DNA from: Nageia nagi
Taxonomy: Eukaryota > Plantae > Pinophyta
DNA length: 64,000 bases
NCBI GenBank assembly: GCA_050084985.1
Contig: JBITNC010000001.1
Coordinates: forward strand, 28,086,001-28,150,000
Reading direction: 5' to 3'
Position 1 is the stretch's first letter, and the number at the start of each line of letters is the position of its first letter. The position numbers and the translations under genes were made by a program. Shown piece by piece: positions 1-64,000 of this stretch. The notes under the pieces were generated by a model, which saw nothing but the letters and a program-made list of their open reading frames with translations, ran no database searches and was not told the DNA's origin.

Positions 1-2165
1 ATTTACTTCCTAGGATATATGTTGAGGGCATTGATACCCATGCTCGTTATAATTGGGTTTCACTAGAGAAAGGCCCCTTCCCTTAAGAGGATCTATCTTG
101 TTGGATCCTACTTCCCACCATCATCTTCAAGCTATGTTATCCAGGAGGCTGAAGAGTCCCATTACCTTAACCTTTTCCCAGAGATTACCAAGAACTTTGT
201 TCAAGGTGAGATCATGTTGTTGGGCAACTTCAATGGTAGGACAAGGAATTCACAAACACAATTTTTTGATAGTGATGTAGATCTGCTCCACGTCCAGGCT
301 CTAGATCGACCCATAATATTCCAATGTGACTCAGCAAACTCCAAACCCCCCTCGGGCTATGATAGATTCCCTTTAGGCAATCAAAAAATGTCTTGCTTGT
401 CCCTTTCAAAACAATCTCCTCCATTATTTTGACCAAAATTGGGTCCTCAAAATTTTGAATTTTGGGATGTGTTGTGCAGGCACAACAGAACCGTTGGTTT
501 GATACTAATTGTAAGGACACTCACTAGCGCCTACGATGGGCCATTGTTGCTTACCCTGTATCCTCTTCCACTACCACTCTTCACCGCTCCTATCATTGTC
601 TCCTTTGAACCAAGAAAGGTCACTTTCTAGCCAAAAGGAGACTAGAGGTCCTTTCTTCACTCCACTCCAATCCCAAATCCTTTTAGCACTCCTTACCCAA
701 AAAACGTATTTCAAACTCCATCTACCTCTAAGCATAGAAAGATTAAGCTTCTTGCCTTTACAATGTACCCAACCAAAACCTTTCCTTCATCTTCTCTCGC
801 CCCCTCACTTATTATTTCTTATCCCCCCACTCATCCACACCACCATAAAAAAGCTTAATTCCAACAAAGCCTCCAACATTGAGAACCTCTAAGCCAAATT
901 CCACAAACATACAAAATTTACTCTCCTACCCTTTCTTTCCCGGCTCTTCAATAAAGTCATTTCCACAGGCTTCCCTTCTTCCTAGACATCAAACATCCTC
1001 CATCCCATCTTCAAATCTGGTGACCCTAATGAACCAAGCAATTACCACACCATAATGATCAACCATACCCTAGCCAAGCTTTATGCTATGATCCTGAAGG
1101 ACTACATTTCTAAGATGGTTGATTCAGAGGGTTTAGAGTAAGAGGAATGGAAGACTTAAAACAAAATAACCTCACCACAAATCATATATTCATTCTCAAA
1201 GAAATCATCGAGGAGGCCAGATTATGAATGTTCCCAGTCTTTCATTGTTTTGTGGACTTCAAGAAGGCCTTCAATATTGTTCCCAATCACAGACTTATGG
1301 ATCGTCTTCAACAATTGGGAGTTTCGAAGATTGGACTCATAGCCATACTGACTCTATACAAGACTCTTTCAAGATGCGTTTGTACTTTAGAGGTTCTCAA
1401 ACAACATACTTAGCATGATAGGGGTGAAGAAAGGTTACCCCCTTTCTCCAAATCTCTTTGGTCATAACATAGATAAGCTAGAGCCCTTCATCTTAAAGAC
1501 CATTAATCCTGACTTAACTTGCATCCTCCATGGCAATTGCATGTTTATCCTCCTCTTCATAAAAGATATTGTGCTACTTTCCCACTCAACTAAGAGACTT
1601 CAAAGCTTGGTTCGCACTTCGGCCTCTTTCAACAATAGATAGGAGCTTATGGTGAACCTTAGTAAGACTAAGGTTGTGGTTTTCAATGCTTCGAAAGCTA
1701 TGTTGGAAAAAACCCAAATCACCTTCTAGGATAGTACTATAGACACCGTCACCTCCACTTACTTGGCAGTAGTCTTCTCATGCCCTAGATTCTCCATGAG
1801 GACAATAGCTCCACCGAGTCGACGAAGAGGATCTTAGTCAATACACTATCTTGCTCCATTCAAAGCAAGAGGATGGTACCTCACCTTATCATGTCAGTAG
1901 AGTTCAATTGCTAGCCTCTTCAGGTGTGCGCCTTAACTTACATATTACTCTTTCTCCATCATTTATGTCACCTTTCTAGTCCTAGGTGCGACACAACAAG
2001 ACTACCTTCGAGCGCTTTGGCTTCCTCTATCAATATAGCCACATAGGGTTGCCATAAATGTTAGTTTACCTTCCTTCACTATCCTAATCAACATTGTTTG
2101 GCTCTCTATCTCCATGAGATCTTCCTTCTCCAAAAGCATTTTCTCTCTCGTACACAGCAACCGAT
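1..2165 (+). mobile_element. Degenerate LINE (APE endonuclease + RT remnants), same family as 43939..47811; runs off the window start
   Basis: Frameshifted LLGNFNGRTRN (APE), CFVDFKKAFNIV, GVKKGYPLSPNLF and VNLSKTKVVVFN (RT). Colinear with the minus-strand copy. Confidence 0.85.
376..487 (-). mobile_element. Short LTR-terminus fragment of the giant-LTR family inside the LINE
   Basis: gggtcctcaaaattttgaattttgggatgtgttgtgcaggcacaaca aligns with 17171..17218 and with the reverse complement of 51610..51660. Confidence 0.55.
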
Positions 2166-2432
2166 AAGGGACCGTTGTATTACATCTTTCTCTTGGTTTC
2201 TTCTACATATGAGGTACGTAGGCGACATCAACACAAGTCTTCACTACACATATGTCGTTCCAAGAGATGCCTTCAGGACACTCAAGTCCATTGCTGACAT
2301 GCCAAATTCCATCATTCTTCCCCTCCAATGACATGGATACAAATGTGACCCTCATGGACCATCGAGATCTCTCCCCGGTACAAAGAGCACCTGCGTGCTC
2401 TTCCCCAAAGAGATCCAAGACAGCTCTCTCTT

Positions 2433-3286
2433 TGTGATGTTCCTTTTATTTTTATTTCTTTATTTCTAGCAAACCCTCAATATAAAAATGCAGAAATAAA
2501 TTGCAGCAATAAAATAACTTAGAAATTGCTCATAAAATAACACTAGTATGAGGAGAAATCAACCAGTATCATATATATTAAATATTTCCAAACCAATACA
2601 AGCTGGAATGGACAAATGGAATCCTCATGAAACTAAAAATGCAAATACAAACTTTCCAAACTGAGTGAATCCCTCCACAAAAAAAATGCCACGAACCACT
2701 CACAAATGCCTCTTTTTGTATTTTTGATATTTTAGGGCAATAACACCTTCAATGATATTGCCAAGTCCCCAACCATGCACCTCCAATGCACTATGGGAAT
2801 GAGCAAGACCTGCAATCTCAACTCATGGAAACTCTAGGGTTTCAATATTCAATTCTTATATCACATAACATTCCCAAAATGGAGTGTTGCATCTCCTTAT
2901 ATAGACTCCAACCCTAATCTTGCATTGACCCCTCTAAGCTAATCTAAGCCATTGATTGGCCTTATTACAAATAAAAGTACTTAAAATAATATTAGAATAA
3001 CATAAAAGTTTATTATAATTCAACATTGCACTGTTAAGTAAAAATTCACTAAGTTAAGTGGATTTTCGTGTGTAGCCGTGATATGGAAGACTGGTCAGAC
3101 TGGCGAACTTCAAGTAGCCATAACTCCTTCATTTCTTGTCCAAAAGGGGTCATGTGACCACTTAAAACAAATGCCACGAGATGCTCTATCCAATTATGAA
3201 AGTGCAACGACCATATCTGACTTGTAGGAGAAAAGATTTGTGGAAAATCCCAAATGCTAGATATTCTTAAAAATAGGGTCATTACA
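2433..3286 (-). repeat. 3' LTR (854 bp)
   Basis: About 19 substitutions and no indels versus 7656..8509 by manual alignment (about 97.8% identity). Confidence 0.95.
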
Positions 3287-3300
3287 AGTCCGCCCTTCTC
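3287..3300 (-). promoter_or_regulatory. Polypurine tract (GAGAAGGGCGGACT)
   Basis: Purine-rich tract abutting the TG of the 3' LTR. It overlaps a LEDKQFEKGGLVM peptide resembling chromovirus pol ends. Confidence 0.8.
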
Positions 3301-3604
3301 AAATTGCTTGTCCTCAAGCAATCCCAACACCAACTCTACCCTGCTCAACTGAAACAAATTTAAATCATCTCTGATACCAGGATCCCAAACAATTCTACCA
3401 AAGAGAACTTTACCAAAACTTTCCCAAATCTCTCTCAAGCCTCCATATGCCTCAAAATTGAGTGAAGTTAAGTCTGATTTAACGCAAGCTAGCCAAAACT
3501 AAGTATGAAACAGGTCTGATTTCTTCAATACAGAAATGAATGAAGACTGTTGAAACCTCCCAAAATTATCTAAAATCATTCCTTCATTGTTTCCAATAGT
3601 TGTA

Positions 3605-6600
3605 CTACTTACATGTCCTTTCATACTGCTGTTTCAAAACTGAACTGAGTGTGCATATCAAAATTTGAAACTTATTATTCATATTATGTTTATGCCCAAA
3701 ACAAATATAACCCAAGCTTCCAAAGGCTGAAATTGCATCTCTCAAACCAGCCAAAACTGAAATAGTAACTTTCAAACCCAAATCAAAGCAATGGTGTTCA
3801 TGAAAGCAAGTCATACTTCTAAATGTGGCAAAATTCCATATTGCTTCTTCATCACCAAGTCCATCATGAATACATAACAAGTTTGATTTTCTGATAACAA
3901 CAGTAAAAACATAGTTTTTGTACTCCCAAAATGTAGGCAAACTGTGTGATTCTCCATCCCTCATAGTTGCATTATGTTGAAGCATCAATAAATCATCAAT
4001 AATGATGATTGAGCTCTTGGAAAATTGGCTGGAATAAAAGTGTAACAGGTTTGGTTTTCTCTTTCCAACAGCCATAAATGCATTACACTTATCTAACCTT
4101 GTGCTTTCATTATTTCCCATCATTGTGCCATGCATGAATGAAAAATAACTAGCAAATATCTCAAGAAAATAGTGACTGAAAATGAAAAGTACAGTAGTAA
4201 TATCACAACCAATTACATAATTTATTACCTCCCATATGACTTTCAAACCATGCCAAATATTAGTGACTTCAAAAATGCTTTCCTTGGTCAAAAACATGTT
4301 GCACACCTTTTCCAATACTTCTTCATACTGTTGTAGTAACTTTGAACTAAATGTGCACATCATGGATGAAGACTTACTCACACTTTTATGTTCAAAACCA
4401 CAACAATCATGACTATGTGCTTCCATAACTGAAAATACACTTTCAAAACCAACCAATGCAAAAAGTATATAACTTAAATTCATGGCAAAATGAAAATAAG
4501 TTACCTTCCCAAATATGTTGGCATCACCACAAGACACCAATTTCTGAAACTCATTATGTTTTCTATCAACAAGTTCATCCTCATCATGCCCCAAATGAAA
4601 TAGTACACTGCTGTCATAAAAATCAGAATTCAACTTGTAACTTTGTGGAATGTTTTCATGTCTGCCCAAGTATGAATTTATCTTCCTTTTCTCCCTATAA
4701 TTGATCATTGCACCTTTACACATGAAATTTACTGTTTTTACCTTACCCAAGTTGAGCAAAAGAACACATATGCAATTTTGCAACTCATGCATATCAGTCT
4801 CAACTCTTATTGCATAAAAAATCATGCAATGTACAATCATATTTGTATAAATTGTAAACACACTAATTGTCATCAGAACAGTACAAAACATCTTGCAAAG
4901 TGGAGTGCAAAACATGAAGGAAGATGTAATAATATTTTGACAAGTATATATAAAACCTTCCTTTGTGTATGCCCAAATAAACTCACAAATCAAATCAGTT
5001 TCATGTGTAAGTTCTGCAATCTGAAAACTGTATGCCATCTTATGTATGTCAATGATCAAATACCAACTTAAAATCCTCCAATGTAGTGTGCTCCAAATCA
5101 AACCTGAATTGAAGATGTACAAGGGCTTCAAAGTGTAATCAAGAGTCTTCACAAGGGCTATGAACGGTATAAAAGTAGAAAAAATGCAATCAAGACTACC
5201 CAAGTGCTTCTCTAAGACCCATGAATTGCTCAAAATGTCTTCCAACTCCAACAATCTGAAAATGAAATGATTAACTTTCCATCTGGAACTATTACACATT
5301 CTCAAAATGAAATCAAAAATCATCAAGATGAAATTATGAACCAATGCATGCCAAGGTTCAACAAAAAATACAACCCATCTATCCCATTTGCATTTTAAAC
5401 CATACTTGAAATGTACACAAGTCTCCCAATCAAGTGTGGAATCAATCCTTTTGCTGCTCCAAAAATTCATCAAATTTGCAACTGTAATTCTCTCAATTTT
5501 TCCAATCATGGTGCTTCTTTGTTGGCTGTTCCAACTGTTTAAAAGATTGAAAGTATCATGTGAACATGTATGATGAAAAATATGCCAATTGTTTTCATTT
5601 TCTTCTGCAATTTTTCTGATTTTTAAATCACATTTATTGATTACAAAAAAGTGAGAATTTTGCACTATTCTACCCACATATAAGACTTCAAAAGTCCACT
5701 CCAAATACCAAAATTGAATCAGCAATTTGTAAATCCACGAAAGCCACAAAAATAAGTGAAAAGATACCACATGTCCATGAAAAAGTATCTCCTTCTGTAA
5801 TGTCCCACTTGAGAAGTGTTCTACACCTCCTACCATGCTGATGCATCCACATGAGAAAAATAAACATTTTGTTTGAAGGAACTATGGTTGTAGTAAATTT
5901 ACCTTTACATAACAGAATTTGTGAAATGTCAAAGGATTGTCCTCCTCCCATGAGATGAGTATGAGACATGTACCATGGTTGAATATGTTGTGATTCTTTC
6001 CTCCAAATGAACTCTTACCATATATGAAAAGAATTCCTGGATCCCATGCATTTAAAGATTGATCATAATTCTCAAATGTGATTGATCTTTCCCTCACAAA
6101 ACTCTTCACACAAGGAAAACTAAGGCCATTATGATCACAATTATCTAAGGGCTTAATTTGGATTTCTAGCCCATTTCTCTCCAAACTTTCACAAACTGAA
6201 AATTCTTCAACACCCTTTTGTAGCTTTCCCATAGAGTATGCAAAAAACAAATTTGAAACATTCTCTAACTCTTTTCCCAAATCATGAGCATCATGTTTCT
6301 CATTGAATTCATTTTCAACATGTGTAGGTATAAATGTACAAAAGGAAGTATTTTGGTTCTCTTTCAAACATACCTCAAGTGGGAGAGTAGCATCTCTATC
6401 ACCAATCTCTTGAGTGAAATCAATCATGCTAGACAAACCATGCTCCATTGCTGAAATGTCTTCACTACTTGCATTTTCTTCAAAATTTTCTGTTTGGCCC
6501 CTTTCCTCTTTTTCAATGGTAGGAGCAACTTCAAAATTTTTTGCACAATTCTCCTCAAGCTCTTCTTTTTTATGGAAAATTTCAGCTTTCTCTGTTTTTC

Positions 6601-6763
6601 CCAAAGTTGATAAACTATCTTGACCATTAAAGGTGGGAAAATTTACCCTTTTTAATGTCACTATTGCTTGTCTATTTGCTTCCTCTAATGTCACCATCTT
6701 TTCCATCAAAACAATCATTGCATCCAACTTTTGCTCATTCTCTTTTCTCCTGAATAGTTCCAT
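3605..6763 (-). CDS. Element-borne 1,052-codon frame (the 293-aa and 743-aa ORFs are in frame, separated by one TAG at 5882-5884); function unknown
   Basis: Junction reads CAA CCA TAG TTC CTT CAA ACA AAA TGT TTA TTT TTC TCA TGT GGA TGC ATC AGC ATG. N-terminal KRVNFPTFNGQD resembles Gypsy Gag starts; GLGDEEAIW resembles a chromodomain remnant. Confidence 0.6.
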
Positions 6764-7640
6764 GATCCACTCTTAGCAAACATCAACCTTCAAACCCCTA
6801 TTTGTACAATTCCTGAAAAATAGGTCAAAAATCATAGGAAATGCTAGATCACATATAAAAGAAATTTCAACATTTTTTCTAAAGGTTGCAATGAGAAGTA
6901 GAGCTTAATGGGTGCTCAAAAGTACCCGACAAATACCTCCAACTAACTGAATCTTCAAAAACGTCACCTTCTTGTTTTTCCTCTAAAAAACCCTTCTAAA
7001 ACCTTAAAATTGCATACAAAGTGTTCAAAAATACCCCTTAGGGTTAGATATTCAGCTTAGTATGCTGGATCTGATGTTGGAACTCCAAAATTGGCCTCAA
7101 ATGGCCCCTCAAAATAGGGTTTCCTGATACCCACGAAATTAGGGTTTCTTTCTGCAACCAAACAAATTACCAAGAATCTGCAATATCCAAAATGATTTTC
7201 ACTATAAAATTGGCAACCCTAATTCTGAAAAACTCTGAAACTGAGATACCCACAATTGAAAAACACTGAAAAATGCTAGATCTGAAAATTCCGTAGAAAT
7301 TTTTTACTCAAAACTCCAATTCTGCCTAGAATCCTTGAGCAAAATTTTTCTGACTAGCTAGAATAATAGATCAAGACTTTCTATGTTTGAAAATAGCTTT
7401 CAATCCTGCAATTCTTATCTCTCAACCCTAGACGACTTAGTCTAGGAATGCGATTTACTTTAAAAAATGCCTTTTAACCTTGAAAAATTGCTTTTAAAAT
7501 ACAAACCTCCTTGATCTATTAGATCCCCCAAAAATATTCAACACCCAGATGCTAGAAACTAAAGATCTGAATTTTTTGCAGAAACATTAACTCCAAATCT
7601 TTGAAAAATGTTAGATCTAACCTCAGGCTGGCAAGATCCA

Positions 7641-7653
7641 AGCTCTGATACCA
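7641..7653 (-). promoter_or_regulatory. Primer-binding site, tRNA-iMet (TGGTATCAGAGCT)
   Basis: Canonical plant iMet PBS 2 nt from the 5' LTR. Confidence 0.93.
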
Positions 7654-7655
7654 CT

Positions 7656-8509
7656 TGTGATGTTCCTTTTATTTTTATTTCTTTATTTCTAGCAAACCCT
7701 CAATATAAAAATGCAAAAATAAATTGCAGCAATAAAATAACTTAGAAATTGCTCATAAAATAACACTAGTATGAGGAGAAATCAGCCAGTATCATATATA
7801 TTAAATATTTCCAAACCAATACAAGCTGGAATGGACAAATGGAATCCTCACGAAACTAAAAATGCAGATACAAACTTTCCAAACTGAGTGAATCCCTCCA
7901 CAAAAAAAATGCCACGAACCACTCACAGATGCCTCTTTTTGTATTTTTGATATTTTAGGGCAATAACACCTTCAATGATATTGTCAAGTCCCCAACCATG
8001 CACCTCCAATGCACTATGGGAATGAGCAAGACCTGCAATCTCAACTCATGGAAACTCTAGGGTTTCAATATTCAATTCTCATATCACATAACATTCCCAA
8101 AATGGAGTGTTGCATCTCCTTATATAGACTCCAACCCTAATCTTGCATTGACCCCTCTAAGCTAATCTAAACCATTGATTGGCCTTATTACAAATAAAAG
8201 TACTTAAAATAATATTACAATAACATAAAAGTTTATTATAATTCAACATTGCACTTTTATGTAAAAATCCACTAAGTTAAGTGGATTTTCGTGTGTAGGC
8301 GCGATATGGAAGACTGGTCCGACTGGTGAACTTCAAGTAGCCATAACTCCTTCATTTCTTGTCCAAAAGGGGTCATGTGACCACTTAAAACAAATGCCAC
8401 GAGATGCTCTATCCAATTATGAAGGTGCAACGACCATATCTAACTTGTAGGAGAAAAGATTTGTGGAAAATCCCAAATGCAAGATATTCTTAAAAATAGG
8501 GTCATTACA
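7656..8509 (-). repeat. 5' LTR (854 bp)
   Basis: Direct repeat of 2433..3286, adjacent to the PBS. Confidence 0.95.
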
Positions 8510-10640
8510 CTCTTGATCAACCTTTTGTATATCTCTTCTTCTTAGGGTTTGATTCTTCTTCTTGTTCGAATTCATTTAGGGTTTTTCTTAGATTGGGCCA
8601 ACTAGGGCTACACTTGCATTTGAAGCATGATTGTATCCACTAGTCCCATTGACTACTTTTGGTCATCCAAGGACATTAATATACTTTGTTTCTTTCTTGC
8701 TTCCCCATGGCCCTCCAATTTTAGATTTCAAAAAAAGAAAGTCCAACATTCTCCACTAGGGAAATTCTCTCTAGCATGCTTTCCCAAAGAATGTCCCTTA
8801 CAAATATCCTTCTTTTCATCAATAGGTGGAAGCCCAAGAACAAATTCTTTGGTGGCCATTGTATTTAAACTAGAGAAATTGAGGTGTCCAAACCTGAAGT
8901 GCCATAAGCAACTTGAATCTTCCATGACCAAATGGCACAAACTACCTCCATTGTTCCCCAACCTCAAAGGAAATGTTCTACTTTTGCTCATAGAAACCAT
9001 TATCACAATTTTTCCATGTTTTAAAATGAAGCAAACAACCTTTCCAAGCTCAACATTCTTGAAGGTCATCTCATGTTTTCCTTTGCAAGCTATCCTAATC
9101 TAAGCAAATTATATTTCATATTTGAAGCATAGTATTTATCAAGAATTTTTTTCTTTTGATGCTCATTGTCCACTTCCATGACTTATTATCCATGCACACC
9201 AAGTGTAGACTTGTCACCAATCTTGAACTCCCTCTTGTAAGAAGTGTACAACTTGGTGATGGGCTCTTTGTTCCAGTCATGGTCGGGGCTTGGAACAACC
9301 ACAATCAACATACAACCATTCCTAAGAGATGTTTTCATATTTATCAACTATCAAGAACATAAATTCTTCTTCCCCTTCATGGAAAATGTTTGCTTTTGAT
9401 TCCTCTATTTTCTTAGTTTCTTTGGGTTTTCCCTTATAAGCAACTTTTTGTCTTCATTTTCTTGCAAAATGAGATGGTTTCTGGCAATAGTGACATAAGA
9501 GATCTTTCTTCTTTTATCCCTATAGATCCATTAGCTCCACTTTTTTTCCTTTCCATCGGCTCTTGGAACTAAAAACAACCTTCTTATTGGAGACAGTTCC
9601 CATGGGAGGTAAGATCTTTGTCCAAGATGAATTCATACTCCTACAAGCCATGTAATTCATATGACAAGACAGTTCCATGAAGTTCGTATAACTTCAATTT
9701 GGTAAAGCCCTTGGTGTGTCCAAACACTACTGTTAATTGGAAAAACTTGGCACGACGTGATCTCAATATTGTCTTGCAAAAAACTGCATCATGCAAATTT
9801 CTTCCATTAATAGTCATTTTCTTGACAACATCCTTGATTCTCATATAAAAATCCTCCCTTTTCTCTCTCCACCATCTTGAGATTCTCGAATATTCTCTTG
9901 GTATTTTACAAGCTCACAATCTTGATTTGGTCATTTGACCCATCATAGGAATCCTCCAAATTTTTCCAAGCTTTATTTGTAATCCTCATGGTTGCCACGA
10001 GAAGGAAAATGAGTTTATCCAAAGCTGAAAGGATGTAGCAGAGAGCCTCAAAATTGTTTTGCTCCTCCATCCCCTTGACCTCCTAATCATCCTTTGACAA
10101 GATCTTCCAATCCTTTGAAGGAACATACTAATTTTTCACACGTTTCCAAAGCCCCTTACACCTCAACAGAATCTGCATTTTGATGCTCCAATAATCAATC
10201 TTCACCATTAAACTCAGAAACAGGAAGGTTTGAGTTGCCTTTGTGTTCTACAATTATACCTCAAAAATAACAAGGAAAAGAAACTCTCCAAACTTGTTTT
10301 TGGTTAGAAAAAATAAATTTCTCTCAACCTACAGTCTAACTAGGTCTAACACCAAATATTAATTTTCCAAACTCAATTTGCACTTATTCATTTTATGAAA
10401 CACTTTCAAACAAGAATTGTAAACCAAGCAAAAATGACAGCAAACTGAAAAAACCAAATGAACATACCTCACACAGATATTAACAAAGTGGAATAATAAA
10501 AATGACCAGATTTTGACACTTAATGGAATCTTGTATTGTTCTCAAAACTACATGTACAGTACTGGAACATACACAATAACACCACACACAAAAATGAAGC
10601 AAATGTACAATATATTACACTCTTGATATAACCCTTCACT
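8510..10640 (-). mobile_element. Degenerate Ty1/Copia 5' half (gag, GAG-pre-integrase), truncated
   Basis: DYWSIKMQILLRCKGLWKRV (about 10140-10200), MRIKDVVKKMTINGRNLHDAVFCKTILRS (UBN2-type gag) and LWHFRFGHLNFSSL...GLPPIDEKKDICKGHSLGKHARENFP (GAG-pre-integrase). Degenerate iMet PBS at about 10343-10354. Right end approximate. Confidence 0.85.
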
Positions 10641-10824
10641 TTTCAATGCCAGTTAGATTTCCATAGCATTTTTCATAAGTCCCATGTGTCTCTTGCCTTG
10701 CTTGAAGCTCAAGAGAAATTGACTTTTTTTTCTTACATTACAATTATCTTAAAAATAAAAAATGGCAAAGCACTGATTGAGAATTTGTCAATTAGATGTG
10801 ATAAGATGATTTTAAAATGCCAAC

Positions 10825-11103
10825 CTTCGACCTCGAGAGAACTGCAGGATCGCTACTTCGAGAAAGAAGACGAGCAAATGGAAGCATCTCTGCAACTTCA
10901 GCATTAGGAACTTCCAATCTTAATCTCCACCTTCCCATAGAAGTAATGAGATTTCCAAGCTGTCCAGCCATTGCCCTTTTCAACATGCTCCCTCCTTTCT
11001 CCCTTTCACTAGAGAACCGATCTCGTGTTCCAGGTAGCACATATTCACCCTGCAACTCATACCTGCTATAAGCTTGTTTCAGAACAGACTTCTCAATTGT
11101 AAT
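10825..11103 (-). CDS. TIC236: TIC236 internal exon H (ITIEKSVLKQAYSRYELQGEYVLPG...EVAEMLPFARLLSRSSDPAVLSRSK)
   Basis: Matches TIC236 ITVEKTILEQSNSRYELQGEYVLPG...SMGRWRMRLEVPKAEVAEMLPLARLLSRSTDPAVHSRSK. Acceptor tgcag|ATT, donor AAG|gttgg, 279 nt. Confidence 0.96.
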
Positions 11104-11177
11104 CTGCATGAAAGTTTGCAATAGAAAAGTGAGGAGAAATTATATCATAGCAACAAAAGAAAAGTACAACAAAATTA

Positions 11178-11207
11178 TGTGTGTGTGTGTGTATATAGAG
11201 AGAGAGA
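11178..11207. repeat. Compound microsatellite (TG)n(TA)n(GA)n
   Basis: Seen directly. Confidence 0.85.
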
Positions 11208-13189
11208 ATTTTGCTGAATTCAAATAATAAAGTTTTCCTAAGGATCTCAACCAAGGTAAGGCATATACGATATAAGGATCTCAAGCAGCAAAATATTATT
11301 ATGTTTGAAAAATCCAGGAATCCAAAAGCATTTGATTGCACACATGTGAATAAATATATTGTATATTGAATAAATTACTATCCTCCAAAAGAAAAGACAA
11401 GAGAAAGCAAATGTTCCGGTCTATAGCCTTGAATGATTATGAGCAAAATAGTTGATCAGCACCAAAGGTGAAACTGATGGTTTTACCTGATAACATGCTT
11501 CTGGATCAAAATATATCTTCCAATGAAAATTACACTGACAATTTTTTGGACAGCAAACTTATGTGAATAACTATATATAGTGCATCCATATCACAAATAA
11601 GCATAGACAACACATAGGGTCTATTTTACAGTTGAGAAAAAAAAAATTGATGGTTGCACAACAAAATCCAAGGTTTCTTCCTCTACTCATACCTCAGACT
11701 AAGGGATGTCCAAGAACCCTCTGGCTTTCGATAACCATTGTTGTCTTTTCTTCATTTGAAAGCATTATTATCTTTACTTTCCTATGCCCGGGATATTATG
11801 ATTAGATCTAATATAGACAAGTTATCCTTCTACTTAGAAAATCTTCCTTTTTGGTCCTCTGTAATGTCTCTATTCTTTCTCAGCTGTATCTATTTGTATC
11901 AAGAATAAGAAAGCATTGATTTTAACATACAGTCTGTTGTTTCAAATATGGCCTTCATTACTGAGCCTGTTCTTCTGTTTTGGGTTTCAGTCCCTCGAAG
12001 GCCCATCTATTCTCGAAATGTTGCATTAAAAAAAAGAAACAATAATCTGAAGAATAAAGTCCAGCATTATAATCTGTATGTATCCATGAGAAGGTTCCAT
12101 ACAAAGCAAACTATGTTCATTTATGACAATACTTCTAAATTTCCATCATCAATCAATCAGTTCAGAATTTGAAAGAAAAGCGATAAGTTTCTTCAGCCAC
12201 ATGGGCGAAAATCAAGTTTTTATATCCTCCAAAACTCAAGAAGTCATCTCTGCAGCTTTAAGATGGCTTGTATGACTCACCATTGGACCTTTTGAAACTA
12301 AAAACCGCAATTGCATCATCTTTCATAGTCTATAGCGTAACAGTAATGGCTTCCATAATATTTTTCTAGAACTTCAAACTGCAATGTCTCAATGTGCAAC
12401 ACAAGTTACTTTTATTTTTTAAATCGTTTGTCACTAAGTTTTCTTGGAGTCAAAAGCTTTGAAATGAATACCATGTTGAAAATCCACATACAATGAAAGG
12501 CTCTTATAACAACTCAATGGTAGCAAATGCACCCAAGTTTATGCCCTCAGAATCTGGACTTGTGATAGAACATGACTATTCCACTGGGAAACTCAAGCAA
12601 AAGAGAATTTTACTTTATGAGGAACCTTAGAGTGTTGTTAACGGCACAACGAACCATGATTTAACAGATATACCCTCTTTGACATTATTAGCAAAAAGGC
12701 TCTTACATTGACCATGTTCTCAGTTTTGAACGATGTGCAACCATGCATCCAATACTGAATGCACAAGGAACATGGGATACAGCCCTAACAATCTTTGAGT
12801 CTGACAATGAGATAAAGACCGTTTACATCTAAGGACAACTTCACACGCTTTTCATACGGAAGGAAAACTTTTTGTAGAAATTATTCCATATTTCTGAGTT
12901 GACAGTTGCATAGGCAGCTATCATGGACACAGCTGATGTTAAGGATTTGGCCTTGCAGTGCTTTCAGCTTTGCCAACCTCATGAAAAGCATTTTTAGATT
13001 TAATAAATGTCAACATTCTCCAACAAGGAAATGTTGGGAGGGATTTCTTTCCCACGGAAACTCTGAATCACCATAGGCATGAGCTTCCCAGTATCTTAGT
13101 CAAGAAACTCCTATTAACCGCTCTGACATCTGTAGGTAACCTGCAAAGTAAAATTCAATGCTTGTACAAATGTTTCTATGTAGTGATAT

Positions 13190-16100
13190 CTTACTTGTGT
13201 GGTATCTCTCTTTGGAATCAGTTTGAGTGGAATGTTTAGAGATGGTAACCGTTAACCAACATATTTATATGGAGTTTGTTCGTAATATTTGTGTATAAAA
13301 TTAAAGATCGCATTTAGTTTTTGAAAGTATAAAGGCAATAATGTAAAATAAGAGACTACACTTTTGAGACAATGTTAGGATTCCACATCCTAACATTCTA
13401 GTGTTAGTATTAGTATTTTATTAAATGGTCGGCCTATATTGTAAACCATAATATTGTGATTGTAAGGGTGGGGCCCAATTTTGCATTACTATTAAGGTTA
13501 AGGTTAGTTTAATATAAATAGATGGTAGTGTGTGGAGAAAGGTATCTTGAACATTATTTTTCGCCTTTGGAGTTGTAAGGAGGTAGCCCCCTCGAAGCGG
13601 CCTTTGATTCTGTTACTATTCAATAAAATCCTATCTTTATCTGCTATTTGATGCAATATTGTGTTCTATTTACTAGTGCATGCTATGTTAATTCCAATAG
13701 ATAGTTGTCAATTTTCCTGTTTCAAATCAATATTCGTTTCATTTTTGCAATATTTCCCTTTTTCATAATTGTAGCATTGTAACAAACAAAAATGAAAACT
13801 CGATCAGATACCAAATTATCACCACGACAAAGCATTGTCTAATACTTCATCCTTTTCAGATTAGTTAAGGTAATTTTATCCAATTCATCCAACTTTGCAA
13901 ACAAACAACTATTGTCCAAGTTGTTCCAATGAGGAGTAAGAAGTACGGCTGATTGGGAACAATCAAATGGACATGCTGGAAGAAGATGGGAAGAACTAGA
14001 GTTTGAATGAAGTTCCTAGTTTTATGTCATAAAATAGGAAACAGATTCATAATACCTTATCTAACATGCGTATTATGGATTAAGCAACTACCCAAGACAA
14101 GTTGCAAACTAACAAAGATAATCCTCAAGGTTCAATTCACAACACCACAAATGGATAATCAAGCTCAATCTTTGCCTTAAAAACTTTGTATATAGCTTAT
14201 AAAAGAGCTATGCATAATTACATCAATTCGCTCCTCTTTTACAAAAGTTTCACTTTTCTCACAAAATGAGCTTCGACTCAAATGAGACCCCATAGGATCT
14301 ATTTATAGACTTTTTTGAGATTATTCCAAAAAATCTAAAATTCTAATAAAATGCTAATTTGAATGCTAAATTGAGATTACAACTTTGTTTAGTGGGAGAA
14401 AAACACTCATTCCACTAAATATGTTTTAAAATAAACTATTTACAAATATCGGCCTTTTGCAAAGGATCTCGACGCTTTTTGGACCAATTTGGCAAAATTT
14501 GGATCTTCAAATCATCATTCTGGATTCATTTGTGAGTCTTTTGAGCTCCTCCTTTCTTTCAATCTAGATTTGCCCTTCATGTGATCATTCTGGCAAATTT
14601 TTAATCAATTCTAAGAAGATGTTTCGAAACAATAGATTTTTTGGTCTATTTTCTCTGAAAATGGAGGGGGGTTGATTTTGGAAAAATTTTAAGATGTGAT
14701 TCTGAGGCCATGGATGGGTGACGGATAAATCAACAAGGTATTTGCCAAGTTTTGAGACGATTTGAGGTTCCTAGGTGTTGGATTTCCTCATTTTCTTCAT
14801 GAGGGGGAATTTGGGAGGCACCATAAGAATTTTACATCACTTTGCAAAATGAGAAAAAATAGAAAGCTTAGAAAACATGCACCTAAGTGGGAGAGGTAGC
14901 AATTTTGGCTTTTTTGGATTTTCCTTTGGCCTAGATGGTAGAATTTGCAATGTGCTCATGCTCATGTTTTAAATTTCAATTTTGAAAAATGCCATTTTGC
15001 ATGCTAGATAAGGTTTTTGGGTGTTTTTGCATACTAGGCAAGGGAAAATATAGAAAACCAGCACCTACCTTGGAGGGGGGGCATTTTGGAAAGTCTCAAG
15101 AGCAAATTTGCTTAGTTTTGGATGCTCTACAATACCCATGTTTTAGTTTCTTGATTTGCCAACTTGAAAATTTGAGAAATTTCACTTGCACAAGCATGCT
15201 ACGCAAGGATTTTTCTTTTTTCTATGTTTTCAATGCCTAGAGATATGTTCCATGGTTTGAAGGGGCTATACTTGTCCAATTCGAGTGTTTCAAAGACCAA
15301 TTTGTGTAGAATTCAATTACTAATATCATCATGCTTGAAAATTGCCATTTTCACAAATTTTAGACCTCCTTTTGGCTAGGCATGGGTTTTCCCCTTTTTT
15401 CTCTTGCTTGAGAAAATACAGGAAACTTATAAAACCAATGCCTACCTCCCCTTTGCTCAATTTTGCACTTTTTTCAAAATTTTCAAGGGCCATATGCTTG
15501 AATTTACCTCCCATTGATGCTCATGTCTTCAAATTGCAAATCTAAATTTTCAGAATTTTTGATACATTCCTCCCCTAGCGTTGATTTACTATGTTTTCTC
15601 TTGCTTGAAGGACTAGGGAAGTATTCCCATGATTTGGAGGTGTTACGCTTGCCCAATTTGAGTGCTTCAAAGACCAATTTCATTGTAGAATTCAATTGTC
15701 CAACTTCTTATGCTTGAAATTTATTATTTTGACAAAAATTTTACCTCATTCTAGCTAGGCGTGGGTTTTCCATTTTGTTTCTTGCTTCACAAAATATAGA
15801 AAACCTACGCCTACCTCCCCTTTAATCAATTATGCACTTTTTTCAAAAGTTTCAAGGCCAAATGCATTGTTTTTCCATGATATTCATAATCATGCCTTCA
15901 AAATGTGCTTTTGATTTTTGGTCAAAATGACCCTATTCACACTTGGTGGGATAAATGGTTCAAGGTTTTTCACAAGAGAAAAGATGGAAAACATGTGCCT
16001 AGCCTTCATTACTCATTTTTTATTCTTTTTTCAAAATTTCAAAGGCCAAATGAATTGTTTTTCCATGGTGCTCATGATCATCCCTTCAAAGTCATTTTTC

Positions 16101-17218
16101 AAAATTTTCATTTTTTGTCAAAAATGACTATTCCTTTGTATTCTTGGTGCGGTAAAGCTAGAAGACATGCGCCTAGCTTTTAGGAAGGGGAAACTTGCTC
16201 AAAAAGGAAAATTGCAAGTTTAAAAGTGTTTGCATTGGGATTCCTCAACCTTGGATTTTTTATTTTCTCAAGTTTTTGACAAAAAATGTCAAAATTTATA
16301 CTTGATTGCTAAGGAAAACTTAGAAAGCATGTGCCTAGGGTGAGGTTTTGGTCTAACTAGGTTGCTTCCTTGAGTAAAAATGCATGATTTTGCAAGCTCT
16401 ACAATACCCATATCTAATGATCTTGATCAACATTTTGACTTTTTCCAAGTACCTAGGCATGCTAGGCGCACATTTTCCTTTTTGAGGAGAAAATATAGAA
16501 AATCGGCCCCTAGGTTGAAGAGGAGCCATTTTGGTGCAATTTGGTTGAAGTAGGCATGCTTGGACGAAATCGAATAAATATCAAGTCTAAACTTTGTTCA
16601 TTTTTCGAGATCCTCTTGAGGGTATTCTCACATTTTGCATTTAGACTTGTATGAAAACTCTTATTTTTCCCATGTAAGCACCATTTCATTCCTCTTGAAG
16701 GCATTACAACCAGAAATTCTTCATTTGGTCCCCTAGGGAGCATCTTCAATTGGGTTTGAGAAGTTCCAAGCCCAAAAGTGCCTTACTTTGAATTGCCTAT
16801 GATCTCATGCTATCGAGCCTTGAATTTACCCTAAAATCCCATCTCATATACTCATTAATTGCATCTCATCATCTTTTGACCATTTCTAGAAGCAAAGGTA
16901 CTTGATTTCCGATTTTACACTTGGCTAACATTCAAAACTATGTTCACTATTTTAGAAATGAAGCGCCTTTCTTGGAAGTTAGAAGTCTTGAAAGCTCCAA
17001 CATGAATAGTCTAGCACATTGAATTGTCTCACGACATCCCATGAAGAGCATTTATACACCATCTTTAGTAGTATCAGTTGTTTCAGAACTCTCATGATCA
17101 ATCCTCTATCATCCAAGTCGCCTCCCTTCATCGTCTTGCTCAAATAATGGGTCTGCAAATTTGCAAAAATAGGGTCCCCAAAATTTTGTATTTTGGGGTG
17201 TATTGTGCGGGCATCATA
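13190..17218 (-). mobile_element. Giant-LTR family member lacking the U3 gene (internally deleted solo LTR)
   Basis: 13200-14330 is colinear with 53600-54440 (e.g. atccaattcatccaac.ttgcaa.caaacaac; tatttatag box at about 14300). Has CTAGGC/GCCTAG motif arrays like 58800-59175, and the family terminus at 17171-17218. Left end approximate. Confidence 0.7.
13373..13784 (+). mobile_element. Small solo LTR (412 bp) nested in the giant LTR
   Basis: TGTTAG...TAACA termini, flanks GACAA/AACAA (5-bp TSD, 1 mismatch), TATATAAATA at about 13513 and AATAAA at about 13622. It interrupts the homology with 53600-54000. Confidence 0.75.
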
Positions 17219-17424
17219 CTAACAAACATGTCACACAACCACAACAACAAAATTTTGAAACTGGAAGAAATCATAATCGGCATTCCCAAAACACATGTTG
17301 GAAAAGAGACAATGCACAACCCATTGTTGCTAAACAAATAGCCATCAAACCAAAGATTTGTATATGACATTCTTAGTAGAATTATAGTAGCAACCTACAT
17401 AGAATAAGAGAAGCATGGAGACTA

Positions 17425-18610
17425 TGTAATATTTCGAACTAGGGCGGATCAAGAATCGTGCCAAAGGGGTACTTCTAGGATGGCTAGAACGTATCTTCAT
17501 TTGGCCAACAACCGTTCATGCATAAACAAGCCCTATCCAAGCTCTCCAAGAAGTAGACGTCTAGCCTCCAAGGGCTAAACTGGTAGTCCACAATCCAACA
17601 TTGGGGTCCTGAGTAACCCAACCTCTCACCTCTAGTGCACAAACTCAATAACAAGCATTCAAATACCAACGTCTAGCTTAAAGAGAAAGAATTCATCCAC
17701 GAATAGGCAATAGTGCTTAAGTAAACTCAACATCTAGGAAAAGATAGCAGAATAATAAACTATAACATGCACAATTCCAACGTCTAGCCTATTAGGGCAA
17801 AACTTCGAAAGATAACACAATAATTGAGCCGAGAAATGTAATTTAATAATATTCCAATGATAATCAAATTACATGCCTTGTTTTAGAGCAAATGATGCCC
17901 TAGATGAAGATCTTCAAGAATGTAGCTGAGAGCAATGAAATAGCACCAAGGCTATCCCACACATGGGCAAGGCTTGAACCAAGTCTTCCTCCTCTGCAAG
18001 TTGTGGCCAAGACACTAACGTCTCTAGCAATGTTAAGGTAATCAAGGGTAATTACAACACCCCTAGATAGCTAGCAAAGCCTTTAAGGTGCGCTATGTCT
18101 CAAAGTAACAATCCATACATCCTCGATGCCACACCTCCCTCCAGGAGTCTCTTGTGCCTAAGGATGAGTTTTGTCCCCTTATGATCCTCATGCTCTACCC
18201 CTAAGTGTCACATTAGGCCTAGGAAAGAGCATAATTACATCTAGAGGCATTAAAGTGCCTCAGGATGCAAAATTACATTCATCGAGGCTAGAAATATGCT
18301 TTAAAGAGACTAATATTGCATTTACAAATAATAATTGTCTTGGTAGTTTAATTACAATATTGGCCCATGCAATTAATACATTAAAATAACAAATAATGAC
18401 TCATAGAATCCTACACCCCATGTTGGAGAGCCTCCAAGTGAGTAATTAATTACAAAAAATCCCATACATATTGCCTAAATTACTCAAATATTCCCAAATT
18501 GTCCTAAAACTATGAAAATAATCATAAAATGCTAAAGAGAACCATGAGGGTGCACGTCCCACTTCTTGGTGTTGGAGTGAGTGAGACATCCTAAATTTGG
18601 GAATATTATA
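17425..18610 (-). mobile_element. Probable solo LTR (about 1.2 kb)
   Basis: Inverted termini tgtaatattt...gaatattata. The last 310 bp are homologous to 59235..59569. TSD poor (gacta/gacag). Confidence 0.65.
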
Positions 18611-20109
18611 GACAGCAACAAGAGAATGACGCTCCCCCAATAAGATGGAGATAGATCAATCCAATTAGAGAATCTATAGTACACGAAACAAAGAATTTGT
18701 TTGACTCTCTAATTGATTCAGATTTGAATAAAACCCTAGATCAAAAGAGAAAGAAAACATTCAATCACAAACAACTCCAAAGAACCACCAACAACTTACA
18801 CCTATACCCAATCCTACATCTTCACCCTCCAACTCCCCATTCCACACTCCCCTCAAACTCTACTAAATTGGGAAACACTTCAAATCCCAAAAATTCAAAA
18901 GAGCTGTCGAAACCCATTTAAACCACAAGAAGCATGGGTAAGATTGTAGATGTATGAAGGGGCCCATTCGAAAGACCACCGAAACATGAGGTGAGGCATT
19001 GGGAAACAACTAAGCAAAGAACAGATGGAATTTAAAGCATCTTAGATCAAAGCAAGGGTTCTCCTAACCCCACAATCCATAAAATGATTTCCACAACATT
19101 GGAAAAAGGAGGATCAACTGTCCTCCTTAAACAAAGGGAGAAAAATGGTCATTTTCAAACATCTTTTTGAAACATCAAATCTTCCTATCAAACAAAATGC
19201 TCGTCAAACCCTTGAAGAAGGTACCAACTCACCTAGATGTCCACACCACCCTATAAGCTCATTACACATTATCATATCCACATGCCACAACTCATTATGT
19301 GAAATTAACACAACACATGGCCAACACAAAATCATAATTCCCTCTTTCATGTATGGGTGTTGTCAACACAAATTGAAAAATGTTATGATGTCATCGAAGG
19401 TGAACTCACCAATATTTCTATGCAAATAGTCAACTCAAGCATTCATAAAATCCTTTCCTCTAAAGCTCAACAAACATACTCAACAACCTACAACATGGAG
19501 TTCAATTCCCCCAATGAATACGAAAATGACATCAAACTCTAAATGAAGCTCAAAATGGGAGGACTCTCAAATTTCATAGAAAGATGATTGCATTCACTTC
19601 TACTTCTAGTTGCACGAAACATGATGATTGAGCATCCTTCTGCGTTTTACACAACGGAAATGGCTATGAACAGAAAATACAGTCCTTTGTACCTCTGCAA
19701 TGTTTTTTTCATTTTATTCTCGTTTCGACACAGTTGTGAGTTGTGTTTCACGGTAATTTCAACTTGTTCAAAGGTCTTCATATGAAATCTTTATGCTCTC
19801 TTAGCAACAATCCTCTCCTTGTGAGCATTATGATGTCCACCCAATGCCTGAGAGCTATAAAATTACCAAGAGCAAAACAAACATGGATAAATGCAAGCCT
19901 TGGTGATCCTCCTTGGACAAAACGTGAGCTTCCACCAACTATTCTTGTGAGCATTCTTGAATCACGATCTTTCATTTGTTCATCGATTGAGCAAGCAAAC
20001 CAAATGATGCTTGCAAATGAGAAAGAAGGGGAAAATCCAGGTTTATATAAAGTGGAGGGAAGTTTGGTTTACCTGTGGCATGTTTGCATGAGCAATGGGC
20101 CAAGCTGAT

Positions 20110-21800
20110 AATCCACGAATACATTGATGGATCGAGGAGTGAGTCATTTTTGATCATATAATGGAAAGCTACAAGAAAAAAAGTCGCAAAAAAAGGGTAA
20201 AATAAAAGAGAAGTGGTAGGGAAGATGGAAAACGGCCAATGGCATATGAGTTCAGCTCTTTGCATCAACCTCCACCAACAAGTAGAGTGTCTAAGAGTCA
20301 AGTTCCTCCGGGTTTCTTGTGAGTTCCACGCACCCACACATCCTTTCATTCCAACCAGACTACACGAAGGGTCTAGAAGAAGGATTCATCCACTTGCGAT
20401 AGCCAACCACACTAATGGTCTACCAAGAGCATGCATCTTAAGGGGGCAAGGATGACACGTTTAATGTGGATGAAGTTCACATGCTAAAAGTCATAGAAGA
20501 ACCCACTTTCAAAGTTATACAAGTCTAGTTGCATACTATGAACAATCATCAATTATGCATTACATTCAACACTTCAAAGGATATTCAACTACTCTTTCAC
20601 CCGCCCCTCAAAAGGTTTGTGAAATGTTCCAAGTATCTAAGCAACACACACATCAATGATTAACATAACATGTTGAAGTTCATAGCACCGTAAGAATGGA
20701 GTTGCGCAATTTTCAATCACAAAGGTCATGCCACATCCAAAAAAGACAATTGCGAAATAGGAAGAAGTATTCTACTTGTCTAGTTGCAAAATGTTCATGA
20801 TTTCATTCTCAAAATTTTTCTTTCCACAAATGAGCCTCTAGGGCTATTTATAGTTTTCAAGGCAACCCTAAGTGTTGCCCTAACCCTAATAATATAAAAT
20901 TATTAAAATTCGAATGGTACAATCAAAACTGTGCCACAAGGCACCGCCAGATTAAGTCCACCACTTGTGGGCACAAATCCTCATTCATCACAAGGCTTTA
21001 ACAAGAATATATAAAATTTGAGGTCCAAAATACTAATTCATGCGAAAATAAAATAATATTAAACATATTGCATCCAAGATGCAATGACTTCCATCAACTG
21101 GCATTCACAGGTCCATCAGTTGGTCCTGTTCCACCCTAAGCATCCATCTTCAAATCATCTTTTCCTGTTGGTTCCAAGCATACTTGCTCCCGATTGGTCT
21201 CCCCTTCTTGCGAACATCGTAGCTTGAGTATGGTCTCCACCTCAGGACCTGTCTCCTTTTGGCTGGTGATGTCTCTAACTCGCTCAGCCCCAGTGGTCTT
21301 AACCTCGCCGATCTCGATCTTCACAATCTGAGCCTCTATGTCGTACGACTTCTTTAGATCCTTGTTCAGGAAGACCCTGGTGACAAATAGTGTGTTGTTG
21401 ACCTTGAAGTCGAACCGAATTACATGATGAGTCTTCGTGGACTCATCCTTCACCTTTTGATTGGGGTCTTCATGTAGTGCCCTAATCATGGCAATGAAGT
21501 CAAAGGTGAGTTTTGTCTTTAATGAGGCCTCATCAACAGACATGCCCCCCTTTGGCTTGACCATTTCCCCTCATGTCTCACAATTTCTCTCTACCATAGG
21601 TTGTGGGATGCTGCTTTGGGTGTCTTAGTAGGCAGAGGTGGAGAATTCCCTCGCTTGTCTTCCGAAGGGATTTCCAAGGGCCTTAGTTTTAGTGCTCAGG
21701 TGGGTTCACAAAAAGAGACCACAATTGGAATGCAAGAATGAAGGCTAGTTTGCCCTCTTCTTATAGATATTTCTAGGTTTTTTCTAGGGCAACACCTTCA
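20110..21800 (-). mobile_element. Degenerate LTR fragment(s) related to the giant-LTR family
   Basis: Shared TATA-region signature gggctatttatag...gtgttgccctaa at about 20841-20883, with an ORF remnant (21136..21564) ending about 280 bp upstream of it. Boundaries approximate. Confidence 0.45.
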
Positions 21801-21821
21801 AGTGTCAGGGGAAATGTGCCT

Positions 21822-23830
21822 TCAAAGATGGGGCACAACTTTTAAAGCATTCTGGCACACATCTCGAGGTCGACTAGCTCCTATGAAGCTAGCGCAGTTG
21901 TTCCAAGCATCAAGAGGGATGTCTTGGTCCGGACTTACGCTAAGACGAGGAGATACAGCGCTAGCACATGTGTGAGGGGAGACAAGCATGTTATCTCCTG
22001 CTGCACTTCTGCCCGAGATGAGGTGTGAGTCCAACACAAGGGTAGAAGAAGTCATGATGTTTGTCTTCCTCCTAATTTGCGTCGAGAGGGAGGATGCTCT
22101 ATCCTTAGCCAATTTCGTCTTAATTTGCCCAAAATACTCCCATGACGCTACTGGAAAGTTGGTGCAGATCCAATAGAAGTCACCATCTCCATCTTGAAGT
22201 GCATTTGCGCTGGAAAAGGGGCATACAGGCTTGGCACAAGTCTTATGGGCTCATTTTATTCCTTGGTTCCTTCCTTGCCTTGATCGTGCAAATGGGTAGA
22301 TTCTTGGCGCGTAGCTATTGGCTGGGAAGATGAAGAGGACGCATCTGCTCATCGTGCATATGTGTATTTGATTTGCGGAGTTGCTTGGGGCGATGGGGTA
22401 TTGATCTAGTCTCATCGTGTGCTTTCGTGGAATGGATCTGGCATCAATTGGTCAAAGGTACTATGGGCACATGAACTGCATTGACTTCATTGGTGGTGCC
22501 ATTATTTCCAATGGTAGGATTAGGAACTCCACCATTGTTTGCTCCCGTGTTCTAGCTTTTGTTACATCTCTGAAAACTAAAGACTCTAAGCTTGTCATTC
22601 TGGTAACTCGAACCTTGATTAGCCTTGTCTTGCTTCATCTGTGTCATGTCATTGCATAGCCTTTGTATCATCCTTTCTATGCTCGTAAGAGGAGGTTCTT
22701 TTGTTGTGGTGGACAATGTACTAGGAGAATGCTCCGAAGCAACATTGGGCAGGAAGGATGGTTAAGGGGCAAAATTGAGCTCATTTGACACAGGGGGTAA
22801 AGTTGGGATACTAGAAATTAATAACGCATTGGTGGGGTAAAAAGCATTGATTTGTTGCAATTGGGGATAATAATAGGAAGTAGGAAGATTGGATGAAGTA
22901 TTCATAGCTAGGGTAGACAGACCGTTTAGATGTTGGGGTGTAGAGACCCCACCGCTCTATGGACTGGGAATGAGAGGTTGTGGCGAGAATTGTTGTTCAA
23001 CTTTAATTGCCTCCTCATAAGCTTGACCCAATGTCGAGATTGTTACTTCTCTATGCACAACAGCAAAGATCAGTGGATCTAGTGCCACGAAATAAACTTG
23101 GAGTGCTATGGTCTGGTCAACATTGCCAGGAGCGAGTAGTCTAGAATAGGCCTTTTGAAACCTGACATTGAACATTTTGATAGACTCTCCCAAATACTGC
23201 TTAATGGCAGCAAATTGATGATAAAGCACTAATGGATCAATTGGTATTCTGAACTAACTGATAAATGTTGCATGCAATTGATCCCAACATGGGATAGATT
23301 CATGTGCCAAGTTGATGTACCAATCAAGAGCTTGACCTTCAAGGGCCATCAAGAAGAGTCGGCACGCCACATCCTTGTGATTGACATTCAATTTAGCCAT
23401 AGCTTCTTTATACAAATTAGTATGCTCTCTGACTGTTTTGGTCCCATCGCCACTGAATATAAAGATAATATGACTTGCATTCTTAGGAATGGGGTGTTGT
23501 TGTCCTAGTACATTAATGGGTGTTCTTTGTCACCAAGCCAAAACAGGTTGTGCCATCGATCTTGGTTGGGCAAGGATTTGAAACGTAGAAGAACTCGATG
23601 CACCAAGGATTATTCGGACTATTTGGGAAGGAGTAGGAGTGGATGACTGAAAGTCCCAAATTATTGGAGTCCGAACCCTCTGTTTGTGGAAGGATAGTAC
23701 TACCAGATGCCAATCCAGCAAGGCATGTCATTCGTTTGTGCAAAACCTTGAGGTATGGAGCCAGCCAACCTAGCGGCTCTTTTGGTTTTGAACACTTGAG
23801 TTGGATTAAACACGTCCGAACCAAATAGAT
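21822..23830 (-). pseudogene. Ty3/Gypsy (Tat-like) gag and probable protease remnant
   Basis: CRLFLMALEGQALDWYINLAHESIPCWDQL and LYHQFAAIKQYLGESIKMFNVRFQKAYSRL (retrotransposon gag); degenerate protease-like segment about 21950-22130. Lies downstream of the PBS at 23911. Confidence 0.8.
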
Positions 23831-23910
23831 TCGAACTAGGCAAGAAGGGTTCCAGTTTGCTTATAATAAAAGAAGAGACAGAAAGAATTGTAAGAAAATA
23901 AGAGTAGGCA

Positions 23911-23925
23911 CCCCTTCTAGCACTA
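23911..23925 (-). promoter_or_regulatory. Degenerate PBS complementary to tRNA-Asn
   Basis: TAGTGCTAGAAGGGG versus expected TGGCGCTAGAAGGAG (12/15), located between the LTR terminus and gag. Confidence 0.65.
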
Positions 23926-25235
23926 ATTTTTTTATGGTGTTGACGTGATTTTGTTTCCTCCCCGTTGGAAACAACGTCGTAAGGAGTGAGGTAGTGTTAT
24001 TTAAACTCCACTTGAAAGGACTTTAACCCCGAGGTTTATGCATCTTCGAAGCTCAAAGGGGCCTTCCAATGACTTTTAACAGATTCCCTACCAGTTGGTG
24101 TTCTTTTGTTGCGAAAGTGGCTCAGGTAAGAATGTGCTCAAGGTGGTTAACTCACAAAGTATTACGGACCTATTGGGTTTTCTTTTCAATCTTTTTGTGG
24201 CCTATGTGACAATACTTAATGAAAAAAATGATGGTGTCTAAGATGTAAGGATATGAAAGAGTAAGGTAAACTTGGTAGTTTACAGTGAAGTGAGTGATGA
24301 TTGTTTACCGTCGTACAGGGTTAGGGGCTTTGCTTTCATATTTATTAGGAAATTTTTATTGGGATTATCAAGTACGGGAGGAAACAACAAGGTACGAATC
24401 TTTACCAAGCAAGAACACGGGGCAGTACTCAGTATGGAAAGAAGGATATGAAGTAATGCATTAATCAGTTATCTATTCCAACAGATAAAGCCAATCAAAT
24501 ATCATAAAAGCAGAGTAATTCCAAAATATTACGACTATATTCAGATTGCAGAAACAATCATTCATCCATTTAAGAAAGATATTCAAACATCTTTCCCTAA
24601 AGTGCCAAACTTTCAAAGGAAATGCTCACAAATGTATAAATGATACAACAACATGCACTTCATGCCATATGCGCAACTACAATCCCATGAAAATAAACAA
24701 TCATACTTCCATTAATAACAGAGTTCCTAAAGTGATTAATCATACATACATACATGCAATGGAAACTTCAACTGCCAAAATATGCTCCTCAAAAGATTTG
24801 CATTCAGCTCATAAAACCAATTACAAAGTCTCTATGCTCGTATCCTTCATTTGTTTATTTAGCTCTATCCATCTATTAATCTCCGTATCTCTATCTCAAA
24901 AATAACCCAGTCAAGGGTACTTATAGTATGCATTTGACAACTTCATTAAATGAAGAGTCACCCTAACATTAATTATAGAGTTGCCCTAAACAACTATGCA
25001 ACCCTAATACCATATCAGAAAGCGCAAAAAAAACCATCAACAAAAAGCAAAACTACATCCAAACAACACCGCCAAATGTCACATCAATATCTGATCACAC
25101 CCAATCAGATCAGATTTCATCCATATGTCAAATCAATAGTCCTTTTGCAACTGTGGGAGCAAAAACTCATCCGTCATAGTGCAGAATTCAAAATATAAAA
25201 GTTTAAGTAGAAAATAAAAATAGGCATTTATCCAA

Positions 25236-27965
25236 TCATCCCTCTGTGGGACTAGCGGCATGGGAAGCAACAAAGACATCCTCAAGAATCCCATGAGACT
25301 TGTCATCGAAGAAGGCTTTGGCCTTGGTGAGTCCTACAATGAGCACACCCGGCAACTCTTCATATTTTCTGTTGTGGAAGTCAAGGATAAACTGAGAGGC
25401 ACCCTCCATATGAAACTTCCAAACAGCCAAATTTTGTTGATTCTCAATGTGGGTTCCGGCTCTCAACAAGTATTCACATCTGTAAGAGCAACTAACCGAA
25501 ACGAGAGTTCATTAACTACCATCATTACTGCTTTGACCAAAGTCTCCATGGTGGAAGTTATACTGATGTTCAATGAGGTTTACACCTTGATATCTTCAAT
25601 GGTCATCTTGGCAGCTTCTATCTCTTTTACCTGCTTATTTTTTCAAGCCAAATCCTTCCTTAATTCCTTGACCGTGTTCTCCCTCTCCATCCCTTGTCTC
25701 ACCATCTCATCCACATTGTAATTAATGGTGTCTTTGCATCCAACCCACTCAATCTTCTTTACTTTGAACTCTTTGAACTCCTTGGTGTGGACCCGCACAT
25801 CCTACGAATCCTATGGTTGTTTCTTCTTGGGATAACGCCTGTTGATGATTATTTTATCACTTTTCATAGCCACCAAAGTATCTATTTCTTCGATCATGGA
25901 GTCTTCTAACATATTTTTCCTCCTTTGGCTTGATTCATCATCGTCACTCTTATAGCTCATCTAAAGGTCTTTGATAATTGCATCAATATCAAAGTTGTAT
26001 TCTTTTTGTGGTCCTAAGCTAGTTGCAATGTTGGCCAAAGTGGTGTCCATATTTGTTAGAGCGGACTCCCTAGGGATTTCTTCAATTCTCAATTGTTGGC
26101 TCTTTGCTTTAGCTAGTTTCTCCTTACTTTTTGATGACTTGTGACCGCCATGTTCTTGTTGCTTTCTTTTCTTTCTTTGCTCCTCACTTTCTCGCTCATC
26201 TTCCTCGTCTCCCCCATCTCCAGCTACAAAAGTTCTGCTCAACTTTGAAGATTTGCTAAGGGCCGTTTGAGAAGTCTCCTTCCTAGGGGACGACCTTCTC
26301 TTCCTTCGTGGAGTGGTAGATTCGGAGAAAGCAACTTCCTTCACTGATGTAGTTCTTGTGGGTAAAGCCTCGCCAATCTCCTCCGTCTCGGATTCTCCTT
26401 CTATGTCCACAATTTGAGTATCCTGCATATTAGATTGCGAGCTTTCGTCATCCTCATGTTCCTTTTAAGTCTCTCCTTCTAAACTTGATTCATGCGAACC
26501 AGAAGATTCAAAGGATGTCTCAAAATCGGAAGATGAGCTTGAAGGTTCAGGGTCTGCATGTTGGTTTGGAGTGGGAGCGTTTTCTTGGATTTCAACCTCA
26601 GTAGGCTTTTAGAATATGTCTGCTACGTGTTCCTCAGCGGGCGTCAAGAGGTTCGGGAGAGCCAAAAGATTCTCAGCCCGAACAAGTATAATAGGCATCA
26701 TTGCGACATCCTTCGGGGTGGCATCTTCAAGCTGCTAGAGCGGGAAATTTGGATATCACATTTCTTTCATGATGGCAACATCCTTGGTAATCTCCTTGAC
26801 CACTGTGTGAATTCTAGACTTAGCCCCGCCCAAAGTGGCATGCTCTCCTATTCGTCCCTGATGTTTCCTCACTCTCGAGGAGGAAGTGGACTTGTCAGTT
26901 GAGATTGCCCAAGGATCATTCAAGCTTTTGGATCCTTCTATCAATTCTTCCTTAGCTACTAAGATCTGATGAACCTCCTAAATCTGCTTCTCCTCCCTCT
27001 TGTTCCTATATTTCTCCTTGTCTCCAAGAGGTCGATGCTTATAGATTACAAGACTCCTAAATGCCCGTTTGGAGAAACACAGAATCCTTCCTTCAGGAGC
27101 ATAGTGGGAGGCTACCTCATCCTCACAAAAATGATAGTAGGACAATTCATTGTCCATCTCCTTAGCCTCATACCAAGTCAAGCAAGTGTATTCCACGATT
27201 AAAATGGGAAGATTGGTTGTAGCATTCTTCTTTTTCCATACATTTTCATATAAAAACAATAGCTGCCTGCAAAATCCCACAAGGATGAGGCGATTGTTGG
27301 CATACCGAGGCAAGAGATAAGGCCTGACATCAAATCCATACACCCGAATGTAGGTATGTGTGGGGTCTTCCAGAAAGTAGTCAACATGCCCTCAGATAGC
27401 CTCAACGGCTGATTCGGATATCCTCTTCACCATTTGTCTACCTTTGATTTCTTTGTAAATCTGAAACTCCCATTCGTCATTCCGCATGGCATAATAGTCC
27501 CATCTAGACTCTAGCCACCACTTGGGGTAGGTTCTCCATATAGCTTTCTCCGGATTGTTCAAGGTCTCAATGTCTACATGGGCTGATTTCCTGTTTTTAC
27601 CATGGAGAAGAAAAACTAGATAGGAATTCGTATAGAATTTCTTCGAGGAGCCAATATGGGCCAATTGGAACAAGAGGGAATCACTTATCACTTTACTCCA
27701 TCTAAATTAATTTTCGATTCCCGATCACAACAATGAACCCAGTAAACTCCCTTCAAAACTTTAAGTCATCCTCTTTGCCAATGACCCTAGACAACATGCT
27801 GATGATTGTGGACATTGTGGGCTAGAAGTGTTGCCTCTTTGCATTCAGCAACTTATTCCCCATAAATCCTTGGCTCTCATTCTTGAGCTAGTCTTTGATG
27901 AGATTTGCAACTTGCGAAGATTTATCATAGTATTCCAAGGAATCTCTCTCTATGTAAATGACCCC
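25236..27965 (-). pseudogene. LTR accessory gene, copy 1 (N-terminus lost at the nested insertion)
   Basis: FYTNSYLVFLLHGKNRKSA...TYIRVYGFDVRPYLLPRYANNRLILVGFCRQLLFLYENVWKKKNATTNLP, then an S/E/K-rich linker and a predicted coiled-coil tail. Confidence 0.8.
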
Positions 27966-27988
27966 CTCATTACGCTGACATCGCACAG

Positions 27989-28708
27989 ATGCGGCTGAAT
28001 TCAAATGTCAATAAGGTGGACAGAGATTTTTTGATCAGAATAAAAGAAAAATTCCGGGAGCAATTATCTCCAAAGATCAAACAACTGATTCAACTCAGAG
28101 ATCACATTGATCTATGTTTTTCAGAGTTGAAGAAATTAGAGGCAAGTGTCAGCCTCTGTGAAAGCATTATCGACCCCATGGAGAATATAGCAAAGAGGGC
28201 AAAGAAAAAGCTAGTTGAAATTTCCGATGAGGAGCTTCACGCCCTAAATGTGGGAAATAGGGTTGAGTTGATCTCAGCGATTGACCACCCAGTCTGCGGG
28301 AAATGGGTGTGTCAAGAAATAAAAAATAATTTAATCAAGCAGTGGCAAGGGGTAGAAACCCAGAAAGCTGAAATAGCTAAATTATCTGAGGCAAGATTTC
28401 TGGGATTGTGGAAGGAAGATAGTTCACCCATCTCCGAGGCTGAAATTTTGAAATATATTCATGAAGATAGTCAAAAGACGGAGGATATAGATTTGTTACT
28501 GAATTCTTTTGATGCGTCAGCTTTGTTTGAATTTTTTGACCAATGTGCCAATAAAGGAGTGGTCCTACAGCGGATGTTGCACAAATACGGGCAAATCTCC
28601 TACGAAATTTTGAACAACACAGCTCTAGCCCAATCGAGAATAAAAGACTTTTCCGAAAATCATGCAAGTTGGGGTAAGGTTGTGCAATTTTTAGAGGTTC
28701 AGAAATAA
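27989..28708 (+). CDS. Uninterrupted helical/coiled-coil ORF segment, probably the C-terminal part of another LTR accessory gene
   Basis: 239 sense codons, K/E/L-rich, in the same position relative to the LTR TATA as the other accessory ORF tails. Product unknown. Confidence 0.5.
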   Translation: MRLNSNVNKVDRDFLIRIKEKFREQLSPKIKQLIQLRDHIDLCFSELKKLEASVSLCESIIDPMENIAKRAKKKLVEISDEELHALNVGNRVELISAIDHPVCGKWVCQEIKNNLIKQWQGVETQKAEIAKLSEARFLGLWKEDSSPISEAEILKYIHEDSQKTEDIDLLLNSFDASALFEFFDQCANKGVVLQRMLHKYGQISYEILNNTALAQSRIKDFSENHASWGKVVQFLEVQK

Positions 28709-28909
28709 CAGATTTCATTTTGTTATTATGTTTCAGACTGAGTTCTAAATTCCTCTTTGATAAAGGCGAAATTTTCCCCCAGAAGTCGCCATAATGTATA
28801 TTCATACATAATAACTTATTTATTTAGAGCCCCAGTGTACTTTACTTGCAACTATGAGTTCATTTTAAGATCTCCGGAAGTTTTGGAACAAATAAAGCGG
28901 GCCGGATAA

Positions 28910-29420
28910 AACGATGACATCACGAAAGATAGATAGTCACGTTTTGGTGAAGACCGGGTTCCGGAGATGATGAGGTCAGCAGAGAGATAATTAAAAAGCC
29001 GGAGGCAGCGGAAGTAAAGCGTTCCGGAATAAGATGATGACATCATAGAAGAAAGAATAAAGCTCAGTTGTGGAAAAGACCGGGTTCCGAAGATGATGAG
29101 GTCAGCAAAGAGATAATTGAAAAGCCGGAGGCAGCGGAAGTAAAGCGTTCCGAAATAAGATGATGACGTCATAGAAGAAAGAATAAAGCTCAGTTGTGGA
29201 AAAGACCGGGTTCCGGAGATGATGAGGTCAGCAAAGAGATAATTGAAAAGCCGGAGGCAGAGGAAGTAAAGCGTTCCGGAACATGATGATGACGTCACAG
29301 AAGATAAGATGGTCGCGTTTTGGCAAAGACCGGGTTCCGAAGATGATGAGGTCAGCAAGGGGTGATCAAAAGGCCCGGAGTCAGTGAATAAAGTTTTCCG
29401 AAATAACGATGTCACAAAGA
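28910..29420 (+). repeat. 126-bp tandem repeat (about 4 units)
   Basis: GACCGGGTTCC recurs at 28952, 29078, 29204 and 29328. Confidence 0.92.
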
Positions 29421-32120
29421 AAGAATAATTGTAGTTTTGGAAGTAGTTACCTTCCACGACATTCTCAGTTTTGTAACTGTCGGACAAATGGCATGTATGT
29501 ATGATGATAGTTAGAAGTGGCCAGAATCTTGAGGCCGTTTTGTAAACCGTTCTGTTTTCATTTTCTTGTAACTGTTATTTCTTCAGTATAAGTATATGAA
29601 AAAAAGTGAAAGAGGGGTCGGAAGCCCTAGTATTGCTCTTTACATTTGTTCTCGAAGACCTGTAGTCTTTTATCAGTAATATGAAACCATCTTGACCTTT
29701 CTTGTCTAGCACTTGTAATTGTCATTCTTAATTTGGTTACATCGTGGCAGCTTGGCTTGTTTCCTGAATGGTAATCGCGAGTTGCTAGTATAACTGTGTC
29801 TGCTACATGGTAGAGTAAAGCTGGGAAACTATTAGAGAGTGAGAGCTTGTACCGTAGCTGCTACACTAGATTCAGACCAAGGTTTCACACACTGTGAAAG
29901 CCCGCGCTGAACTAGTGATCCTCCTTTGCTTTCTCTCTTGTTACCCTAAACCTTTGCTTAAATTCCTCGCACTCTACTCTTTTATTTTTCTTTCCTGCTA
30001 CTTTTCCTACACCCAATGTATAAGGAACCGGCCTTCTCCGGAGATCAGACTGTCACATAGTCTGTTCTTGATTTACTCTGGTTAAGATTGTTCGCGGCGC
30101 ATATATTACACAATCCTAATCAACAGGAATAATGATGTATCAAATTTGACTAACTAACCCCCTCTTTCCTTTTTATAATTGCTCAAGATTGCCAAATGGC
30201 GACGTTTAAAGCAGAGTTTTCAACAAATGTACCCTTTTATGCAAGGAAGGAAATGGTCGCTAGCCCACAAGATAATGCAATTGTAACTTCTCCAAAGTGT
30301 GCAACCAGCAATGGATGAAGCAAAATGTCAGACTTAGTCTAAAATGCAGCTAAGGAATGTGGGCGCATGTATTTGGAGAGATACAAAGCTGACTATTTGA
30401 AACCATGCGACCACATGGATTGATGTTTGTATGGAAGAAAGGGGTGGTCACATGCTTCACAAGAGATACAATTATAACTTATCAAAACCATGCAAACGCT
30501 CCTTGAGCAACTTGGGCTAACACTTAGCCAATCTTGGAGATGAAAGAGGGTGGTCAGGTCTTTTCCACAAGATGCAATGGTAACCTTCTTGGACCATGCG
30601 ACCACCTTGAAGGCCAAGTTTGACTTGGTGAAACTCGGTAATGATACTTGCTTTTATATCTTTCCCCTTTGACAAGTGTCTATGTTGAACTGGCCTAAGT
30701 GGAGGTTGAATGGGCCTAAGACAAACTCCCTTGGTGCATGTTCAACATCTAGAAGGGTGGTCACATGTTTGGCCAAAGATGGGTTGGCAACTTTTCGGGA
30801 TCATGCGAACGCTTCTAGGGATCCCCTTAACTCAACACTTCGCTGATTTAGAGCCCAAAATCCTGAAAACAAGGTGGTTGCATGGTTTTTCAAAGATGAA
30901 AAAGTACCTTTTTCAAACCATGAGAACACCATTTGAACTGCAAATTGAGTGAACAAATAAACTAGGCGGCTCCTCCCTTATATATTAGCCTCATCTGCCA
31001 GATGTCCTCGTCCATATGGCCAAGGTGAAGGCCGAATGTGGCTAAGGCAAGTGCAACGTTCAAGAGGGGTTGGTCACATGAAGAGTGACTTTCTTGTACC
31101 ATGCGACCAACCTAGGGCTTAGCCAAATTTTTTGCTTTTCTTCTTAAGCTTTATGGTGACCTTTTAAGATTCGAGATACCATGCACCAAATGCAAATTCT
31201 ATACACATTCTCATGGCTCCTCAACGACTTTGCCTGGTTATTTATGATGTAGATGAGACTTTCGGAAGGTTTTTACTTTGTTGTAAATAAGTCCCAATTT
31301 AAAGTTGCACTTTGGGCTCTTTTGAACAACTTTCTTCTTATTGCTTCCCAAAATGCTCCTTGGATCAAACCCTCTGAAGCTTCCACTTTGCTTTTGAAAC
31401 TGAGGGTCCCCATCCTTTGCTAAAAAAGGAGGGGTGTGTTGAGACGTCAACACACATCTCCCCTCAAAAAGATAGCTACAACTCCACATCTATTCTTACA
31501 TATAGCTAATAGCTTCACATCTCTACATAGAGATCCCCTGCAGCTACATCTTTTCACAAAGATTTCCAACATTGGTTGTACATCTATCCTTAGACATTGT
31601 TCACATTGTACCAATTCCTCTTAAAAATAAACCATTCATTTATGAATAAAGCTACTTTATCATCTCCCACATGGTTTCTTTATTACTGATATGGATACTT
31701 TTCCAAACATTTAATTCATTCTATCTAACAACTTAGATGAGTATTTACATGCTCACTCTCTTTCACTTTGAATCATTGGTCCTTTATGAAGTTAAGATTG
31801 ATGCCATGTCCGTGGCTGCCTTGTTTATACAACAACTTGAATCCAATAGTTTGTCACCCAAGTAGATACTTATCAAAATACTTAATGACCTCATGTTTAC
31901 ATGTTCCTCAATCTCTCTTTATCCTTATCTTATAATTGATTTAGTCACTTTTATTATTACAAGGACACCAAATGTTCCAACAAGTGATATTAGAGTAATG
32001 AATAGAGAATAGACACATTCTAAGGAATTATGTCCACGTAGTTCTTCTTACACATTCCTTACCATCACTGATAGTCATTGTCTACAATCCTTCATGTCAT
32101 AAGTCAAGGCCCAAGTACCA

Positions 32121-32628
32121 TCTAGAAATCAATAAGCAAAGTGTAACAAAAAACAACAAAAACATTAACCAAAAACAACACAAAAGTTTAACGTGGAAAA
32201 CAATGATTTATGCAAAGAAAAAACAAAAGCCGAAATGCAACTTCGATCTTTTATTAATCTTAGAGACCATTACAGTTTTGCCACCCTCTCCCAACTTCAA
32301 GGGGTCATTCCCTCCTTATAGAGAACAAAGTAGTCTAACTAAAGATAGTGTTTATCAATAGACTGTTTATTTATAATGTGTCTAATAATAGAATAGATGT
32401 ATATCTATTAATAGAACAGCAATACAACAAATAATAAAACAACTGCAAATCTACTCATAGAACAATTGTACATCAATTAACAGTAAATCTATTAATAGAA
32501 CAATAGTACATCTAATAATAGAACAATTGTACATCTATTAATAGAACAATAATACGTCTAATAATAGAACAGCAGCACTATTTGTTGTAGAACATTGGAT
32601 ATCTAGATATTGACTTCACCTCCTAACA
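32121..32628 (-). mobile_element. Short LTR (about 0.5 kb) of an old Copia/TRIM-like element, with an internal 23-bp tandem repeat
   Basis: Homologous to 40325..40826; ends cttcacctcctaaca; PPT-like ttctcctatt follows. Left end approximate. Confidence 0.7.
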
Positions 32629-32832
32629 TTCTCCTATTTGAAGTTGATATATATGAATTCTTTGCCTATGTTTCTCATCCAAGTGCCAATTGCACAAAGC
32701 TACCCTTATTATGTTTTGAACAATCCCAAAGAAGTTATGCACCAATAAAACTTCTCTCCATGATAAATAGAAACATTTGAAGTGCCCCTTAAGTATCAAA
32801 TATCCACTTCACTATAGTCCAATGCTCCCTAC

Positions 32833-35800
32833 CGTTGGTATGGATTTCTTTCCTACCCTTGCAGGGCCGCAACGGAGGTAGGCTTAGTAGGAGAAAGAGG
32901 CCTCACTAACATATATGGTAAGATAGCGTTACCTATCTCCGCTCTAAGGGACTCACTACCCTACGGTGCTACTTGGCTTCGTGACCTATAGAATTGGAAT
33001 TTCAAGAGACCCATCGTGCCTCTGAACGATATAAAATGGTAGGTTGATCAGCTCAATAAAGTAGGTGAACAAGAATATTAACTCACAAATTTATAAGTAA
33101 CCTATTCAAGCCTTGCATTAACGGAAAGTTGCTAGGGTTTGTTAACAAAAAGGAAAATAAATAAAGAAAAAATGTTAAGAATGGAAGTAACTCAAAGGGA
33201 CTCGATGTGAATGACGACAATTCGCCAGTTTTGTAGGGTTTGGAAGATCTAGGATGCAGGTTTGGCAGGAACCTTCATGCAGCTATCAAATTAAAGAGGT
33301 ACACAACAAGAATGTCGGAAGTACAACTTTAAATGAGCAAGAAGCAAAGCATTAGTAAAAGACAAAACAAGATACATTCAATATTCACTCACTTATCATC
33401 GTTTTCCATGAAAGATTCCACATAAATGACATAGAAGCAAATATTTCCCAAAATACAACACTTAACGTGCTAGTATCAAACCAATAATCAATTATTCACT
33501 TCGAAAGATAATTGTTCTACTTTTCCTAAAACTCGAAGTTTTCAAAGGAAATGCCCAGAGGATATCATATAAAATATTCCACAACTCCACTAAGCGAACA
33601 GCAATCACAGCATCAATATAGAATCCACAACTCAAAAACAAATACCAAAGGCCAAGTGTTCATTTGCAAGCTTTTGTCTATTCCATTCTCTGTAAAAAAG
33701 TGACCCCAAAAGGGCTACTTATAAGACCTGAGTCTAGCAATTGTTGCCCTAATTCAACAACCATCATTTAATGAAAAGTAACTAATACAACTTAACATAA
33801 CACCAAAATGCCCTTCGAAACAATTGAAGGGTCAAGTTCTGACAACGATGTCTATCACAAACTTAACAAACATAACGCCCTTTAAAACAACTAAAGGGCC
33901 AACTCTAATTATTAGTCCTCTGATAGACTAATACTGCCAAAGTATTGACTATAGCCTAATACAACAAAATATATTTGAATTCATTGACCTTGAATCTGTG
34001 GGAGCTCAACTCATCCTCACGGTTCAAGTCTTACAACAAAATTTCACTATGCATGTAACCAATAAACAAAAATAAAATGTTATCTTTTAACATTTGCTCC
34101 CATTCAACATCGCATATGCCATAGTTCCGTATCCATAGTTGAAGAAGCCAATCTTCCTTGGAAGCTCCGCTTGCAAAATCTTTTCCATCAGGTCCATCTT
34201 GCTAGAGTAATCCCCAATCAATCTATAGGTTTTTGTCATCAGATATTACCAAGCATATATTGACCTATCATGATCAATTATCTTGCCAATTCTGATCAAG
34301 TTTACATTTTTGAGTTGGAGTAGCTCATCCAATAGGTTCTTAGTCTCCAAGACTATATTTGCTCATGACACCTTGAAACCGATTATGATGAACATACTAT
34401 AGGGTAGCATAAGTCATTCTTCCTTCTTCCAAGGACACTGATGCTTCTTTCACCATCTTCTGAACCATTGGAAAGTTCTTGTTACCCTTCTCCATATTTT
34501 CTATGATCTTTAGATTCAATGTTATCATTGTCCCTTGCTAGGTCCAGAAAGATGAATAATCCATCCCAAGCTTGCAAACGGTCTTGAGCATTGCATCGAT
34601 CGAATCTTCTCTTTTCCGATTGATCCCTATGTTCCAAGCAGCTGACATTTAGATATTGTTTGTACTCATTTTAGTTGCCTCAATGTCCTTTACTATCTTA
34701 TTCTTTTAGATCAACTGCTTCTTAAGATCTTTAAGTTCTTGTTCTCTCGTCAACCCTATTTTTTCGATTGAGGAGACCGTTGTCTAAAGAACAAGCTTAT
34801 AACCTTGCCAACCTACTTTCGCTTTTATTCTGATGGTTTCAACAATCATGTCCTCTGGCCCTTTAGGATGCTTCTTTTTAGAAAAGAGTATGTCTATAGT
34901 CATTCCATCTTCTCTCATAGTGGGTACCATTCCATGCCATATTCTCCTTCTTCACCTTCAGTTTCAATGTCTTGATCTCCCTCCTCTGCATCCTTATGAG
35001 ATTCTTGCATTCTTGCAACATAAGCATTCATATCAAAATTCCAATCTTGTCGCTCATTAGCTAGGAATCTTCGAATTGCAAGAGTTTGCATTTCTATTTC
35101 AAAAACTTGTGCTACTCCAGTTATTTCCTAATGTACGATCATCAACTGTCCTTGATGTATTTCTGAAGGCTTTGCCTGTTGTTGTGCTACTAGCTATTGG
35201 ACCATCTTCTTTCTCGATTTTCCTTGATGCTCTATTGCCTTTCTTCTCTTCCTTTGCTCTTCACTTTCATTCTTCGTCATCGCCATCTCCTACGGATATG
35301 GATTTTTTACCTTGAGGCATATGCCTTTTATGATGGGTCTTTTTAGCTTTTTGGTATGAAAAGACTTATTCTCCTCATGCGAATGTGAACAATTGGAAAA
35401 GGAGGGAGCATCCATGGGAGGTGATGTGACTGATTCTTGTATTTCATCTTCATAAACTTCATAAACAATGATAACTTCTTCCTCTCTAGAAGAGGACTAG
35501 TACAATTGATTAAATAGGGAGTATCTTGAAATGTTTGCTCTACTCTTCTTTCTGGAAGAGGATCACCATTGCTTTCTTCACCACTGCTAGACTCATCACT
35601 TCTTTCTTCTCTTGAACAACTAGTCCTCGAACTGCTAGTTCTTGAACCACTAGTCCTTGAGCTGCTTGTATTTGACCGGGAGCTCCTACTAGACCTCGAA
35701 CCACTCTCAGAGCCTGAGCTGCTCGAAATGCTACTACTATCATCTGAATCATTCTTCTTGGAATTTTTACTTTTAAGGGAGCTCCTACTATCATGACTTT

Positions 35801-38800
35801 CTCCTATTGCAGGGTCACTTCTAATAAATTCTCCTTCCTCCATATCCTGAGTCATATCTAATGGCTCATCATTGGTAGGCCCACCACAATCATCTCCAAC
35901 ACGAATCCTTCTAGGGAATCTTCATGTTCTAAGCTTCTTTGTAACTTTAGTTGGACCTTTTAGGTTTGATTTTTCAGGTCTTAAATCATCAGTGATGTTG
36001 AGAGGGGGACTCTTTCTTACTGCATCGATGAGTGAGTTTAACGGGAACTCAACGTTCCCGTGCTCCTGAATGTCTCTTTTCATCTCTTCTACTACAACTT
36101 CAAGGTGTTGTGTTGGAGATTCGAGATATTGGGCTGATCTGAAAGTGTTGTATTCTCCAGTTCTAACTTGTGTTCCCTCTGGCAATATCTCCATTATAAC
36201 TTGTGATGGCTCAGGATTTCTAATTGCATTTATTCCACTAAGCTTTGCAATTTCAAAATTAATCCCTTTTCTCATTATGTTATCCAAGTTGGGATGCATC
36301 AATAATTATTGATGGGCATTCAAGATCTCGTTGTCTTTCATAACATTCCTATATTTCTCTAAAATTCCTATGGGTTAATGGGTAATGGGTGTAGGCCAAA
36401 TTTTTGAGTAGGCCAAGCAAAATCTTCTCCACTGGCTCATAACTCTAATAAAATTGTGTGATCGGGAAATCATAAAGACAAATCTTCTTAGTTGCCGACT
36501 CCACTGCTTTCCACCTGATGCAAAAGTATTCTCTAATCACGAAGGGTAAATTAAATGTAGCATCTTTCTTTTTCCAAACATTGTTCCACAAATACAAAAT
36601 TTGTCTGCATAACTCCATCATTATTAATATGTTGTTGGCATATCTAGGTAACAATATTGGTGGCTCTTGGGAACCATATACCTATATATACGTTACACCA
36701 TATACCCATATGAGCAACGAAGGCTCTATTCTTCCTATCTAAGAGGAAATATACCAAATATGTATTCATGTAAAATTTCTTAGTTTCACCAATATGCATC
36801 AACTGCTCACTCAGTGCATTACTGAGGACTCTAATCCATCTGATTTTATTACATTCTTATCTAATAAATGAAGCCTATGAATTCAACTATGAACTCGACA
36901 TCGGTTAGTTGCTCGGTAATTCTACACAAAAGGCTGATAATCTAGGAAACTACAATGTGGAGACTAGTTTTGGGTGATTTGACCAATTTGGCCCCCGTAT
37001 AATACTAGCAATCATCTTACAACCACTGTTTGAGCAATTTTATGGGCTTACTCAACCCTCGGTAAAAGGCCATAGAGTCCTTTTCCATGTAAGTCATTCC
37101 TTCATTGGACAACTTGAAAGCCTCTTCAATTCCTTTCATTGAAAAGTCCATGATTTTATGTCCTGCGGTATCATATAAGACTCTCTCAAGAAAGTTACAT
37201 CATTTTCCCACTTCTCAAAATAATTCTTGAAACAAGGCAGCAATAGAACGATGTCTATATCAACCAATCCTTATGTGTATAGTACTTCTCAAGACAAATC
37301 AATCTTATCAATCTTCTTAATAACATCTAAAGTCTTCTCGGCATCAATATGTGACCAATCAATATCCGTGATGTCGGCCAAATTATTTTTGAAATCCCCT
37401 TTAGAAAAGTAAGGTCCTTCCATTTTTCTCAAAATTGATCAAGGTTTCCCTCACCAACCGTTCTTAACAAGGGCAAGTGACTTCTGAAGATTATCTTTGA
37501 CAACCTTGGCTTTTACTAACTTCTTCCCCTTTTCCATATTGCCTATTACCTTGTTTCCCCTTTTCGACGTTTCAGCTTCTAGGTCTTGCTCATTCCTTCT
37601 TTTCTAGACTTTTGGATCCATGTTTAAGACTTTGATGTACCCGCTACAGGATAACAAGATTAACCCTAAGCTAATGTGGAAGAGTAAAATGGGGACGAAT
37701 TGGATATGGACAATCTCATGATGGAGATAAATTAGATCAAGTTGAGGAACCATGGTTTTGACAATACAATAGAAAAGGAAATGGTGTACCAAACAGAAAG
37801 GAACTGACTCTAACTAGTACTAAAACAAACATATGTGAGAATCAAACTTTAAGATTGATACGAGCAAAAGGATTTAACTTTTTCGCCGAATACAAGCAGC
37901 AACAACCTATGAACACCTTTTGACCTTAAGAATTTTCTCTGACAAGCTTAACTCTTTCGCCTGGCAAACTTCACCTGGCAGATACTGAAAGGATGGGAAC
38001 AAACAAGGTTACTATGGTAGTTTTGACAAAACAGGGAGAACACAAAAAAAAAAGTGTCCACAAATCACAAAGGGCTGACTCTTTATACAAGACATTTCCA
38101 ACAATCTCCTAGAAACAAGTGATCAAATTTGAGTGGAAGTAATATGTATACTGAAAGAATCTGTCACTTCATATAACCTCTTTTGGAAAAAATGGTGCTC
38201 TACATGTACCTTTGAACCAAATTTTGACACTTGGCAAGCTATTCTAAAGATCTAAAGTGGTCGCACACTTTTGTTAGCTTGAAATCTTACATCCTGCAAA
38301 TTATGCGATCCATTGGGAAATTGTTTTCAAGTAGGCACCAGGTAAGCCATTTGAAAAATTCACTAACTCTCGCAAAATTATCAATCCAAGTCACCTCCTC
38401 CAATTTGTTGTACGCTGGCAAATTCCCTTTTCTCCAGGTCGCAAGTCTTAAGCATCTATCTCATGTATGCACCAGATACCGTGAGACCTCTTCTTTCAAA
38501 CTTTCACTTGCCAAATGCAAGGATCTGAGCTATGCCTACAAACTTTGGATCAAGTCACAAGTCAAGACAATAGTGCCTATATGACTTCAATAGGAATGTG
38601 GGAGTAGCCTTGAAGCCTCATCAATCTCAAATGAATTTATTTTGCTCCTTCAAAATGCCACAATTTGATCAACTCCGGTCCAATAAACCCTTCCTGCATT
38701 CATCTGGCAATTATCTATCATACTAGGTGAGGTTGCATATTCCTCGGACAATGCCTTGGCACTTTCTTCAAATCGTGCAACTCACTCGCCTATTGCAAAT

Positions 38801-40098
38801 GAGACTCGATTTCCCTCTTTCTATCAAAGTCCTTTGCTTTCTTGTGTCAATCTATTGAGCAAGAAACAACATCTATGCTAGGCCGCATGAATTCAATGAA
38901 AGGGCTAGGTCGCATGCTTTTGAGACCATGCTCTTTATATACCCTTCAAAATGTACGACCAACCTCTCGCCAGTAACATGAAGGCTTTTTTGTTCTATAT
39001 GGCTTTTAATGCCTTGCATCAATGCTCCTTTAAACAAATGACTTCCCCTTCAAATCACGTGAACTTGATGATAAAGCCAAATCATACATTTTGACTGTAT
39101 TACCTTTTACCCAACCAACTCTGCATTAGACAAGTGGTGAAAAAGATGGTTGATATGAGGTTTTTATAACTTTCGCATGCCACATGGGTCCATTTTATCA
39201 AGCAAGGTGTTTGTTCGAATGAGGTCACATGTTTTGGCCGTCTAGGCAAGGTCGCATAGTTCAAAACACTTACTTCTTGCATACTATTGAAATCATGCGA
39301 CCTCCTTTTCTCTTGCCCTGATGATGCTAGAATGAGATCTAAGTCTCTATTTATTTCTTGTGCCCAAGTGTTACTCTTCATTTTTCGAGAATGGCCTTGG
39401 TCGCATGTTTTAGAATACTAGCTCGGGGCATCTCTTTTGAAACATGCAACCAACCAATTGAGGCACTTTGCTGGACATGAGCCACCTTCCTTTTTGGAGT
39501 TGCACTTATGCTAAAATGAACGGGGTGTTCCCCTTTTATATCCTTGTTGGCTCGATTTTCGAAAAAAAACTTGGTCGTGTGTTTAAGATGCATGCCCAAG
39601 GCATTCTCATCAAACCGTGCGACCAACTAAATTAGGGCATTTCGTGGAGAACATGTGACCTGACTTAAATTGGGCACCTGATGTGAAACACACGACCTCT
39701 TTTTCCTAACTTGACTTAACTCAAAAATGAAAGGGCACTTCCCTTTATGTAACTCCTTGACCTGTTTTCCAAGGATAAAGCCTAGGTTGCATGCTTTCAA
39801 ATACTTGCTCAAAGCACTTCCCTCAAACTGTGCGACTTGACTTACCTTGGTCACATGTTTTCAAATACATACTCCTTGCATTCCTCCCAATACATGTGAC
39901 TTGACTTGCACTGGGGGCATGTTTTCAAACACTTGTCAGGGCATTCTTCATAAAAACCTTATTTGTTGTTGTTTTCATCTCATACAACTCCTCAAGATTC
40001 TGCCAAAGTTCCTTTCCAATCTTTTATTCAACAACATTGAATAAGATAAGAGTCTATTAGGAAAAGACAAGCTGTAGAAACCGTGTTCTTGTCCAACA
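32833..40098 (-). mobile_element. Giant solo LTR (copy 2, about 7.3 kb) with U3 accessory gene
   Basis: Termini (c)gttgg...ccaaca, TATA signature at about 33711-33752, ORF remnant 34088-37621, inverted-motif array 38880-39901. No gag/pol. TSD not found. Confidence 0.68.
34088..37621 (-). pseudogene. LTR accessory gene, copy 2
   Basis: ITDIDWSHID N-terminal motif; VYGSQEPPILLPRYANNILIMMELCRQILYLWNNVWKKKDATFNLP; Ser-rich linker (35540-35800); helical tail; many stops. Confidence 0.78.
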
Positions 40099-40324
40099 TT
40101 GCCCACTCCTCATTTGTCGTGTTGTTGCTCTAATGTACAACCCCTTTCAAAGTTACGGATTGGTCATTCTAAACCAGTAAATCCACCACTTTCATCTTCC
40201 ATAGGGCAAAATTACTTCTGTCAAACCTCTCAATGTCGAATAGTTACACCTCCTATCATTGTTACATCTCCCACTCACACAAAACTCTAAATGAGTTTCA
40301 GGAGACCCTAACTCCGGTACCAAT

Positions 40325-40826
40325 TGTTTTAACTCAGCAAGAAAATTGTAACAAAAAACAGCAGAAATATTAACCCTAAGCCCTATTGTATGCAAGGAAA
40401 AACCATAGGGTAAAAGGTAGCTTCGATCTTTTATTACTCTCAAAGAACATTACACTTTTCTCAACCTCTCCCAACTTCAAGGGGTTATTACCTTTTTATA
40501 AAAATAAAAATAAAAAAAGTAGCCTATATAAAGATAGTATTTATTAATAGAGTGTTCATTTATAACATGTCTAATAATAGATTATTTGCACATCTATTAA
40601 TAGAACAGCGGAACAACTAATAATAGAACACCTGCACATCTATTAATAGAACAACTGTACATCTATTAATAGAACAGCAGTACAGCTAATAATAGAACAG
40701 CTGTACATCTAATAATAGAACAGTTGTACATCTATTAACAGAATAACAATATGTCTAATAATAGAACAGCAGCACTACTCTATTGTGGAACATTGGAGAT
40801 ATGCATATTCACTTCACCTCCTAACA
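40325..40826 (-). mobile_element. Short 5' LTR of the same TRIM-like family
   Basis: Preceded on the + strand by degenerate iMet PBS actccggtacca (40311-40322). TG..CA termini. 23-bp repeats acatctattaatagaacagctgt at about 40570-40775. Confidence 0.72.
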
Positions 40827-41507
40827 GTATCTACTCTCCACCGCACTCCAAATTGTGTACATAATATCAAATATTGCATCTGCCATCTCCTTAGGCTTTC
40901 TCAAATTTGTGGAAGTTCTGCCAAGCACTTAGAATCCAGATCAAATGAATGCATTATTATTTGGTTATACATCTCTTGGACTAGAAAACATTTAAGACAT
41001 TAGATATTTAAGAAACCAATGCATTGGATTTTTGTTTTAGCAAGTCAAGTTATAGACAAAATAGCTCATTCTACAGCTTTAAAACTGCTTTGTATTGAGC
41101 AGAGGAGGCTGATCAGATAAAATGAGTAATAAGTATTGATCGACTGCAATGAGGGATTACACACCCTCTCAAAGCACCTTTTGATATGCATTATATAAAT
41201 TACCTTTCATTGTGAACAACTATTTACAAGTAACTTTTATATCGTTCCTCTCATATAGAATACAGAACATATAGCAACACATACGATGCATATGTTATAA
41301 ACCATTTGATGTTAGACCACTTAAGCAAACCCGCTTAAGTTCAAGATTTCCAATCAACCATTTTGTTGTACGAATTTCAGGATTATCATAAACTAGCATA
41401 ATATATAACAAAGTAGCATTTATCAATTAAAATCATAGAAGCTAAACAAATGACAATGTTGGAAGTTGCTAAAAGTAAGATCTCAGAAAAATTAATCAAT
41501 AACTTAC

Positions 41508-41630
41508 CACATCCCCTGACCAACGTGCAGAAAGATCCAAGAATTCACCTTGCACACCACTAAACCGTGGTCGCATAACAGATAAATGTCCTTGACCCCT
41601 TCTTTTCTGAAAATTAAGTTGAACTTCTGC
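41508..41630 (-). CDS. TIC236: TIC236 internal exon G (AEVQLNFQKRRGQGHLSVMRPRFSGVQGEFLDLSARWSGDV); absent from the ORF track
   Basis: Matches TIC236 AEIQLNLQKRRGHGLLSVIRPKFSGVLGEALDVAVRWSGDV. Acceptor tttcag|GCA, donor GTG|gtaagt, 123 nt. Confidence 0.95.
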
Positions 41631-41899
41631 CTGAAAAAGTCCAAAAAGTCAAAGTCAGAGGTTGAAGTTCTAACTATAACAAATTACTGGCTAAAAACAC
41701 AGAAATGTCTAGAAACTAAAAAGAAAGCAGCCATTTACATATCCCATTCGACTAGGGCAAAGAATAGTTTCTGATATAAGAGTCAATGTCTATACTGGAG
41801 ATAAAAATTGCACAACCATGCTAAAGGTCATTTACTCACCCAGATTTCAATCATACTTGGAAAATCTCTGAAAAAAAAATCATTACTGTGACAAAGTTT

Positions 41900-43376
41900 A
41901 CAAGTAGCTGCCATAATGTTTTGCACATCAAAAAATGCAACTTAAGGCCTGATCATCACACAAAAGAATGCGGCAAAACAAATTGAAAGCCACACAAAAC
42001 CATGCTAGACCCAACCAACAATTTAAACATTCCATCACCTAAGCTGTTGAATATCATGTGCCAACTAGGGCACAGCTTAATTTACTCAAAATCAAACTCA
42101 GATTTTACCAAATAAATTCCAATAAATCAGATCTGAATTATCAATCCAATATTTGCAAACTAAACTCAGAATTAATGCCAAAAATCAGATCTGAATTATG
42201 ACTAAAATATTACTCCGAACCATGCAAATGATCTCAAAACTAGGGCACAACATAAGATTTGAACCAATTCTGAAATATAACTGAAATGTCCAAATAAATG
42301 AGCCACAAAATTATGAGACAAGTACCAAAATGTTTAAGGCATCAAGAGAAATGAGTTACAAGCCTCAAGAAGCCAAAAATGTGGCCCTAGAGTGAGATGT
42401 CCCAGCCAAGGGGTCTAGATCTCCACCCAAAAGCCCTAAACAATGCAACAACTGGTCTCCTAGAGGTGAACGACCCACTGAGAGGCGGAAGAAGGGATGT
42501 GATGCACCAATGATGCCCTCTAAAGTGTGACATTCCACAAGCAGGCTCCTTGAATGCAGATCTAGGTGCACAAAATGTGACTCAGGTTGTCTCTCTGACC
42601 AAATGCCCCTCCAAAAAGACTAGGGTTGGGTAGCCAGGACAAAAAGAAATCTCCAAAGCTGGACGTCCAAGGTGAAGAGATCTCAGCCACAGAAGTGACG
42701 TGAATCCCACGTGGATTCCAGTAATCCTCGACAACAGTGGTCAATCCCAAATGGATTCCAATAGTCATCGGTAGTATCTCCCTATTGGAGATCTCAACAA
42801 TAGTGATGGCAATTGAATAAGCCAAGAGGAATGTTAGACCTCAAGAACCTCCCTAGGTGACAAGAGGAAAGGAGAGCCTGCACTCAAAGAAGAATCAAAT
42901 CAAGCATAACCTCCAAATGAGACTCTACTTGCCTTTTATATCAAGCGTCACATCATCAAGGGGTTGGACGACCCAACCTAGAAGTTTTAATTCCCCATTG
43001 GGATTACAAACCATCAAATACATCATTACATGTGGTGTCCCACCTTGGGATCACAAATTAAATCCCCAAAATACAAAATTAAGTCTAAATGTCCTAATAA
43101 AATAATTAAATATTCCTATTTTACTTCAAATCACTCTTAATTTCCCTAGAACAGGAGTGGCCCATCTTTGTCTGTGCTCAATTATGCATTTTTGTACCCA
43201 ATTTGGAACATACATCAACATAGGGTCATAATTAAACCATCCAAATACATAAAAGACATCAAAATTCATTAAAAACATCAAATATCCTCCTAGAGGAGGG
43301 ACGTCTCAGTCTATCAATCAAAATAGTAAGATGATGAAGAGCCCATGAGTGAGACCCTCAAAATTGGGTCATAACA
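41900..43376 (-). mobile_element. Probable solo LTR or LTR fragment
   Basis: Terminus gagtgagaccctcaaaattgggtcataaca resembles those at 18610 and 59569. TATA-like box at about 42935. Left end uncertain. Confidence 0.55.
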
Positions 43377-43938
43377 TTGGATTTTGTGAGACTAGATTTC
43401 AATCTCGACAACTATGTATTTATGTATGTATGCATGAATATTTAACAGACACTTGATTATTAAAAAAAAAAATTAATCATGTCCCCTAAAAATAGCCTGT
43501 CGTGCCTGTCATAGCATTCCCTGACACTCTGTGTAATACTGATTAAAAATCTAAAAAAAGTGGATTCAAAAGGATCCTTTTCGAGATGGTTATCAACTTT
43601 GTGTGGTTGCCGTAAAGTGCTCTATGTTGAGCATTTTCTAATACTTCTACATACAATTTCAAAACACTTGGGTTTAAAATCATTTTTTTCAACTTGCCGT
43701 ATTGTCTCGTACTTCAAAAGTTCTTGCTTTTTATAGTATTTTTGGCATTTTTTCCCATTTTTTTGTCTTTTTGCTGTTTTTTAAAATTTGACCCAAAACT
43801 GTTTTTTTCCGTACACGATTTTTTCGAACACTGCTTCTACATATTGAACTTCTAAACAGAATTAATAACAACTTCTTAGACTTTCTGTGCTAAGTTTTCC
43901 ATGGGTTTTACTTCAGAATTCAGCTTTATTATTTTTGA

Positions 43939-46900
43939 GAGAAAGAAAGAAAGAAATTATATTAATGTCCAAGGGTGACCAAAAACGATCAATGGGACTA
44001 GCAGATACAATCATGACGAAGAAACTAGTGTAACCCTTAATGGGCATCAACTATTAAAAACATAACAGAAGGTAAAGAAAGGGCCTAAACCCAAGTACAT
44101 CTGAACAAAAAGAATCCAACCCTAAAAAGGAAGAGATAAACCAAAATGGCTAAGCGTGCACCGCTATAAAGATGTGCCAGGGGCTCCCCTCAGAAACGAA
44201 CTCAAAGAGGCTCTCGGTCTAGAGGGGATCCCGCACTGAATTGGGGATCAATCATGAGGTCTAGCTGCTAGCAGAGAAATACGCTAAGATCTAGCGAGTA
44301 TGTGTCAAGTCCTAACTGTCAAGAAGGTGTCTCCTGGTACAACGTGTGGGGGTGGGTGCTTGTCTCGCAGTCGTCTTCAGGTTTCCTCTATCAAGGAAGC
44401 TTGAAAGTATGAAGTGATAAGGCAAACGCCTACTGGCTACTAGGGGCGAGAGAGAAGTCGTCTCCGAAGGAAGAGGGTCTCCCGAAGATAGAGAGCTAAA
44501 CACCGCAAATCTACATACTGAAAGAAAGTGAATAGCGATATGTGAGAACCCAAAAAAAGACAGTAGTATCGTCCTCTGATCTCGTAATAGACCGAGCAAT
44601 GAAAAATGAAGTGATCCTCGATCACGACCTCAAGTGAGCAAAAGCGGCAAGTACGTTGGTCCCAAACCAGCCGATGATTTGTCTCTACTCTCAACTGATG
44701 GGAATAGACTCAGAATTGGCCCAAAGAAATCCGCAAGCATGGAGGAAGGTGAAGACTAGAATAGCCTGGAGGGCATAACTGACCACTGACGATCTACAAG
44801 TAGTGTTGTGCGTAATAGTCTAGTTTCGATGACAGCAGTTACGAGGGTGAGATCCAAGATAACTGAATAAAGGCTCTATAGATGGCATCCTGAACTTCTG
44901 GTAAGGAGTTCGCGAGAGACTCGAGAGAACCCCCAAGTGGAGTGGGAAGGTGATTCGGGGAGAAGCCAAATCTTTGGAGGAGCCTACTAAACTCCACGAA
45001 CCAACAATTGTGGCAACCTTGGGTGGCGAGATCCATCAATGAAGCCAGGGCTCTCACTAGGAGTCTTCCCAAGTTCATCTGAAGATCTGAAAGATAGCGC
45101 AGGCAATGAAGGAAAAGTACTATGGATGCAAGGGACCACACCTGTAAAGGTTGGCAGTCTATCTCTACCAAAATGATGATGTGTGGTACAATCCTCTTGC
45201 TTCGAATAGAGTGGGATAGGATGCCAACCAAGATCCTCTCAACTGAGGTCCAATTTGCTGCTCCCAATCTAGGGACCAAAGTCTCCACTCCATACAATAC
45301 TATCGAGGTCACCAATGTGTGAAAAAGTTGTAACTTGGACTAAATATCCTGGAAATGAAGCTGAACACATTGTCTCTCTAAGGTAGAGACTTTCGCATAC
45401 CCCCGACCAACTCTGGGGGTAAGCGCTCTCTGCATAGTGAACCTGGGCCCTAAAAAGAGCACTCCTAGGTAGCTATACGATGCAATGGACTCTATAGTAT
45501 CTCCTCGATAGGTAATCTGAGTCTGATCCAATGTGGCTCTTGAGACATTGAAGGCCACTACCTTAGTCTTGCTAAGGTTCACCGTAAGCTCCTATCAAAT
45601 ACTAAAAGAGTGTAATGTACGAACTAGGGTCTAAGGCCTAAGGCCCCTCAGCTGACTGGGAAAGCAACACAATATCTGCAAAGAGGCGCAGTACCCGACT
45701 ATCATGAAGGCGAAAACCCAACTCAAGGTCTAGATGCTCTAGTATAAAGGACTCTAACTCATCAATGTATAATCTGAAGAGAGTAAGGGAGAGAGGGCAA
45801 CCCTGCTTCACCCCAAATCATGCTGAAGATACTCTCAGATAAGCCCTCGGAAGTGCAGACACGACCCTGAAAGAGTCTCATAAAGGGTCAAGATGGCTGT
45901 GAGCCCGATCTCCGGTACTCCCAATCGTCTAAGCCAATCCATGAGTCTATACCGTAGGACCGTATCAAAGGCCTTCCTAAAGTCCATAAAGCAGCAAAAA
46001 ACAAGGGACTTTCGGAATCTAGCCTCCTCTATGATCCCTCTAAGGGTGAAGATATGGTTTGAAGTGCGATGATCTCGTCTGAAACCCATCTATCCAACAG
46101 CTCTGAAACCTCTGACATCTGCCATCTAGGAGATATAATCCTCTAAGACTGTGGCATAGAGTTTGGCCAAGGTGTGGCCAATCATGATAATTCGGTAATT
46201 GCTAAATTCCGGGGCGTCATCGGATTTGAAGATGGGATGGATAATGTTGGAAGTTCAAGAGGAAGGAAAACCAGAACAAATAACCTTATTGAAGATGGGC
46301 AAGAACGTATGGGAGAGTGGGTGTGGCATGTTTGAGGAATTCGGCTTGGAGGTTCTCGATGTCAAGGGCTTTGTCGGAATTAAGCTTTCTAATGGCCTTG
46401 AGGATGATGGGGGTAGAAAAGACATCGGAGGTTAGTGGACGGCAGAAATGGGTGGGTAGGGACTAGTGGGGGATGTCGTAAAGTTGAGAAGCATACTCTT
46501 TCCACACACAGAGGGAGACGGGATTTGGTAATTGCTTTTTTGGTAAGAATATGTGCTAGAAGGTCTTTGGATTATGATGAAGAGAAGAAGATCTTCTTTT
46601 GGCTAAGAAGTGATGTTTCTTGGTTCGAAGGAGGCAACGTTAAGATCGATGGAGTACAATAGTGGAATGGGACAAAGGGTCAATGGTAATGGCTCGTTGT
46701 AGGCGACGGTAAGAGTCCTTGCAGTCGGAGTCAAACCAAAGGTTTGTGGCACAATGGCCTGGCGGGCGGTGGCGAGGGAGAGGGCTAACCTTGTGAGGGA
46801 AGGCTTGGAGGGCAGCAGAACAAAGGGAGTTTGCTAGAAGGTATGCTTGATCCTCGATAGAGTGAATGGAATGCAGATCAATTAGCTTCTCTTTCAGGAT

Positions 46901-47811
46901 ATTGTTGTAAATCTCATCTTGGGTAGAATCAAAGAGCATGGTAGTGCGGGGTGTGCTAGGGGTGGTGGGGTAGGGGAGGGGTGTGTGGGAGTGTGGAATA
47001 GAAGAGAGGACAGGTAAGCATGGTCAACTAGAGGAAGGCGGGGCACGACGAGGAAAGAAAGAATGTGTGCACAAAGGGAAGAGCTAGACAGAATGTAATC
47101 AACAATACTAGAGCCTCTAGAGTGGTGGAAACAAGTGTGATGACAGGATTGAAGGAACCAAGCAATACCATGAAGGATCAATAGGTCATGAATCTCACAA
47201 AGATTCAGAAGAAAGCTGTAGTATCCAAAAGGTAGGCCTGAGTCTACAAAGTCTCATTGGAGCAGCAAGGGTCGATGAATAGCCTGAAAGTGATGTGGAT
47301 CTGTGCTGTTGTCAAAGTACGGAGACTGAAGATTCCCTGTCCTGCCATTAATGTCTCCTAGTAATATGATCTCCCCCTGCAAGGAGTATCTGGTAATCTC
47401 TGGAAAGAGGTCAAGGTAAGGTGACTCCCCTGCCTCATGAATAGCATAGCTCGAGGAGACTGGAGGGAAATAGCATCCAGCCATATACACCCGTTTGAGG
47501 GACGGGTCCCTTGCGAGCAATATCCAAATGTAGCAGGTGTGGACATCCAAGCACTCAACTCTGACTCTAGGGAGTAATTGATCTCTGATCAAGAAGGCCA
47601 CTCCTCCTGAACCACGGCTGCTGAAACCTGTACCACCTGAGGATCTGAAAGCACAAATCCAAGAGAAACCTGAGAAGGGTGGGAATCCTTCAACAGAACT
47701 CTCATGCATCTCTGAAAAAAATGTCATATCAGACTGCTGAATGATATCCTGTGTGGTGCCTGGTGAGGACCACAACATACTGTTACAGTTCCAAGCTGAA
47801 ACTGAGAGCAC
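43939..47811 (-). mobile_element. Near full-length degenerate LINE ORF2 (APE-RT-CCHC) with 3' UTR and (TTTC)n tail
   Basis: LSVSAWNCNS...GCYFPP...ILLGDINGRTG...SSIVDYIL (APE); FRRDHRTSNHIFTLRGIIEE...CFMDFRKAFDTV and NLSKTKVVAFN...YSYLGVLF (RT); RVETN...RTCRFCSLEVVIEDHFIFHCSVY (C-terminus); ends ggacattaatataatttctttctttc. Confidence 0.9.
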
Positions 47812-48423
47812 GGAATGTTTTTACAGTTAGCTCAGAAGTCACATAAATATACTATTAATGATGATTTCTGTTTTGCAAAACAACATTTCACGAATAATAC
47901 ACATTTAATTTCTATTTGAATCTTCTCCTAACAAATTGCCATCTCAAGAAATTCAAGAGAGGAGTAGTTTTCCGTTTCTGTTAGTTTGTGTGGAGCACTG
48001 TAAAGACACACTTTTCTTTCGAGTCCTATTGACTTACTCAAATCACAACTGGACATTACTAGAATTTTTATATTCTTTTTTCCTTACATTTCCGATGAAA
48101 AGCTTTTGCAGTTTTCAAAAAAAAAAAACTCATTTCTGTTTCCTTCAAGTCTTGAGATTATAAAATCTACACAAATAATTTAAGGAAACCAGCCTCAACA
48201 CTAATAAATGGAATTTTTGCAATGACTGCATCCACAACACCTTGCGTCCCCTGTATAAAAGCAGAAGTAACACCTAAATTCACCTTCTCCCATGATTTAT
48301 GAATGGGACAGATGATATATTCTTATCAAAAAGAAAAAACAAGAAAATACATTATGAAATTGGTCATTCAATGTGAAACCAAGTCCATCCACAAAGTAAT
48401 AGAGGGACTCGGCCAAAAGCCCC

Positions 48424-48713
48424 ACACTATTAACACATAATTAGAAAATCTATTCAAATTTTTATTGATGAAAACAGAAAACATAAGAAACGGGAAAACT
48501 GGGCACTAATGATAGGCTGGTAGGAAATATCATTTAACATTAAAAAACTATCATAAGACACCTAGCCCGACACTATTAACACATAATTAGAAAATCTATT
48601 CAAATTTTTCTTGATGAAAACAGAAAACATAAGAAACGGGAAAACTGAGCACTAATGATAGGCTGGTAGGAAATATCATTTAACATTAAAAAACTATCAT
48701 AAGACACCTAGCC
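48424..48713. repeat. Recent 146-bp tandem duplication
   Basis: acactattaacacataattagaaaatc... starts at 48424 and again at 48570; only about 2 substitutions in the body. Confidence 0.95.
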
Positions 48714-49044
48714 TTAGGGGTCAATTTCAAAAGGGAAAGTTTTCCTCAAGAGAAGGTGAACCAACAGGAAAATTAAAACTTGCACAAATGAATGGACTTA
48801 AGAAATGAATAATCTATCACCTGCAGCAAATATATTCACAAGTCTTGAATCATATGACGGCATAAAAAGCCATTGACTGGTAGAACCCCCCCATACACAA
48901 AGCATTACGATGTAAACCCAAATATCAAAAAGGTAATTGTAACAATAAAACTTACATACATGTGTGCATGCAACATGATAACCAGACCAACCATGTAGAC
49001 TAAGCCTACTTGGAGACAAAATATACTGCAAACAAACTGCAAAC

Positions 49045-49104
49045 CTTTTGTACCATTCCACGCAAGGAAGCTAGCTCCAATTCATCGAGTTGCAAGTGCC
49101 GCAC
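49045..49104 (-). CDS. TIC236: TIC236 internal exon F (VRHLQLDELELASLRGMVQK)
   Basis: Matches TIC236 IRNFPLDELELASLRGLIQK. Acceptor ttggag|GTG, donor AAG|gtttgc, 60 nt. Confidence 0.92.
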
Positions 49105-49219
49105 CTCCAATTAAGAAAGGGGCAAAAGGGGAAAAGGAAATATAAAAATTAGCTTTTGAACTTTGATAAACTCATCAAATCAACCAAATTTTCCAAAGCA
49201 TAAACAATGATTATTCTAC

Positions 49220-49399
49220 CTCTAAACTTGCTATATTGTTTGGCTGGAAGAAAATGTTGGTCCGAAGATGGCCCTTTTGCAATGATAAAGATACTTTCCT
49301 CTTAAATGAATCATAAGATGGAGGTTCTGAGTTGGCAAAATGTAACGGACCAATAATTTCAATAAGCAAATTCTCATCAGGCCTCCCTGTAGCATTTAA
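49220..49399 (-). CDS. TIC236: TIC236 internal exon E (LNATGRPDENLLIEIIGPL...SLQKGHLRTNIFFQPNNIASLE)
   Basis: Matches TIC236 LDAAGRPDESLTLDFIGPL...SLQKGQLRANACFQPQQSATLE. Acceptor tacag|TTA, donor GAG|gtagaa, 180 nt. Confidence 0.94.
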
Positions 49400-51399
49400 C
49401 TGTACCAATCATTTTCAACAAAAGTATATAACATATTAGCACATCTCACAATACAATGTTCACGCTTCAGTATATATTACTGTCATTAACAAAGAATGTG
49501 GCGTTATAAATAAATTTAGCTAGTACACAGATAACAAAATGTTATTAAATTTTACTCCTAAATCCCGAATAAGCACAGAAATTGACACAACACAAATGAG
49601 ATAAAAAAACAGAAACTATGTACAAAATATCACAGTGCCATCACAAAAATTAGTGGAACCACATAAAAAGATAGAAACAAGAAAGGTCATTTCCACTATA
49701 AAATATGAAGAGATAAACATATGAAGTTTTCTTTCACATTTATATTGCAATGGATATGGATTAACTTTATACAAGAACATCCATCAATAAATGAGAAAAC
49801 ATAGACATGTATCAAAGATCAAAGTCACATCCCAGAGAATATACTGATTCAAACCATAACAATTTAAAGAATAATAATTATTATGTTTAAACACATAGCG
49901 AGTTCAGAGTTTGCTAGACTCACCTGTAAGATGCAACAAATTTGAAGATATTTTTTGGCAGGCCTTCTTCAGTTTGGTTTCATTGTTTTAACTTTTAAGT
50001 TTGCAGTTTCTCTAACAAGTGAGTATCCGTTTATGCTACATACCAGTCCGGTATGCATTCGTCAAGATATAACATACATCAAACTTTAAAGAAAGTTGAT
50101 TTGCCCAGAGACTACGCCAAAAAACTTTGAATTTAACGAGTCGCATAGCATATAAAGTAATAAAGTAGCAACAATCAGTATTAATCAATAGCAAATACAC
50201 TTAAAATGCAAGCGCTAGTACAGATTCTACTGTTTTGCGCATCTCACTACAAGCACTAGTACTAATAAAAAGATTTATTATATGGCTTTCTGCATAGTGT
50301 ATGTTAATGCGAGAGTTTTTCACATGGAAATATTTTTATCACGATTATAAGGGTCATATCAACCAATGTCAAATTAATGACATGAAAGAATGCTATATGT
50401 ATATATATTCCTGAAGTCTTTCACATGGTTTACGTATCCATAGATGTCCAAGAACATACTAGCAAAACTCTTTCCCAGTCTACGGACATTTTTACAAACA
50501 CATACAAAACATATATATAACTAATACATACATAAAGTGGTTATACTTGACTTATAATCAACTGATCAAAAGGTTCCAATAATTGATAAACTGGCCTCTA
50601 GTTATTGTCAGAATTATTTGTAAAAATTTGCATGATGTCAATTACTTTACAGACATCCCTAAAATGCAGCTACAAGATCTTGCACAAGTTACAAATTTAC
50701 ATTAACAACTTTGTGGGCAACGGCATGACAGTAAAAACGATTGTCATAAATCAGGAACATTATGATGTATAATCAAAGATGCCATCCAAAATGAAAATAA
50801 TTGTAATAGAAATAACCTCATAGTTAAAATGATGCTCAAACTCAAAGCACTGTTTAAAAAAATGCTGAATAAACATCAAGTTCACAAATAAACGCGATTT
50901 TTTCAAACTAATGAACTTTTCCCTAAAACATACATGCTTTGATACTTTTTTCCGCAAATATATGCAGGAAAAATCGTGCATTTGTTCAAACAAGGACACA
51001 AAATGTCATTATTGACAGGAACAGAAGCATGAAAAAAACATGTAAAAATGCGTCAAATTTGTAGCAAAAATGCAGTAAAGTTTATTCATGAGAGCATAAA
51101 AAACGTAGAAAAGGCATGTATAAATGTGAAAAAGATGTGTAATTTGCCACAAGAATGCAACCTCACAAGAGCAGAACGGCGAATTGGGGGCTAAAAAGAA
51201 AAATCTCTTTGTTTTGTCATTTCCTTTTCCAGGCTTGAGGGGACCAAAACATGAGCTGAGGGGAGCATTGTGCTAGTGATTTGGAGGTAAGGGGAACAAT
51301 GTACAAGATCATTTTGTGATTTGGATCTAAGGGGAGAAGATTTTGGGTCTGAACTTCAGATCTCTTCATTTCTCTTGCATTCTACAATCTAATCAAAAT

Positions 51400-51540
51400 G
51401 CCTTGGGACTTGGATCTTTTTTAGCAGTATCTAACACATTTGGGGGGCAAACCAATTACTGTAAGGAAGATACAATGTAAATTGTGTCAAAAGACTTTCG
51501 TTGGAGAGATTCATAAGTTCAAAATCCATGTTATGTCTTC
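51400..51540 (+). pseudogene. hAT transposase BED zinc-finger remnant
   Basis: KIQCKLCQKTFVGEIHKFKIHV fits CxxC...GGIxRxKxHL of plant hAT BED fingers. Truncated by the LTR at 51610. Confidence 0.6.
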
Positions 51541-51609
51541 TAGTGCTGAAAGTCTAAGTCATAGTCAAACTCAAGCTTCAAATGGTGCTGCTTCTCGACT
51601 TGTTGGACT

Positions 51610-53494
51610 TGTTGTGACTGACACAAAACATCCCAAAATCCTACGATTTTGGGGACCCTCACCAACTCGTGTCCACATAGTGCAATGATTTTCTATCATC
51701 CACCTCGAGAAGTTCGTAAGATTTGGGTATCATGCCTTTTGTCCCAAGCTTAAGTATTATCATTCACCTAGTCTTAGCCACGTAGAGTCAAAATCTGAAA
51801 TTACAAAAATTGGCAAAGTCTGGAAAACCAAAAGTCGGCCTTAGGCAAATTAGGGGAACCCAAGTCAAGTCGAAGCCAAATCAAGTCAAACTGGGCCACT
51901 CCAACGCCCAACGCATGCCTCAGAAAGACAAAATCTTGTCTTTCTAGGACGTGCGCTCGGTCTAGGAGTCGTCCAAACCAAAATCAAGTCCAAGAAAAGC
52001 AAATTGGGCCACTCTTAGGCCCAATGCATGCCTCCAAAAGACAAAATTTTGTCTTTCTGGAGCATGCGCTCAAGTCTGGGGGTAGTCTGGATAGGAACAA
52101 AGGATGAAGAAGGTGAGTTAGAGGCACTCCAAGTCTTGCACATGCCTCAAAAAGACAAAATCTTGTCTTTTGGGAACATGTGCTCAAGCTGGAAGGTCGC
52201 ACAGGTCAAGTTCGAAGATGAGAAAGTGGAGATCCAAGCACCCAAGAACCAAATGCATGCCTCAAAAATACAAAACCTTGTCTTTTGGGATCATGCGCTT
52301 ATGGCAGAGAGGCATCCAGTTTGATCAAAACGCAAAATTTGCCTGAGGCATGGCACCTCGAAGCTAGTCTCCAACTTGAACATGACCAAAAGGGTAGAAG
52401 CATGCCTCAGAAAGGCAAAATCTTGTCTTTTTGAAGCATGCGCTCAAACTAGGAGAGTTGAAAAGTTGGGCGCACATTTTGAAAACACAAAATCTTATCT
52501 TTTTGAAACATGTGCTTGGCTTGGGGGGTGTCTAGGTTGAGCTTGATGATCAAATTCGACAAGTTTTGGCACCAAAAAGATAAAACATTGGACAAATTCA
52601 GGTCCCAGCATGAGCATGAAGGTGAAAACAAATGAGTAGGGGAGCTAGAAGCATCAACGAGCAAAGAGCAGACGTCCTCAACCTAAGCGCATCCTTCAAA
52701 AAGACAAAATCTTGTCTTTTTTGGGCATGAGCCCATCTTGGAAGAATCCTTTAACCCGCATGTCGAGTTTCCGATAGCCAAGCATGAAATTCCGAATGTG
52801 CACACATCTCGAGGTGGGCCATCTCGACGGCCAAGTTGAATTCCTCCTCATGCATGGCTGAATAGGGTTTCTTGGGGACCAAATACAACGATAAATAAAA
52901 GCCCGAGGCGTTCATTTTCTCAAATTCAAATCGCTCTCCTCTTCTTTTCTTGCGCCAAAATTGCAGAAGAAGACCACTTTTTGAGTTGCAAATCCATCCC
53001 ATTGCTTTTAAGCCTCGCACAAGGAGTTGGGAGACAAGGCAAAGCAACGTAGGGGCAGACTCATCCCTCGAAGACCCATGCATTACTCCTGGAGAATCCC
53101 ATCACAAAATTGAGCACAATGACCACTTCCAAAAGCAGTTTGGTCGAGGATTTTGCAAGAAATCTAGAAACGTTGAGGCAAAAATGCATCATTATAATTT
53201 GTGAGAGACGAGAACACCTTCCTCAAGGGGCTAGATTCTCTAAAAATGGGTTTGCCACAATTGGAGACATGGATTGGCAAAAGGTAGACCCCATGCAGAT
53301 GAGAGAGAGGATACGTGGACATTGTATTCTTCTCTGAGCTCTCTAACTACGCCTTCTTCCTATTGGGATGCTTTTCTTTCCTACGCGGGACACTCTGAAT
53401 ATCGCGAGTGGAACTTACGAGATCCCAAGCAACATAGTTGATAATGCATTACCAATTCCCCCGATTGAAAAGGACTATGTACCTACAAGGCTCT
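51610..53494 (+). mobile_element. U3 start of a giant LTR (copy 4): terminus, palindrome array and N-terminus of the accessory gene
   Basis: TGTTGTG...ACATCCCAAAAT...GGGGACCC family terminus; 7 palindromic units at 51912-52730; TATA-like box about 52891; ORF start with IGDMDWQKVD motif. Confidence 0.72.
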
Positions 53495-56400
53495 TGTTGA
53501 AACACCCTACCAGCGACCCCAACGTCATGACGTTGTAAGGATTGTTCGCCCAATGTGTTTTCTGAATAGGGATAGATATAGAAATAAAGTGCAGTATGCC
53601 TCTTTGGAATCGGCCTCAATGGAATGGAATGAGAGGTATATACTCTGTTAACCAACGATGTTTTATTCTTTGATGTATAGAGTTTGTTCAGAGCTTTTGT
53701 GTGTGGAATTAATGATCATATTTGGTATGAAAGCATAAAGAAAGTGTAAAGGTAATACTGTAAAGAGGTGAAGGAAAACACCTTGGAGAAAGAAAGAATA
53801 CTTGGTCAGATATGAGGTTGAGGTTCCTGATGAAAAAGTGTCTAAGAGTTAATCTCTTTCGGATCGGTTAAGGACTCTTCATCCAATTCATCCAACCTTG
53901 CAAGCAAACAACTTCACATTCTAAATGCTTCAAAGAGAAGCGAGGAGCAACGTCAATTATCAGTTCTCTACGAATAGGACCGATTCAATTGAATGGAAAT
54001 GGAAGGACTCAAAGTGAATGGATCATGGTTTTGGATGAAGGACCTAACAAGATGTCATAGAAGTAGAAACTGACATAGAATACCCAATCAACTTGCATGC
54101 TAAGGACCAAGCAACAAACATAGGTAGGCTTCAAGCACTTCAGAGATAGCTTCCCTAAAGCCCAAGAGCTTTCAAAGAAATAAAACGAAAGTACACAAAC
54201 CCACTATGAGTGCCCTCAAAGAATCAATCCATAGCATCAATATGAGAAGTGTCAAACTCAAGTCTTTGCATTAACCACTTTGTATTTTCTTTGTAAAAGA
54301 GTTACATAAAAGTTTTCACAATTTTTTTCTTTTTACAAAAAATTTGAACTTGTTCTTAAAATTTTCATTCCTTGAAAAGTTTCAAACTTGTACTCTACAT
54401 AAAAGTGACCCCATGGGTTCTATTTATAGAATTTCTAGGGTTTCCAAGTGTTGCCCTAATTCTATAAAAAAATATTAAAATATTACATATTGGCCTCCTA
54501 CGACTAAGTCAGTTGACTTTTAGTGCTTTACTTTTGAGGCTAACTAATCATGAGAGTAGGGTCAATTGAGTTTTGGTGGTCAACTTTCCCGACTAACTAA
54601 TTTACAAAAATTTTAAAAGTGACAAAAATTATGATGGCTGATTTGCAATTTGCACATGCGATGCGATGATGGCCTCGAAGTCCGTGCCCATGAAGATTTC
54701 TCTATTCTTGACTCCAATATTGAGGATCTCCATTATCCCTTCATTTGCCAATAGATATGCAGTAATGGTCTTTGAAGTCTTCTTCATTTCGCTACACCAT
54801 ACTACCATATTGCGACCATATTTGAGTTGTTTGCCTGATTTGAGGACATTAATATCTTCAGCTTCGAGGTAAGTGTTGATCATCAGCTCGACCTCATTTA
54901 TTACTGTGGAATAGTCCCTGCTGCATCCATCTTCCTCGATCAACCTTAGATCAAATTGGTACTCTACTAGCTGTTTCCTTATGTTTGCTTTGAAATTTAT
55001 CCGGACTCGGATGAAATCCTGACACTTTGAAACAATGTAGAACAGCCAATCATACTAGTAAAAGAATTGATGGCAGTTTTCCGGTATTATTAGCATGCTA
55101 ACAGCTTTTCTTCTTAGCTCATGCATCATCTGATAACTATTGCCCCACCTGGTAATCAATTCACGGATCCTGTCTTAAGTGACAAACGATTCATTGTCTT
55201 CAATAAAGAAATTAGTTATTCCTAAGAATAACTTTTGAATAGCCTCTTTGGTCTCGTTAATCCACTCTTGTTTGATCGCTTGAATCTTGGTATTCAACGA
55301 GATCTGTTTCCTGATGTCTTCAACTGTCAAGTTAGTAGCTTGGATATCAACGGTCAACTTCCTCTTTTTAGCCAATTCTCTTTTCAGCTCCCTGAGCTCT
55401 ACCTTCTATGATGTGTTCTCTGTCAGCGCTGCAACATTAGAAACTATTGCATGTTGCTTGGCCAAAGTTCTGATTGCTTTACATGGCTCTTCTCGTGTTT
55501 CCACCGCTAATGCAAATTCTCCATCGGCATTTCTTTCCCTTCCTGCAACAACAGTATCTGTGATGATGGAATTATCCTTCATCGAGATGTAAGTGGCTAC
55601 ATGCTCAAGTTCATTCTTTTTGATTCTTGATCGATTTCAAGGTCAGCACGAGCTTTGGATGGATGATATGCTCTTAAGTTTTTTAAAAGCGCTGCCATGT
55701 CGAAATTGTAACTCAGCCTAGGATTGGCAACTATAGTCACTAGTCTCTTGGATTCCCTTGATGTTCTTCCTCTCTCCTTTTCTTCCTCTAGTATTCATCT
55801 TCACCTTCATCCTCTTCATTTCCTCTATCCCCTCTTGATGAGGAAGCTATTCCCTTGGAGGCCAGGGTCCTTCTTGAAGCAAGTGGTGGAGGTTTTCTCT
55901 AAGGTGTAGGTTTTCTCTGAGGTGGAGGTGTCTTCTTTGGTTGTCGAGGTGTGGAAGCCCGTGTAGATTTAAGTCTTGTTGCTTGAACGAGTTCTTCAAT
56001 GGTAAGAGGACTTATGGCCGGTATCTCTTTGACTGATGAATCCGATTCATTGCCTGAGATGTAACGTATTTCAGATATCTAGCCATCTTCTAAAGGTTCT
56101 CTCAAGAGGTCTCCTTCATCAATCTCATATTCATCCTCCCTGTCACTAGAAGGAGAAGCAGAAGAACTAGGGCTAGAATAATATAATTGTCCATCTCGGG
56201 ATGGACCTCTGGGAGGGACTTCCACCAACTTTTTTAAGCATTTGTATGGGTGCGAAGTGCTTCCAGTCTCTTTAGTGCTTCTTATTTCTTGCGATAATCC
56301 TTGTATGGTCTGATCAATAGTTTGCCCTGGTTGAACAATGAGTGTGGCATATTGACCAGACTGCCCCTAGGTCAATTTCACTAAAGGTGAAATTGGTGGC

Positions 56401-59230
56401 AGTTCACACGGAATTGGAGGATTCTTTTTAAGAATTATCAAAGGATGTATCCTGGCTACTGCATTCTCCTCTTGCAGACCTCTTTTCTTCTTCTTCTTGG
56501 TCAAGGTCTGCTTGAGCTTCTCTTCTGCCGCTAAGTCCCTGTTTATCTTGCTAATTTGCTTCATGTCATCTATATTTCTGTACCTTTCGAGCTTTCCTAG
56601 GTACTTGTGAGGGTAATTGGTTTGCTATATTTTCTTTTAGAATGCACCGATTACCCCTTCAGGATCATAGTACTCTACTACATGTTCTACTGTGAAGCAG
56701 TAATATGCCAGGTCCATATTCATCGTCTTGACTTGACACCATGACGTGCATTTGTACTCCCCTATGCGGATAGGTAATTTGCATGTGGTGGCACCTTTCT
56801 TGCACCAGACTTTCTAGTGTAAGTACAAGTGTCTGCAAAATTCCATCAGAATGAACCGATCACTTGCATAATGAGGAAGTTTGTACGGTGGCTCAATTGA
56901 CCCGTAAACCCTGATATATGTGGCATCTATTTCTTCGAGATAAAAATATGCATGTCCTCGAAGAACTTTGATTGCCGCTTGTGATATCCTGGTCATATTG
57001 ACGGTCCCCTTTACCTCTGCATATATACGGCACTCGTATCCTTCATTCATCATTTTGAATTCGTCCCACCGGTTTTCCAACATGAATCTAGAGTAACTCC
57101 ACCATACTGGCATTTCTAGGTCAAAGAGGTACTTGGTATCTGCTATGGCGGATTTTCTATTCTTGCCATGTAGAAGCAGGAATACCAAGTAAGTGCTCAT
57201 GTAGAATCTTTTTGTTTCTACAATTCTCGACAACTATTGAGCTAAGCAATCGCTGATCACCTTACTCCATCCAATCCCTTTGCCTCTGCTGATCTGATGT
57301 ATGAAGCCCATGAACTCCTTTCTGAATCTTTGATCATTTTCTTGTCCCGTGATACTGCACAGCATACTGATAATGGTCGAGACTATAGGATAGAATTCTA
57401 TCCTTCTGGGTTGACTTAAGGCCTTTACCTTGTAATCTTTGCACTCATCAACTAACCAATATCTTATCAAGTTCCCCGACTTGGTAAGGCTGTTATAGAA
57501 TCTGATGGACTCTTTCATGGAGAATATGATGCCTTTGTTACTCCATGCAAATGCGCTCTCTATTCTTTCCATTGTGAAATCTAGTACCTTTGTGCCTTCA
57601 TTGTCGAGGAAGACTCTCCTTTGTGTCCCAATATCATGCTACCTCAAGGTACAATTCTGGGAATGGAGCGGTAAAAGGGATCAAAGAAGCTTCAACGATC
57701 CTGCATTGAGCAAGTGTATCGTTGGACAATCGTTTGTGTGGGATCTTGGCCATCTTCTCTAATGACTTTACAAGGTCAATGTTTGCCAAATCTGTGTTCC
57801 TAATTTGTCCAAGGCCATCTACTAGCATTGTTGTAGGGAAAAGAGCCTTCCCTCATTTTTCCAAGGTGATCAAGCTAGTCTTCATGAGCTTCTCCATCTG
57901 GAGCTCTTTGTTTTTCTTATCAATGCTCATGATTCAAACCTATGCAGTACAACAAGGTCTTAGGAGTGGTATTGAATATCTCTGGAGCGATTATGGAGCA
58001 AAAAAGAGAGTCAAATTTTTGGCTTATTTTTGGGTTTTTTCAGAAGCTAAGTGTGGATTTTAGTGAATTTTTAAGTTCGTCGAAATTGGGAAACAAGTAC
58101 ATGGGGTGTTGGCAAATAAAATTAGGAGGCTTGTGGCCAAGTCTTGAAGAAATATTTCGAGTTTTCAAGGTACGAATTAACTCGCTGTTTTCTTAGCCCA
58201 TGTATTTGTTTTTAACAGGTTTTTGCAACTTCGAAGCTTGGAAAGATAGGGATCTAAAATGGGTTCTCAAGCTTCGTTTTTGGGAAGTGAATGATGGAGG
58301 CTACTCTCCTATATGCAATCTATCATTTTGGTATTCACTTCGAAGTTTGGATCTCTCACAATTTTGGAATTTTTTGGCCTTCAAAAAGTGTTTTTTTGTG
58401 TTTTTTCACTTTTTTTCAAAAAGCTTGAAAATGGTGAAAATGGTCAAAAGATAGGGGTGGTCCGAAATTTTGAAAATTTTTAAAAAATGGATTTGACCTA
58501 ATAGGTGGATGGAGGATGGAATTCTAAGATCCTAGAAAAATTTTGATAAGGTTTTGGCTTATTTTGGATCTTGTGAGCAATTTTGTGAGGTTTGTGAGGA
58601 TTTTCCTCAAAAATGGGTGCATGGAGGATCAAGGAGAGTGTTTGCGAAGCAAATGAGAGGCTTAAGGGGGTATTTATAGGTTTTTTGTGCCTTTTGCATG
58701 CTCTTTAGTGGGTTTTTGATCTAAAAAGTGCTCTAGGGGTGCATTTTGCATAGTTTTTAAGTTTTTGGAGCCTTTAAACACTCCATAGGATTGCAAACCT
58801 ATGCCTAGCTTTTTGAGGCATTTCCTTGGGTCAAAATGGAAAATTTCAAAGTTTAAATGTGATTCAAATCACTTCCTTCATCCATATATGTGCCCAAAAT
58901 CGAATTTTGATGACTTTTGGGCTTTCTCCTTGTATCTAGGCACCATTTTTCACTTTTTTGGGTTCTCCAATAGCTTGGAAACCTGCGCTTGACCTTTCCG
59001 GGCATTTCTAGAGCAAAATTTCGAAAATTTGTAAGTTTAAACATGCTTGGAATGCCCTTTTCCATGCAACCATGTGAAAAATTTTGAAATTTTTGAAACA
59101 TTTTCACTCGTCTTCATGCTAGGCGCTAATTTTCACTTTGTTGGTTTTAGAAAAATCAACAAACCTGCGCCTAGGATTTTGGGCACTTCTCTTGCTCAAA
59201 TTCTTCAAATCCAAGATATGCAACACCTCA
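53495..59230 (-). mobile_element. Giant LTR (copy 3) with U3 accessory gene; U3 start truncated
   Basis: R/U5 homologous to 13200-14330, retro-TATA signature at 54421, ORF remnant 54629-57930, second TATA at 58671 and CTAGGCG motif pairs. Boundaries approximate. Confidence 0.72.
54629..57930 (-). pseudogene. LTR accessory gene, copy 3 (best preserved, about 1,100 codons)
   Basis: IRNTDLANID...WSKVISDCL...FYMSTYLVFLLLHGKNRKSA...TYIRVYGSIEPPYKLPHYASDRFILMEFCR; basic KKKKKRG segment; helical tail. Putative acceptor tgcatag| lies 9 nt before the ATG at 57930. Confidence 0.82.
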
Positions 59231-59234
59231 CTAA

Positions 59235-59569
59235 GGGAGACTAATATTGCATTTACAATTATAATTTGCCTTGGTATTTCAATTACAACAATATTTTGGC
59301 ATCCTTAAGTGATACATGAAAATTACAAATATTTTGCTAATAAAAATTAGAAATAATGACTCATAAACTCCAATGTCCCATGTTGGAGAGCCTCAAAGTG
59401 GGATTAAACATAGGAAAATCCCATAATTAATGCCAGAATTACTAAAATATTCTCAAATTACTCTAAAACTACTAAAATACTCCTAAATGACTTAAAGAGC
59501 ACAATGAGGGTACATGTCCCACTTCCTTTTGCCAGAGTGAGTGAGATGCCAAAATTTGGGCATATTACA
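59235..59569 (-). mobile_element. LTR terminal fragment homologous to 18300..18610
   Basis: Shares gagactaatattgcatttaca...catgttggagagcctc...gagtgagtgaga...tttggg.atatta.a. Confidence 0.8.
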
Positions 59570-60199
59570 AACAACAAAACCTTGAGCAAAGAGCATAATG
59601 GTTTTTCATGTGCAAAAGCACAAATCACCATAGTGATAGAGATAACCGCTTGATTAAAAATGTTCGAACTCATTTTACTCCCCATGATATTACACAACCA
59701 AATTCAGAAACTTGCTACAAATATCATTTTGAAGTATCAGCTTCAAAAAGCTAGTACAACTATGAAATAGTTATCAACTTTCCAACTGTCATGATTTATG
59801 AAGTGATGAAAAGGAATACAATACTCGTAGAATTTTGAGGTAATTTTCCTCAGGTTCACAACAAAATCAAATTCAGAAGGTTCACCTACTACCTTCTTCA
59901 CCTCCAACATGAAATCATTCAAACAGGCCATTGAAGGGTCACTGTAGACTTCTATATCAAGTACCTCAATTTCATCATATTTCCTACAGTAGGAGGCTCT
60001 CAGTGCCCTTCAAATCCTGATAGTCAAGGGATATGCTATACTTTGGTGTAGAAGGAAAGATGAAAGAAACATGGATTACTGTACTGCTTCAGTTCTAAAG
60101 CATCATCAAGACTTGGATGGTAGGGGAGTGTCCGGAGAACACTCCTTATGCCCTTCCATGATCACCCACCACATCAACTTAGTCAAGACTCCAGGCTAT

Positions 60200-60912
60200 T
60201 ATCAAATCTCATTTTGACTCTTTCATGGTGATAGGTGATGTCTATCTTTCTAATGTGCATTCTGATATAGATTGTGCTACCTTCTGTATATAACCATTGT
60301 AGTCATTAGATTTGATCTTCTTTACCATTATCTATGGCATGGGGTCTTTCTTTCCAAAGGTTATATGTAATATCTGTAATGACATCATCTTCTATTGATG
60401 TGGTTATCATTTACCAGTTTAGAGTTCAATCAGGTAGTTTGATTCCTTTGTCGATATAATTTTTCTGTTGTGGCCATCTTTTGCCCACAACCATGGTTGC
60501 TATCAACTTAATCTCTTTTTCTGTCTTCTCTCACGATGGGCCTTTCTTTTATTATTTATTTGCACCATCTGACTACTTCATGTTCTCTTTTCTAACACAT
60601 TTAAGATTCAAAAGTCTAAGGTTCAACTTCCTAGTTACATACATTTATTATTGTTATTTTAGTTTTAGATAGAGCATTTCTTTCAGGAATTACATCGTAT
60701 ATGATTGTACCCACTCTCATTGATCTACTTTGACAATCCCATGAACATCAATATAATCTTTCTTTATCTCTACTGAAATACTAGCGCCTCTTTTAGATAT
60801 TGGAGCCCTTCACTGTCGGTTTCCCATGCTATTTTTATTGGCTATAATTTCAGGTTCCCTGATCTGCTTTGGTCGTTGGTGGACATTAATATAATTTCCT
60901 TATTTCTTATTT
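60200..60912 (+). mobile_element. Old LINE 3' fragments (two adjacent 3' ends)
   Basis: gaacatcaatataatctttcttt (about 60743) and ggacattaatataatttccttatttctt (60881) match the tail of the 43939 LINE. Left boundary approximate. Confidence 0.55.
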
Positions 60913-61106
60913 GAAACATTTTTATATTTATGTAGCATTTTCAAATTTCCTCACCTTCCAGTTCCCAAAAATACCCAACTTTGCTTAGCCCTCTTCGCCA
61001 AAAACAAAACTTTTCAAGTCCACTATGCCAGATGATTAAAAAAGGTTCAAATGTTCGCAAATCATATGAACACCATACAAAGTGAAATAACACATTATAT
61101 TTGTAT

Positions 61107-61128
61107 TATATATATATATATATATATA
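61107..61128. repeat. (TA)11 microsatellite
   Basis: Seen directly. Confidence 0.9.
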
Positions 61129-61200
61129 TTGTATTATAACAAGAAGTAGGGAGATATTCAAGTGATGCCTGTGCCAAAACTAGAACGTGAAGAATTGCAC

Positions 61201-61723
61201 CTTGAAACATTGAGAGGTAATATCAAATGACCCTGTCAATTGAGGTGCCACTAGAAGCTGATTCAGTTTTATTCCAGATAACAACACATCTCCGACAAGT
61301 CTCGATGCTTTGATACCATCACATTCAACATAGCTGGAGTCTTCCTCTTGGGCAGTAACTTTCTCATCAACTGATCTAGATTTTACTACACGCCCTTGAA
61401 ATTTGGTCTTACCAGACAGTTTCATATGCATAGACTTTGGAGAACCGATGGAGCCAAAATAACTTAAACCAAGTATATCAAAACCTCGCAAACGTAAGTC
61501 GGCATCAAAACCCAGGATATCTGGTGCAACTGCAACAACAGGGTCTGAATTCTTTCTTGTTAAACAATGTAGATGAGGATATGCAATTTGAATTTTTGTC
61601 AGAAGGTCAAATGCAATAGAAGAAGCATTGATTGTAATAGCTTCATCAGAAATAAATATGTCACCACGTGCATCAGTGAAAGAACCTTCAGCTTTCGTTG
61701 CTGCCCATTTAATGTCATATCTC
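61201..61723 (-). CDS. TIC236: TIC236 internal exon D (RYDIKWAATKAEGSFTDARGDI...KLNQLLVAPQLTGSFDITSQCFK)
   Basis: Matches TIC236 RFDIKWAAPKADGSLTDARGDI...LKLNQLILAPQLSG. Acceptor ttgcag|G, donor AAG|gtgcaa, 523 nt (1 nt + 174 codons). Confidence 0.95.
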
Positions 61724-61886
61724 CTGCAATAAATACTAATATATGAATAATGCAAGAAAATAATGGAATGACAACGGTATACACAAAAACAATTCTATGA
61801 TTGTAGCATAAATATTGGACAGGTCAACTCAATGATGGAAATTTCTAACTTCCTGAGGAAATTACATTTCAAGGAATGTCGCTTAC

Positions 61887-62044
61887 GGTCTCAATATGGA
61901 ACCAAATACTTTGTTGTCGACATTTATATCACTAAGTTTGACAGGCATTACTTGGATCCCATCAGGGACATAATGGCGAACCACATTGTCAAAATGCACA
62001 TATCCAGAAAAATTTAAATCAACAGCATTGTCATCCATCTCACC
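61887..62044 (-). CDS. TIC236: TIC236 internal exon C (GEMDDNAVDLNFSGYVHFDNVVRHYVPDGIQVMPVKLSDINVDNKVFGSILRP); absent from the ORF track
   Basis: Hand translation matches TIC236 GEVDDTALDVNFSGNISFDKVLHRY...LSGALLKP. Acceptor aacag|GGT, donor CC|gtaagc (phase 2) joins G of the next exon to give Pro. Confidence 0.92.
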
Positions 62045-62585
62045 CTGTTTAAAAATCATCATAATTTATAGATCAGTACATGAACATCAAAAATAGAAGC
62101 ATATTATCAGGTACAGTTTATTATGTGTGCCACTGCCAATCTTAAAGTGGAAGAACGTCAATAAAACTCAGACCTAGAAAGCCATTTTAAGGATGAAATA
62201 AACCTATTTAAAGTTCTTATCTGTGTTTTCAACTGAACATGACAGACACACAATGTCATCTACTGGTGCTAGATTAACTCAAAGGCAAGGCCAGGGTGCA
62301 GACGAAAAAGAATGGTTTTTTGGATGGACTTCAAAAACCAATAAAACTTTATGGATTGATCATGGAGGTTGGGCAGCAATTATGCACCAGACATAATTAT
62401 AAAGTTTTTATATTTCAGTTTGTTTGAATTACCTATAAAACTATCTCCTAGAAAATTGATTTTCAATAAAAAAATGATAATCATGATCAAGGCTTTGCTT
62501 TGATCATATATTGCACACCATTCAGTAATATACATAATACTTGTTCTTGTCATATCAAAAAGAACAAGAATAAACTACTGAATAC

Positions 62586-62669
62586 CTCTTCACAAATCCA
62601 AGCATTTCCAGCACCACGTATTTCACCACCATCTACAAGGGTTGCCCGAATGCCATACAAGTCTGCCAT
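62586..62669 (-). CDS. TIC236: TIC236 internal exon B (MADLYGIRATLVDGGEIRGAGNAWICEE)
   Basis: Near-identical to TIC236 VADLYGIRATLVDGGEIRGAGNAWICPE. Acceptor ttgcag|ATG, donor GAG|gtatt, 84 nt. Confidence 0.95.
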
Positions 62670-62946
62670 CTGCAAATCAGTTGTCAATTGCACACCAATA
62701 TCGTGTAAGTTATGTTGTTTCCCTGTCAAATAACATACCGCTTCATACAAAATTAATGAAACTTCAGCTTGAACATTAAACAAACCTTCATCTATTAGCA
62801 TTTATTTGAATAAACGAAAATGTCAAGAGTCAATTTTCACAAAAAAATGATAATTTACATGAAACAAATGCATTATACGTCCTACATGGCCCCATTCAAC
62901 AGCTTCTGGAGAGACGCATTTTCATAAAGATATTCTGGAAACTCAC

Positions 62947-63174
62947 ACAATTATCCGTGTTAAAAGTGAAATTGCCCGATACATATGAAAGTGGCACACG
63001 ATCAAAAGCTGCTACTGCCCCAATATCCTTATTTTGTCTGACCGATTCATATGCAACAGAGATGGGCATATATAAGCAATCATCACTCTTCTTTGAAATT
63101 ACAGCACTGCCTACTAATACAGGAGCATCCAATGGACCTTGACAGTTGAAGACCGCACTCAATGAACCAGCTAT
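62947..63174 (-). CDS. TIC236: TIC236/EMB2410 internal exon A (76 codons, IAGSLSAVFNCQGPLDAP...NFTFNTDNC)
   Basis: Peptide matches recalled Arabidopsis TIC236 (LAGSVTAVFNCQGPLDAPVFVGS...AVAAFDRVPFSYLSANFTFNTDNC). Acceptor tgcag|ATA, donor TGT|gtgagt, phase 0/0. Confidence 0.95.
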
Positions 63175-63282
63175 CTGCATTTGACAAACATCCAAAGTGA
63201 AATATATGAGAAAATATTATTTTCCTCTAATGTTTATGATACAAGTATATAAAAAGATTAGTGCATGCCTTATTTTGAAAAC

Positions 63283-63366
63283 TACCATGTGGGCCAAGTT
63301 TTCAACATGTGGTAAGATGAATTTACCACGTGGCCAAGTTTTCAACATGTAAGATGAATTTACCAC
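63283..63366. repeat. Tandem duplication of about 40 bp
   Basis: tacca.gtggccaagttttcaacatg(tg)taagatgaatt occurs twice. Confidence 0.85.
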
Positions 63367-63567
63367 TTTGGCTACCCAAATGCAAGTTACAAGACTTCAA
63401 CTGTACCTATGGTGATAATTCAACGATGGATGCATGCACACATACAATGTGCATCCTTTTATCTTATGGCTGAGGATAAAATGTCCTAAACAATTGTCTC
63501 ATGATTATTTGCAAACTTGACAGCATGTTTAATGCATCGACACCTAAATCACATTAGCCCTTGCAAC

Positions 63568-63938
63568 ATATTAATGTTAAAAGTCAACCATTTGTTAGCA
63601 TCCACATAGCAGCGCTACCACAGAGTCGACTAGGAGGGCCAGCAAGACCCCACCAGACCTCACAAACAGAGTGTCCCCATGCTCCGCCCCAAAGAGGCCA
63701 GGGGAGGGTTCAGTTTTTGCCCGCCACAGTGCTTGATATACTTGAACGTACATTTTCTTTTTAGGGTTTCGGCCCCCCTCTTTATACTCACTTTGGTTGT
63801 AATTGCTTATTTTCCTGCTTTGTTTTTTTTATGACAGCCCCTTCTAAGGGCCCCACTTGCTTTTATTTCATGCTTGCACTCTCTAATCCCATTGAGCATT
63901 TTTGGTCACCCACGGACATTAATATATTTTCTTTCTTT
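63568..63938 (+). mobile_element. Short retroposon (5'-truncated LINE or SINE-like) sharing the LINE 3' end
   Basis: Last 110 bp align with the 3' end of the 43939 LINE (gccc..taaggg...cccattga...tttttggtcaccc..ggacattaatata..ttctttctttc). Candidate 8-bp TSD CTTGCAAC at 63560-63567 and 63939-63946. Confidence 0.65.
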
Positions 63939-64000
63939 CTTGCAACTTTTTCTGTATCCAGGCACTTCTTTTTGAGTCCTACTGACCAAATTTAGTCGCT

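What the first reader, a model, noticed from the sequence alone, without database searches (positions are those of the whole stretch)
23938..59230. Giant Gypsy LTRs that carry their own ~1,000-codon gene inside U3
Seen: the same unannotated protein family occurs at 25236-27965(-), 34088-37621(-), 54629-57930(-) and, N-terminus only, 53110-53494(+). Shared blocks are I.D.DW..ID, FY.S.YLVFLL.HGKNRKSA and TYIRVYG...PY.LP.YA..R.IL.EFCR.L..L...W.KK..T..LP..I.EY.C..W, followed by an S/E-rich linker and a helical tail. The three minus-strand ORFs end 200-370 bp before a shared tatttatag/tacttatag...gttgccctaa TATA signature. Copies 3 and 4 have a separate TATA-like box upstream of the ORF. In copy 1 the unit is bounded by inverted termini (TGTTGACGT..ACGTCAACA) and followed by a tRNA-Asn-like PBS and gag, so the gene lies within the LTR rather than the internal region. 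Established: extra ORFs in plant Tat, Ogre and Athila elements normally lie between the LTRs; U3-encoded genes are known from retroviruses (MMTV sag, HIV nef overlap). Inference: a two-promoter LTR whose accessory gene survives solo-LTR formation and could act in trans.
Basis: partly seen in the sequence, partly recalled or inferred. Interest (0 to 1): 0.88.

Follow-up and report, generated by a model that had tools for sequence, protein, structure and literature searches.

The report
Giant LTRs carrying a VANC-like gene
Decayed copies of a plant jumping-gene family carry a roughly 1,100-codon gene and its own repeat array inside what is likely a very long (about 7-8 kb) terminal repeat, and the protein's predicted fold weakly resembles the anti-silencing factor VANC, so each terminal repeat may carry its own switch against silencing.

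The parts
23938..31452 (-). Copy 1: putative 5' LTR, 7,515 bp including a 2,173-bp foreign piece; termini TGTTGACGT...ACGTCAACA
30180..31400 (-). Copy 1 U3 motif array (GGTCGCATG-like, both orientations, 9 copies at <=1 mismatch)
30168..30177 (-). Copy 1 upstream TATA-like box (putative ORF promoter)
   Evidence: sequence only
27953..30125 (-). Foreign retroelement piece inside copy 1 (126-bp tandem array, 248-aa ORF on +); the leader and about the first 130 codons of copy 1 are missing at this site; no clean TSD
25236..27965 (-). Copy 1 ORF remnant (stops and frameshifts)
24970..24992 (-). Copy 1 TAGGGCAAC..TATA block (putative genomic-RNA promoter)
23911..23925 (-). PBS-like site, tRNA-Asn-like (tRNA sequence recalled), 12 nt after the LTR end
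22440..23736 (-). gag remnant (PF03732 at about 23358-23131); no pol follows
32833..39945 (-). Copy 2 unit, 5'-truncated, inside a deleted Copia element: motif array, ORF, TATA block, U5, CCAAC end
34088..37621 (-). Copy 2 ORF (1,178 codon-lengths, broken), acceptor-like site 22 nt before the ATG
53361..59216 (-). Copy 3 unit, 5'-truncated: about two array monomers, TATA-like box 58679, 750-nt leader, ORF, TATA block 54429, R/U5, end at 53361
54629..57930 (-). Copy 3 ORF (1,100 codon-lengths, broken); branch point/polypyrimidine/YAG acceptor ending at 57940
51610..53360 (+). Copy 4: 5' terminal signature, palindromic repeat array, TATA-like box 52890, ORF N-terminus from 53110, cut by copy 3's end
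13032..17218 (-). ORF-less derivative of the copy-3 type (5' signature, array, leader remnant, TATA block, U5, CCCAACA end); no TSD
19358..21570 (-). Related LTR 3' part: unrelated 144-aa ORF ending 283 bp before the same TATA block, U5 ending TTGACAACA

Best explanation
These are decayed copies of non-chromovirus Gypsy elements (likely TatII or Athila type) whose likely 7-8 kb LTR carries in U3 a subfamily-specific repeat array, a TATA-like box and a roughly 1,100-codon gene, and the protein is predicted to be a PMD/VANC-like DNA-binding factor that would bind those repeats and protect the element from silencing. Shown in sequence: the order terminus - array - TATA-like box - leader - acceptor - ORF - TATA block - R/U5 - CAACA end, assembled from overlapping copies, with copy 1 continuing into a PBS-like site and gag; purifying selection on the ORF; subfamily-specific motif arrays. 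Inferred: that both LTRs carry the gene; that a U3 promoter makes a spliced mRNA ending at the LTR poly(A) site; that the roughly 450-aa N-terminal domain binds the inverted motif pairs, possibly as a dimer through the helical tail; and that binding keeps the nearby genomic-RNA promoter of the cognate subfamily, in cis or trans, from being silenced. Likelihood split: ORF in U3 about 0.8; VANC/PMD-related fold about 0.6; anti-silencing at its own arrays about 0.4.
Confidence: 0.6

Rival explanations
1. The ORF and array are an ordinary Athila/Tat-type 3' internal extra ORF. The LTR is only about 1.2 kb around the TATA block, and copy 1 is a tandem or chimeric arrangement in which a shared LTR is followed by PBS and gag.
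For: U5/ORF depth about 2 or more in 3 of 4 runs. Known forward 3' extra ORFs and repeat arrays lie between pol and the 3' LTR. Purine tract before copy 1; foreign piece without TSD inside copy 1.
Against: No PPT or TG start between ORF stop and TATA block in 5 of 5. A contig variant skips 130 of those 200 bp (54489-54620). The 5' signature far upstream is itself a terminus with variable flanks and matches the 3' end in copy 1. No pol lies upstream of any array.
Confidence: 0.13
2. The LTR location is right but the protein is not an anti-silencing factor. It is a lineage-specific accessory protein, for example a particle, integration-targeting or transcription cofactor, and the VANC match reflects only a shared ancient PMD-like fold or chance.
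Against: The single outstanding hit among 48,161 chains is a plant transposon-encoded DNA-binding protein, and subfamily-specific motif arrays sit directly upstream, as in the VANC system.
Confidence: 0.2
3. The signature-to-CAACA unit is a separate mobile unit or a fusion (a Mutator-derived VANC-like gene and its repeats joined to a short LTR) that spreads without being a true U3 copied by reverse transcription.
For: VANC is Mutator-encoded. The ORF-bearing units in the window mostly lack gag/pol and TSDs.
Against: Termini are the retroviral TGTTG..CAACA type with no long TIR or transposase. Copy 1 runs into PBS and gag. The unit order is conserved across subfamilies only about 40% identical in protein.
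Confidence: 0.07

Closest known systems
TatII / Athila (OTA superclade Ty3/Gypsy; Neumann et al. 2019, PMC6317226)
   Same: TG..CA termini, tRNA-Asn-type PBS (15% of TatII, 12% of Athila), forward extra ORFs, long LTRs and tandem arrays; a homologue of the protein occurs in Taxus chinensis (KAH9296670.1)
   Different: Described extra ORFs are treated as internal; LTRs are given as up to about 5 kb (6.5 kb for Ogre, PMC6431247). Here the ORF and array appear to lie in U3 of a unit of 7 kb or more. pol could not be examined.
VANC21/VANDAL anti-silencing system (PMC5735166; PDB 9LNK)
   Different: VANC is in Mutator DNA transposons. Here 8-9% identity, an extra domain of about 160 aa and a long helical tail, an LTR location, and no binding or demethylation shown.
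PMD(-coiled coil) extra ORFs of Ogre and TatIII (PMC4408406); PMD-C proteins MAIN/MAIL1
   Same: Folded N-terminal domain followed by linker and helical tail in a Tat-like element; PMD-C is reported to resemble VANC DUF1985 (10.1101/2024.09.27.615353)
   Different: No Pfam PMD match; those ORFs are internal, and antisense in TatIII.
U3-encoded retroviral genes such as MMTV sag (recalled, not checked in a call)
   Same: A gene within U3, duplicated in both LTRs
   Different: Those are much shorter and in animal retroviruses; no relationship of sequence or function is implied.

Membership tests
Ty3/Gypsy LTR retrotransposon (OTA) | TG..CA inverted termini | tested here: met
   (copy 1, 9-bp match); terminus behaviour
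Ty3/Gypsy LTR retrotransposon (OTA) | PBS then gag after the 5' LTR | tested here: met
   PBS-like site 23925-23911 (tRNA sequence recalled, mismatches, 12-nt gap); PF03732 E 1e-7
Ty3/Gypsy LTR retrotransposon (OTA) | Two direct LTRs with TSD | tested here: inconclusive
   no second LTR or TSD in the window; no genome held
Ty3/Gypsy LTR retrotransposon (OTA) | PR-RT-RH-INT order and RT phylogeny | not testable with these tools
   pol absent from copy 1; no relative of the gag found in viral contigs
TatII | aRH between PROT and RT | not testable with these tools
   pol missing
TatII | Asp/Asn PBS, gymnosperm host | tested here: inconclusive
   Asn PBS also occurs in Athila and Retand; host inferred from a Taxus homologue
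PMD / Transposase_28 / Transposase_32 / ATHILA ORF1 / DUF1985 (Pfam) | Profile match at sequence level | tested here: not met
   0 of 59 members at E<=0.1, all 15 matched families listed; not among the 25 of 48 families shown for 135 members at E<=1
VANC | DUF1985-type fold | tested here: inconclusive
VANC | Encoded by a Mutator-like DNA transposon | tested here: not met
   context is LTR termini, PBS and gag
VANC | Sequence-specific binding and demethylation of cognate repeats | not testable with these tools
   arrays exist; binding untested
env-like extra ORF | Transmembrane segment | tested here: not met
   maximum 19-residue hydropathy 0.95-1.48 in 3 of 3 proteins, including full-length P0072

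The most novel reading that the evidence does not exclude
A family of gymnosperm Gypsy elements has moved a VANC/PMD-like sequence-specific anti-silencing gene, together with its co-evolving target repeats and its own promoter, into a 7-8 kb LTR. Every LTR, including solos, is then a self-contained anti-silencing module able to act in trans on its subfamily. Elements of 20 kb or more built this way would be missed by standard LTR length limits.
Probability: 0.33. Interest if true: 0.9.

Novelty: new variant of a known kind. Interest (0 to 1): 0.74.

Why it matters
If true, it gives plant retrotransposons a concrete, testable counter-silencing system analogous to VANC, and offers a function for the long-unexplained extra ORFs and repeat arrays of Tat/Athila elements. 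It would bear on how LTR elements stayed active in very large, heavily methylated gymnosperm genomes. It would also extend plant LTR length beyond the 5-6.5 kb given in the papers read. An abundant family could then be mis-annotated, with solo-LTR and intact-element counts affected, because common pipelines cap LTR length near 7 kb or less (recalled).

Tried and rejected
No genome is held, so the intact-element test failed. Scans that found nothing: viral contigs with P0002, P0072, the gag and the 5' motif; prokaryote genomes; longer homologues. Foldseek found no match at E<=0.001 in PDB or BFVD. The PDB sequence search gave one chance hit. The ESM Atlas gave no usable hit for P0002 and was unavailable for P0072. 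No RNA holder was listed. Earlier scan findings: none. Literature searches for an ORF within a plant or Gypsy LTR returned 0 papers; two searches returned lists with no such title; no paper on the VANC21 structure was found. This covers only the held open-access library. TSD searches by eye and script found none for copies 1-4 or the ORF-less unit. A PPT directly upstream of the 5' signature is only hinted at: 6 contigs of one run begin with a G-run on the element strand, agreement 0.51; not counted. Rejected: copy 4 extending to 53494; the 59569-59216 piece as copy 3's own 5' end (it matches another LTR at 18618-18306, and most contigs leave it at 59216); the 144-aa ORF at 21570-21136 and the 1,055-codon-length frame at 6772-3605 as family members; an env-like membrane protein. 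A canonical splice donor in the leader was not found.

Full report
Setting. The window is retroelement-filled intronic DNA. Exon-like frames lie on the minus strand at about 62046-61884, 61730-61200 and 11102-10822. I recall them as TIC236/SSG4-like; no call confirmed this. No genome is held. A homologue of the ORF family is a Taxus chinensis hypothetical protein, so a gymnosperm host is likely but inferred.

The ORF family is real. Copies 1-3 match each other by tBLASTn. A profile built from 150 homologue pieces (150 listed of 186 hits at E<=0.001 among 1.84 billion proteins) finds all four copies and nothing else in the window. Identity among copies 1-3 is 37.5-45.2% pairwise and 42.6-48.6% over 251 shared columns, so they are old, separate subfamilies. 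P0072 is an uninterrupted 1,010-aa relative with the same layout: folded N-terminus, acidic linker, helical tail. Copy 4 covers only profile positions 9-61 and stops at about 53360, where copy 3's LTR end abuts it in the opposite orientation. Copy 1 has lost its leader and about 130 codons at a 2,173-bp foreign piece.

Downstream anatomy. In 3 of 3 long copies the stop is followed after 200-363 bp by a TAGGGCAAC..TATA block, then 893-1,069 bp ending in a CAACA-type terminus. No purine tract plus TG lies in that gap in 5 of 5 intervals (c1, c2, c3, L002 and the 21-kb unit), whereas other LTRs in the window show a purine tract. L002 independently bridges ORF end, TATA block and R. One contig variant lacks 130 of copy 3's 200 bp. 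Only copy 1 continues into a PBS-like site and gag (PF03732); pol is absent.

Upstream anatomy. A shared signature (TGTTG..ACACCCC..GGGGACCC) begins copy 1 (31452), copy 4 (51610), an ORF-less unit (17218), another at 487, and a piece in L003. Laid on L003, contigs from 3 of 3 runs pile on the signature and drop 90-200-fold just past its TG. There 21, 11 and 19 contigs leave with unlike sequence: it is an insertion end. In L003 it lies about 270-325 bp from the copy-3 promoter region. Other contigs continue from that promoter into the array, so L003 has deleted the array. L001 shows the undeleted state: at least nine monomers of about 184 bp, a TATA-like box, a 760-nt leader and an open 758-codon frame 83% identical to copy 3. 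Adding these parts gives at least about 7.6 kb for the copy-3 type; copy 2 spans at least 7.1 kb. In copy 1 the 5' and 3' ends match over 9 bp, a 9-mer that occurs nowhere else in the window. The unit 17218-13032 shares signature, array monomer, leader remnant, TATA block and U5 with the copy-3 type but lacks the ORF and a TSD.

Against the LTR reading. No two-LTR element or TSD-bounded ORF-bearing solo was seen. I averaged three U5 bins and nine ORF bins by hand, leaving out the boundary bins. This gives U5/ORF depth of about 0.8, 2.1, 3.6 and 2.0. Three of four favour more U5 than ORF, which fits an internal ORF or abundant ORF-less derivatives; the tool warns that depth is no copy number. 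Copy 1's halves are separated by a foreign piece, a purine tract precedes it, and the PBS gap is 12 nt. I put ORF-in-U3 at about 0.8.

Selection and expression. L001 against copy 3 gives dN/dS 0.23 (0.17-0.31) over 751 codons, with 9 stop codons skipped; 0.16 in the N-domain and 0.51 in the linker. Four further pairs give 0.21-0.47. dS in the domain (0.46) exceeds leader divergence (0.16), probably through methylation-driven transitions, which may lower the ratio somewhat. A branch point, pyrimidine tract and YAG lie 9-22 nt before the ATG in c3, L001, L002 and c2, but not clearly in c4, and the leaders hold upstream ATGs. A spliced message is therefore likely; its donor is unknown. No RNA holder was listed.

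Arrays. Motifs were picked from the data and then counted, so the enrichment is descriptive. GGTCGCATG-like sites number 10 and 12 in copies 1 and 2, nearly all upstream of the ORF and in both orientations. CTAGGCGC..GCGCCTAG inverted pairs recur in each L001 monomer (14 sites). A palindrome recurs 14 times in copy 4. Markov expectations are 0.02-0.57. VANC proteins bind short motifs multiplied by tandem repeats that differ between subfamilies. Copies 1 and 2 share a motif without being the closest protein pair, so co-evolution is not shown.

Mechanism. Most likely the element moved its plus-strand start upstream of a former 3' array and extra ORF, making them U3 (inferred). A U3 promoter would express a nuclear factor (basic clusters in P0002) that binds the inverted repeats beside it and opposes silencing of the genomic-RNA promoter, in cis and trans. 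ORF-less LTRs that keep the array, like 17218-13032, would be free riders. All of this is prediction.

Literature seen. PMC6317226: passages and supplements 2 and 3; Additional files 1 and 3 were too large to read and may bear directly on the claim. PMC4408406, PMC6431247, PMC5751070, PMC11728184, PMC5735166, PMC11963269, 10.1101/2024.09.27.615353 and 10.64898/2026.08.24.746577: passages only. PMC7264820: first of three parts. These place extra ORFs in the internal region and LTR maxima at 5-6.5 kb. PMC4408406 saw no extra ORF in its lineage II, while REXdb lists 23% 5' and 26% 3' forward ORFs in 27 TatII elements. Searches for an ORF within a plant or Gypsy LTR gave 0 papers, in the open-access library only. 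MMTV sag and pipeline LTR limits are recalled.

Verdict. A new variant of a known kind: probably a gene-bearing giant LTR, with a moderate structural lead to VANC/PMD. Interest 0.74.

Noticed in passing
window 2432-8509 (-): Young element with 855-bp LTRs 97.8% identical and a Met-type PBS. Its interior is a nearly open 1,055-codon-length frame (one stop) with no Pfam match and no recognisable pol; possibly a non-autonomous CRM-like element.
   Followed up: partly
window 21570-19358 (-): Unrelated 144-aa ORF ends 283 bp before the same TATA block and a U5 ending TTGACAACA; may be a second kind of LTR-borne ORF.
   Followed up: partly
window 27953-30125: Foreign piece with a 126-bp tandem array, a 248-aa ORF on + and a purine tract on -; resembles the 3' region of a Tat element with an antisense ORF (by eye).
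   Followed up: partly
window 40826-40389 and 32628-32209 (-): Two Copia-type LTRs 80% identical, with 23-bp internal repeats, flank copy 2; gag and RT remnants lie at the junctions, most of pol is deleted.
   Followed up: partly
window 44800-47820 and 69-1960: Two decayed LINE-like reverse transcriptase regions, 68-73% alike and inverted relative to each other.
   Followed up: no
window 62046-61200 and 11102-10822 (-): Exon-like frames of a host gene recalled as TIC236/SSG4-like, separated by tens of kb of nested elements.
   Followed up: partly
L002 1152-1864 and window 53361: LTR ends of the copy-3 type sit inverted inside ORFs of the same family in two independent loci, hinting at self-insertion or rearrangement.
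   Followed up: no
L003 1612-1655: The 45-bp 5' signature has 10-25 times the contig depth of adjacent LTR sequence, so it is shared by many more subfamilies than the ORF sampled here.
   Followed up: no
window 48418-48713: Recent 146-bp tandem duplication (98% identical) in intron DNA.
   Followed up: no
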